Shown one piece after another: positions 1 to 64,000 of a stretch of 64,000 nucleotides of DNA. The position numbers and the translations under genes were made by a program. The DNA is from Amoebophrya sp. A120 (lineage: Eukaryota; Protista; Dinoflagellata): assembly GCA_905178155.1 (NCBI GenBank), contig CAJINV010000004.1, forward strand, positions 7,272,548-7,336,547. The letters run 5' to 3'. Numbering within the stretch: position 1 is the stretch's first letter; each line of letters opens with the position of its first letter. The notes beneath the pieces are model-generated. The model worked only from the letters and a program-made list of their open reading frames with translations. It searched no databases and was not told the DNA's origin.

Positions 1-574
1 TCCTCTTGTTGCCTTGGAGATTATTTGTAGTCTATCTTCTCTGGAGGTGTACGGCTCTGGTAATGCAACTTCTGCTAACCCTGACATCATACAACAAACG
101 ACAAAATCTACAAGGAAGTCAAATCTTAAAAATTCGTTTTGGTACAAAAAGTGCGGTAGTGCATCGTCCGACTGGACTAGATTGTAATAAATTTCATTTT
201 GGATATCGATTTATTCGCATTAAGGAGATGATGATGATAGCTTAAAGTATAAACCGGTTCATTTTTGTAATTTGCAGTCAGTGAGAGAATTGTTCGCGCC
301 TCATGGTCATACGGTAGCCTAGCGATACAACTAAAGGTTCATAAATTAAGACAGGGCCGCTTCGCTGATGATGATGATCTTCATTGGTGCATGTACGTTT
401 TGAATGTTATGGTGCTGAAACATCTACCATCTAAACCTAATTGTACATTTGAATTGGGAATTACAAGTCAAGAATACCAGCGTGCTCTCGTGACGCCCCA
501 TTTGTATAAATAAGTAATTTCATGCTTCGGTACAGCACCAAGCAAGCTGCATTTGATTTCGCCTTCACTATAAT

Positions 575-3500
575 TCACTCAAAGTCGAAGTGTGTACGAC
601 ACCCGGCGAAGTTTCCAAAGCCGTCGACGTCCACGGGACTTGTGTTGTCAAAGTACATTTTATCCAGGGAAAAACACTTATCCCCACCCATTTTTTGCAT
701 GACAAATAGCGGAATCTATGCACGTTCTGCATGACAAATTGGATGGGGATGCTTCTTTTCTTGTGGATACATTTGCAACAACCGGTCCACTTTGCGGTCC
801 ACCTCGTTCGGCCCCTTCCGGGAGGCGAACCGGTCCGCGAGGTTGCGCAGGACCTGCTCAATCCCGGCCTCCTCGGCGAGCAGCACGTAGGCGTTGTTCA
901 TCAATTGTTCGTGCTGGGAGTGGGAGGTCGGTTCAAAGTCGAAAATCATGGCGTTGTTCGGGTCTACTTGATTGTTCGACGCTTCGTCGTGGCCGCTCGG
1001 TGTAGTAGTAGTAGTAGTTCCACCTTTGCCGTTTCCAAAACCGGGGATGGCCGCAGCGGCGGCGTCAATTGTTCCGGCGGTAATTATTCCGGAAGCTGTT
1101 GATGTGGCACCAGAGCAACTACTACCCGAAGAAGAAGAAGATGCGGCGGTGATATGTTCTACTTGGTTAAAAATTATGTTGCTGCTCATTGCAATATCCA
1201 CCGCTCCTGCACACCCCGACGTATTCGTGGTGCCCGCGGCCAACATCGAAGATGACGCAGCTCCGGGGGCACCAGGTTGAAGATGTTGCTCTACTTGATG
1301 TTCATCCACTTCGTTGGCCGAGAACACTAGGCAGTTGCTGCTTCTCGTCGTGCGCTATGAACTGCAAAAGCATCGTACTCGTATAAATGCATTATAAACT
1401 TCCTTAGCTAGCATGAGAAATAAAATTTGTAATGCGGATTTACATTAAGAAAAAGATTTGTAATGCATTATTGCAATACAACGAGTACGATACTTTTGCA
1501 CAGGATATGCCCCATTGCCGGTTGATTTCCTCGAGATGCAGCTGTCAACTATGAACTGCAGAAGTATCGCAATCGTATAAATGCATTACAAATTTCCTCA
1601 GCGTGAGAAATGAAATTTGTAATGCGGATTTACCTTGGCAGAGGGAGTTGTAATGCATGATTGCAATACGAGTACGATACTTTTGCACAGGATATCGACT
1701 CGCCGCCGACATCTTTTTTACCGCGAACATGTTCGGCGAGCACGCCGGCGTCAGGGAGGACTGCGACGGCGGCGATATGAACTGCAAAAGTATTGTATCG
1801 TACTCGTATAAATGCATTACAAATTTCCCCAGCATGCGAGATAAAATTTGTAATGCGGATTTGCCTTAACAAGATGGAGATTTGTAATGCATGATTGCAA
1901 TACGAGTACGATACTTTTGCACAGGATAGGCGAGCTCGCGTGGCCAAAGGAGGGGACCGTCGGGATGGTCGGGTTCACAAACTGCATCACGGCCGAGTTC
2001 TCCGCAATTTCCTCTTCCGCAAGTCTCTGCCCGAGGTCGAAAATCAGCATCAAGTCGTCGAGGAGGAGGCAGTTCAACTCGATGTCGTCAATCTGCCCGC
2101 CGAACTCGAACCAGTCGCGGACGACGGTGAAAAAGTTCTTCTGCCTCACGAAATAATCCAGATGAAAACTCCGGTTGTGTGCGTTGGACAGAGTCGTTGG
2201 GGGCGGCAAAATGTCTTGCTGGTGCTGACTGCGGGAAAACGTTTGGTCCCGCTCCCTCTGCGGGGTCTCGGCGGTCGCAGACAACATGGTTTTTACCGCG
2301 TTGCCGTACACCCGAACGCACTCTTTGACGATGGAATTCGATCGGCGGCTGGAAATCTCCTCGTATACTAAATCGAAAAAATCTTGGCTCGCGCCCCTGC
2401 GATTTTCGAATTATGTTGGAAAAATCTGCAAAGCCAAACGACGGTAGTCGTACATCAGGAATGTTGACACTATCATTCATTCGCTCATGCCGACAAAAAA
2501 GAATGAAAAGAATGAAGCAAGGCGAGGAAATAATTCTGGGTCGCATTATACACCGTAGCAGAATCCGAACGGAAGTAATAAAGCTAAAGCTTTCGGCAAA
2601 AAAATACAGAAAAATACTTTTCATTCACAATGGGGTGGCAGAGGTGAAAGCACTGGTCCGCCGTCCCGGCCGCTATTATGGCCACCATCCTCGCGATTTC
2701 CCGTTTTTTCGAGCCCTTTATCCCGATAAAGGCCTCTGCCAGCGCGGACGTCAGCCCCGCGGATTTCAAACACAAGTCCAAGAACTCCCCGCCGCCGTGC
2801 TCTATTAAACGCAAAGATGTCTGGGAGTCTGGAAGATTGTAGTAAATTTGTGATGCTCTCTCTGGATTTTAAACAAGATTTGTATTGCATGACCAGCAAG
2901 AGGACTCCAGACTGTGCTACGCGGAGAGGGTCTTTCCTATACGGTAGAGGTATCTTCACAAAGCCCTCTAAAAGTCTGTGATGCTCGGGCATGCATTACA
3001 GACATCATGGGTCATGCAAAATTCGATGACAAACCTGGCAAAAATCCTCCAGACCCAGATCGATATTTGCAATCCATATGCGCCAGCATGGAACCAAGGC
3101 AGACCGCAACGGACGCGCGTAAATATCCTGAGTAAAAGCGTCCCTATATTACCAGAGTCAAGATGGAAAAGCTGCTAGACAAATCAGCCAACTTTGGTTG
3201 TTGCGCATGACAAGTTTGTCCTCGTAGTGTAACCTTCTTTAGCTAGTACTTAGAGCAGCAGCATCACAGATCTAGCATATCATGCTATTTTTTATAGCAT
3301 CACAAATCCCAAAACACGACTAGAAAAAGCTTCTCATGTGGCTTCGCGTGAGAAACTTTTTTGGCATGCAGATTTGCATGACAACTCTGGGGTGGGGACG
3401 TTTTTACATAGGATAGCAAATCCACCTGGTTCGAATGGGTTTTCGACTGCTGGTAGGTCCTCACCGAAACCCGCGTTTGTTGCACGTTCAACATCTTTGT

Positions 3501-6500
3501 CCCGTTCAACATCTTGTTCGTCCCGTTCGTGTTTATAATTTTCTGGTTCATTTCTTTTTGCAGCAACTGTGACTGCTGCATTTGGGAATCCACACCGACG
3601 CCTAATCTCAGCCCGTTTCCTCCCGGTACGAACACAGGATGCCCCCCCTGAAGATGATCCCCACCGGCAGCACGGAAGTCGTAGGACGTCAGAGAGGGCC
3701 ATGAAATGCAAATATGTCTGGACGTCTGGAAACTTGTGATGCTGGGTGGCGTATTATGACGAGGCCACAAGTGCTGGCTCAGCATGACAAGTTTCTGAGC
3801 TTGTTCTAGGTGTTGCCTACTTATTCTGCATGACACGCTGCGTTTCTCCATGTTGACAGAAAAATGCGGCCGCTCTTGGGTAATGTGCACGACAAATTAA
3901 AATTTAAAAGTCATGTGAGGCAAGCATGACAAACTTGCACTCTTCCAGACCCAGACACTTTTGCACTTGATAAAGGCGGCGAGCGGACGATTTCGAAGGT
4001 CTCGCCCGTCCCCGGATCGGTGGACTGGATCACCAGGGGCGTTTATGACAGTGCAAAACTCCCCCTCCCCTTCATGATTTGTATAGCATGAACGGCAATA
4101 GTACAAGCATCAGCAAGAAAAAGAATGCCGGTTTTGCATGACAAATTTACACTGGAGCGTACTAGTGCTGTTTGGGCTACCAGGACTTGTCATGCAGACA
4201 GTGCCAAGAGCCACAAAATGGTTATGGGATTTTGCATGAAAAATGCGGGATGAAAGGAGGAGAAGGGGTTGTGCACTGTCGTAGTGTTGGCGGGTTCAGC
4301 TTCGCCCGCAAGGAGCTCTTCGTCGGCGGGGTCTGGAGCTGCGGGGGTTCCTTGCTGTGGTTCGAGTTGGAAATGGACGATGTCGACATCGCTTCCTTCG
4401 ACACGTTGGTGTGCAGGTCTTGGTGCAGTGGGATGGACATCACACAGAAAAAAACAAGGACAAGGTCATATTTGTAATGCAAAAATAAATAGATACACAA
4501 AAAGAATATACAAATTTTTCTAGAAAAATTTGTCATGGGCGGCCCCATAGCATGCTTTTTAGGATCTGTGTGTGTTCATTTCTGCATATACAAATATGCC
4601 CTGCTAGGTTTTTCTCTGTGGGATAATGGAACAGCTGCTGTCAAAATTGTCCTCCTCAAACACTTCCGCGACGAGCTGCTCCTGCGTGGCTATGCATTGC
4701 AAAAGTATCGTACCAGTAGCGGTTTTTGCAATACAAATTTTCATCCCTCCAAAGTGAGGACTGAAATTTGTAATGCTGATTCAGCGAAAGAAAGATTATT
4801 TGTAATGCAGAAATGCGAATAATTTTTCCATATAATTTCAATTACAGCAATCACGATTGTACTTCTACTTTTGCAATTCATAATGGCTTGATCCACCGAC
4901 TTCTCGTTTTGCGAGTTATCGTCCATCGGGCTGGCGTTCATGACTTGGATGTTGTTCGCCCGTAGCTTCCGTTTGAGATTCCGGTCGTGCTGCTCCTTAC
5001 CGATCGCTTGAATCAAGCCGCCGAACAAATTCCGTGGACTTGGCTGCGGAATGAACGGCTGGCTACTAGTAGCACCGCTGCCGGCGCAGGAACCACTTTG
5101 TTGGTCCATGTTGTGGTTACTCGCCACCGACATGCGGTGGTCGAGTTGCGAGCAGAGGCTGTTGTCCTCGCTGTTGGGCCCATTGTTCAGCATCCCCTTC
5201 ATGGGGTTCGGATTGCTGTTTCCCAGCGAGCTGTTGCTCATGTTCCCGATCGGAGAGGAGGAAAAGTGAAACCGCCCGAGAGAGGACCCAAATGACCGGT
5301 GCTGGCGGTAGCGGTTCCTGACCGGGGAAATCGGGCTGGGACTGGTGTCGAGCTTGAAAAAATTATTGTCCCTATGTTTGTCGGGCGGGGGCGGATCTTG
5401 CGAAGGGTGCGCCAACTCCTGCGTGATGCGGGGTCGGTTCAATAGTGTAGTGGTCCCAGCAGCGCCGTTAGAGGGTGGAGCTACGATGTTGCCATGCAGC
5501 TGGTTCGCCCACGAAGCCCCCGACGCCTGTGTCGCGTTTTGGTGCTGCTGCAAGTTGGTGGAAATGAGCTGATTATTAGCAGCTACCACAGTACTAGCTC
5601 CACCGCCCAACGCCGCTCCTCCGCCAGCATCCCCTCCTGCTCTCTGCGCCTGCTCTAGCTGTTCCTTCGAGCTCTGCTCGGCGAAAAAGTGCGTTTTCCA
5701 CTGCTCGCGCTTCTCTTCATTCACCCTTTCCACACCGCCAATTCTGATCAAATGCAAAAGTGTCTGGGTCCTCTGGGAGATTCTGAGACTTATCACGCAC
5801 GTTTTGCATGAGCCATGATGTCTGTGATGCATGCCGTAGCATCACAGATTTTTCGAGGGGTTCTCGATGCCTATTTCGCATGACAAATGCCCTATAGCAA
5901 AAATTACATTTTTCCCTTTGCTACTTATGCAATACAATTTTTTTTGGAATCCAGATGCAGCATCACAAGTCGCACTCTTCCAGAGCCAGACATTTTTGCA
6001 TTTGATAATTCTCGGATGGTAGCGATCCCCGAAACGAAGAAAGTTGCAGAGGATCTTCAACAGCTGCGCAGAGTTATTGTTACTCGCCGTCGCTGTTTTA
6101 TATCAAACGCAAATATGTCTGGGTCGGGAAATCTGTAATGCTGAATGGTCATGAGTGAAACCGCCTTTAAGTGCAATACTGCATGATAAATTTTTAAAAC
6201 GCTTTTACATGCTCAGTGCGCATTACAAACTGCGCTTTTTCATGGCGAAATAGTGGCGCTTTTGTTGCTTTTATGCAATACAGATTTTTCTGGAGTCCTG
6301 GACAAGCAATACAAGTTGAAGTTTACGACCCTTTCCAGACCCAGGTGGCATATTTGCGTTTGATACTGTACAACCTGGGTTCATCAGTAACCCGCCGGAT
6401 GAAGTTGTACTACTACTAGGTACAACCGCGACGAGCGGTGTAGACACGGGGTTTCCATCGAGATTCGTCTGTGCGTTCACATTATCTCCAGCACAGGAGG

Positions 6501-9500
6501 CCGCGGCGTGCCGCAGCAGCTGAAACCGCTCTTCGCGGTCGTTTGGATCGGCAGAAGAAGTGCAGCCCTTGATCAGGTGATGCAAGCCGGAAACGGCGTC
6601 CAGCGTGACCCGCAGATCCACGTGGTGGGCAATGGCCTCCGCAAAAATGGAGAACAGAGGGGAAACCTACGTAGAGGTTTTGTTAGATTGCAAGGACGAG
6701 ATAAAGATATATTTATTCGACGAAATAACTGCTCGTCCCGCAGCACAGCAACTAGGACGAGGTCGACTGGAGCTACTTCTACTTCTGAACACGTATCGTA
6801 AATTGACACGAAAATAAATTACGAAAAAAAAAATCGATCTTGAGTGATACATCTCCCAATCTCGGTGCTGGTCGGCCCCGGCAGAGCAACTGCAGCACCC
6901 AGAACAACACGCGCAGCACCTTTAGTCGCCCCGTCGCCGTCCACGTTGGCGGGTGCTGCTGCAGAATCGCGTGCAACATCGGGACCGTTTGGAGGTGAAG
7001 TAGCTTGTCCCGCCATCGGACGTCCGGGTCCGCGACGAGATTTCCCATGGTCCATATCAGTTGTTCGCACAGGCAGAGACTTATGCTGTGCAAACGTATC
7101 GTACTCGTACTAATTGCTTTTATGCATTACAAATCTTTTTCTTAAGGCAAATCCGCATTACAGATTTGATTTGTAATGCTGAGCTACTTTGTATTGCAAT
7201 TTCTACAAGTACGATATTTTTGCAGTTCGTAACACTCAACGCCGAACGACTGTGCATCACGGAAACCAGGATCTGGGGTAATGGTTCGAAGTTGCTGTCC
7301 CTCGTGAAGTCCACGTGCAGATCGAATATTACAGTGAAAAGTGCCCCCACCCCCAAAGTTACAAAAATTTGTGATGCGAAGTTTCCAAATGAAAACTTTT
7401 TGTCATGCATGAAAGGAGTATGAATCTTTCTTGTTTCTGATGCAGATTCTAGCGGTGTTTCGCATCGCTTGCATGACAAGCACCGCTCTTGCTGGGATCT
7501 TTTGCAATACAAATTTTTGCCATTCACGATCGGAAATCTGTGATGCTGATACATGCAAGAGGGCGAATGTTTCATTTGGAAAGGTTTGCAATACAAATGC
7601 TTTAAAGTTCGGGGGTGGGGGCATTTTTCATTGTAATATCGAACGGAATTTGTTCACGACCATGATCCTGCTGGACAACTTGCTGTTGAAGATGTTGTAT
7701 GCTGTACGAAAGTATCGTACTTACTCGTATAAATGCAGGTCTTGCATTACAAATTTTTTTGTCAAGGCAAATCTGCATTACAAATCTCATTTCTCACGCT
7801 CAGGAAATTTGTCATGCGATATATACTAGTATGTACGATACTTTTGCAGTTCATATGTTGATCTGCAGCGGAGCAACTCGTCGTGCTGGAGGTAGATAGC
7901 GTGTTGGGGAGCAACGGCATGTTACCACAGAGAAAATTATTGTGAAGACCGCTCCCGATTGTACTACTGCCAACAACGTTCAGATTCGTCTTGGACAGAA
8001 TCCCGGAAACCAGATTGCAGCACACCCAACACGCCTCGAATTGCGCTTTCACGTCTAAGGATCGTGCGAGCGTGCGGAGTAGGATGTCGATCAGTTGCTG
8101 CTTCAACTGCTGATTCCGGGCGTGCTGCTCGTGGCTAGTAGTGGTTGCTGTGGTCGTGGAGGAGGAACTGGAACTGCTAGTACCATAATTTCCGTTTGAT
8201 GAATTTTTGATCATGTTGTTCGCAGTCGAACTACTTGTGCTGGAGGTACTCAAGCCCGAAACACCGACGATTGGACCTCCCCCGTGGTTATGCTCTGCAA
8301 AAGTATCGTACTTTCTCGTAGTAATTCTTGCAATCCTGAAATATTCTTCTTAAGGTAAATCCGCTTTAAAAATTTTATTTCTCATGCTGGGGCAATCAAA
8401 ATTTGTAATGCATTTATACGAGTACGATAGTTTTGCACAGCATAGTGGTTCTTCCCTTGGAGGTCGTTAGAACAAGCACTGCTCGAATATGGCGCTCTCA
8501 AATGTTACATTCTCAACTGTTACATGATTTGTCACGCAAAACTACCATAAGCAGCCACACGATCAAGTGGCTGCGCATGACAAATTGCTATTCCCTAAGG
8601 GCTAAACAGCATGGAATAAATCTGTGCCAAATTTGTGATGCTAGAGTTGCGAGATCCTCCCTTTCATTTTCATCTCTGCTCTTGCACCACAAATTCATCA
8701 TGTAACAGTTGAGCATGTAACGACGTTTGAGAACCCCATATCGAAGAAGAGGAAGAAGATGCAGTCGTGGTAGACGAGTAGGTGGCGAGGCGTTTCCTCA
8801 ATTCGCACAGCAAGTGCAGGAACTGGGCGTACTTGCGCCATCGGTCGAAATCGAGACTAGGATCTTCGGCAGTACCGGCTGCATGGGTCGAGCCGCCCGA
8901 ATTCGAGGCTGCTCCTGCTCCACTTGGTCCGCCAAAAAAACCACCACCGCCAACATCTCCGTCGTCAGTCATGTATGGCGCTCTCAAACGTTGCATTCTC
9001 AACTGTTACAAATGAATTTGTGATGCTAAACCGACATGAATTTGTGATGCAAGAATGGCAAACGTGAAAGGGGAGACCTAGCGCGTCTCGCATGACAGAT
9101 TTGGCGCAGACTCTCAGCCTGTTTGGCTCTTCGAAAATTTGTCATGCGAAGCAGCTTGATCATGTAGATACTGATGGCAATTTTGCATGGCAAATAATGT
9201 AACAGTTGAGAATGTAACGTTTGAGAGTCCGATATCATGTCCAGTTCGCGTCGTAAGTTCATCGTCCCCATGCCTGTCGCCCCACCGCCCGCTTCCATCC
9301 CGTCCTCATCATCCAACAAAATGTTACACCCACTTTCGGCCGCCGAAAGCCCGCAGAACGACGGCTCCGCTAGCTGCGTCACGTGGTCCGCTATGTCGGT
9401 GATCTCGCTCAGTTTCAAATACGACGCTTGATGTCTGGTGGTAGAGGAGGAGGAGCTCGTGGCAGTCGTCCCGACCAGTGGCGGGGGCGTGCAGATGCTC

Positions 9501-10610
9501 TGCATCAGGTAGGTGTCCGCTGGGATGCAAGACTCCTGAAACTCTGCATCGAACGTAGACGCCTATGCTTTGCAAAAGCATCGTAAAAGTACAAATTGCA
9601 TAAAGAAATCGCTCACGACACGCTGAACTAAAAATGCTGGGCCAAATTGAAAAAGTAGGTGGCACTTCTTGTCATGAAGCAATTGCATCTTCATCCATAT
9701 CGTACTACGATACTTTTACACAGCAGGATAAAACCAAGCCGGTCACGATGGTTGCGAGATTCAACTGTGCGGTTGGGGGTATGGCTGCGGCGGCGGTAGT
9801 ACTAGAAGAAGATGATGGAGCGGCTCCGGCGGTTCCAGAGCTACTACCAGAGCCGCCGCCGGAAGGAATTGATGTATTAGGGTTACCACGACCAGAAGAG
9901 GAGGAGGAAGAAGAAGAGCCTCCATAATTATTCTGCGGGTTGTTCGACGTCAGCCCTGCTTGATCGTGATGTAATTGAAATTGTTGTCCCGCAATCACGT
10001 TCGCAGCTAAATAGTGTCGGAACTTTTCCCTGACGTGAAACACCCTGTCCTCTCGCAACCTCGCCTTCCGCTCGCTGGTGCTCAAGTGAAACGAACTTCT
10101 CGCCCCGTGCCGCGGCGTGGAATCGAGTAACACGTTGTGGTTGCTGCCGCAATTCATCATCTCTTGGCTGTTCGGAAAAGAGCAGCTGTCCTGCGAACCG
10201 CAATCCGCGTTTTGCAACACTAGATCTCCCAATCTTATTCCCGTCGCAGAGCTGTGCGGGTTGGGGTTGCTGTTCAAGGACCTAGAAACGAACAAGGGGT
10301 TATTTGCACTTGTTGAAGAACTGGAGCAACCGAAGCACTCGTTGGGATTGTTGCTATTCGTAGTCATCATCATTCCGAAGTGCTCCACCGAGGGACCACA
10401 GGAGATGGACATCATTTTGGCTCGTTTCTCCGCCAGTAGCTGGGCCTTCTCCTGCTTGCGCAGCTGGAGTTGGGAGTCCGCGCGCCGCCACCGTTCGGTA
10501 TCGTTGTCGTACTGGCCCTGTTTGAACGCGTGGCGCCGGCGGTCGTTGGCTGCTCCTTGGGCCGTGGAGGAAGAGGAGGATCCGCCATGCTGTTCCTGAT
10601 CCACGAACAT
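575..10610 (-). CDS. Divergent importin-alpha (karyopherin alpha)-like protein; multi-exon, 19 introners plus probable canonical introns
   Basis: IBB-like RRRHAFKQG...RWRRADSQLQLRKQEKAQLLAEKR. ARM-like segments AQFEACWVCCNLVSG, EQLIWTMGNLVAD...RDKLL, LFWVLQLLCRGRPAP, TLDAVSGLHHL, KKREIARMVAIIAAGT. C-terminal AEEAGIEQVLRNL...EVDRKVDRLLQMYF. The order matches importin alpha. Start ATG uncertain. Confidence 0.75.
661..769. mobile_element. Introner family C
   Basis: TIR TATCCAGG..CCCA/GGATG..GGATA; flanks CATTT/CATTT. Confidence 0.85.
1356..1507. mobile_element. Introner family A
   Basis: TIR TATnnnnTGCAAAAGYATCGTACTCG; flanks TGCGC/TGCCC. Confidence 0.85.
1550..1694. mobile_element. Introner family A
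   Basis: Family A TIR; flanks TCAAC/TCGAC. Confidence 0.85.
1776..1928. mobile_element. Introner family A
   Basis: Family A TIR; flanks GGCGA/GGCGA. Confidence 0.9.
2803..3078. mobile_element. Introner family B
   Basis: TIR TATnnnnYGCAAAnATGTCTGGGTCTGGA; flanks TGCTC/TGCGC. Confidence 0.8.
3124..3415. mobile_element. Introner family F
   Basis: TIR TATCCT..TAAAA.CGTCCC; flanks GTAAA/GCAAA. Confidence 0.8.
3700..3972. mobile_element. Introner family B (B2 interior)
   Basis: Family B TIR starting CAT; flanks AGGGC/AAGGC. Confidence 0.85.
4044..4283. mobile_element. Introner family D
   Basis: TIR TATGACAGTGCA.AACTCCCC; flanks GCGTT/GTGTT. Confidence 0.85.
4438..4625. mobile_element. Introner family K (C-like)
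   Basis: IR CATCACACAGAAAA..CATATTTGTA / TACAAATATG..CTGTGGGATA; flanks ATGGA/ATGGA. Confidence 0.75.
4691..4882. mobile_element. Introner family A
   Basis: Family A TIR; flanks GTGGC/ATGGC. Confidence 0.8.
5746..6007. mobile_element. Introner family B
   Basis: Family B TIR starting GAT; flanks ATTCT/ATTCT. Confidence 0.85.
6101..6365. mobile_element. Introner family B
   Basis: TIR TATCAAACGCAAATATG at both ends; flanks eroded (TTTTA/CTGTA). Confidence 0.75.
7082..7231. mobile_element. Introner family A
   Basis: Family A TIR; flanks AGACT/ACACT. Confidence 0.8.
7327..7638. mobile_element. Introner family J
   Basis: TIR TATTACARTGAAAARTGCCCCCACCCCC; flanks TCGAA/TCGAA. Confidence 0.85.
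7698..7855. mobile_element. Introner family A
   Basis: Family A TIR; flanks TGTTG/TGTTG. Confidence 0.85.
8289..8444. mobile_element. Introner family A
   Basis: Family A TIR; flanks GTGGT/GTGGT. Confidence 0.85.
8488..8740. mobile_element. Introner family E
   Basis: TIR TATGG..CTCAAA.GTTACAT.CTCAACTGTTACATG; flanks TCGAA/TCGAA. Confidence 0.9.
8974..9234. mobile_element. Introner family E (opposite orientation to 8488)
   Basis: Family E TIR; flanks TCATG/TCATG. Confidence 0.9.
9564..9730. mobile_element. Introner family A (diverged)
   Basis: Family A TIR; flanks ACGCC/AAACC. Confidence 0.7.
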
Positions 10611-11654
10611 CTTGATCTTGAACTCTCGATTTTTGTTCGGCGACGTTCCTATAACCTCCGAGGATGCTTCAAACAAATTCTTGATCTTGAGCAGGCCAAA
10701 ATCAAACGTGTGCTGGTTGTCCTCACGTATTAATATGTCGATTTACTCATACTCTTCGTACCCACATCGCAAAGAGGCTTGCTGTTGCTCCCTCCGGTTC
10801 TACAACTCTAGTAATCTTTCAACTACAGTTGTTTGACTTCAGTACTTCTAGAGCAAACTACTTACAATCCTGCTCCGGCTACGAAACTATCTCGGTATAA
10901 TTCTCCTGCAGGAGCACCTTCGAAGAAGATTAGGAGCCCGATGTAGAGGACACTAACAGAAGCAGAAGATGTTGAAACAGAGGACAACTATACTATACTT
11001 CTTCCCAGATCGATTTCTAAATCTGCCGACCGAATGAACAAAAACTCCAGCACCCCCTCGACAAACCGGACACCCGCTCGTCCATGGTGACTTCATTTCG
11101 CAAAACAAAAAAAACGAAGACGATTTTTTCTCTACCCGAACGCCACACGATGAATCAACACGACCTGCTGGAACTGAACAAGATAGTCGCTCTCGCTCAT
11201 GTCGCGAATCACCCTAGTAAGAACATGTGTGTAGTCGCACTCCTCGCAGTCCAACACATATGGACATGATTATGGTTTGGAATTCCGAGTTTTTAATTTT
11301 CGGCTCATTTTTTTTTCTTGATCTTGTATCCAAGCATCGGAGGTGGAGGTCTTTGAAAAAGTCTCTAGAAGTTGCGTGTTAAAGTCAAGCCGTGCGGCAA
11401 CGATTTACAGTGTGGCTCAACATCTACTTCTATGCGCGATGAAAAGTAGAACAGCTTGAGGGCCGCCATGAGATTTGTCTATAGTGGTTATTCGTCCCAT
11501 GTTGTACTTAATCGAACAAACCCCCAACATCCCGTTCATCTTCAAACTGAAACGTGGACTTGCGAAACAGGAGCATGTCTGTCCCACCAAATAAGCAGTT
11601 TAGGCGAAGATGTTGTTGAGCATGTAGTAGTGGTCCACGACCACTTCTACCCTT

Positions 11655-12754
11655 CTACTCGTCATCACTGTCCTCCTCCGCGGCAGCCGCTAGCAGCGCG
11701 GCAGCAGCTGTTAGGGCGTTTGCGGGTTTCTTCTCCGACTCCTTTTTTTTCTCCCCGACTGGTGCGGCTTCTGCTTCTTTGCTCTTTTCTGCACTCGCCG
11801 CCTTATCCCCTGCCTCCCCTGACTCTTTCGACGCGTTTTTGTCCTCGCCCGCCTTCTATCAAATGCAAAAATGTCTGGGTCTGGAAGATTCTGAGACTTG
11901 TGATGCACGTCTTGCATGAGCCATGATGTCTGTGATGCACGCCCTAGCATCCCAGATTTTTGGAGGGCATGTTGATGCCTATTCCGCATGACAAATGCCC
12001 TATCCTTGTAGCAAAAATTATACTCCTTTTGCTACTCTTGCAATACAGATTTTTTTGGAATCCAAATGCAGCATCACAAGTTGCATTCTTCCAGACCCAG
12101 ACATATTTGCAATGCATACCTTCTTTTCGCCCTCTCCGGCCTCGCCCCCCTCTTCGACCTTCCGCTTCTTTGCCGCGGGCTCCGGGTCAACATCCTTTGG
12201 GAGCGTGGGATCGTATTTCGCGATCTTTGCCATAATATCGGAGGGGTATTTGTTGTCAAGGTACCTGGAGGACGGGTAGTTTGATTCATTGTGTGTTCGA
12301 AATCGAATTCGAAAAGCAAAAACAAGTTAATGCAACTCCTGCATGAAGATTTAATACCCTCTTGTTCCTAATCATCAGCACAACTTTTGATCAAAATCAC
12401 AACAATCTATCACCACGAAGAAGCAAAAAAAAAATACTTGACGTTGGAGAAGCAATGGGAGAGCACCTCGACCTTCTCATCGGTAAGTATGTGTCCCTCG
12501 TGCTTCAGCAAAGTCTGGATGAACTTGACCCGCGTGTTGTAGTGACTCTTCGGTTCATCGGGCCTCCTACGGGCATAGGACTTCTGGAAATCAAACTTCC
12601 CGGCAATGACCTTAAACGCCGCGTTTCCATCCACTGGGGCGGCAGCAGCGGCGGAGGAAGACGCGGGCTGTGCGGGTTTCGGGCTACCCTTCGGCGCCAG
12701 TTTCGGCGAGCCTTTATTCTCCGCCGCACCGCCGGCGGAAGAGGTCGCGGCCAT
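11655..12754 (-). CDS. XRN2-binding (XTBD)-like domain protein; 3 exons
   Basis: YARRPDEPKSHYNTRVKFI...KVEVLSHCFSNVK/YLDNKYPSDIMAKI resembles the XTBD consensus. One GT-AG intron (~12265-12438) and one introner. Spliced frame ends EEDSDDE-TAG at 11655. Confidence 0.6.
11857..12118. mobile_element. Introner family B
   Basis: Family B TIR; flanks CCTTC/CCTTC. Confidence 0.9.
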
Positions 12755-13842
12755 GTTCTGGTTTTTTACTAGGTGAGACGAGGCGCTATATGTAAGTCGA
12801 ACAAGAACTACAGATAGGAATAGGATAGCTTCGAGGGTCGTTTAATACCGGATTATATGTCGTTTTTTCTATCGTCGTGTGGTCTAGTACTTACTAGTTC
12901 TATTAAACAATGTCGCAATGCATGAATCTCCTAAAGTACAATCATGTCTACTTCTATCTCGCTCGGACCACCCCGACCTGCTTGCATGGGTAGGAGGATT
13001 CATTGTCAAGAAGTATCGGCACGACCACAGCTCCAGATGCAAGGATAGAAGTGCATAAACTACACTTTGATAAAATTTCATCCCCCAAGAACTACGCGTA
13101 CGCTACTCAGAATTGATGACCATTTAACATTTTCGATTTTCGATCCTCACAAATAACCTGCTTCACACGTCGATCTCAACCCCTCAGGAAGCGGCTTTGG
13201 AAAGTTTTTGAACTGATCAAGCGATGTCTACGGTCTACTAGTACCGATAGGGACAAGGACAACATTTTCTTCAAAATACACATGGTGGTAGCGCAGCGGC
13301 AGCGCGCGGCGGCCATCTCTTGTTGTTACGACAAGGGACAAGTAGGTTCTGGCAATGGCCTTGTGTAATAAGTACGGGAAATTCTTTTTACTATATGCTC
13401 CGATTTAATCATCATGACTTCGTTTCATTTTCGATGCCGGTGCAAGCCCAATTACATGTGTAAAAGTGCATTGATTTCTTATTAGAAACTGTCTTGAAGA
13501 TCATCGTACACGTCAGAGCCCGAATTTTTGCACATTTGAGATCTTCGCAGTCTTTCGGCCTCATCTTCTTAAGTTGTACTTGTTATCGTGTTTTTTATAT
13601 CCATGTTTGTGAATTCTGATTTGGATCTTCGAGTTGTTGCAAGGGTCCTAGTACGACTACGTAATCAGTTTTCTATAAAAAATGCATAGACCACACGCAA
13701 ATAAGAGTTGTAAACGTAAATTAGGAAAGAAATGTCGTGTATTGAAGAAGTGAAGATAAGCAGAGTCTTTCTGTTTTTTTTTTTTGATCCGCTGGTGCTT
13801 TCGTAACCCTTGTTTTTCTCGTCAGCGAGTGTGTTGTAGTGA

Positions 13843-16800
13843 TCAATAGTCCCTGCTGGAAATGTCCGGCGGCGTCGACGCCTGTTGTTCTTGATAGTAC
13901 TGCTCTAAAAACAGTGAAGACGTGTTGGCAAAATTCTCCGCAATGAAGTCCTCTGTGTTGGAGCGCTGTCTGCTCGCCTCCTCCTCTTCAAGTAAAACGG
14001 AAGGTGATCTGGCGCACTTGTTCACCTCTGTTGGGGAGGGGTAAAAAGTGCCCTGTAGTTCTTCCTGTCCCTGCTCCGGCACGACAACTCCGCCTGCAAC
14101 ATCTTCGCAAGCAACCGAATTCATCGTGTGCGAAGACAGCGCTTGCTCCCGCGCGCGCAGCAAACTAATCCGGACCGGCTTATTCTTCGCTCCGTCGCTG
14201 CTGGCGTCATCACCAGATGATTCGGCGATCGGAGAAACGGAGGGAGGGGCTGGTAATTCTTGTTGTTGTTCTACTCCTGTCGCCCCTTTTTTAATCATTG
14301 CGGAACAAACTGCAGAAGCAGACGACCTTCTCGTAATCATATCAGTGTCTTGCCCCTGATCCTGTGGCGACGAGGTAAAAGATGTGTGCGCCGCGGAAGT
14401 TGAAATTTGTCGCAGTTGCAAGTGTTTTTTCGATCCGGGCGAGGCGGACGGCTTCCGCAACAGCGACTTCTTGTTGCTCGGACCACGAGGACCCGCCACT
14501 ACTTCCACCCAGCCCTTCAGGCTGCTGGTTTTCTTATTCCGAGCTCCTGCACTGCTAGACGGCGCCCCAGCATCTTTCGAATCAGATCGCGGTGTCCTCG
14601 TCACGGCACTACTTTTAGAAGTACTCACCGGTCGTCGCGCCTGCTGCAGCTCTCGGGACGACTGCGGGCGACGGTGCGACGTATGTTCGTGGTCGTGATC
14701 CCTCGTAGAAACTATTGCGGCCCTGGCGGTATGCGGAGCTCGTAGTTGATGCTGTTGGTGTTCTTGCCCCGTCATGGTGTTCGTGTTCCTGTTCCTCATC
14801 TCTTCATCTGCAGGAGGTACAACTTCTACACCAGCCACAGCGCTCGTCCCACCACGCGACGTTGCGGAAGTTGTACTTCTAGCACCTACACTTCTAGCAC
14901 CTACTTCCTGCAACTCGGCTTTCATTCTCAATTTCCTCTCTGGCAAAGCTGGCGAGACCGCACGGCCGAGGATCGCATCCGACTTCGTCAAAGTCTTCAA
15001 CTTTGAAGCCAAATACCCGTCGCCGCGCTTCAGGATTTTTCGCGCGGAGCCGGGTAGTCCATGTTGTGAAACTCCTGGCACTGGCGACTGGCTGCGATTC
15101 GTCGTCACAGATGAAGCTCCTCTGGTCCTGGTGGCAGCTGCCCCTCTACTATTTGCACTGTCTGACCGAGAAGATGGACCGTGCCCCGCCCGGGAATAAG
15201 CCACAGTCGGACTCTGCTTGTTTTTGTTCAGTGATGAAAAGGACGTGCTTACACCTCGTGCCACAACCGAAGCAACAAGCTTCTTCTGCACAACATTCGG
15301 CGACACTAGTGGCTTCTGCTGCGAACTTTTCACTGCTGCTCTTGGGTTCTTTGTGGCAGGAAGAACTTTCTTGAAAACGGGTCCACCATAATTATTATCA
15401 CATTCGAGCAGTAGCGTCCGATCTTCCACGATGGCAGCAAACCCGCTTGGTCCCGTGCTAGAGGAGGCCTTCGACGCAGTCAATTTGCTCGACGAGGGTG
15501 CGTATCCTGTGCAAAAGTATCGGGCTCGTTGTATCGCAATCACGCATTACAAATTTTTTTCTTATGGGACATCCGCATTACAAACCTTTCTTCTCATGCT
15601 GAGGAACTTTGTAATGCATTTACACGGGTAGGGGTACGATACTTTTGCAATGCATAGTGCGGAGGAGGAAGTAGATGATGGTTGCCGCGGTGTAGTCCCC
15701 GCCCCTGCAGCTCCCCCGGCGGAAGAAGAGTTTCCTGCTGCAACTACAAACAACGACCGACCTTGCGTCGCCTCTGCCTTTCGAAACAAATTTCCCAAAG
15801 CGACCTCTACCAGGGGAGAACCGCTGGAGCTGCTGACCCGCTGGACCAAAGATTGCTGCGTTTTATTTCTTTGCGAAGGATTGCCATGTTGATGTCCAAG
15901 AGGTCCCGTGCAGGAGCTGCCGTCGACCACACTAGAAATAACCGAGGGCACGCTGCAGGCTGGGTAAAAGTGAAAGTGCTGCATCACTTCTTGCACGGAG
16001 GAATTTCGCGATTGCATCGGCTCGTCTTCCTGGTCTTGTTCGAGTGGAATGGAGTCCGCTTCGTAATAGGAGGAGGAAGCTTGCTTTGAAAACGAGTTTT
16101 GACTGTAGAAAGCCTGCTGGTCGTAGTGCTGTTGGGAGGACCGTTGCTGGTAATCTGGCTGCAGCTGCGACTCGTAGAACTCCTCCGGGCTTGAACAAGC
16201 CGGCGGCTGCGACTTCGTGCGAGTGCTGATTTGCAACGGGGAAATCGACTGCTCGCTGACGCTGTTGTGGCCATCGCCGTCTTCGAAATCATTTTTCGCC
16301 TGCTGCGGAAGCGGATCGTTTGCAAGAACTGCATTCTGTGGTTGATCATGGAGAAGATCATGTCCACCTGCTACTGCAGCTACTGGGATATTATCACGAG
16401 CTGCAAAAACTGTCGGTGACTCATCTTCGGGTGACGGCGACAATTCGAGACTGTCATCGACCTTTTTGCTCGACGAGCAGGGAACAGCTTCTACACCAGG
16501 CTTGTAGTTTCTTGGATATTCTTCACCTTCATTGTCATTCATGTTGGTGTGAAACAGCTTCTTCATATTATCGTCGACCGGCCCTGCTTCTAGAGGCATC
16601 TCATCTCGTGGTCCAGCTGGAGCCACGTTGTTGCTGTTCGCCATCTCCACCAAATGCGGCGGTGCAAAATCATCCGCGAAGATGTTTCTACCCGCATGCT
16701 ATGCATTGCAAATATGTCTGGGTCTGGAACAAGGATGCAACTTGTGATGCTGCATTTGGATTCTACACAAATCTGTATTGCATGAACAGCAAAAGAGGTC

Positions 16801-19800
16801 CAGTTTTTGCCACGGCGAGAGACCATTTCTCATGCGGTGTAGGCATCAGGAAACCCTCACAAAATCTGTGATGCTAGGGCATGCATCACAGACATCGGGA
16901 ATCATGCAAAATGTGCATGACAAACCTTGCCTCCTTCCAGGCCCAGACATATTTGCACTTGATACATGCTCTTCAAATCCCTTGTTTCGCTCGTACGGTG
17001 TATGCCGCCTGTTTGGGGACAGATACGTCCTTTCACGACGCTGCACGGAATAGTTGCTGGTGCTGGCCGCGTGGTCGGGCGAACTACCAGGATATAATTC
17101 TACTACTCCTCCTGCATGGTCTACGGTCGGCGGAGGTGCTCTGGTCGGTGGATGTGGCGAATTCTTTGTCGGCGCTGGAAGTGGCGCTTCCGGGATGCTG
17201 TCGTGTCCCTCCACGTGGTCCGGGGGCAAAAGAGCAACATCTTGCGTTCTTTCTTCTTGATGCAGAAGAACCTCCGGCGGTTCATCTTCGGAGTAGCTGT
17301 TTTGACTACACCATCCTCTGCAAAAGTTGTATCGCAGTCGTAGGAATTGCAGTAATGCATGACACATTTAACTTTCTAACGGAGTATTTTGTTCTTGAAA
17401 AAATTTGTGATGCAAGTCAGACTAGTACGATACTTTTGCAATGCATATCCACCCGCTATTCGCCGAGAACTGCTCGGGGAAGAGCGCCCGGTAGTTATCC
17501 AGGAAAGAAACACCCACTCCCATCCAATTTGTCATGCAAAACATGCATAAGCTGCAGTTTTTGTCATGCAAAAAATGGATGGAGATGGCTGTTTTTTCCT
17601 GGATAGTAGTTGCAGCTGTAGTCCTCGTTCTGCAAGGTAGAGGCTGCGAGGACTCCTCCAGCATGATCGTCGGAAGGATTCTGACTTGTTTTCTCGTCTT
17701 CGTAATCCACCCAGCACTCCTGCTCGGGAGGCTGCTCCTGGTACGACGTCGGCACTAAATCGACGTGTGCGATGTTGAAACCGGACTCGTAGTATGGCTG
17801 GTCTTCTTGTTCATTTTCTTCATCTTGCCCTAGGTGACGCCCATGCCGATGCCCATCTTGGCCATAAACAAGAGCGGCCTTCTGGTGTCCTTCTTGGTGC
17901 AGAAATATTTCAGCATAAGCTCCTTGGTCCTGTACATGATCTACGATCCCGCCGAAGATCTTCTGTTGCTGCAGGAGCTGGGCGTCGCGCAAGACCTCCT
18001 CCCGGGTATCATGTGCACAAGTTGTATCGCGCTACTCGTGACGGTGATCCTGATCGCAATACTGCATGACAGATCTGCATGTGTTGTTCGCTAATCAGCA
18101 CTACAAGCTCCATTTTTCATGCTAGGCATCAAACTTGTAATGCAATCTCTACGTCGTGGTACGATACTTTTTCAATTCATACCGGGCTTTGTTCAGCAAC
18201 GGGGTGACCTGGACCTGCAGTTCCTCCTTGCTCGGAAACGACCCGTCCTCGTTCAGCTTGATCGGGGAAGTTATTTTGATTTGTCGGGTTGGGCTACCTA
18301 TCCTGTGTAAAAGTAATATCGTACTCGTGGTAATTGCAGTCATGCATTACAATTTGTTTTCGTAAGGTAAATCCGCATGGCAAATTTTATTTTTCTTGCT
18401 GAGGAAATTATTTGTGATGCATTTATACGAGTACGATACTTTTGCAATGCATACTACCTTCGTAGGGGCCCTGGACTTGAAACTCACCAACCAAAACTAC
18501 GGGCTCTGCGGTGGAGGAAGAAGAGGAGGCCTGAAAACAAGATTAATTTCATCAATATGGAATTTATTGTATGTGCAAAGTAGACTACTTAGTTCGACGA
18601 GTGTCATTTGTGTGCTTGCATGACAAACCACGGCAACAATACCTGCGGCGGCTCCTCGTTGAACACAAACCGTGGTGGTGACGGAAAAACTACGGGCGCC
18701 ACCCTCCTGCCCGATCCCGGCGGGGACCCGATGCCAGTGACGGCCTCAGCGACGGCTTGCTCCTGCCCTGCAAACGCGTACTGCGTCGGAATGAAGGGCG
18801 GCGCGCCGGGGGAGAGCGTGGATGCTTCGAGCAATTGAGACGAGGAGTTCAAATTGATTTTTTCCATTTGTGCTGCCATATCCACGGTTTTCTTACTTAT
18901 AGAATCTTCCGTCGCGAACAAAGTTTTCTTCAGCTGTTGCTGCTGCGTAGTTGTGCTACCACCAGCAGCTGCACCATCTTCAAATACCGGTGGCTGTAGG
19001 ATGTCGAAAGTTAAAACATCCTCATTCGCGACACTGTCGTGGAAGGCGGCCTGCATCATGTGGCGAACTTCGGTGGGACGGACGAGAGAAGATGGATAAT
19101 TTTTCTGCATTTCATTTCCTCCTCCCGCGTTCATTCCCGCCAGCAACTTTTCTTTCCGCATCTCGACCTGTTCCTCGACGCTGACACTTCTTTCCCGCTG
19201 CTGTTGTTTCTCATTCATCTCCTCTTCAAAATGCACCGCTTCCATCACGGACTGCGTTACCAACTCCCCTCGCAGCTGCTGTCTCGCGACAAAAGCGCCG
19301 TCGGTTGCTCGGGAAACGACGTCCGCTTGCAGCGTTGAAACAGGTCGTGGGGCGGGGTGGTTGGAATCAGTATGCGTATTCACCAATCTGCTCGTCGGGG
19401 AAACAAGGTCTAGATTAAGGTTGATTTCCAGTTCGTCCACACTTGTTTTCATGATCTCTCGCTGATGTGGTTTCATTCTTTTTATCGCTTCGATTTGTTC
19501 ATCCGCCATCGCCTGCGGAACAAGGGGAATCGGGCTTATCGTCAACCCCTCTTGGACGTGCACCAGTTCCACATCCCGATCTCGCACAATCGCGGGAACG
19601 GAATTGTTCATAATTTCGACAGGTGCTGGAGGGGCGGTTTTGCTCAAAGATTCTTCCTGGTTTATTTGCCGTACCTGCGTCGAGGGTGATTTCGAAGAAG
19701 AAGAAGAACTTGAACTCCCAGCAACAGCAGCACCAAACAGTGTCGTACTAGGAAAACCACCGCTCGTCGGCGACTTCGAACGGCGGTAGTCCGGTAAGTT

Positions 19801-22800
19801 CCAGGTCATCGGCGCGTTCCTGATTCTGGTCGCGGCCGCCGGTAAGGAGCTCCGCACGGTTGGAATAATTCCGCCGGGAGAGGGCGCAAGGCGGGGCGGT
19901 GGACCAGAAGTTGTTGTAGCTGTTGCCCTCTCGTCGCGGGAAGCCTGCGGCGAGGAAGACGGGAGTCGTGCAGCGGCGGTGGCCGACGTCCCGCGGATCA
20001 CCGTTGGTGGCGAGGTCAACATCCCGTAGCTTACCGATTGGCCCAGCCTTGTCGGCGGCGACGCGAGCGGAGGTAGTTCTTGTTGTTGAACCACTATGCA
20101 CTGCAAAAGCATCGCACTAGTATGTTTCGCATGACAAATTTTCTCAAGAAAAAAAGTGCAATTTCTCATGTAGAGTCAGGTAAGAAACGTAGACTTGTCG
20201 TGCAATCGTGTGATTTTAGTAGGAGTACGATACTTTTGCAAAGGATACTAGCCACCGGTTGTACTCCTGGTGCTCGCCTTTCATCTTCTCCCGGGGACGT
20301 CGTCGCCACGAGTCCCACTGCGGTTGCCGCTCGCGGCCTGGTTGAGGCGACCGTCGCACGATTGTTCATCAACCTTGTTCCGGGCGAGCGCGAGGTGGAG
20401 GACGTATTCAAATAAGCCACCCCTGTGCTCCTGCGGTTGGAGCTACTGTCCTGCTCTCCGGAACAAGCAGTAGATGGACCCCGAAATGCAACTCCACCAG
20501 GCACCACGCGAGCTAAAGACGTAGCTGACGCGGACAATCTCGATGCTGAACTCGACGCCATGCGATTCGCCATGCGGTTCATCAGGTCTGGCAGCGGCCT
20601 ATGGCTCTTGTACGGCATGATCGGTATAATTTTCTGCTGCTTTATTTCCGGGTCGTAGGGCATCGGTTGCCCGGTTCGCAAATCTATCGTCCACACCTGG
20701 CCTTCGGGAAGACGCGGGGAGAGCTGCCGGGTCACGACTTGCTCCGTTGTGTCTGTAGTTCCGGGTGGTGGGAACTGAGCGTTTTCGAGATCTCTTTGCT
20801 GATGCTGTGCAGTCGAAGTAGATGCGGGCGAAATAGAAGGCGGCGTCGCACCAGCACCTCCAGTCGGGGCAGGAACGGGAACTGCAATTGGTGGTGGTTT
20901 ATTATTATTTACTATTTGTTGTACGGCATTATTCGGACCACTAGCACTAGCAGCTCCACCTGGCACGACAGGTCTCTGCCCGGTAGGAAGATGCGCAGCT
21001 GGAGGACCTGCAGGATAACTATCATCTTCTCTCAGCGGCACGATCAGCTCGGTCGCTGCTGGCGGTGGTCTGATTGATTCTTCTTGGTCAACAACAGCGT
21101 CCATTTGAAGTAGATCATGCCCCCCTGCAAGAACGGCGACGTTTTCCGTCTTCCTGGATGAAGATGCGCTGTCACGTGGCAACCTGGGTTTCAGCTGCAT
21201 CGGCTGCACGACAACCGGCACGGTCGTTCTTGGTTGCAAAACCGGCGTGACAATCTGCGGCAGCGGTCGGCTGATCTGCTGCTGCGGGGCGAGCAGTTGT
21301 TGCGGCAGCGGGTGCGGCTGAATTATGTGTTGCTGTTGGCTGGGCACGATGACATCTTGTGCAGCTTGATGTGCTGTTGACCCAGCAGCGGTATTAGTAG
21401 AAGATGGCGCGGCACTTACTATTTTCCCCCCACCTCCCGCAAACACCGGCTGCGCGCCAGTTGGCACGGGGAAAGCCGCAGGAGCCGTCGCCCGATTTTG
21501 ATGTTGCGGTTGCCACGGTTGTAGATGATTGCCTGCTTGTTTCATGAACCTGTTTGTCGCTTGGAAAGCCGTTTGCCCGGTCGTGGAAATCATTTGTTTC
21601 TTGTGGTTCTTATGCTGTGCCAAAGTTATTTCGCACTCGTTGTACAAATTGCAGTCATTGATGTGGTCGTGCATGACAAACCTCTGTCCAAACCTGAAAC
21701 AACATTTCACAAAGTCAACCTCTGTCTGTGCCCAAATTTGTGAAGATCATGGAGATGCTATTTATACTAACTAGTGCGATTACGATGCTTTCGCAACGCA
21801 TAGTTCTCGATCGTTTCGTCGTGCGTGTTCAAGTGTTGCTGGAGTTCCGCCAGTTCCTGCTCGAGTTTCAAAAGCTCTGCGACGCCGGTTGGATCCTCTA
21901 CTGCACTGATGTCCACCTCTCCCCCTCCTCCTCCGCCTCCCGTGCTTCTCCCCGCTTCCAGCGCCGATACCCTTTTTTCCAGCGAATTCTTCTCCCGCAG
22001 CTCATGCCCGTTCACTTGGACGAGACCCTCTAACGCGGCCAGTCAAATGCAAATATGTCTGGGCCTGGAAACTTGTGATCCTAAAATGTGCATGATGGAA
22101 ATACTATCGAATGCAGACCAGCATGACAACTTTCCGGAGCACTTTCTCATAGGCAGCCCGCATGAGAAACTGCGTTTTTGCATGACAAAAATGGGTGCGG
22201 CTTTATTTGTCGGTTAGCAATACAGATTTCCCAGGTATGTAAAGCGAGCATTACAAGTTCCAACTTTCCAGACCCAGACATATTTGCATTTGATACAGCC
22301 AACCCACTACTCATCTGCTCCACCATGTTGGATACCTCGACCGTGTTGGAGAACCGTATCCAGGAAAAAACACCCATCCCCCTCCTTTTCCTTATGATCC
22401 AATTTGTCATGCATAACACGCGTAACATCCAGTGTTTGCCATGCAAAAGATGGATGGGTGTGTTTGTTTTTTCCTGGATAAACCGCACCTTGCTGCTACT
22501 GTTGCTCGTGTTCCGCCGCATCGTCGATTCCTTGTCCGCAACAAATTCTTCATCCGACCCGACAATCGCACTGTCGTGAGCCGGAATCCGCGGTCCCAGC
22601 GACCGCCGGGTTTGGCTGGGCCGACGTGTACTATTTTCTTGAACACCTACTCCACCCCCTCCGCCGCTTTGTTGCGACGCCTCCACCGTCGGCGCACGTT
22701 CGGACCCGGCCGGTCTAGCATGCGGTTTCATCGCCGCGGCGTGGTAACCTGGTCTCCCGGGAGTTGCGGAAGACGAGCTCAGGGCAGCGTGCACGGCGAT

Positions 22801-23430
22801 GGACTCGATCCTGCTTCTGCCCAGTGCGGGGGCCGTACCAGAAGTGATCGGCTGCGATGGAGATCTGCTGTTCCGGCTCTTTGGCGACGATAGTCTACCA
22901 CGACCAGCGGCAGTTGTACCACCACGCCTATTTTGTTGAACATGATGTGTTGCGATCAGATCCGCCGCATGGACCTTCGGCGTAGCTTGCACGGCTGGTG
23001 GGGGTCTACGCTGGAGAAGTCCGGTGGCCGAGGTCGGGTTTGATGCAGTACTACTTGTGGGAAAATTTTTCGCCGAGGACATTGCAGGTTGCTGGTGACT
23101 ACCGCTACCACCTGTAGCACCCGTCTTGTTCGTCCCCGCCTCGGCGCGAGATCTCGGGCTGAACTTCTTTCTCGGACTGTTCCTCCTCGCTTTCGACGGA
23201 CTCGAGGCGCCGAGCGTCTTCGCCATACGCAGTAGCTCCTCGACGTTTTGCTCTGCGTGGCCAGGGACGAGATTTTTATTGCCCTGTAAAGACGATGAGG
23301 ACCCTGCTCCTGGCGCTTTCTTCCTCGGCGAAGTACTAGACGTTTTCATCTTGCGTGGCTGGGAAGGCTGGATACCGACCTGCTTCCGCAGATCGGATTT
23401 TGAGCTCGACGCATTGGAAAGTGGGATCAT
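13843..23430 (-). CDS. Large low-complexity (S/P/Q/A-rich) hypothetical protein; 10 introners; may be more than one gene
   Basis: Long minus-strand ORFs (22147-23430, 20166-21710, 18604-20169, 15562-16653, 13843-15543) break at the elements. Short coiled-coil segment near 21800-22015. No family recognised. Confidence 0.5.
15503..15656. mobile_element. Introner family A
   Basis: Family A TIR; flanks GTGCG/GTGCG. Confidence 0.9.
16700..16964. mobile_element. Introner family B
   Basis: Family B TIR; flanks CATGC/CATGC. Confidence 0.9.
17312..17447. mobile_element. Introner family A (diverged)
   Basis: Family A TIR starting CAT; flanks TACAC/TCCAC. Confidence 0.75.
17496..17605. mobile_element. 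Introner family C
   Basis: TIR TATCCAGGAAA; flanks GTAGT/GTAGT. Confidence 0.9.
18007..18181. mobile_element. Introner family A (diverged)
   Basis: Degenerate family A TIR; flanks CCGGG/CCGGG. Confidence 0.75.
18299..18453. mobile_element. Introner family A
   Basis: Family A TIR; flanks CTACC/CTACC. Confidence 0.9.
20095..20247. mobile_element. Introner family A
   Basis: Family A TIR; flanking repeat not recognisable. Confidence 0.75.
21611..21802. mobile_element. Introner family A (diverged)
   Basis: Degenerate family A TIR; flanks GTTCT/GTTCT. Confidence 0.75.
22041..22295. mobile_element. Introner family B (B3 interior)
   Basis: TIR TCAAATGCAAATATGTCTGGG, left end mutated; flanks CGGCC/CAGCC. 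Confidence 0.85.
22357..22480. mobile_element. Introner family C
   Basis: TIR TATCCAGGAAAAAA; flanks AACCG/AACCG. Confidence 0.9.
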
Positions 23431-24153
23431 CTTTGCTTTCTATGTTTGGTTTTGGTACTAAGTACCGCTTCTGGTTTTGATTCTGAAGACCCCTCCACGA
23501 CCTAAGTCACTCGAAAGTTCAATTCCTCTTCGTTCAGGGGTCCAAAGCGGCACAAAAGTAGAAGAAACTGCGCTCGTCTTTCTTCCTCCCATAACCGTTT
23601 CACTTGGTCTGAAAGACAAAGATCTCACGTAGTAGCAATCCTAAACAGAAACTTACTCAGCCTCTCTTCTTCAGCACAGCTCTAACTCACTCAACTTTTT
23701 TTGCCGAAGGTGAACATCAAGGTCATCCTTTTCATTCTGTTCAACAGAATCAAACAAGGAGACTCTACTACTTCCTCAAAAGCAGGTAACACAGCTCCTG
23801 AGGCAGAAAAAGCATACTGCGATGATTTGAAATTCAGTTGCGTACGTACTACTTCTGCGTGAAGATGAACTACACGATGAAGAAGTTAAAAAGATACAAA
23901 AAAGGATGCATTTCTTGGGTTCAAACGGACCCTTGAAGCAGTTTTCATCCCTTGAACTTTAGTGCATGCTACTTAATCAGTTCGTGCTCAGATGACATCG
24001 TACCAAAAGCCGCTTTCTTGCTGCTGAATGTAAAACGAAAATTTGAATTGATAAAACCTGTTTCTACTCTGTATTCTCAGATGACTATAAAGTGGTTGTA
24101 TCGAAAGGCAGAACACGGACACGCACTGATCATGCCAAAAACTACATGCTCTC

Positions 24154-27100
24154 CTACCAGTTATGCACCTGCGTGTCCCAGTAAATCCTCTTCGGGTGAT
24201 CGGCCGAGGCCATTTGCATCATGTTCATCAGCACTCCATCGGTTTCCGCCATCCCGTTTGCAATACTCTCGTCGTAGATTTCCCGCTCCAAATTGGTCGC
24301 TTTCAGGAAATAGGGCACGTTGGGGTATGGATTTGTCAGGATCGAAATCGACAAAGTTGAAATAATTTCTCATGCATAAAATGCAAGGCATTAAGTGCCT
24401 CTCTTGCAGGGATGGCAAGCGAGGCCGATTGTGTGCCTGTTTAGGGTTTAGGACAGAGCTGCTAAAGGAGCATGACAAAAGCAGCCCTCTGTGCCCAAAC
24501 AGCATGACAAACTGGAGTTAGACGGTGCCGAAATTTGTCATGCGGCGCTTGATAAGTAGGCCTCCATCTGGTATCGGTTTTACGCATTACAAATCTTTTC
24601 AACTTTGAAGATTTCAATCCTGACACTCCCATATGGGGTCGTACTGGCGTCGCTCCATCGAAATGTCTGCGCCGAACATGCCGTGCCACTATCAAAAGCA
24701 AATATTTCTGGGTCTGGAAGACTGCCAGGTTTGTCATGCATAATTTGCACGACCAGCGATACCTGTAATGCACGACCTCGCATCACAGGTTTTTAGAGGG
24801 GGGCTCCCTGAAGATGCCTATACCGCATGAGAAATACCCTCTCCGCGTAAGTAGCACAAACTGGACTCCTCTTGCTGGTCATGCAATACAGACTGTTTCA
24901 CAATCCAAAGACAGCATCACAAGCTGCATCCTTAGAGACCCAGACATATTTGCCATGCATAGCCACATGTACATGCTCAATTGACACGGCGTCCGCCCCA
25001 TCACATCGATTTTCCGGATCCACTTCCGATTGGGAAACAAATCCAGATAGCTCTCCTCCGTCCGAAAGTGCTCAAACGCGTTGGCGTAAAACTCCAACGG
25101 CCGGTTCTGTATTCGGTCCCTGTGCACGATAAACTGTACACAGCAATACGCGTTCACCTGCCCCGCGACCGGCGACGGGGCGACGGAGGATTGGAAGACC
25201 TTTTTCCACAGTCGCGGCCACTCAAAATCGTCCGCAATATCGCCGCTGTCCTGCTTGCAAAACCGGCTAAAGATCCCCATCTCCTGGATTTTCTGCTCGG
25301 GCTCGCGGTCGGACTTTCTCTTTCTCTGCTCGTTGGACGTGGACACCTGGAGCCGCTTGTCTGTCACTTCCCAGCTGTAGGAGGGTCGTCGTGGGATGAT
25401 ACTTTTGATGTTGGAGGAGGTGGAGGCAACCTTTCTCCTTCTCATGGTTTGTGTTTGCGTTTGCACCGCTCCATGAAATTCAAACTCTTCTTCCTCGTCC
25501 CCGGCAATATAATTTGTAGTACCCTGTGAAGTAGGTCCAGCCCCATGCGCGGCCGCCAACCGCGCCGGGTTCGGATTCACTCTGCTAGTACTTCTACCAG
25601 TCAAGTGCCTGCTCACCGACTCGTAACTCGCGGCGAGCATTTGCTCCTCCTGCGATTTCACGTGTTCCTTGCACTGCTCTTTCAATTTCTCCACCCCCTC
25701 CCCCAGTTTCACGTAGTTGTGTATGCAATGCAAAAGCATCGTGATCGTACTCGTATAAATGCATGACAAATTTCCTCAGTATGAGAAAGTAAATTTGTAA
25801 TGCTGATTTACCATAAGAAAAAAAATTGTAATGCATGATTGCAATACGAGTACGATACATGATTTGCAAAGGATACTGTGCGCCAGATGCGCGAACTTCA
25901 AGTCGTCCACAAACCCCGCGATCGCCGCCAGCATCAGCTCCGTGACCATGTTCAGGTGCGGAATGTGCTCGCCCACGTCGGCGTGCAGGAAGATGGTGTG
26001 CCGCGGCAGCTTGTGGTAATAGAGCAGAATATACCCCAAGTACGCACTGTATGGCGTTCTCAAGTGTTACATTCTCAACTGTTACATGATTTGTAATGCA
26101 AAATCACAATCAGAATCGACACGATCAAGCTGCTTCGCATGACAAATTCTCGAAGAGCCATACAGGCTGATAATCTTTGCCAGATCTGTCATGCAAGAGG
26201 CGCAAGGTGACCCCTTTCACTTTTGCCATTCTTGCATCACAAATCCATGCAACAATTGAGAATGTAACAGTTGAGAACGCCATACACTGCAGTCGTCCGC
26301 CCGTAAAACGTCGTCGACAAAATCCACCGTGAACTCTATGAAAGCCTCAGAATGGAAATTCTCAAAGTGGAAATAATTTGTGATGCATGAAATGCGACAC
26401 CAAAAGGACTGTATTGCAGAGGACGCAATGGAGGCCGACTATCGTGCTTCTACGGGTTCAGAATTGGGCTGCTGATTAGCACGAGAGAAGGGCACACCTT
26501 TGCCCTAACTAGCATGACAGACATGTTTTGAGTGCCCGGGAACTGTGTCATGCGCCGATTAGAAGTGGCGCTTCAACTGGAATCGTTTTTTTGCATTACA
26601 AATCATTTCCACTTTGAGGATTTCCATTCTGAGGCTTTCATAAATTCGCGGAAAAACGGCTTCCAACGGTCGACAAGCCGGGCGCGCTCCTTTTGCTCGC
26701 CCTGGGGAGTAGGTAGTAGTTTGGATGGTGACAGCACTATACAGAATGGACGTTCTACTTCTACGCGCTGCACACAATGAAGTGGTGGCAACATCCAGAT
26801 ACAGTTACAGTTTCATCAGCATGCAAAGTGGATAACCTAAGTAAGTACATATACAACGACCTTCCTGGTTCTGGTCGTAAAGAACGCAAAGAGATGAGAT
26901 CATGACTACTACTTATACCAGTTGCGGGCACTTGTGAAGCACTCGTATGTTGAGCCACTTCCGCACCAGGTCGCTGTGATCCTCGTCCGTGAAGGGCAGT
27001 TTCCAGAACACCGTGAGCCAGTCCAAGTCTTCCTGGCAGTAGCAGATCACCACGTCCACCGGAGCGAAATCCGACCGGATGCTGTATCTCAAATCCATGA

Positions 27101-28421
27101 CCCGCTTCAGGCCCACCCGGATGGGCCACCCGTTGTCAAAATGCGACTGCTATAAAATGCAAAAGTATCCTATCCTATCGTACTCGTATAAATGCATTAC
27201 AAATTAGTCCAGCATTACAAATTAAATTTGTAACGCTGAATTGCCTTGACAAAAAAATTTGTATATGCATATTAAACGCAATTATTACGAGTAAGTACGA
27301 TAATTTTGCACAGGATAACTGCTGAATTCTCCCCAACGCGACCGCCTTCATGAACTGCTCGGAAAACCTATCCTATGGAAAAACGTCCCCGCCTCCCCAT
27401 AGTCAAGATGGGGAATCGGCTAGACAAATCCACAAGCTTTGGCTCTATCGCATGACAAATTTCAACTCGTGGCGCAGTGCTGTTTGAGCTAGTTCAGCAG
27501 CATCAGAGATCTAGTATGTCATGCTGATTGGAGCATGACAAATTTCAAATCACGAGGACCAGAAAATACTTCTCATGGGGATCCGCGTGAGAAACGTTTT
27601 CAGCATGCACATTTGCATTTTATACAATCTATTATGTGGTGGGGCTGGGGACGACGCTTTTCAATACGATAAAACACTCGGTAGCTGTCCTCGAACTTTC
27701 CGTCCATGCGGTAGAACAACATCTCCATCTTCAACAACAGTGCCTGTATCGCCGCCGGCGCGCAAACGCCGGCGACGTGGTGAAAGCTGTTCATGATGTA
27801 GGTCTGGGCTTGCAGCAGCGTCCAGTGCGTCTCGTTCCGGTTGTAATAATTGGCAGTTTCGAATTTGAACTGCTGGTACATGGTGGAGGCGCACGCGAGG
27901 TCTCGTTCCTCCTGCATTTTCTTCTCGTGGGCTTCGATCGCGTAGTGCTTTTGGAGTAGCTGCCGGTCCTCCGGGTCGAGGTGCTTTATGCCCCCTCTGG
28001 TCACGTTCAGCTTCTTCAGTCTGGCGACTTTTTCCAGTTCCTGATTCGTCACGGGCAGCTCCGTGTCGTCGAAGGTGTTGCAACACCTTTGGTGGGTGAA
28101 AAGCCCATCCCAACACGCGCGGTTGCCGTAGGGCCCGTGGTCGCGACAACACGTGTTGTAGGAAAGTTTCGGGTCGTATCCGGGAAAAAACTGCCATCTC
28201 CATCCAATTCCAATTTGTCATGCAGGACATGCAAAAACAAAAACTGCAGTGCTTGTCATGCAAAAAATGGATGGATATGGGTTTTTTCTCCTGGATAGGT
28301 CGTTGGCCCAGCAGTTCGGATCGTTGGCCGAAACGAGGTGCGGGAGGTGGAGGTGGAGCAGGACCAAGTAGGCAACGACAGGCAGAAAACGAAAGTAGAG
28401 ACCAGCAGAAGAGAACCTCAT
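24154..28421 (-). CDS. Secreted DUF3431-like (glycosyltransferase-like) protein; 8 introners
   Basis: Signal-like MRFSSAGLYFRFLPVVAYLVLLHL. Motifs VDVVICYCQEDLDWL, AYLGYILLYYHKLPRHTIFLHAD and CCVQFIVHRDRIQNRPLEFY are typical of DUF3431. Confidence 0.65.
24326..24633. mobile_element. Introner family H
   Basis: TIR TATGG..TGTCAGGATYGAAATC..CAAAGTTGAAA; flanks TGGGG/TGGGG. Confidence 0.9.
24690..24961. mobile_element. Introner family B
   Basis: Family B TIR; flanks GCCAC/GCCAC. Confidence 0.9.
25722..25875. mobile_element. Introner family A
   Basis: Family A TIR; flanks TTGTG/CTGTG. Confidence 0.85.
26050..26284. mobile_element. Introner family E
   Basis: TIR TATGGCGTTCTCAA; flanks CACTG/CACTG. 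Confidence 0.9.
26337..26642. mobile_element. Introner family G
   Basis: TIR TATGAAAGCCTCAGAATGGAAATYCTCAAAGTGGAAAT; flanks AACTC/AATTC. Confidence 0.9.
27151..27317. mobile_element. Introner family A
   Basis: Family A TIR; flanks ACTGC/ACTGC. Confidence 0.85.
27369..27671. mobile_element. Introner family F
   Basis: Family F TIR and interior (GTCAAGATGG); flanks AAACC/AAACA. Confidence 0.8.
28177..28297. mobile_element. Introner family C
   Basis: Family C TIR; flanks GGTCG/GGTCG. Confidence 0.9.
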
Positions 28422-29189
28422 GTGCTGATCATGCAACGAGGAGAGTAGGCTTGGGCGAGGATAGTCGTCGCGGAGATCCTCCACTTCCTGCTTTAGCCGC
28501 GCCCGCTTCGCAGAAAAACGGCGTGCGAACGCGGCCGGCATCTGTGCCATGGCTGGACGGGAGCGGTACACCGACGCAAAGCGAAACACAGCTGCACGCC
28601 CCCACACGACTTCTGTTCCTAGAAGAAACAAACGCAACCTTCATTGTGGAACATCGGCTCGAAGACAGATATTAGAAAACGAGATGACCGATGCTGCCAC
28701 AACACCAAGAACAACAACATGCTTTCTTATCTAATTGCAAATATTAATATCCCTGCTCAGTCTGGGTGGCACCTGCTTCATGGATGGCCAGGTTCAGGAT
28801 GCACGAAAATGAAGGATCAGGGCGAAGCCCCTACGACTTTTTGTTAAGCCACACAGACGCAAAACCCAGAAATTCATGAGCGCCAAATCTTCTCATACAT
28901 TTTTTCTTCATGCTTTGAAAGTATTAAGCCGCCGTTGAATATAGATACACGTTTTAGTACACTCGGCAGGAACTACTTACTGGGAACAAGCAAGACCACG
29001 CACCGCCCCATCCGATTGCCCGTCTGCGGCCCTCGTGGTCGCCAACGCTATCACAAACACTGTCTGCAATATTTTTTCCAACGACCGACAGTCGAAGTTT
29101 CGTTTTCATTGACCGGGGGCCACACTCACAACGTGCGAGCCCAACGTAAATAGATGCCAAATTATGGCGGCGGCAACAATCAAGCCATG

Positions 29190-30590
29190 CATCGACGGAA
29201 GCTTGCTGCAGGCTGGCGAAGCCGACACCCGGCTCGCTTGCTGCGGTGCGCCGGGAAGCACACGGCGAGCGGAGACGCTAGCAACGCACTGCATGCAGGC
29301 CGAGAAATTCGGCACCGCCCCCCCCCTATGTCGCTCGCCGGCTGCAAACCTATCGCGGCCCCGCCAATGACGCGCCCGGCTTCCGCGCCATCTGCAAGCG
29401 CCATGCGGTCGCTCGGTCGCCACGCGGGCGGAGGGGCGGCGCGGGGGCGCAACCTCCCTGGTGACAGGCGCAAGCCGCGGGCGGGCGAATCAAAAGGCCC
29501 GGCGACCGCGGCGGGCCGCCCGCACGAAGGCCAATCGCTCGCCCGGCGCCAACAAAGAGGCCGGCGGGCGCCAGATAGGGCCGGCGACGAAATCGGGCCC
29601 CCGCCGGGCCGGGGTGACCCCAGAGAATTAGCAACAAGAGGGGGCGGCGGCCCTGCTAGCGCTTCGCGCCATAAGCGGGCAACGCGCGCGCCACCGGGCC
29701 GGTAGTCTCTTTTCGCGTTCACGGATTCGCCCCCTTGATTTCCTTCCCTTCACCACCGGGGCCCTGCGCCCCCGCCCGCGCGATGGATGGACAGGCGGGC
29801 CCCGCAGGCGCGCCATTGAATGCAGTTCGTTGCTGCCACGCTCGCACCCAGGGGCCGGGCGACGGCCCCCCTGCTTTCTAGTAGCCACAAACCGTCGGAG
29901 CCTCGACCCCCAAGCAGATTTTTGCTTGGGGCTTGCGACTTCCCACAACTGCGCGCGCCAGCTTATGTGCTCCGAGCTCCAGCCCCGCGGCCGGCCGGCC
30001 GCTGCCCAAGTACGTCGACACCGCAGGCGGCCGGCAGCCAAGGGAGACTGGCACGCGCGCCGGGCGGTCCATCCATCGAAACCAGGGGGCCGCCGTTCCC
30101 TCCCTGCTTTCCTTCGCGCCGAGTGACGGGCGGCCGCCCCAACCAAAGCGCCCAGCCGCTCCAAAGAAAAACGAGCGCGCAGGAGGTGCGCGAAGTTCTA
30201 GGGCCGGCCCGGGCAGGCGCGGCCCGAAGCCTGCGCGCTGGAGTTCGAACCACAGGGCGGCCCACCGTTTTCGGCTTCCAGAATTCCACTGCTGCAGGGA
30301 TTCAGGCCCATGCTTCTATTTGAAAAGCCCCGCCCCAGCTTGGCGGGGCATCGAGCGGCGGGCCCTTCCTGCTCGTCGATTCCGCTGCAGGTGCGCTGGG
30401 GTGCTGACTGCGCAGCGGCGCGCCCTTCCCCTTGCCAATGAGCAGCGCGCCCCCTTCGGCGTTCTCGTCGGCGCTGCCACGCGCCTCGTCGTCGCATAGG
30501 ACGCCGCCCGGCGGCTCCGGCAGCATTCCAGCGCCCGCCATCGCTTGCATTCCACCGGCTAGCAGCTAGCTGGCGCCGGTCTTCGACATC
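29190..30590. other. GC-rich intergenic island of unknown nature
   Basis: Abrupt shift to very GC-rich sequence between the dynamin 3' end and the DUF3431 5' end. No recognisable protein. Confidence 0.6.
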
Positions 30591-30943
30591 AAACCAGGAT
30601 CAATGTCGCCGATTCAAGGCATAATAAGTAGCAAGATCTTGTCGTTTTTTCTGCTCTGGTGGAACTTCAAAGAACAGGTTTGATCGGCACTGTGATTCCC
30701 ATTGTAACGCAACCGGAATCGTTCCCGGCAGCTGATACATTAGCTCGCAATTTACTCAGCTTCAATTTGTTATTCTTCTTGCACTTGCACAACGCAGACC
30801 TTACCATCAATAGGTAAAATGACGTCGGGAAAAAGTCCATGAGAAAGTAGTGCAAACAAGCTTTCGTCTACTCGATCCAACGCGTTGCGAGGACAACAAA
30901 AGCTACTGAGAAGACAAGGCTCCTCGTCCTCGTCTCAGAACGC

Positions 30944-33900
30944 TCACACACAGCACCTCCTGAAGGTTTTAATCTTCAAGATGCACTCCCGGAGCGTGAC
31001 CAAGGTGTTGTCTAGGTTCTTCATCTCCCGCTCTAACTCGTCTTTTCGCAGCGCCGCCTGCGTCCTGGACTCTTCGTCCAACACAATTTCGTGCATGTCG
31101 GCCTCGAGCCGCCGCAGCATCGGCAGCTGGTAGAACGAAACCGCGAACAGTTCGAGCTCATCTGCCATGAAGGAACGGACAAAGGCAAAAGTCGTCACGA
31201 GGATGGAAGTCACCTTCTCAACCACTTCCGAACCGGCCAGTTGGTTGTCCTGTAGAAGGAGAATACGGTAGTTTTGATCGTGGAACATTTCTCGTTGTTG
31301 CAATTCGAATTTTGTTTGTAATAGCAATAGGGAACAATGGCTATAGCATAGCATGCCTATCGAGAAAAAACAAAAAGTTCATTCCGATGATCCTGTTCCT
31401 GACGCTGACCAAGTTGAAAGCGATAATACAACCTCAAAAGCCAAAGTACAAGAAGTACTAAGAATTCTATACCGGTATGCTCGCTACCAAGTGCTTCAAG
31501 TACATGTCCAGCTTTCCTCGGTCCGAGAATTCTCTTCGTATCCTGTGAATCGTATCCGCCTTCGTAGGAATCATCATATCCCCCAGGTCGTCTTCCTTGC
31601 TTATCCCGGGCATCGAGGAGCCTTTTAGCATCACTGACGGCTTTTGCAGCATACCTGAGAAAATGTTTGACAAATTATAACGTGAAATTCCGCATGACAG
31701 AAGCTGCGAGGAAGTGTCGTGCGAATGCAAAACATCATCAATGAAGCGATTGAAGTTGTACTTCAACTTTCTGAAATGAAGTTCAATACTGTCGATCGTC
31801 CTGGTAACGAGCGAATGGAACATGGTAGAATGTCGTTCCACCGCGGCATCGTACCGATCGAAAATCAATTTCTTCACGGTCGGATTGCCGTCGATCAGTT
31901 GCGCCTTTTCGAACAGCAATTTGCTGTACAAGTGCCCGTCGCAGCTGTTCTTTACCCCGAGCATGAACTCCAACACCGCCTCCTTTTGCAGGCCGAAAAA
32001 CCACTTCAACCGCTCCGCCACGTAGTTCGTGGCCCTCTTCGTCCGCATCGGGCCGTGCATCCGCATCAGCTTCACGATGGAATCGATCCACGCGATTTCG
32101 GTTGTCCCGACACCCCGGGATTGGATGATTTCCCGCTCGGTTATCGGAGCGTCAGGTTTGAAATTGACAAAGTTGAAATGGTTTGCCATGCATAAAATGC
32201 AAGGCATGAAATTCCTGTCTTGCCGGGATGGCAAGTGAGGCCGAGTGTCAGCCCGTTTCGGGTTTGAAATAGAGCTGCTAAAGTAGCATCACAAAAGCAG
32301 TCGTCTGTGCCCAAACAGCATGACAAATTGGATTCCGGTGCTCGGGAAATTTGTCAGGCACCGCTTGACAATTGGGCTTCCAACACAACTGGTATCGATT
32401 TTATGCATCACAAACTATTTCATTTTCAACTTTGACGATTTCAATCCTGAGTGACGCTTCCATATCGGTCACGTTGTGCTGAATGTCTAAAAAGCGGAAA
32501 TAGACCTCAATCTCGTACAGCAAGCGCATGAACTGCGCACCCCCGTTGATTTCCGCCGCGAATCCGGGGCAGCGGCCTGTGGATCCAAGGTAGTCGATGT
32601 ACTCGTTTAAATCTGCGAAGTCGTCGGACGGGATGCAATCGTATTCGCTTGGGACGTTCCCCTGCAGTTTGGACCACTTTTCAAACTGGATGAGCTCCTC
32701 TGCCAACGTCATCCTTCCCACGTGGGAATGCAGGGATCCGTGCATGATGTCGCACAGGGCCCGCGCGTAGGTCGCGCCCGTGCCGCGGATGATTTTTAAA
32801 AAATCATCTGAATTGGAGGTTTGCAACTCCCGGGCCAAAACCGCCCGCGCCTCATCGACCTCCTGCTCGCGCTGCTCAAGGAGGTCGAGTATGCCGGTGA
32901 TTTCGCTAGAAAACCGCTTCTCGATGATGTTCTCGAGGGAATGGGCCATATTCTCGAATCCACAGTAGCGGTGAAGCTCGGGCTTGAGGCCAAGTTCCTC
33001 GATACAGGTGGAGAGATCTGATGATGTTGTTGGTTTACTGTGAAGAAGACATCAGCAGCAGTTGTAAGAACCATCTTCACAATTTATTACTACGTACTCA
33101 ACATGGACCACGATCGCAACTGTCATGAAGAAAAGTGGATACGTATCAAAAAAATAGACTCGTCCTTTAGCAGTAGTAAAGCGCGGCAATAGCAAATAAA
33201 TTTAAGTACCTCTTTCGCACGACTGTGTCCTCAGTTTCAAAAAATCCGGTCGTTTCGAGGGCGATCCATCCTCCGGCCAAAATGGCAGCGACAGCGCGAA
33301 CTTCGGCATGGCTTTCGGGAGATCCCCGAACCCCTCAAACCACGTCGAGACGTTCAAGGGCGAGAGATCCGGATAAAACTTGTCCAATTTCGTCCTGATC
33401 AGAATCGTCCGTTCGAAGTGCGGATCCACTTTTTTGCACCTGCCCAACGTCTTCAAGTTCGCTGCATCCCCCGCGGGCTCGACGCAGAGCATGATGGACC
33501 TTTGGTCGGTCATGAAACCGGTCACGAGTCTGTCAATTTTGTCCGCCAAAACCTGTTTCTCCGCGTTGTCGGAGAATTCCCGGAACCCCGGGAGGTCCAC
33601 CACCTGCATTTCTACGCAGTCGGGGGATTCCAACCGGACGTACACCGGGTCGGACGACACATCGTTGCCCAACTCCTCGTGCGCAGCCGCGATGCGCGAC
33701 TGCATTTCCGGTAATTGCAGTCGTATCCACCCGGTGGAGGGTCCGGTGGAGTTTCTCCCGCTCGCCGCAGCCTCCACGGACGCCCGTTGCGACCGCGCGG
33801 ACCTGGAGAAGTACCACCGCGGGCCTTCCTTTTCCAGCGTTTTGTCACAGCGAAAGTCCACGACGGTGGGCCGGCGAGAGCCGAGGGTGCCACAGACGAA

Positions 33901-34623
33901 GTTGAAGCTCGCGCCGGCGAGGGCTTCGATGAGCCGGGATTTCCCGGCGGACTGGCCCCCGCAGATGACAAATTGGGTGATATCCTGAGCAAAAACATCC
34001 CTGTCATGCAGATTTGCAAGAACAGCAGGAGCATTTGTAGTGCGCATCCGCATGAGAGGCATTTTCAATCCTGTTTTGGAACTTGTAATGCTGTAAACAG
34101 GATAAGAAATTGAATTTGCTATGTGACTCTCCTTGCTAGACCGCGCTACACTCCAGCCTGCAACTTGTCATGCGTGACTCCCAAAACTTTCAAGTTTGTG
34201 TTGCAAAATCACCATCTTGACTCTGGGGCGGGGCCGTTTTTGCTCAGGATAGGTGAGCGGCATCTGCTCCCCGGAAAAACCCTCGACTTGGCTTAGTTTC
34301 AGCTTGATGTCGGAGATGAGATTCAGCAGCCTCCGTCGGTTGTTGTCCTTCGCATCCTTTGCGCTAGAAGTTGTAGTTCCCGCAAGAACTCCACCTCCGG
34401 GCCCGCGGCTGCTGGAGGCTCTGGCGGTAGGGCCGGGTTGCACGCCGCTGTGGTTGAGATTTTTTGATGTACCAGCGGAAGTGGCGGTGCCGGTGGAGGG
34501 AGTGGTGGATGTTGCGGGAAAATCATCATCGTGCTTCTCCTTCCCGGGTGAGACCTCAACCTGCGCGTCGAGTGACTCGCGAGCGGGCGGAGCGAACTTT
34601 TTGGGAACTTGTTTGGAGGACAT
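30944..34623 (-). CDS. Dynamin-related GTPase, DRP5/ARC5/DrpC-like
   Basis: G1 GGQSAGKS followed by RLIEALAGASFNFVCGTLGSRRP, G3 DLPG, G4 TKLD, and middle-domain GGAQFMRLLYEIE. Removing introner 33981-34251 joins EQMPLT/QFVICGGQS. 3' end approximate. Confidence 0.8.
32142..32464. mobile_element. Introner family H
   Basis: Family H TIR; flanks TCGGT/TCGGT. Confidence 0.9.
33981..34251. mobile_element. Introner family F
   Basis: TIR TATCCTGAGCAAAAAC; flanks GGTGA/GGTGA. Confidence 0.9.
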
Positions 34624-35222
34624 GGTGGATGGGTATACTTAATAACGCAGTTAGGGTAAAAATGTCGCGCCCGTGGTAGCAAGAGTCGACTCAAGTACGA
34701 ACTAGAAATATTCTTGACCAAGCGCGACAAGGCACCTGCTTCTGCAGCTGTGCCGCGTGGCCGCGTTAGAAGTTTACTGTAATACTTCTTCGGGTATCAA
34801 TCTATGAATATGATAGGGTGGGAAGATAACAACGACGAGGACCTGATTTTTGAAAGCGAGAATTGTAACTTCGCTTCTGGTTCTGTTGCTGATTTCTGAT
34901 CTGCAATAAAGCAAAACGAAAGGACCAAGGAACGTAGTGCCGGGCCGACAGAAACAAACCTCAAAACCGAAGCAAGATGAATTTCCAATTCAGATGAAGG
35001 AGCAGAAACTCGCGGTCAGAACAGACGGGTTTTATTTCAGTTGTCCTCTTCTGCGTGGTGCTTTACCGAGATTTCCTGGGTGAGTCAGAGACAGAACAAT
35101 GTCAACACTTTATACAGCTCTCAGGATGTCATCAAAATTTTCAGTCGTTGTGTATTATCCAACCTACTTCTACTGAGTATTTGAAGAAACTTGAACTTCC
35201 ACAGCGAAAATCCATTCACCTA

Positions 35223-36572
35223 TCACTCCCCTCCAAAGAGGCCTTCCATGGCTGCTCCCACAACTGCATCTCCAGCAGCAAACCCAGCGCCGAGCCCCGC
35301 TCCTTCAACTAACGCGTTCATAAAGCCGCCGCCGGGGCTCGGCTGCGGTGCCGGGGCGGTCATCTGCGGCGGTGCCGGGGCGGTCATCTGCGGCGGTGCC
35401 GGGGCGGTCATCTGCGGCGGAGCCGGGGCAGTCATCTGCTGCGGTGCCGGGGCGGTCGTCTGCTGCGGAGCCGGGGCGGTCGTGTGCTGCGGTGCTGGGG
35501 CGGGTGGTTGTCCTCCGCTGCCAGAGACGACCTGCGGGGCCTCAGGAGCGCGCGGCTCCCGCCGCCTCCGTCTGTCATCCTCGCTCCGACGCCTCCGTCT
35601 CCCATCGTCTCTCCGCCGCCTCTTTTCATCGCGTCTCCGTTTCCGCCGTCTCCTCTCGTCTGTGGTTGATGTTTTCGTCCTGCTCAGGTGGGCGCGAGTT
35701 CCCCGGAGCGCGGTTTTAGTCCTCTGGGTCGCCTTTTCGTCAATCACGACCGAATGTGGAATGGCACAGCCCCCCCTTGTTTCCCCCATCTACTGCGTGG
35801 CACGACCGGCACGAAGACCAGAGGCAGCAGAACAAGCACCGGCACTGCTTCAGGTTCAGCTTACCGCGCATGACATAAACATTAACATCACAGTTTGCTG
35901 CTGCCGGACTAAATAATCTACGCATTGTAGAGTTCAGTTGCATTTGGGCTGTCAAAACCTTTCATCATGCAAGCAATGCCAAGAGGCAAACCAAGCAATG
36001 AATGGCGTGGGTGCGGCACTCGGTATAATTTTGCATGACTTCTAATGATGGGCAGAGGGGGAAGATGTGCATTGTCGTAAAAAAGAAAAACTGCCTTCCG
36101 TCTGATCGTCTTCCTCGTCCGCCCAGGAGTCTCCAACATCCTCCGCGTCCTCCTGCAGAGCACCCGTGTTGATGTGGTTCTTGTCCACCACTTCGTCCTC
36201 AGCAGTGGATGCGGCACTCCTCGCACCAGCTAGGTCCTGCTGGGTCGCGAGGAAGCTTGTGCCTTCTACTCCAGAATCCGGTTCTATTTCTTCCGAACTG
36301 GACGAGGAAGATTCTGATTCTGCATTTTTGTCACTGTTGTCCCCCTCATTTTCATCTGCAGTGTTGCCTTCGAGGAGCTCCTGCTGTGACAGTGGATGTG
36401 GATCTGGATCTCCTACTTCGGTATCTTTACTGTTGTCCTTTGTTACTAATTCGCCAGTCGCGCCAAGTCGTGGGAAGTTCTTGACGCCGTCAAAGGTTAA
36501 GAGGAGATCCTGGCGAAGCTGCCCGACCGGGGCTAACCAGAGGAACCCGCGGTCGAAGAGGAGGTACCGCAT
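35223..36572 (-). CDS. Hypothetical protein with acidic region, poly-Arg blocks and APAPPQMT repeats
   Basis: ORFs 36042-36572 and 35223-35789, probably joined by an intron. Gly/Ala-rich C-terminus. Confidence 0.45.
35343..35503 (-). repeat. 24-bp coding tandem repeat, ~6.5 copies (APAPPQMT)
   Basis: Unit CGGTGCCGGGGCGGTCATCTGCGG repeated on the + strand with few substitutions. Confidence 0.9.
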
Positions 36573-37809
36573 TTTTACCCCCGCTGGAACCAGAACGGGT
36601 AAGCCGACGACGCGGCGGTCACTGCTGCTGGTGCTAAAGACACGAGCTTAGACGAGTGCTCGGTCCAAAGACGCCCTAGTCAGGGCACATCTTTTTTGTC
36701 TCTGGGCCTTAGCAATAAACGACGATAACTAGTGTCGGACTTCTATTCCTCCACTGACCTAGACTGGAGCTCGACATTTATCTGTATTGACGAGTTTGGC
36801 TAATTCACAGCTCAACACTGTGACTTTACGACCGAAGTAACTGCAACGTGATTTTTCCGCTCTTGTTCACTCATATCGTCTTTTCGCCACCTAGCGGGCA
36901 CGATGTACTTGGATGATCGACCACGACCATGTTTTGGCTCTCGTCTCCCTGTCGTGCAATAGTCTCTCGTCTGGCATCTCCAAAAACACAACAGGCTGGC
37001 GCGCTTGGTTTTTTTCCATGTGAAACAGCCTTCCGGCCTTTTTTGGCGGTTCGTGGCAAGAAAACTGCCAGGTCAGAAGTTTTCGGTGACCGGATTATAT
37101 ACGACGTAGGTTATTAAATAAGATGGCGCTATCAATAGCAGAAACTCCGCTTCTTTTGTAATTCACACGACCCAACGCAAAAAATGTTCTTTCTCTATTT
37201 TGTTCATTAGCTCAGCAATGCTGGAAGTTCAAGTTTCCTTAGGGGCGATCACGAGTATAGTGTTCCTTTTCCTTCACCTTCGTTCCACCGCAGTTTCCGC
37301 GAGTGTTGGTACCACGAAGGCTCGCGAGATGAGGCAAAGAAGACAAGACGCTCAGTCTTCAATTTTCGCATCAACCAGAGGGGATAGGCCCTAGTGGCGG
37401 TTGGAAGGCATTGATTGGTTTTTCATACTATGACCCTTTGAAGATGCCATGCGGTAGAACTAGAAAGCAAGATTTGCGTTGAAAAAAATCACTCTTTGAA
37501 AAAGTCGAATTTACGTACAACTACACATACGAAGACTTTGGTGACGTCCACGTCGGTACACGTACATTTATTCCCCGAAATTGAAATTTCAAATTCTCAC
37601 TACACTTTGGTAAGATTTAAGAAACACCAGGCTCATGACATTACCCTTGCAGCCAGCCCCGAGGTTGTACTAGCCGGTGGCCTTCAGAAGTAGCATTTTC
37701 ATTGTGATCGGTAGCCGAGGCTCAGACGCTGTCTCGTCTTGTTTAAATATTTTCATTTCATCAAATAAAGCGTGAACGACTTCTTGGACATAAAATCTTT
37801 TTTATTATC

Positions 37810-40800
37810 TTACTGCAAGCTGGTGTACCCTTGCCAGCTCTGGATGCCCCAGAACTCCTTTCCGGCGGCTTCCCGCTGCCATTTTTTATACAAGGCCTCG
37901 ATGAAAAGCCTCGATGTTTTTATGTCGTAGAACAAGGGTACATTGCAGTCCACCGCCAACCTCCGCATCTGAAACCCGTCGGTCGCCCCCTGACTGTCCA
38001 TGGAATCCGGTACGTTGATAAGCAAATCGATCTTGTTCTGGGAAATCAAATCCGTGACGTTCGGCGTCTTTTTCACGTGCGGTTTGTGGACCAGGATACC
38101 CGTAAAGTTCTGCATCTGATCGTGTTCGTGTAGTTTTATCGCATGACATGCATCAGCTAGAGCTACTTGAAGATTATTATGCTGGTCATCAAAATTTTGA
38201 AAATAATTGCGATGGATGCTGGCAACATCTTGCAAAACGAAAATGAAATAAAGCGTGCGTAGAGGTCTAGAAGTACCTCTGCCTTGAAGAATTCGAAGGT
38301 CCTATGCATTGTAAATTTCCCGTACATGTACAAAATGCATGACAAATTTTGCTAACTTGCAGTGTACAACTTGTCATGCTAGACTAGGATTGAAGGCAAA
38401 TTTTGTCATGCACAGACAGCATTTGTACGTGTACAGGAAATTTACTGTAGATACGTCCCTTTGGTGCAGTACACCTGATAGCCCATCTCTTGCAGGAATG
38501 GCATATGCATTGCAAACTTGTACTCGTATTAATGCATTACAAATTTCCTGAGCATGACGAATGAAATTTGTAATGCGGATTTAGCTGAAGAACAAGATTT
38601 GCAATGCATGTTTGCAATTACTACGAGTACGATACTTTTGCAATTCATACGGCATGACACCCAACAGTTCCATTTTTGAAGCGTGGTGGCCGACCGAGAC
38701 CAGAATGTTCTTCTCTGGGAGCTTCAGACCACTGGAAACCAAGGCTTTCAGGTACGCCTCGTACTTCGTCATACCTGTGTTTCGGTTTGGTTCGGTTTTA
38801 TTTTCAACAGATTGTTTTCTCTACGGATCATGCAAGGCGAAGATCTATCACTATCTAGGCATAACGAACTACCAGCATGCCAACTCACACGCCAAGGTTG
38901 TAAAGAACCACATTACAACAAATGCAACTTTACCATAGCACGCCACCTCCCCGGTACTCTGCATTTCCACACCAAGCCGCGGGTCCGAATTCTTCAGTCG
39001 CGAGAACGAGAACACCGGCACTTTGCACCCCACGTAGTCCAGGTCCATCGGGTGCATTTTTTCCGGGTGCACTATTTGCCCGAGCATGACCTTCGTGGCT
39101 AAGGCAATCAGGTTGATGTTGAACGTCTTCGAAATGAACGGAAACGTTCTGCTCGCCCGGAGATTGCACTCAATCACCTTGACCTCGTTGTCCTTGCACA
39201 TGAACTGGATATTGAACGGTCCGGAGATGGACAGAGCCTTCGCGATCTTCGTCGCGATATCCTGTGCAAAAGTATCGCACTCGTACTACTCGCAGATACG
39301 CATGACAAATCTGCTTCTCCAGGTAAACCAGCACAACAAACTCCATTTTTCTTGCTGAGTGCCGTCTTGTCTTGCAATTACGTACCAATTCTAGTACGAT
39401 ACTCTTGCATTGCATATGAAACCTTCTTCACCCGTCGGTGCGTCTCGACGTAGAGCTTTTGTGCAGGTAATAACAATGTCGCGTCCCCGGAATGCACGCC
39501 CGCGTTCTCCACGTGTTCGCTGATCGCGTAGTTTACCACCGCCCCGTCGCACCCGACGCCGTCAAATTCGACCTCTTTAGCGTTTTCGACGTACTTGTAT
39601 CCACAGAAAAAGACCCATCCACATCCAACTTGTCATGCAAAATACGTATAAAGTCATGCGTTTGTCATGCAAAAAAGGATGTGGATGGGTTTTTTTCTGT
39701 AGATAACTTGGAGATCACGACCGGGTAGTCACGGGAGACGATGGCAGCGGAACGAAGGAATTCGTACCTGATAAAGTTTACATGCGAATGAATGTTGGGA
39801 TGAACTGTTTCTGATGCATGTTATGCAACATGCAAACTTTAGGTCTAAATACCTCATGCAAATAAACAGCAACACAAAAAAGAACCCGATTTTCAAGTAA
39901 GTAAGTATGTACAGGTTCTCCGCTGAGTCCACCACCCGCATCGCGGCACCGGACAAGACGTAGGACGGCCTGACCAGCACCGGAAAGTCCACCCGGTTGC
40001 AAAACGCGAGCGCTTCTTGGTAGGTGCTGAACTCGGACCAGTCTGGCTGATCCACCTGCAACTTGTCGCACAACTGGGAGAACTTGAACCGGTTTTCCGC
40101 CGAGTCGATCGCCGCGACGGAGGTGCCCAGAATCCGCACGTTCACCAGAGGGGACTGCACTAGTCCCATCGCGAGGTTATTTGGCACCTGCCCCCCGACG
40201 GAGATGACCAGCCCGTAGGGGGACTCGAAGTGGTAAATCTCTAAAACTGTCTCGTGCGACAATTCATCGAAGTACAGCCGGTCGGACTCGTCGTAATCGG
40301 TCGACACCGTTTCCGGGTTGCAGTTGATCACAATCGCCGGTCGGCCCGCCTTGTGGATCGTTTTCACCGCTTGCACGCAACACCAATCGAACTCGACAGA
40401 GCTCCCAATCCTGTAGCAGCCACAGCCGAGCACAATGACTGAGCTGCCCTTGTCGGCCGTGCTACTGGAGGTGCGACCCGGGGGCGGCGCTTGGGAGCTT
40501 GTGGACCGGGGCATGGGGTTGAAAAAGTCGTCGGAATACTGCAGATCCACCCGCGTGGGATTCGGCGAGGGGAAATCCGCACCGGTTATCCAGCGCAAGA
40601 AAACTATCGTACTCGTAGTATGTAATTGCCATATTGCATTACAGATCTGCCTTCTTACCCAAAACGGCATGACAAACTTGATTTCTCGATCTGAAAAAAC
40701 TTATCATGCATTTTCTACTCAGTACGATAGTTTTGCAATGCATACCGGACATGTAAAAGCGATCCGTTCCGCTGTTCACCGGGGAAGGCTTCGACGGTGT

Positions 40801-43800
40801 TCGCATCCGGAATCGCGGGGACCCGGGCCGGTCAAAATTCAACGTTTCTTTCCTGGATCTCACCGAGGTCCTGATCGGGTGCACATCGTGTTCGTCGCCG
40901 TTGTATGTTAAATACAAATAGTTCGTCTCCGCCGGGAACTCGCCGGCGACGGTGTCGACCTGCTTAATCGACGGGTGGATGTGCTTTTGAAATCGGAGGT
41001 GTCGCACGTCTTCCTCCGTCACTAACTGCTGTTGCCGTGCCCGGGGAGACGACGCGTCGACCATCATCTGCCTCCCCGCACTGGTGTAGGCGTCGATGCT
41101 GTCGTGGACCTTTAATTCCCGCTTCTTTTTCGCCGCTGCAGCTCCGTCGACCGAATCAGAAGAGGTATTCCCGGAGGAAATATTCCCGGTACTTGGGACT
41201 GTGGTTCCATCAGAAGGCGTGGCTGCGGCAGACGGTCCTCGAATCGACGACAACAATCCCTGGGTGACCAACTTTGCGATTTGCCGGTCGCTGAACCCGT
41301 GTCGTTTCACCGTTTCGAGCAAATGGTTGTCTTGCTGCAAGGTTAAGAGGCTTGTGCTCTTCAAAATTCCCTGCAGGGAATGCACGTTGTACAGTTTTGA
41401 CAAGAACCACCGGTCGATTTTCGTCAAATGGTGCACGTCGTGCACGGACAATCCGTACTGGAACGCTTTGGCGACGGCGAAGATGCTATGCAATGCAAAA
41501 GTATCGTACTAGTATAAATTGCATCACAAATTTTTCCTAGAAGAAAACTGAAATTTGTCATGCAGATTCAGGTAAGAAAGCAGATCTGTAATGCTAGATT
41601 CGCATTTATACGAGTACGATACTTTTGCAATGCATAGATCCGAACTGGGCTCGGGTCCGCGAGTTCCTCCTTTACCTCTTCCAGGGTCGCGACGTTGCCC
41701 TTCTTCGCCTCCAGGTCGAATCTGTCGCCGTCGAACCCCGTGCACGCCTCGTCCACCATCCGGAGCGCCTTCTGCATCGTTTCTTCAAACGTCCTTCCGA
41801 TCGCCATGATTTCCCCCACGGACTTCATGCAGGACCCGACGTGTTTATCGACCGTGACGAACTTCTTCAGATCCCAGCGCGGAATTTTCACGACGCAGTA
41901 GTCCAAAGAGGGTTCGAAGCAGGCGGTGGTAGATTTCTATGGCCTGCTCAAACGTTACAATCTCAATCGTTACGAATAGAATCTGGCATTTGTATTGCAT
42001 GAAGAGCATGGGGAACGCAGAGAGAATTGAGCTTTTCGCAATACAAATTTTGCCGGATTTCAGGTGGGTTTGGGACTCCGGAACTTGTCATGCGCAATCC
42101 TATGGGAGTAGGCTAGATCATGCAGTTCTTGCATCACAGATTTCCAGATTCTATTGTAACAGTTGAGATTGTAACGTCTGAACGGGTCATAATTTCGTGA
42201 CCGCGTTTCTCAAATGCACCAAGTCGTGCCCCAACCCGAGTTTCGCAGCTACGTACGCGAGGGGGTACCCGGTGGCCTTAGAAGCCAGAGCGGACGAACG
42301 GGAGAGACGCGCGTTGACTTCGATGATGCGATATCAAATGCAAAAGTGTCTGGGTCTGTAAGAGTGGAACTTGTAATGCTGTCTGCGGATTCTAATTCTA
42401 AAAATATCTGTGTTGCGTGAGCAGTAAGAGGAGTCAGTTCTTGGCACGCGGAGAGGGCATTTGTCATGCGTAATAAGCATCAAGAAGCTCTCAAAAAATC
42501 TGTGATGCTCGCACCAGCATCACAGACTTGATGGGTCATGCAAAATGTGCATGACAAGCCCCGATTCTTCCAGACCCAGATGACATATTTGCAGTTCATA
42601 TGCGAAATTGGTCGGAATGGGGGTCGACCGCGTACTGAATGTTGCACTCGCCAATCACACCCAAATGGCGGATCATCTGGTGATAGATTTTTGTGGGCAG
42701 TTGTACTAGAAGTGGTGTCTTTAATTACTCCGCATGCGGAAACGGCATGACAGACAGCTCTGCTTTCAATCTCAATATAGCTCAAACAGCATGAGCAATT
42801 CAACTACTGAGCGTATTCAATAAGTACCTTCAACGCGCAATCCCGCAGCCGTTGGTACTCCGCGTTCGTGAGCGTCTGCGAGGGCGCCACTACGATGGAA
42901 TCTCCGGTGTGGATCCCCATCGGGTCGAAGTTTTCCATGTTACACACCGTAATGCAGTTGTCCAGTGAATCCCGGACTACCTCGTACTCCAGCTCCTTCC
43001 AGCCCTTCAGGGATTTGTCCACGATCACCTGCGACGATTTCTGGAAAGAGACTCTCGTCAGCGTGATCACTTCCTCCCGATTCGCGCAAAAACCGGAACC
43101 TAGTCCACCCAGGGCAAAAGCAGCGCGCACCAACACCGGGTAACCGATGCTGTCCGCGGCGGCGACGGCTTCTTCTACGGAGTTACAGCATTTCGACTCC
43201 GCGACTTTATACCCGACTTTGTCCACCGCTTCCGCGAACTTTTCCCTGTCCTCGGTCATGATGATCGCGGAAATCGGGGTGCCGAGGACCGTGACGCCAT
43301 ACTTTTCGAAGATCCCGTTTTCGAACATCTGCACGGCGCAGTTCAGTGCGGTTTGCCCGCCAAAGGTGCAGAAAATGCCGTCGGGTTCCTCTTTTTTGAT
43401 CACTTCCTCCACGAACTGGGGGGTGACGGGGAGAAAGTAAACCTTGTCCGCGAGACCTTAGTGTTGAATGTTGAATTTTTTTGCACAGTATGCTACGTCT
43501 GACAAATCAAAATGCAATTCAGGACCACCATGCATGACAAACTCCATGACAAGAACCTACACACTCTGTTAATTATACCAGCCGACGTTTGCACGGTCGC
43601 AATATTCGGGTTGATCAGAATTGATTCCACGCCCGCTTCCTTCAGAGCCTTGATGCACTGCGAGCCGGAGTAGTCGAATTCGCCTGCTTGGCCGATAGAA
43701 AGATATCGTATCTAAAAACGTCCCCACCCCATAGCTGTATATTCAAATCTGCATGCTGAAAATGTTTCCCATGCGGAGCCCCATGAGAAGCATTTTCTAG

Positions 43801-46800
43801 GTGTGTTTTGGAATTTGTCATGCTCCAATCAGCATGATGCACTAGCTCTGTGATGCTGCTTAACTACGTCAAACAACACGACACTACGAGTCGAAATTTG
43901 TCATGCAAAACAGCCAAAGCTTGTGGATTTGTCTAGCCGATTCCCCATCTTGACTATGGGGTGGGGACATTTTTGCATAGGATAAAAGACCACCAGAACC
44001 CAGTACCAACACCTTCTTGTAGCCCTGTTGCGGTCGTCTGTACGGCATCAAGGACAAATATAGAATCATCAGGATCGACATTGACAAAGTCGACAAATTT
44101 GTGATGCATAAAATGCATGACGCGAAGTGCGTGTGTTGCAGAGCAGGCAAGTGAGGCCGATTGTAAGCCTGGTTGGGGTTATAGCTAGAGCTGCATTTTT
44201 GCAGCATGAGAGGATCAGTCTTCTTTGCCTAAACAACATTACAAACTGGATTTAGGCACCACGAGAATTTGTGATGCGCCACTTAGAAACTTGGTTCGAA
44301 CTGGAATCCAAATCCATTTTACGCATGACAAATCATTTAGATTTTGTCAATTTCAATCCTGACACTTCCATAACAAGGGTAACGACCCCGAATTCATGAT
44401 GGTGTCGATAAACTGCGTGAACAAGAAGCTCGTGTCCGTCGGCCCCCCGCACGCCTCCGGGTGGAATTGGACGGAAAACCAAGGCTTCACCCTGTGGATG
44501 ATGCCCTCGTTGCTGTCGTCGTTCCCGTTGACAAAGAACGGGGACCAATCGGCGGGTAGCGACGCGGAGTCCACCGCAAACCCGTGGTTCTGTGGCGTGA
44601 TGTAGCACCGGAGCGTCCGCAAGTCGACGCACGGCTGGTTCATGCCCCGGTTCCCGAATTTCATCTTGTAGGTCGTCGCGCCGGCGGCGAGCGCCAACAG
44701 CTGATTCCCCAGGCAGATTCCGAAGATCGGCTTCGTTTTGGGCAACTGCATGAACTTCCGCAAGTGGTCGATCGCGGTCTGACAGTAACTCGGATCCCCC
44801 GGCCCGTTCGACAGAAACAGCCCGTCCATGTTGTCGATCTCCTTGCAGTATGAAATGCAAATGTGTCTGGGTCTGGATACTTGTGATGCTGGGTGGCGTA
44901 ATATCACGAAGAGGCCACAAGTGCTGGCTCAGCATGACAAGTTTCTGAGCTTCTAGGTGTTGCCTATTCTGCATGACAAACTGCGTTTCTGCATGACAGA
45001 AAAATGGGGCAGCTCTTGGGTAATGTGCATGACAAATTTGAGAGTCCTCATGTGAGACAAGCATGACAAACTTGCATTCTTCCAGACCCAGACATTTTTG
45101 CACTTGATATGCAGATGTCGTAGTCCCAGGGCACGCGGACTAATTCCACGCCGTATCCTGTGCAAAAGTATCGCACTCGTAGTAATCGCAGCCATGCATT
45201 ACAAATCCCCATCCCAAGGTTCAACACCACGACAAATTCCATTTCTCATGCTGAGCAAATTTGTAATGCAATTACTACTAGTACGATACGTTTGCAATTC
45301 ATACGCCGAGGACGTTCACAAAGTAGCGGATAATGTTGTACTTGATCCCGAAGTCCATCGCGACAATCCGGCACTTCGGCTTGTCGATGTGTTTCGGCGT
45401 GTAGATGATTTTCTCCTTACACGACACCTCCGCCGGAAGATTCCGTTTATTCGGGTCGTCTATGAATTGCAAAAGTATCGTACGCGTATAAATGCATTAC
45501 AAACTTCCTCAGCATGAGAAAGAAAATTTGTAATGCTGAGTTACCTTTAAGAAAAAGATTTGCAATGCATGATTGCAATTACTACGAGCAGTACGATAGT
45601 TTTGCACAGGATATCGTCAAACTCGATCGACCCGTCCTTTTCCATCTCGATCTTTCCCAAAATCGCACCCTCATTCCGCAGCATCTTCGTGATCGCGCGC
45701 GTGTCCACTCCGTACATGCCCGGGATGTTGTATGACAGTGCACAGCTCCCTCTCCCCTTCGCTTGTCATGCAAAACCCCGAATCCAGTCGCTGCCTTATG
45801 GCACTGCTTGCATGACAAGTTTTGGTAGTTCAAAGAAATAGCACCAGACTCCAGTGTAAATTTGTCATGCAAAACAGGCACTCTTGCTGATGCTTGTATT
45901 GCTGTTCATGCTAGACAAATGAGGGGGAGCAGGGGGAGTTGTGCACTGTCATATGTTGTGCTTCTTCAACCAGGTGGAGAGGGAGCGCTTGGATTATGAA
46001 AGCCTCGAAATGGAAATCCTCAAAAAGTGGAAATAAGAATAACTTGTGATGCATGAAATGCGACGCAAAAAACGACTGTATTGCAGGGGACGCAATGGAG
46101 GCAGACTATTGTCCTTCTACGGGTTAAGGATTGGAGTGCTGATTAGCACGAGAAAAGGGCACCCCTTTGCGTTAACCAGCATGACAGACATGCTTTGAGT
46201 GCTGCCCGGGAAATTTGTCATGCGTCGCCGAGAAGTGGCGCTTCAACTGGAGTGGTTTTTTGCGTTACAAAGTAGCTTCACTTACACTTTGCGGATTTCC
46301 AACCTGAGGCTTTCATATGGATTGGTAGTGAGAGGACTCGAAGGAGTAATCCGCGACAACGATGCCCTTCACGTAGATCTGCTTGCCCTCAAAATGCTTG
46401 AACAGACCTGATTTTTTTTCACTGATCTCCTCCTCCGATTTTATTTATGTTGGTATATCAGAAGTGCTGGGAAGATGATAGCAACGACCTGATTGCAAAA
46501 TGCACCACCGCGGCGCAGCAGCACGGTCCTCACAGTAGAAATTCTACAAGTACAACCATGTCAACAAGAACATCAATGCATACCATGCTCATCCACCTCG
46601 TCGTCCCCCGGTACGCCGTAGTTTCCAATCAGCGGGTAGGTGAGCACCAAAATCTGCCCCGTGTAACTCGGGTCGGTCAGCGACTCGGGGTAGCCCACCA
46701 TCCCCGTGTTAAAGACCACCTCGCCGGCCGCGGAGGTTTCCGCACCGAAGCTGAATCCCTTGATCTCCACCCCATTTTCCAAGACCAGACTCGCCGGCGC

Positions 46801-47202
46801 GCCCCGGTCCAAGGGGGTGCCGTTGTTGGGGCGAATGTTGATGAAACCGCTGCTGTCCACGGAGTCCGCGGGCGAAGCGTCGGGAGGACCAGCAACAATT
46901 TCCATCGGGGAAGAAGTTAACGACGACATTGTGTTCCTTGAGAAAAAATTTGTATTTATTGAATTTGTGCCGTTTTGGTAGGTGCCGTTCCTCTCTCTCG
47001 TCGTGCAGCTTTTTTGACTCTCTACATTGAAAACCAGATAGTTGCGTGTCCTGAGATCAACGTGTTGATCTGCGTGTGCTGGACGACCAAAACTAGCTCT
47101 AGCTCCCGCATTCAAATCTCTTTCATCTATCACAAGCTCATAGTCAATGCTCGTGTCGAGGTTTGGTGCGTCAAACATTCTTCGATTCGGGGACGTAGAC
47201 AT
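37810..47202 (-). CDS. CPSII: Carbamoyl-phosphate synthetase II (fused glutaminase + synthetase); 15 introners plus several GT-AG introns
   Basis: [106 protein letters not shown] and a C-terminal MGS-like domain. No DHOase/ATCase follows. Start could instead be 46930. Confidence 0.95.
38303..38453. mobile_element. Introner family I
   Basis: TIR TAT..GTAAATTTCCYGTACAYGTACAAA; flanks GGTCC/CGTCC. Confidence 0.8.
38504..38649. mobile_element. Introner family A
   Basis: Family A TIR; flanks TGGCA/CGGCA. Confidence 0.85.
39258..39416. mobile_element. Introner family A
   Basis: Family A TIR; flanks eroded (CGCGA/TGAAA). Confidence 0.8.
39598..39705. mobile_element. Introner family C
   Basis: TIR TATCYACAGAAAAA.ACCCATCCACATCC; flanks ACTTG/ACTTG. 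Confidence 0.9.
40587..40744. mobile_element. Introner family A
   Basis: Family A TIR; flanks CCGGT/CCGGA. Confidence 0.85.
41487..41636. mobile_element. Introner family A
   Basis: TIR TATGCAWTGCAAAAGTATCGTACT; flanks GATGC/GATCC. Confidence 0.9.
41938..42191. mobile_element. Introner family E (variant interior)
   Basis: TIR TATG..TCARACGTTACAATCTCAA; flanks ATTTC/ATTTC. Confidence 0.85.
42332..42600. mobile_element. Introner family B
   Basis: Family B TIR; flanks TGCGA/TGCGA. Confidence 0.9.
43704..43984. mobile_element. Introner family F (opposite orientation to 3124/27369)
   Basis: TIR TATC.TAT..AAAAAYGTCCCCACCCCATAG; flanks AAAGA/AAAGA. Confidence 0.9.
44059..44372. mobile_element. 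Introner family H
   Basis: Family H TIR; flanks ACAAA/ACAAG. Confidence 0.85.
44849..45109. mobile_element. Introner family B (B2 interior)
   Basis: Family B TIR; flanks TGCAG/TGCAG. Confidence 0.9.
45154..45303. mobile_element. Introner family A
   Basis: Family A TIR; flanks CGCCG/CGCCG. Confidence 0.9.
45461..45613. mobile_element. Introner family A
   Basis: Family A TIR; flanks TCGTC/TCGTC. Confidence 0.9.
45731..45953. mobile_element. Introner family D (opposite orientation to 4044)
   Basis: TIR TATGACAGTGCACARCTCCCC; flanks TGTTG/TGTTG. Confidence 0.9.
45995..46317. mobile_element. Introner family G
   Basis: TIR TATGAAAGCCTC; flanks TGGAT/TGGAT. Confidence 0.9.
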
Positions 47203-47908
47203 TTTCTTTCGACACAGAAGTAGTAAAAACGTAAAAATGTTGAGGGATCCAACATTTGTTCACAATACACCGAGTTGTGGAGAATCTGTACCATGTAGTA
47301 GTTTGTTCTCGGAGAAGCAGTGAGTGGATTTTGGTGGAAAGAAGTGACGCTTCATTTAGCGACGTGTTCAAAAGTGCTGGTGGGCACTAATTGCGATAAG
47401 ACCGAGGGAGGCAATTCGCGACGCTGGAGCGGTGTCACACACAGGGGGAACACAGTGGTGGACTAAACTTCGAAAGTGGTGGTAAAAACTCAAGGCTCAT
47501 GGTGCGCACCATAGATCATGGCTCGAGAGCTTCATCCTTCTGAAAATAACTGCGTGACCGCGCATTCTTGAGACGAAGCTTAGTTGATGATGTGCGCTCG
47601 TTTTACCTTTTGACGCTTTGTTGCATGGAGGCAGAGCCTTATTTTCTGTGTCTCCACCATGCACCAGGCGAAATCCACATCTACACTTGAAAAAATCATG
47701 CAAGGGATGCTAAAATGGAAATGCGTTTTTCTTTTTGTTTATCTTGGTTTTGTTTGAGTTCGTTTGTTGTTGTTTCGTCTACTTGCAAAGAGATAGTACT
47801 GGAAGATCATGACAACTTCGCCTAATAGGTAGGCGTATGGAAAATGTAACTCCACCTCGCAGACGCAGACGAGCAGTGACCTCCCTGTGGCCCTACGCAC
47901 AACACCTA

Positions 47909-50170
47909 CTACAGCTTCATCACAACGCAGGTAATGTCGTCGTGAAAGCCGTCGTCCAGCTGCGCATTCCATCGCTTTTTCGCCTCTTCGTTAATCGCAC
48001 TGGCACCGGAGTGGAGCAACGGCCTGAGCTCTTCCACTTCCTCAAAGACGTCCCAAACCCCGTCGGTGGCGACACAGAGAATGTCGCCGCGCTTAGCGTC
48101 GAGGAGGCGGACCTGGGGTTATTTTCAAGATTTTTGCAAGAATGCACGCACTAGCGGCGAAGGCATGCTAGAGAGTTTCTTTTTGTTGTCGGTCTGTCAG
48201 ACACACAAGTAAGTAGTTGTCCTCATGCTGCTGCTACATTCAACAAACAAAACCTCCCAATTGTAGTAAATACATCCGGCATGCAGGTCACACCCTGTTC
48301 GTGCGCGTGCAAGTCGCCAAACACTCGGCTCATGTTCAGCGCTGGCCAGGTTTGCCCGGCTGTGACAATCCGCGGGTCCCAGGGTCTCACCGTGCCCTTG
48401 GAAACGTAGAAACTCTGAATTTCCGCCGTGCCTGCTTCCTCGATCCTGGCCTTCTCTTCCGGCGTGTCTGGCCGATGGTCCTTCGTCAACGCAGTGTGTG
48501 TGCCGTTGGCCTGTATAATTCATGTTTTTCTTTTTTTCATGCGCATAATTATTGATGCGTTCCTGAGCTTGTCATCATGCTGTACTGCGATACCAAAGGA
48601 AAAAAATCCTACCCGGAAGAGCACCGCCTTGCCGTCCCCTATGTGTCCAATCAGAATCCACGGATCGACGGGGCCGTCGCCTTTCAGGATCATCGTTGCG
48701 GTCGTGCCGGACTCCCTTGCATCAAGCTCCGCCGGGAAAACGCCCTCGCCGTCGACGTACTCTTGCAGCGTCTTCACAGTGAGGCACTCCAGGGTCTGAT
48801 AGAACACATTTTTGTCTATCTTCGTCACTCATGCGCTGCTGCGTTCTATCTTGATCTTGTATCAGAAGAAAACGAAAAGTTATTCAAGTATCATTCTGCA
48901 TGATGCAGCAGGAAGTAGCCTGCAGCTTCTCTTTTCAATTGTCACTTTCACTCTATTGCATGAAGATGGAACCTCCACAACAACCATGATATTACCTCGT
49001 GCATCTGTTCAAAGGTGGCTTCCATGCATCCGCCCAGCCCCCGCAGCTCTTTGATGTTGTTGTCCAAATAGCCCGGGCCTTTCGGGTGAATATCGGCGCT
49101 GATCTTCCCCAAATTTTCGACCAACAACTTCACCATCAGGTTGGTCACCACTTGGCTTGTCACCTCCCCGAATTTCCCGTGGCCGTCGTAGACGCCGCAG
49201 ATTTTCAAATCTCCCCACTGCTTTGTCGGGTAGTGGAGGAATGACCAGGCGTCGTGGTTCGGCGTGCCCTCTTTGTGGCCTTTCCTGCACGAGATGCTGC
49301 AGTTTCCCTTTTCCTTTAGCAGCTGTTGGATGGAACTCAGGCTTATGCTGTTCCCACTCGCTTATGCATTGCAAATATGTAGTCTGAGTCTGGAAGTAGA
49401 TCGCCAGGTTTGGCATGCATATTTTGCATGGCACAGGATGCCTGTAATGCACGACCTAGCATCACAGATTTGTAGAGGGCTTCCTGATGCCTATTCCGCA
49501 TGAGAAGTGCCCCCTCCGCGTAGCAAGAACTGGACTCCTGTTGCTGGTCATGCAATACAAAGCTTTTCAGAATCCAAACACAGCATCACAAGTTGCTTTG
49601 TTCCAGACCCAGACATATTTGCATTTGATATCGCTTCCGTCGCCAGTTTTCTCGACTCCTCCGGGATGAAACTATCCTGTTTGGACGTCGAGCTGGTGAC
49701 TTGGAAGTGCTATCCTGTGCAAAAGTATCGCACTCGTAGTTGTAATTGCAGTCATGCATTACAAATCATTTCCTTAAGGTAAATCCGCATTACAAATTTG
49801 ATTTCCCATGCTAAGAAAATTTGTAAATGCATTTTTACGAGTACGATGCTTGTTTTGCAATTCATAAGTACTCTTTTTCGGCGAAACTGGGTTTCTTGCC
49901 GAGCTCCGAGTCGATGTTGCTGCGCACCCACCACATGGGCTCGACTGGTGGTCGTGCTGGGGGTTTTTTACTACTTACTGCGGGTGGAGGAGCCCCAGCA
50001 GGTTGTGAAGATTTTGGCTTCGACGGTTGCGACGCCGATTTCGTCTCAAATTCTGGGACGACGCTCAGTGCGCGGGTGGACGCTGCGGAGAAAGGTGCAA
50101 GTTGCTCTGGTGCACCAGCTAGGGAGCCGTCCGCCCGCATGGGAGGTAAGGCAGCTCGGGCACGCGACAT
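47909..50170 (-). CDS. Protein phosphatase 2C (PPM family)
   Basis: PNHDAW, CGVYDGHGKFG, ESGTTAT, GHIGDG, MTKDHRPD, LNMSRVFGDL, LCVATDGVWD, HDDITCVV. Stop at 47909. Confidence 0.9.
49363..49630. mobile_element. Introner family B
   Basis: Family B TIR; flanks TCGCT/TCGCT. Confidence 0.9.
49711..49866. mobile_element. Introner family A
   Basis: Family A TIR; flanks AGTGC/AGTAC. Confidence 0.85.
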
Positions 50171-50283
50171 GGACCGCAGAAGTGGTTGGGACGACTGATT
50201 TCAGTGTCGCGGTGATGTTGATGTCACGAAGAAGAGTTTCGATTTTCATTTTGCCTTTGGCCGAGTTTTGAAATATTTCTATA

Positions 50284-51779
50284 TCACGAGATCGACGTTT
50301 CGAAAATGTAGTAGTAGTCATTCCTAACAGGCGCGGAATCGAGAAACGTCACAGTATGATCTCCCACGCCACCAAACACTTTTTGAGTACTTACCTCCAC
50401 TGCACCTAAAGCCGACCACAGCGTGGACCCGGCCCAGGAAACCACGCTCGCAAACCCCTCTTCCTGGTCCGTAGAGTAGGATCTCGGCGCTGATCGGGCG
50501 GTGTTGCCGACGACTAGGTGGTCTGTTTCCCTTAGAAATTTGTCGATGTCCGGGCTCAGTGGAACAGAACCTGTTCCGTGATCCGCGGATATCGAGTGTT
50601 TTGATGTTGAGTTTTGTTCCTCCAACAGCGGTTTTGGTTTTATTTCTGGTGCCGCACTGCTGGAGCTGCTGCTGCCACCAAAGTAGGATTCGAACCCGAG
50701 CAAACCCGACACCGTGCTCAGATCATTGACCATCTTCGTTGGCGGGCCGTCCTGCGTGTTCACGATCGTGGTCGCGGGAACGTCAGGCGTCGATAGAGGT
50801 AGTTCAAACGCCGGGGAGGTGCTTGCGTTCCTGTCGAACAGGTCTGGCTGCGGCCAGAGGTCGGTCAACTCCGCTTGCATCAGCCGCTCGTAGTTCGCGA
50901 GAGTCTGTTGAGGACTTTGCAAAATAATGTTTTTCGTGCACTATCAACATACAATAATCTTCACAACAACTACGTCACACATCATCGATGCAGCATCTAG
51001 TTTGTATTGCAAGGTTCAATTCGAAGTCAAATCTATAGCTATACCTCCTTCCACTCATCTAGCCCTCCAGCCGGTTTCTTCCACAGTCCCTGGGACGCGT
51101 CGACCGGCGGCGGCGCGGAAAAATCGTAGGTGTACTTCCCATAGTCTATGAAAGTGCACAACTCCCCCTCCCCCTCACTTGTATTGCATGAACAGCATGA
51201 CAAGCGCCAGCAAGAATACCGGTTTTGCATGACAAATTCGGACAGGAGTGTTGCGCTATTTGGGCTGCCAGAACTTGTCATGCAAACAGTGCCTAGCGCC
51301 AAGGCGTCAATCAGGTATTTTGCATGACAAATGAGGGGGAGGAGGAGTTGTGCATTTTCATATAGTCCACATTCATGCTAGAACTCGTCGCGCTTGACGG
51401 CGGCCCGGTCGGGTCTTGCTCCTTCTCAAGAAGATTTGATGTCGCGCCGGCGAAGCCTCCTCCTCCACCATCCACTTTCGCGCCAAATTCCAACTTTGCC
51501 GCCGCGTACGTGTTGTTGCTCTGCACAAATTGCGGACCCGGGTCTGGCGGCGCTGAGTAGAATTGAAACGGCTGCGCCGTGAAACTGGCGGAAAGCTTCG
51601 GCATGCCGGGAACACCGAGGGAGGGACGGTTTATCTGGCCGGTAGTTGTCGCACCTCCTGCTCCGCCACTGGTAGTGCTGGGAAAAAGCACAGACATCTT
51701 TCTCCGTGCGTCGTGGCCGCGGCGGGATCGGCACTAGTACGTGCCGTGTCGCTATCTTAGCCCTCTTGTTTTCATCCAC
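50284..51779 (-). CDS. Hypothetical protein (one introner; boundaries uncertain)
   Basis: ORFs 51311-51697 and 50284-50922 with an introner at 51147-51362 between them. No family recognised. Confidence 0.35.
51147..51362. mobile_element. Introner family D
   Basis: TIR TATGAAARTGCACAACTCC.CCTCCCCCTCA; flanks TAGTC/TAGTC. Confidence 0.9.
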
Positions 51780-52348
51780 TGGTATTGTCAGGTCTGAACA
51801 TTTTTCTACCGCAGCCTATATTCGCTTCGCTTTGAGTTTGATTAGTTTCATTTGCTCGTGGTGTTCAACTAAAGCTCTCAACAGCGGGCCAGAACCGATG
51901 GCACGAAGAAGAAAAGACGAACAAAAAATAACATATGAGAAGATAAACGCTAACAAACAGGATGAAAAAACGCGAATAATTCGTACTCGTAGTCCGAAAT
52001 CTACAATAAATGTCTTACGACCCCGACCGCCTGCACGTATTCTACTGACAGATTTGTGAGCAGAGCTCGTTCTCTCACACACACGTTGGAGACAGAGAAA
52101 ACTACACAACAGCTGCACAATGAACAGATGCAAATCTGGTAAAAACCACAGACCCTTGCAGTTACCCGGAGGCCAACGCCAACATTGGTAATGCGCTGCG
52201 TAATACTAACAGCGCGCGTCGTGCCTTTATTCAAGTGTTGCATAGAAGTGACATCTGTTCTTGAAGGACAGAGAGTAGTTCGGAAACCAGCAATTTAGCG
52301 CTTCTATTCGTACGTCCTTGATTTGTTAAAAATTTCCTCCGCACATTG

Positions 52349-55300
52349 TCATCGATCTACTGCGATCTCCTGCCACCGTTCCTCTTCATGTTGGCCTTGA
52401 GTTGTACTGATCATTCCAACAAGCTGCTCATGCAGAGGTCTCACCACCTTCTCCTCAAAAACCCTTCCGAGGTCGTAACATTTTCGTTCGATTGCGAAAG
52501 AAAGTTCCTCCAGTTGCGCTGCGCTTAATTTCGCTTTGCTGTACTCGGCGAAGACGCACAGATCCAGCAAAGGCAGGTCTTTGAAGCTGCCGATGTGGTT
52601 TGCGAGGATGAGATTCTGCAGAGTCGACGTTTCCATTGGACTAGAGGCTGGTGGTGGTCGCGTAGAAGTAGTTCTAGTTGTGCCAGTAGTAGTTCCTGCG
52701 GCAGGCTGCTCGACATCGCTCAACATCATCGACAGGAGGTTCAGAAGCTTCAGTGCCTGCGCCGACGTGAAATTGTGCAGGTTTTCCGCAATCAGGGGCA
52801 GGAGCGAGTGTAGTCTTGAACAAGGTTGTACCAAAAACTCTTGTTCCGCGTGATGGTTTTCTCCCGGGGTCCCACAAGTTCGCTCCACCGCACTCACCCC
52901 CTTCAATATGCACAGAATCACTTCAGCAATCTCCGTGTTGTCGGGCTGTACAAGTAAACTTGCTTGAGCAGGAGCTAGATCTCCCGGCGAAACCGCGACC
53001 ACCGGCGAGTCACTTCTCGCTTGATTCATCTTCGTGGCAGCAAACGCGGTGACTTCCTCTTCCTCTAAAGTGGTCGTGGTTGCTTGTTTTCTGCCACCGC
53101 GGTTCTTCTCGACATTCCTCATTCTCTCCGCTCGCATCTCCAGCAATTCCCGCTCTAGTTTTTCCGTTGCCAAATCCACAACGCGCGTCGCGAAAGCGAG
53201 CGCGCCGGTCGTGGTCTCCACTCGACGTCCGGAAGATGCAGGAACAGCTTGTTCTTCCGGTTGTAAAAGTTCTGTTGGAAAAATGTTCGCTAAGGAAAGC
53301 ACTGCCAGGTCGGTGAGGGACAAATCGTCTACCTTTGTCAAAAGCTCCTTCTCGATCGACTCCACTACACTGTCGACGCCGGGTCCGGAAAGAAACGTGG
53401 GAACCGCGATCGGGCCGAAAGAAATATTACCCGCGCCCGTGGTGTTGTCTGCAGCATCAGAAGATGACTGTTCGTGGTTGAGCAAACCAGACTCCTGCGC
53501 CTTCAGCAGCCGTCTTGGTTCCGGCCCAGAAGAGAGTTTGCGAAGTTCGGAGCGGATCGCCGTGCTACTGTAGGACGGAGCAGAAAGAGACGCGCTTGTT
53601 CCACCGACGTGAGCAGGAGGTCGCGATAATTTTTGACCAGCATAATAATCACCTTCTCTCGCCGCAAACGCGGTCCGCAGTAATGCCAGCTCCGACGCGT
53701 TCAATTGTGACAGCCGTTTCAGCAATGTGTTTGCGTACATTTCAAAGTCAGAAAAGCGGAAGATGCAGTGTGCCAACCTGGCCAAATCCATAGGTTTACA
53801 CTGCCGGGTCCGCGCGACCAGCTTGTGGCTAAGCTCGACGGCGAGATGAGGCAAGTTGGTTGTTGTACTAGTAGTGCTGGTCAATTGGAGTTGCGAAGAT
53901 GTTGTTCCACCGCCAGGACCTGCGCCGCAAGTGACTGCTCCTGCTGCTGCGCTCCTTTGCAAAAAAAACGCGCATTCCGTCGCGGCCGCCATGCTCATCC
54001 TCGGCAAAACTTTCGGATCCAGAAGTGCCTCTTTCAATTTCGCCGAGCACGTTTCAATCGCTTTTTGTAACAAGCGGTCGAAGGTATTGATATTACCGTT
54101 TGAATATGATGCTCCATTGGTTGATGCGCTCCTGCTCTCCAATTGCGCCAGCGCGCGGCACAGCGGGCGGAATTCGTCTGCCTTCAAAGAATCCATCTTC
54201 GTTTCGAAGGTTTGCAGCAGGACCAGCATCAGCTCCCGACAAGCGGAATCTGTTATAGTTTGGAGTTCGAATTTGCAATCTTATTTGGCCGTTGTCCTCA
54301 ATTGAGGAGCTGCTTCTGCTTTTTTGACTCAGGTCGACAGAAGACGGATCCTCGAGCAGAAGATTCCAGAAGCACATGTCAGGGCGATGAAGGATGAATT
54401 GGTAGAAGGTTCATCACTGCTTTGGTCAGAAGCAGAACTGAACTTTAGGTTGTCATCATGGAGGGTGCTCAGGATCTCACAACTTTTGTGATCTTCGCAG
54501 TGGTCATGCAAGAACTGTAATTCAGCAAGTCCTACCTGGCTGCGGCGTTACTTCTCAGGGCGATGAAGGATGAATGGTTTAAAGGTTCGTCATCTGCATC
54601 GGAAGCAGAACTGAACTTTAGGTTGTCATCATAGAAGATGCGTGGTCGAGAAGATGGACATCAAAAGGATACAACACCACACAAGCAAGGTAGAGGAAAT
54701 TGTGTGCCACTAAAATTGACACGACACCGAGACGAAGCGGATGTCGAGACACCCAGCAGCTTTTTTATTGTAGGACAACTTTTGACTCGCGGCACCCATG
54801 GAATAAAGTAATTCAAGTGCCGGAGCTTCGAAGTGTCCGTGTGAACGTGAAATAATTTGCAGCTGTGAAGTAATTCGCAGCTCTTTCTGAAACATCTGAT
54901 CACTTCCTGTTGATCCGACACAGACGGAATGTCGCCACGACACCCAGATCATCGGAGGGGTGGAGAGGCGGCAAAATGCGATGAAACCAAAACAAGCTTG
55001 AAAATGGTCATGCTGCAGGTCAACGCTAATCAACATCAAGCTGAATGAACAATTTACCGTCTCCTTCCGAAAAATCCGCAGCGAACTCGCCCAACTGGAA
55101 TCTCCTTTCCTCGTCGAGCGCCACCACCACCTCCAGTAGTACCGCCTGCTTATGCAGTGCAAAAGGATTTTTGGACTAGCAGATATAGCATCACAAATTC
55201 GATCAGTATGAAAAGTGAAATTTGTAATGCGGGATTACCCTTGAGAAATAGATTTGTGATGCATGAATGCCGTAAACATAAATTAGTACTACGAGGAATC

Positions 55301-56480
55301 CGGTACTTTTGCACTGCATACTGCTCCTCCACGGCCAACGCTGCCCCGAGATCCCGGCTGGCCAGCTTATGCATTGCAAATCTGTCTGGGTCTGGAAACT
55401 TGTGATGCTGGGCGGCGTATCGTGAGGAGGCCACAAGTGCTGGAGCAACATGACAAGTCTCTGAGCTTCTAGGTGTTGCCTATTCTGCATGACAAACTGC
55501 GTCTCTGCATGACAGAAGAGTGGGGCTCTTGGGTAACGTCCATGACAGATTTAAGGGTCATGCCAGAGAAGCATGACAAACATGCATTCTTCCAGACCCA
55601 GACATATTTGCACTTGATACAGCTGGTCGCAACACAACTCGCACACTTCCAAATGATTCAGCTGGTACAGCAACGCGCACAGCTTCGACAAGTCGTCTGG
55701 GGGGGTATCATCCCTCACGTGCAGCAATTCCGCAACGTGGGACACGAGTTTCTTCTCGAACTTCTCGTACCGGAACCGCGGGGAAGAAGTTAATGCTTCG
55801 AAAACGACGTTGGTCTGTTTGATGTTTAAATACTGCAGCCTCCTTTGTATCCTCCCGACAAACGTGCAGAAAAATTGCGTATCGAAAAAGTCCGCTCTTG
55901 CGAAGGCCCGGAAAATGTAGCAAAGGTCCGGCTCGACAGTTTTCAAAGAGAGTTGTTGTGCCCGCCAAGAGAACTGTTCCCACATGTGCTGGTGTTTGAT
56001 CCCGATGACGTTTTCAGTTACACATTTGTCTAGAATCACGGCGAGTGTCACTGCGTCCATCTGCTCCGTGTAGAGACTACCGCCACGCAAGTCGTATTTC
56101 GTGACATCTGGGAAACCCATGAATGTGGCTGGGGCTATCCTCCGCTCCCGCCACCACTCCTTTTCCCGGTGCTCCCGATGCATGGCGAACCGGTCCATCA
56201 AAGGTCGAGGTTGGCGAATCCGGTGGTTCTGCAGAGACCAGGATTTGCGGCCGACTGGGACGTAGAAACGGACTTGCTGCACGTGGTAATATGGCGCTTT
56301 GTTGAAGAAGCCGCTGACATGTTGAGATGTCGTCGAGCCGCTTGGGCATGAAGAACTGCTCAACGGACAATAATGAGAGCGGGTACTAGTGGTCGCTGAC
56401 CTCCGCATGGCAAACGCAGAAGAGCTTGATGACGGCGCGTGGCTCGTCACACAAAGACGAAATCCGGGATCCAACGTCAT
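52349..56480 (-). CDS. Putative mitochondrion-targeted helical-repeat (HPR/RAP-like) protein; snoRNA host
   Basis: R/S-rich presequence-like N-terminus ending QQVRF. Helical repeats such as DLCYIFRAFARADFFDTQFFCTFVGRIQRRL and CKPMDLARLAHCIFRF. Long exon 52349-54229. Confidence 0.45.
54371..54469 (-). ncRNA. Box C/D snoRNA copy 1 (dual LSU rRNA guide, snR61/SNORD38-like)
   Basis: Sense: C ATGATGA, guide CAGTTCTGCTT, D' CTGA, C' GTGATGA, guide TTCATCCTTCATCGCC, D CTGA. Flanking AGCAC/GTGCT stem. Confidence 0.8.
54551..54637 (-). ncRNA. Box C/D snoRNA copy 2 (paralog)
   Basis: CTTCT-ATGATGA...CAGTTCTGCTT-CCGA...ATGACGA...TTCATCCTTCATCGCC-CTGAGAAG. Terminal stem CTTCT/AGAAG; guides identical to copy 1. 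Confidence 0.8.
55151..55320. mobile_element. Introner family A (variant)
   Basis: TIR TATGCAGTGCAAAAG; flanks CTGCT/CTGCT. Confidence 0.85.
55368..55619. mobile_element. Introner family B (B2 interior)
   Basis: Family B TIR; flanks CAGCT/CAGCT. Confidence 0.9.
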
Positions 56481-57275
56481 GGTGATTAATATTCTCGCGG
56501 ACTCTATTCAACAACCACAGATTGAAAAAACTTACCAGCAAGGGCAATCTTCACGTCGCGTCTCGCATGAGCAAAATGCCGCTGTACCCTCGTCACAGTG
56601 TGTCAATTACTAGGACTAAAGCAGTCCTTGTTCCCTAATCGGGTGGGCATCCGACCGATTGCAGCTGAGATGAACGATGAAAGAGCGCAGTGTTTTGAGA
56701 GACGAAACCGCACTCATGGAATCTGTAACATACCAATGTGGCACGAAGACGCGGGACAGAGAGATCCGAATGATCCGAAAGACTTCACCGAAGCTAAAGA
56801 CAAAGCATAAGCGCGCTCCGTTCCTTTAATCCGGACGCTTCGTCGACAGCGCCGCCAGTTACCGATTTTCATCCGGAGAAGTGCTGTCTCAGCCTGTTGC
56901 CGCAAAGATGAATCTAACAAATGGCTTGCGCAGCGTCGATGTGAGCAGTCAACACGCCCTGAAATGTGAACGACAACACTGGGACATCAGTAACGATAAG
57001 GAACACTCTGCTCTCTTTTCCATTTAATACAAGCTGCACTCCTGCTCAAGCAACTGGGCAGCTCTGTTTCTTTTTGTTGTTGGTCCACCTAAAACATAGG
57101 CACTAAAAGTTTGTCCTCGGGTTAAAGTTCAGCATCCTCTTTCTTGGGAGAAAATCATTCTAGATCTAAATCCGCGAGTTTTCTCAGCAGACCTAAATCC
57201 ACGAAGTTGTTCCCTCTCAATTACATCAACCAACATTCATAGTATGTTGGCGTGTGATTTCCTACAGTCCCTAAC

Positions 57276-58200
57276 TTAGAAGAAGAATCCGACGATCTTT
57301 CCACCGGTGTGCTTGCGACGGGCCTCCTCGTGGGTGAGCATGCCGTAGGTGGTGGTGAGCACCAAGTGGCCGAACTGACGAGACGGAAGGATGTCGGAAG
57401 CCAGCTGTTCGATCTGGGAAAGAGTGACGTCGAAACGCGGGGAGATCACGCCGCACTTGTTCAACCGACCGTTGAGGTTGATCACGATCTTGCCCGCACG
57501 GTGGTCATCGACAATCTCGAAGTCACCGATGTACTCGTGCTTCTGCATGCACTGCAGAAACTTGACGATCACCTGTAGGGAGTAGTGGAATTTAAAAATG
57601 TACGCGTTTATGTATTGCAAGGTAGGAAATGAACTACGAGTTCAATGTCACAACAACTCATTCTCTTGTTTCTCTCAGCGACCGATGGCAGCATGTTGGC
57701 GCAGTCGGGATCGTGGTTCCTATCTCACAGATCTAAAGATGGCAGACCGCATGCGAATCTCTGCTTTAAAACTTAATCTCCTTCTTCAACTTGTCATGCA
57801 AGGAAACAGTTACAAATGGAATTTGTGATGCGAAAAACGACTATACCTTGGAGGACGGCTTGATCAGGACCTGGCGCTTTCCCCGCTTTTCGGCGTTCAC
57901 GATGCTGTTCAAGCAATCGTTCAAGACGGATACCTATGGATTGTAAAAGTGTCTGGGTCTGGAAGATTGGAACTTGTCATGCTAGCTTTCCATACCTAGA
58001 AAATCTGTATTGCATAACCAACAAAAGTCGTAGCCTTCTTTGTCGTGCAAAAGCGCAGTTTCTCATGCGGATTGCCTATGAGAAAGCGTTTTGGAAAGTT
58101 GTCATGCCGGACTGCATTCGGAAGCGTTTTTATTATGCACATTTTAGCATCACAAGTTTCCAGACCCAGACATTTTTACTATCCATAAAACCTTCACCAT
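57276..58200 (-). CDS. RPS15A: 40S ribosomal protein S15a (uS8); 3 exons
   Basis: [81 protein letters not shown]...GGKIVGFFF. Confidence 0.97.
57935..58187. mobile_element. Introner family B (B3 interior), RPS15A intron 1
   Basis: TIR TATGGATWGTAAAARTGTCTGGGTCTGGAA; flanks ATACC/AAACC. Confidence 0.9.
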
Positions 58201-59188
58201 TTTGTCTGAGGATGGTGTGGCCTACTGATGTTTTGTGGACCGTAAACTTATCGTTTCCCTGTGTGAAAAAATGATAAAATGAAAGATAGGATAAGGATCG
58301 TGAGGTTTCAATTTAAATATGGACAGTACATAGAATGATCGTCAACCTACTGTACTATGCGTTCCATTTCGCGTGCGGTAAAGATCTTTAAATTTTTGGA
58401 TTTCCTTTTGAGATCTGGATGGTACTATTGCTCAAACTTCATCTTCTTTAGATCACTCGCATTTGTTTCATCGTTCCTTTGGATCTTGGATTTCGTCATT
58501 TCGACCTTTATTCTCTTTCATCATTTACATTTTCGTCTTTCCTTGATCCCTTCGACCTTGATTTCGAGGGAGATCTGTGTTGACAATTGAAATTCTGTGG
58601 TCCTGGCGAAGCGAGACGATTCTTCGGCGCAGATCCGTTCTTGCTCTTCGACTTGCACTTAGATCGTGATCCGTTTGTCACAAGTATGGAATTTAGAATC
58701 ATCAGCATCTTCAGAACCTTCAACATCTTCCTCTTGTCTTTCCACGATTTGGAAACCAAAATACCAATTTATGCCTTCAAGACCCAGCATGATCGAGATC
58801 TGCCTTATTCTCTGCTGTCCTCGCTCAACAAGGAGAAGGACGTCATGAACGCCCGGAGAATAAGTACCACTAGAGAAACTCCAACATCGAACCGGCTTCA
58901 AGAGGTTTTGAGCCTCGGCCAGCTCACCTCCGCTGTCAGGCTGAAAGCACCTGGAAAGTGGAAGTGCCAGATATGACTACTCTTTGCGCGCGTGCTTTTG
59001 CTTATCATTCATATTTTGAAATTGCGTATACTGGTCAACGAACTTTAGCCTTAAGCTCCTGGCTCATCGAGTTTAGAAAATTTAGAAAGCACATGATGTG
59101 CTGTTCGTCAGCTTCGTACTACTTTGAAGTTGAAATAAATGGACAATGCCAGCAGAAGACAACTGTGTCGGAAAGAACTATACTCCCT

Positions 59189-61365
59189 TCACTTCTTCGC
59201 CCCAACCTTCTTCACGACGACCTTTTTCGACGCTTTCCCCCCACCTTTTCCCTTCCCCTTCCCCTTTCCGGATGACCCGCCTCCACTTTTCCCCGCCCCC
59301 TTTTTTTCCTTTTGACTCTTCAGCCACTTTTTCGACCGCAACAGCTGCCGTTGCTCTTGACTAGTGAGTGTTTTTAACGCCTTCTTCTTCATGCACTGCT
59401 TCACGCGCTTTCCCAAGGAGACCTTCTCGGACTCGATTTTCTTCTGTTGTTTCTTTTTTTCCAGCTCTTCCGCTTCCTCAACTTTGGAGAACCGTAATTT
59501 CCGCTCAGAAATGATTATCTCCTCCTTCGATTTAATCAACTTCGTCGCACTCGCCCGGTCGTCGAATTGGACGAAAGCGAAGCCTTTGGAAAACTGCGTG
59601 GTACTGTCGCGGACGATCCGGGTCTTCGTGATCGTCCCGAAGGGGGTCAGTTTTTGCTCCAAAGCGTGCTCGGAGAGGGAAACGGGAAGATTTCCGACGA
59701 AAACAGATTTCTTGCGGGAAAATTCGCCTGTGAGCTGGGAAGATTTTTGCGTAGTTGAGCTGCTGCCATTATTTTGTGCGGAATCATCTTCTGCAGCTTT
59801 ATCTGGTTTATCCTCATCCCCCTTCTTGCCCTTCTTCTGCGTTTTAGATTTTTTTGAGGAATCATCTGTTCCCACACGCTTCTCGTTCACATTCTGCTGC
59901 TCAGGCTTCACCAGCGGTTCTGCGACACATCGGTGTTCCTCGTCAAAAAATTCTCCGTTGATTTTCTTCGCCAGCTTCTCCATCAACGGCAAAGCCTCCT
60001 TCCGCAAGACTACATACGCGTTTTTGCTGCTCCCGTGCTCCGCGTACGCCTTCGTTGCGTGCGCCGCGCGGCGGTTGTTCACGAACTTAGCGTCCACCGG
60101 GAGGGACCGGAAACGGAGGCATTCAATGCGCAGGAGCAGGTCGATAATGACGGGAATAGTAGTTGTAGTACTACATGATGTGGCACCTGGTTTCATCTCG
60201 ACTTTGTCACTACCAAAAGCAGGAGTCGCACTCGCAGCTGCTGGCCGAGTTATTAAGTTGTATTTCTCGATCACTCCATCGATCTTCCGTTGTTGCTCCG
60301 CATCCCACTTAAGTCGCGGATCCAGCTCGTGCCGCGCCTCGCCGGAGGCTGGCGTAGCTGCCGGCTCGTAGTCTTTGAGTGGGTCTGCTCCTCCGACCAA
60401 GAGCGATTCCCCATCCACGGCCACAATCGGGTCGCCGAAATGCTCGGAAGACTGGAAGCAGTGATACACATGTGTTTTCGACGGATCTTCTGTATCGCGG
60501 TCCTCGCACGTCTTGATGTGTAGATCTTGTTTTTGGATAGTTTGCTCGACTGCAGCGGACCGTATCTGGGTGGTGAGGAACTGCTTCAGCTGCTTGTCCG
60601 TCCAGGAGAGGGGGATCTGGGAAATGTTTTGAAAATGGATATTTAAAGAGAAGATAGTGCGGCTGCAGAAAAAGTAGCTTTCAGACCACTGATTTCAGGC
60701 CACGAAGCACACTATCAAATATGAACTACTTACTCGTCGCTAGTATGCGAGTGCGAGCTGACACTCGGAAAATCTAAATCATCATTTTGTTGAAGTACGT
60801 GCCCCACGAACAGCGTTCGCTTGTTGCGCTCCTCCTCGGATTCGGCTGTGATTGTTGGCCCGGCAGCGCCCTGCAATCCGTCTTCTGCTGTCCCGGCACC
60901 GCTACCATCAGCTCTCTGCTGCTGCTTTTTCTTCCCCTTTTTCGATTTTGCATCCACCACGGCATTGCCCCCAAGTAGCATTTTTGCCACGTCGCCGTCT
61001 TTTACGTTAGGGTTAGCTGCCACAACATCGACTTCCCGTGCCTCCCTCTTTCCGTCACGCTGAAACTTTCGGACGGCCTGGAGTGCGGCCTGCAGCTTCT
61101 GGGCATTTTTCTTCTCCATCTCTGCGTCCTTGATAACGTGGTCCTTCTTGTTGATCGGTTTTGAAGAAGAAGATGCAGAGGGCTTAGAACCGCCACTGAT
61201 CATGGCGCTTCTACCAGTCTTCGTTGGAACTTGGACATTTTTGTCATTGCCCGACGTGGACTTTGATGAAGTCCTTCCTGAACCCCCGAAGATACTCGCC
61301 AAACCTGTTTTCTCCTGCTCTGCGCTTTCGCCAGCGCGCGCGCTGATCAAATCCGCAAGGCCCAT
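59189..61365 (-). CDS. Two-RRM nucleolar protein, RBM34/Nop12-like
   Basis: ERNKRTLFVGH, LRFRSLPV, KNAYVV, KSVFVGNLP...RIVRDSTTQFSKGFAFVQF, Lys-rich tail. One GT-AG intron near 60618-60797. Confidence 0.75.
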
Positions 61366-62606
61366 GGTTGTGCAGTGGTCGTTTAGATTCTTGTTCTGTG
61401 ACGCCGATGTATGATGGTTCTTTAGGTTTAGAAGAACTGATTCCAAGAATGGTGTTGTTGATTTTTAGTAGCTCCGAAAACCGCACCAAATTCACCTGCA
61501 ATTACGAGACAAATTATACGTTGACATATGAAACGCAATCCGCGCCAGTGAAACGTCTGGCGCAACCTGTGCGCGTGCCGCTTGTTCTAGAACAATTCTC
61601 ACAACCACGACTCCGAGGACGAGTTGTAGTTCTAGCACCTCAGCCAAAAATTAGAAGTGCTGCTCCCAGAGGTGGCGATCTTCGCAATTGATCGTCCATT
61701 TTTTCGAACGGCTGCATTTTATCGAAGTTTTTGCCGGCGGGATCAGATCTACAATTTCGTAGGATCTCAACAAGCTGATCCTCTGGACTTGATTATGATT
61801 CCGCTATCGCTACTTCAACACATTACTGGATCGGTGAATTTAAATTCGGGAGACGAGAGCCAACGGAGCCGAACCAACTTCTTCTCGGTCGACAGCAGTG
61901 CCGCGGCGGCCTTATTTCGAAGCCCCACTACGACTCTTTCCCTCAACCATGTGATGTGCAGCAGTGACAGCATGTAAGGATTATGCGTCATGGTATCGTA
62001 TCTATTGTACACAAAGCAAAAGCTGCAAAAGAAGTCGGAAACACAGAGTCAGAGCGCCTACGTGTACGCCCATCCGAGTTGATTTGCAGTGGAATTTTCA
62101 TATCTTTTTACGTTTATCGCGACAACCGATGTCACTCGGGCTGCGGTAGAAGGCAGGACTGGCTTGCAACGACGTTCTTGACTTCTCTTCCGGTGTTTTC
62201 GCAAAAATCCTCGCTCGTCCTCACCGTAAATTGAACTTCGGGGTCGTTGGCAGCATATAGCGTCGCCTTCTAAAACAAGGAGGCACTTCTAGCGAGCTCC
62301 CGTCTCTTCGACGCACGGACCGGACGCTGCTGCTCGCGCAACTCCTCAGGTTCCTCTTCCAGCTCACGACGCTGTCGGGCCAATCAAAGCGCAAAAAAAC
62401 TTATTATCATGCCTGTCCATGTAAGTAAGCTAATTGTTTGCAGCGTGGTCTTATGATTATCCGTGATTATCTTCTTTGAGAATTACTCTTTCTGAACAAG
62501 AAAGCAGTCGGGGGCGTATCAAAAAAATTCGTGCTCCGCATCTTCAAAACTTCGAACCTAGTCGACACGAAAGAGCGGTGAGAGCTGACTCAGGAGAGCG
62601 CTCATA

Positions 62607-63968
62607 TCAAAAATCACTCACTCCCGCGGTTTCCGAGCCATTACTCCCACTGGGACGTCCCAGCTCGCTCACCAACGTCGGCGGGTAGAGTCCCTCCCAG
62701 ACGGTCTCGCCGTTGGCAGCACGGAGAACTCTTGCGGGACCGAAAAGGGGGCGGAAGAATGGCAGCCAGTGCTGCTGAAGTTTGGGTCGAGGTTCTAAAT
62801 GCTCCCAACAACCGATGTCCCACGTCCCTCGTCCTGGCAGGTGTCTAACGCTGGCACTCTGGAAGTAACACGACTTGGGCTCCAGGCTCCTTGTGAGATC
62901 CACATTGAGAAAATGCTCGGGCACTTCCCGCCCGATTAGATCGGTTAAGCCAGCACTCACCAGCAGGGAGAAGATGTTCGTCGTTGGCACGCCAGCATTG
63001 GCTGCGGCTTTGCAGGTCTGCAGAAAACGACCTCGGTCGCGAGCGCACAGCTGCGCTTGTGCCCGTACATCCATGGGCGCTTCCCAGCCTTGGAATTTCT
63101 GGGAGCTGAACCACATGTACTTCGGTACCAAAACGTTAAACAAATCCAGCCAGTTCTCCTGACTGCCGTAAACTTCTGTATCCGCTGGCGCTGCACCATT
63201 ATGCTGCAACTGCGTCATCACATCCTGCATCAAAGGAACGGAAGCTACGCCCGCCCGTGCCCATGCGAGAGGAATCGCACAAGCCACCTTGTCATCCGCA
63301 TCACGCAGCTCCTCACCCTCTTCCTGAGGCCACCGAGGATGTACCCCCGGGAACGGACCATAGTGAACCTTCTTTTCGACCCACTCTCCGCGGAGGATCG
63401 CGCGCTGGTCCCGCAGGGCCAGAAACACGTTTCGATTCTCCTGCGTCTCGGCCCGAGTTTTCCAGTACTGATAAAGAATCATGGGCCCATCTGAACGTTG
63501 TCCGATCGGGGTGTAAACGGAAAACGGCGAAGCCGACGCCGAGGCGGAGGATGAACTTGAAGGTTGTTCTGCAGCTGCAACGCCAGCTGCCGGAACATGC
63601 TCGCCGCGCCCGTTGGTCGTTACAGTTTCCGTTCTCTCAACTCTCTTGCACATCAGCAGCCCCGCCATAGCTTGAGTAGCAAACGCTTGAGCCGTACCCC
63701 CTTGCATGGGGGGATAGAACCCGCCCTCGTCCCTGGCAAGGAACGGAAAATCGGTCCCAGCACTTCGCAGTTGACTGGGTAGCTTGTCGGCGATTCGCTT
63801 TGCGGCCCTGGATTCGAATATCCGTGCGGCATACTCATGCTCAACATTTATTTCGGTCGTTGCAGGCCGAACAGACGAAGACACTACTACTCCAAGGAAC
63901 GTAGATAAGTAAAAAACCGCCAATCCCATGATCGGCCTGCGCATTCGGCGTTCCAAAAACATGCCCAT
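62607..63968 (-). CDS. Hypothetical secreted protein (453-aa ORF)
   Basis: Uninterrupted ORF with hydrophobic N-terminus IMGLAVFYLSTFLGVVVSSS. No family recognised. Confidence 0.55.
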   Translation of the reverse strand: MGMFLERRMRRPIMGLAVFYLSTFLGVVVSSSVRPATTEINVEHEYAARIFESRAAKRIADKLPSQLRSAGTDFPFLARDEGGFYPPMQGGTAQAFATQAMAGLLMCKRVERTETVTTNGRGEHVPAAGVAAAEQPSSSSSASASASPFSVYTPIGQRSDGPMILYQYWKTRAETQENRNVFLALRDQRAILRGEWVEKKVHYGPFPGVHPRWPQEEGEELRDADDKVACAIPLAWARAGVASVPLMQDVMTQLQHNGAAPADTEVYGSQENWLDLFNVLVPKYMWFSSQKFQGWEAPMDVRAQAQLCARDRGRFLQTCKAAANAGVPTTNIFSLLVSAGLTDLIGREVPEHFLNVDLTRSLEPKSCYFQSASVRHLPGRGTWDIGCWEHLEPRPKLQQHWLPFFRPLFGPARVLRAANGETVWEGLYPPTLVSELGRPSGSNGSETAGVSDF

Positions 63969-64000
63969 TTTTGTTCAGTTCCACTGCATGCGACAAAACG

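Follow-up and report, generated by a model that had tools for sequence, protein, structure and literature searches.

One cut register fits every junction read in the transposon-like introners of Amoebophrya sp. A120

In a 64,000-nucleotide stretch of the Amoebophrya sp. A120 genome (contig CAJINV010000004.1; here called the window), introners with terminal inverted repeats (TIRs) and 5-bp duplications are absent, together with 5 nt of duplication, from spliced and likely RNA contigs, and one register, N+TAT...ATA+NNNN, is compatible with every junction read. The best explanation, to which we give a probability of about 0.6, is that the spliceosome removes them in a fixed register by reading U at +2, branching at the A at -7, and setting the 3' cut by distance. 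The phenomenon itself is already known, since the elements match the introners published for A120 (Farhat et al. 2021), and the original prediction for this DNA had recognized that such introners are reported in Amoebophrya; what that prediction missed is that imperfect repeats fix the splice register.

Results

A scan for inverted repeats with direct repeats gave 74 candidate rows, from which 55 nonoverlapping elements were picked by hand, and a blast search with these as queries added 6 more. The resulting 61 elements (108 to 323 bp each; 12,858 bp or 20% of the window in sum) equal the predicted number, and the same counts as predicted were obtained for their 5-bp direct repeats, which are perfect in 37, carry one mismatch in 20, and are eroded in 4 (2, 2, 3, and 4 mismatches), with element 22043 reset to start at 22041. 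Exact TAT...ATA ends are present in 54 of the 61. Under a strict rule there are 50 matches in the window versus a mean of 0.43 (maximum, 4) in 30 second-order Markov controls. Blast clusters of 22, 7, 6, 5, 5, 4, 4, and 3 members plus five singletons (67 to 87% identity within clusters) come close to the roughly 11 families proposed before, whose A family of 24 equals our 22 plus two A-like singletons and whose B family of 13 equals our 7 plus 6.

The inverted repeat starts with TAT in 58 to 60 of 60 elements and has an A run at +12 to +15. Predicted folds show a long inner stem, spanning about +9 to -12, an internal loop, and a weak 3-bp terminal helix (z, -7.1 and -5.9). The elements are noncoding and belong to repeated families with no internal transposase; an Rfam search of the window returned nothing, and a viral-contig scan gave 0 matches. 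Neither the window elements nor 233 copies elsewhere have a target-site consensus, as predicted. GT-AG or GC-AG ends at a length of element plus 5 nt, in any register, are available to only 5 of the 61, and GT-AG is found in 1 of 60 window elements, so that the claim that many copies, including 1776, cannot give GT-AG ends is borne out.

Once the elements are excised, 60 of the 61 junctions fall inside minus-strand open reading frames (ORFs) of at least 100 amino acids (aa), which make up 79% of the excised window, and the remaining one (57935) comes after a short first coding exon. The claim that all copies are coding and none intergenic therefore holds in the window but not in a second assembly, where some copies are in noncoding DNA and one is nested inside another element. 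Removing each element plus 5 nt (or 2 or 8 nt, which keep the same frame) opens ORFs of up to 1,224 aa, versus at most 643 aa with other offsets. Among the four conserved proteins said to be restored, carbamoyl-phosphate synthetase II (CPSII) and dynamin have strong Pfam matches and the importin-beta-binding domain is matched at E = 1e-7, while RPS15A has a weak match only (Ribosomal_S8, E = 0.052, 29-aa exon). The native GT-AG introns of the window start GTATT, GTATC, GTATA, GTACT, and GTAAG; that at 57573 to 57846 is likely an old element turned canonical. All coordinates are collected in Table 1.

TABLE 1 Elements, host genes, and introns of the window (IBB, importin-beta-binding-domain gene)
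Feature	Position	Strand	Cluster	Remarks	Evidence
Host gene with importin-beta-binding domain	578..10742	-			1,866-codon ORF once 19 elements and 2 GT-AG introns removed
TIR element	661..769	-	C	IBB; 109 bp	scan; joint 653-768, skip 114
TIR element	1356..1507	-	A	IBB; registers -3 to 0 allowed	scan; spliced contig
TIR element	1550..1694	-	A	IBB; registers -2 to 0; in-frame stop if downstream repeat copy used	scan; spliced contig
TIR element	1776..1928	-	A	IBB; perfect repeat, GT-AG impossible	scan; spliced contig
Canonical GT-AG intron	2397..2617	-		IBB	control: removed in same contig as 19 elements
TIR element	2803..3078	-	B1	IBB; registers -3 to 0	blast; spliced contig
TIR element	3124..3415	-	E	IBB; registers -1, 0	scan; spliced contig
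TIR element	3700..3972	-	B2	IBB; registers -1, 0; sense 3' end ATG	scan; spliced contig
TIR element	4044..4283	-	F	IBB; registers -1, 0; sense 5' end TAC	scan; spliced contig
TIR element	4438..4625	-	singleton	IBB; sense 3' end ATG	scan; spliced contig
TIR element	4691..4882	-	A	IBB; registers -6 to -1, 0 excluded	scan; spliced contig
TIR element	5746..6007	-	B1	IBB; sense 3' end ATC	scan; spliced contig
TIR element	6101..6365	-	B2	IBB; two repeat mismatches; registers -2, -1 only	blast; spliced contig
Canonical GT-AG intron	6667..6850	-		IBB; GTATC start	control: removed in same contig as 19 elements
TIR element	7082..7231	-	A	IBB; registers -1, 0; sense 5' end TAC	scan; spliced contig
TIR element	7327..7638	-	singleton	IBB; 312 bp	scan; removal shown by total spliced length
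TIR element	7698..7855	-	A	IBB	scan; spliced contig
TIR element	8289..8444	-	A	IBB	scan; spliced contig
TIR element	8488..8740	-	G	IBB	scan; total spliced length
TIR element	8974..9234	-	G	IBB	scan; spliced contig
TIR element	9564..9730	-	A-like singleton	IBB; registers -1, 0; same-length GT-AG at register -4 unused	blast; spliced contig
TIR element	11857..12118	-	B1	only one with GT-AG at register -1	scan
TIR element	15503..15656	-	A		scan; ORF restored
TIR element	16700..16964	-	B1		scan; ORF restored
TIR element	17312..17447	-	A	sense 3' end ATG	scan
TIR element	17496..17605	-	C		scan; ORF restored
TIR element	18007..18181	-	A		scan; ORF restored
TIR element	18299..18453	-	A		scan; ORF restored
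TIR element	20095..20247	-	A	repeat eroded, 4 mismatches	blast
TIR element	21611..21802	-	A-like singleton		scan
TIR element	22041..22295	-	B2	sense 3' end decayed to ACT, -7 A retained	blast
TIR element	22357..22480	-	C		scan
TIR element	24326..24633	-	D		scan
TIR element	24690..24961	-	B1		scan
TIR element	25722..25875	-	A		scan
TIR element	26050..26284	-	G		scan
TIR element	26337..26642	-	D		scan
TIR element	27151..27317	-	A		scan
TIR element	27369..27671	-	E		scan
TIR element	28177..28297	-	C		scan
TIR element	32142..32464	-	D	323 bp	scan
TIR element	33981..34251	-	E	at Dynamin_N domain start	scan; Pfam
CPSII gene, 15 elements	37813..47259	-			Pfam CPSase domains; spliced contig ~5.76 kb
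TIR element	38303..38453	-	singleton	CPSII	scan
TIR element	38504..38649	-	A	CPSII	scan
TIR element	39258..39416	-	A	CPSII; repeat eroded, 3 mismatches	blast
TIR element	39598..39705	-	C	CPSII; 108 bp	scan
TIR element	40587..40744	-	A	CPSII	163 nt skipped in spliced runs X3 and X4; kept in DNA unitig of run X1
TIR element	41487..41636	-	A	CPSII; registers -3 to +1, one-sided	scan; spliced contig
TIR element	41938..42191	-	F	CPSII	scan
TIR element	42332..42600	-	B1	CPSII	scan
TIR element	43704..43984	-	E	CPSII	scan
TIR element	44059..44372	-	D	CPSII; registers -4 to 0, one-sided	scan; spliced contig
TIR element	44849..45109	-	B2	CPSII	scan; spliced contig
TIR element	45154..45303	-	A	CPSII	scan
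TIR element	45461..45613	-	A	CPSII	scan
TIR element	45731..45953	-	F	CPSII	scan
TIR element	45995..46317	-	D	CPSII; 323 bp	scan
TIR element	49363..49630	-	B1		scan
TIR element	49711..49866	-	A		scan
TIR element	51147..51362	-	F		scan
TIR element	55151..55320	-	A		scan
TIR element	55368..55619	-	B2		scan; spliced contig
274-nt GT-AG intron	57573..57846	-		start G/TATAG, three element motifs	possible 62nd copy
TIR element	57935..58187	-	B2	few codons into likely RPS15A gene	scan

Removal was read from spliced runs X3 and X4, which represent one sample and are RNA by guess, backed by the loss of GT-AG introns; none of the runs listed as containing the stretch is recorded as RNA. A single 6,211-nt contig, with its listed pieces aligned without mismatch, lacks all 19 elements of the 1,866-codon gene, and the predicted span (401 to 10680 minus the 19 elements, each with 5 nt, and two GT-AG introns) is 5,776 nt, exactly the contig coordinate. 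At the resolved joints, element plus 5 nt was skipped in 15 of 15, and GT-AG was possible in 0 of 15. The predicted precise removal from RNA thus agrees with these likely RNA contigs, whereas the removal from DNA that had been held possible is disfavored: a DNA unitig (39647 to 41514, 43x) runs continuously through element 40587-40744, which is absent from the spliced contigs. The joined form was not seen in DNA at this one element checked, where rare forms are dropped by assembly and the joints of run X1 are partly listed. Raw RNA reads of run X9 were rejected as a register test, as they covered only short pieces (5 of 30 bins), pointing to a different strain.

The cut register can be fixed because imperfect duplications tell the repeat copies apart. 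Register -1, in which the first T of the element is intron +2 as in the canonical GT register, is allowed in all 22 junctions (15 resolved and 7 one-sided), register 0 in 20, and register -2 in 17. The 13 informative junctions share register -1, with P = 1.2e-4 under a uniform random register and 7e-4 after multiplication by 6; two joints (4691 and 6101) decide for it over 0 and five over -2. Element 9564 offers GT-AG ends at the same length in register -4, but the contig is not joined there. We infer the same register for every copy; a mixture of neighboring registers is conceivable, and contigs drop rare forms. Codon usage, taken as a test of the register, gave no significant result (40 of 66, p = 0.11), and both stop-codon cases in this test fit register -1. 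Literature searches of openly available text listed no published account of a fixed register for these introns.

The invariant bases were counted in 293 oriented copies, from the window plus 233 from the second assembly, with about 95% of strand calls right (55 of 58). T at +2 is present in 293 of 293, A at +3 in 292, and T at +4 in 287. The first T has 0 variants at the sense 5' end versus 13 at its mirror A, -5 (p = 2.4e-4), and the third base has 6 variants at +4, whereas its counterpart, the A at -7, has none (p = 0.03, post hoc); there are 10 A-to-G changes at -5 but none at -7. Since the two asymmetries run in opposite directions, strand mutation bias cannot explain both. The usual +1G/-1G contacts are absent, because the base at +1 and the four at the 3' end are random (GT in 75 and AG in 16 of 233). 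At +5, C is about as common as G, and the context of the -7 A is unlike the usual branch motif, with no U two bases upstream of the A. Drift to G at +1, seen in 5 of 6 mismatches in the window, was rejected given only 2 of 10 in the second assembly, whose 233 copies show no drift to AG at the 3' end. The terminal stem has no excess of G-U over A-C (31 versus 32), leaving RNA-level selection on the stem unsupported.

Of 315 homology-defined copies in the second assembly, 241 carry a 5-bp repeat without mismatch; perfect repeats of 4 bp are found in 2 and of 6 bp in none. This assembly has no locus orthologous to the window, and its empty sites are limited to paralogues and nested copies: those at paralogous sites carry one 5-mer (four in locus L007 and one in L054), and a nested copy gives 20 distinct empty alignments with a single 5-mer. 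Three of nine candidate empty-site rows (L021, L026, and L148) were discarded as tandem or gapped alignments. These data uphold the prediction of nonautonomous TIR transposons with 5-bp duplications. A shared 9-bp motif, in pairs 31 to 32 bp apart, suggests one mobilizer for all families, probably integrase-like and perhaps a DDE transposase akin to those of Ginger or IS3EU/GingerRoot that would act in trans by binding this motif. A Pfam search of the window ORFs and 91 of 144 long ORFs of second-assembly loci found no transposase, and the eight longer TIR copies, from the only ~0.6 Mb of that assembly covered, are nested or have noncoding insertions.

Discussion

Comparing the elements with the A120 introners of Farhat et al. 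(2021), in the portion of PMC7789003 covered here, we found the same architecture: an inverted repeat that starts with TAT, followed by seven looser bases and a run of A (here, at least three), direct repeats of 3 to 5 nt (5 bp in the Fig. S19 legend, as in the window), and loss, likely from RNA, without GT-AG. The published introners average about 240 nt, occupy about 17% of the genome, lack a transposase, and lie in co-oriented genes. That portion treats the boundary as variable or unknown, proposes no branch point, describes no family-specific inverted-repeat motifs, and argues against general mobilization by a transposase, whereas here one register fits all junctions, +2 T and -7 A are invariant, an internal motif is shared at 31- to 32-bp spacing, and we propose an integrase-like mobilizer. 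Compared by description, A120 introner family 38 (Gozashti et al. 2025, PMC12130899) is likewise a TIR element with TA/TA termini and a 5-bp target-site duplication, but it is ~810 bp long with ORFs similar to Copia/Gypsy integrase-like proteins, unlike the noncoding 108- to 323-bp elements. IS3EU/GingerRoot elements, of the integrase-like DDE class, share TA..TA termini but usually make 6-bp duplications (PMC10045372), a length at which none of our 315 copies is perfect; TDD-4 and TDD-5 of the Ginger2/TDD group make 5-bp duplications as here (PMC2836005), although Ginger1/Ginger2 termini are TGTNR rather than TAT. In their constant-length duplication and single copy at empty sites, the elements behave as MITEs (nonautonomous TIR DNA transposons), while programmed DNA elimination of the IES type would leave a joined form in DNA, which was not found at element 40587-40744. 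They depart from U2-type introns in the GT/GC and AG rule and agree with them in U at +2 and U6-compatible +3 to +5. The MITE-derived non-GT-AG introns of Fritillaria borealis, also transposon derived, are handled by a modified U2 spliceosome that, in the parts of PMC13326754 and PMC11282704 considered, keeps U1, preferred end dinucleotides, and a duplicated U2AF; here the end dinucleotides are essentially free except for the +2 T.

We propose that the spliceosome would cut both ends at positions measured from the element's own ends. It would read the U at +2, the A at -7 is the candidate branch point, and the 3' cut would be set by distance and not by AG, with the long inner stem bringing both ends together in place of U1/U2AF recognition. 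Since native GT-AG introns have GTAT-like starts, TAT appears to copy positions +2 to +4, and a U at +4 suits the ACAGAGA box of U6 (PMC13326754). Fixed short branch-to-AG distances are described, in the section of PMC2483917 used, for Yarrowia, Candida, Trichomonas, and Giardia, with the branch A between -6 and -8 by our count. Read inward, the two termini of an element are both TAT, and it could therefore work as an intron whichever way round it is inserted and whatever the target sequence; this would account for the dense invasion of exons. A120 has U2, U4, U5, U6, and nearly all spliceosomal proteins, with U1 undetected; an Amoebophrya with canonical introns has U1. A bolder version, which we hold only tentatively and somewhat doubt, is a U1-less spliceosome with no need of GT or AG, for which the inverted ends are the whole code (N/UAU ... 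AUA NNNN/) and the -7 branch sets the 3' cut, combined with one integrase-like transposase able to place a perfect intron at any position of an exon, in both orientations, and with a protein-binding motif common to all families at a spacing of three helical turns.

Removal could instead be independent of the spliceosome, with a protein endonuclease making its cuts 1 nt upstream and 4 nt downstream of the hairpin and either exon joining by a ligase or release of a circle, as proposed for euglenids. The nonconventional introns of euglenids, as far as the parts of PMC11170887 and PMC11282704 considered here go, resemble the elements in their boundary repeats and paired ends at fixed junction offsets and are thought to be released as circles; strong predicted hairpins, the lack of GT, AG, or branch consensus, and a fixed register would all suit such a structure-guided, measuring nuclease. 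We nevertheless judge it unlikely. The euglenid introns have CAG/CTG stems and are thought spliceosome independent, whereas the 5' end here copies the native GTAT site, with which the register coincides; it is the identity of +2 T and -7 A that is fixed and not their pairing, as their partners change even to unpairable bases; the wobble-pair excess is absent; and at 11857 a duplication ending in AGG gives an ordinary GT-AG intron in the same register.

As the published annotation implies, the spliceosome might cut in a sloppy register that the direct repeat conceals; this is in our view improbable, given that all 13 informative junctions share register -1 and that strand-specific invariance falls exactly at +2. 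Register 0 does fit 20 of 22 junctions, Farhat et al. describe splice sites whose position varies with respect to the hairpin (Fig. 3 legend, in the part of PMC7789003 covered), and the dataset of Gozashti et al. (2025) has mixed gt, gc, ga, at, and noncanonical ends within families (PMC12130899), but aligners place joints freely inside a perfect repeat. Direct repeats with a hairpin are also a known setting for template switching by reverse transcriptase, and X3 and X4 are RNA by guess; it is nonetheless very improbable that the spliced forms are such artifacts or that excision takes place at the DNA level. In all 4 single-mismatch cases with a repeat interrupted at position 4 (3124, 3700, 4044, and 7082; both = 1), the joint lies on the 1- to 2-nt side and not the 3- to 4-nt side, and elements 9564 and 6101 are likewise joined on the 1- to 2-nt side. 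Moreover, one contig with a single ORF and without its GT-AG introns has lost all 19 elements, CPSII with its 15 insertions could not otherwise be made, and the 43x unitig is unbroken over 40587.

The elements themselves have been published since 2021. If spliceosomal removal in a fixed register is true, a spliceosome can do without the G at +1 as well as the terminal AG, the low cost at which a transposon comes to occupy one fifth of the gene space would be explained, and tens of thousands of intron boundaries in the A120 genome could be reannotated by rule.

Elements and host genes

The window was scanned for TAT...ATA ends combined with inverted repeats and flanking 5-bp repeats. From 74 candidate rows, 55 non-overlapping elements were retained, and blast with these 55 recovered six further, eroded copies, for a total of 61 elements (108 to 323 bp; 41% GC; 20% of the window). 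The original prediction of 61 TIR elements in coding exons proved real, with 50 matches to the strict rule in the window versus a mean of 0.43 in 30 Markov controls, and its tally of flanking repeats (37 perfect, 20 with one mismatch, 4 eroded) was identical on recount. Blast groups the elements into eight clusters and five singletons, with 67 to 87% identity within clusters. They are inserted both ways relative to transcription (11:11 in cluster A), and all host genes in the window lie on the minus strand.

Excision of each element plus one 5-nt duplication copy (element+5) yields ORFs of 1224, 1029, 823, and 714 aa, whereas out-of-frame offsets give no ORF above 643 aa; 60 of 61 junctions fall inside ORFs of at least 100 aa, such ORFs making up 79% of the excised window. 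Among the conserved proteins expected to be restored on excision, Pfam recovers CPSII, dynamin, and the importin-beta-binding domain, while RPS15A is weakly supported. Element density differs among genes, with none beyond 58187 and two ORFs free of elements (see the table). An element-free, GC-rich (60 to 68%) stretch at 28950-30600, unlike the remaining window and without an Rfam match, is possibly another repeat.

Two features touch on ordinary introns. At 20095-20247 (-), where erosion of the repeat is greatest, the copy has an alternative in-frame reading as a 155-nt GT...AG intron, which might have freed its repeat from constraint. A highly expressed 274-nt GT-AG intron at 57573-57846 (-) starts G/TATAG, in the element register, and carries three element motifs and a short blast match to an element, but its end is a canonical TACAG and the 3' inverted repeat is missing; it is likely an old element converted to an ordinary intron.

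Probable removal from RNA in a fixed register

In the interval 401-10900, a 6211-nt contig (depth 46.8) from run X3, guessed to be RNA, is free of mismatches in the pieces listed and makes 15 of 21 joints visible, 13 at elements, every one element+5, and two at GT-AG introns. With all 19 elements and both introns taken out, the predicted length between 401 and 10680 is 5776 nt, in exact agreement with the contig coordinate, and a single 1866-codon ORF results. In the region 38001-58000, contigs of X3 and X4, two runs of one sample, lack 163 nt at element 40587-40744, and a gap-free DNA unitig from run X1 (39647-41514; 43x) continues through it. Removal is thus likely at the RNA level, with the proviso that contigs lose rare forms, so that low-level DNA excision or retention may exist. 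In X1, 69 to 145 different flanks depart from one terminal base in each of three elements, indicating that element ends are sharp genome-wide.

Taken in sense orientation, each copy consists of d1 (5 nt), TAT...ATA, and d2 (5 nt), and where d1 differs from d2 the spliced sequence reveals which base stays. The test set comprised 22 junctions, 15 resolved and seven one-sided, the latter assuming element+5. An intron start at k = -1 is compatible with 22/22, k = 0 with 20/22, and k = -2 with 17/22, the choice between -1 and 0 being decided by two joints only. All 13 informative junctions share -1 (P = 1.2e-4 under a uniform random register; 7e-4 allowing six registers); a codon test of the register was non-significant. 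The simplest form of the intron is thus N+TAT...ATA+NNNN, and we hold a fixed register with high confidence. GT-AG ends are possible in 0/15 resolved joints, and element 9564 has a same-length GT-AG at k = -4 that is unused. Where a repeat is broken, the joint lies on its shorter side, an argument against template switching. Removal is exact even for copies with two mismatches, and repeat identity is thus unnecessary.

Allowed intron starts (k, relative to the first T of the element) and element-free ORFs; elements are named by start coordinate
Feature	Window position	Strand	Allowed k
Elements	1356, 2803		-3..0
Element	1550		-2..0
Elements	3124, 3700, 4044, 7082, 9564		-1 or 0
Element	4691		-6..-1
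Element	6101		-2 or -1
Element	40587		-4..+1
Element, one-sided	41487		-3..+1
Element, one-sided	44059		-4..0
Element-free ORF, 501 aa, RRM	59192-60694	-	
Element-free ORF, 643 aa, no Pfam match	52352-54280	-	

Raw RNA reads of run X9, seemingly from another strain, stack on element pieces 46038-46072 (~490 reads) and 57942-57984 (~130 reads), each with one consistent loose end. This suggests a related copy that either stays in an abundant transcript or persists once excised.

Invariant bases in an independent set

A 23-letter pattern built on the ends of cluster B elements matched one public assembly, JACKZZ01, with at least 150 loci (765 kb including overlaps); a 28-letter pattern had no match in viral contigs. 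Homology alone identifies at least 315 distinct full-length copies in JACKZZ01, with perfect repeats of 5 bp in 241, 4 bp in two, and 6 bp in none. Strand was assigned by a codon model (55/58 window calls correct at the threshold used). Among the matches listed, 239 JACKZZ01 copies were strand-called, of which the 233 having no more than two repeat mismatches were retained; adding 60 window copies (all but 22041) gives an oriented set of 293.

In this set of listed matches and window copies, +2 T is kept in 293/293, whereas its mirror base, A at -5, is altered 13 times, to G in 10 copies and to C in three (p = 2.4e-4). Likewise, -7 A is kept in 293/293 and its mirror, T at +4, altered six times (p = 0.03); otherwise no asymmetry at p < 0.01 appears in the first 45 positions of the same set. 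In the excluded copy 22041, -7 A is still present although -6 and -5 are lost. No selection is seen at position +1 or in the last four bases among the JACKZZ01 matches listed (GT 75/233, AG 16/233), and a drift to G at +1, hinted at in the window, was not replicated in them.

JACKZZ01 also contains two additional, abundant families (~205-215 bp and 311-329 bp) with TATC..A-run ends, rare or absent in the window, at L002, L014, L018, L025, L027, L043, L064, and other loci. Insertions within elements at L018:775-1571 (~800 bp; GC-rich, repetitive) and L025:707-1291 (~585 bp) would lengthen the resulting introns to 1104 and 834 nt. A 7.5-kb region occurs in two copies of 90% identity (L022 and L030), a paralogue or second haplotype.

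Mobilization

At empty paralogous sites, four of them in L007 and one in L054, a single 5-mer is present without a footprint. At L015:1641-1751, a cluster D copy contains a nested 111-bp TAT...ATA element whose family does not occur in the window; GAAAT is perfectly duplicated around it, and is single in 20 distinct alignments to other family copies. The 12.9 kb of elements contain 288 occurrences of the motif GCA[TA][TGC]ACA[AG], one mismatch permitted, versus 111 in 51 kb outside and 24 in shuffled elements. The spacing of same-direction pairs has its maximum at 31-32 bp (417 pairs in 303/376 copies among the matches listed and the window, 10/13 clusters), copies within a cluster not being independent. 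This spacing, three helical turns, suggests a putative DNA-binding protein common to most families.

No coding copy was found in the window, among the longer TIR copies of the JACKZZ01 loci, or in the 91 of 144 long ORFs of these loci compared with Pfam. In the retrieved parts of the sources, IS3EU/GingerRoot elements (PMC10045372) share TA..TA ends but usually have a 6-bp duplication, and TDD elements (PMC2836005) share the 5-bp duplication but end in TGT. The best candidate relative, among 40 of the 58 A120 rows of PMC12130899, is family 38, there described as "Ginger; 5-bp TSD, TA/TA termini", ~810 bp with integrase-like ORFs.

A model for removal

The +1 G/-1 G and branch contacts have a role in the spliceosome. 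In the elements, the first T would occupy the place of U in GU, and their TAT matches native donors (GTATT, GTATC, GTATA). The invariant A seven bases from the end is a branch candidate. Its position agrees with the fixed branch spacing in Yarrowia, Candida, Trichomonas, and Giardia (excerpts of PMC2483917), which by our own arithmetic corresponds to positions -6 to -8. U at +4 is compatible with the U6 ACAGAGA box (excerpt of PMC13326754). In predicted folds, the inner stem is long and is followed by an internal loop and a weak helix of TAT with ATA, an arrangement that would keep both ends near each other yet accessible. Against the model, the sequence context of window copies has no branch motif around -7, and no wobble-pair excess was found. 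In the published material retrieved, U2, U4, U5, and U6 are present in A120 and U1 was not detected, while U1 is present in a relative with canonical introns. On this analysis, spliceosomal chemistry is probable and branching at -7 has about an even chance.

The system itself is already known, as the original prediction stated of non-canonical introners in Amoebophrya: the retrieved text of Farhat et al. 2021 (PMC7789003) describes A120 elements with TAT + 7 nt + AAA inverted repeats and 3- to 5-nt direct repeats, which number 29,850 and make up 17% of the genome, their boundaries variable or unknown and their removal mechanism open. We found no published account of the fixed register, the +2 T/-7 A asymmetry, or the shared spaced motif in the literature retrieved; some of these points could stand in figures, subscription journals, or bioRxiv supplements. 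To the whole account we give a probability of about 0.6. We conclude that the elements are real and the phenomenon described before, and that the splice rule is new and testable.
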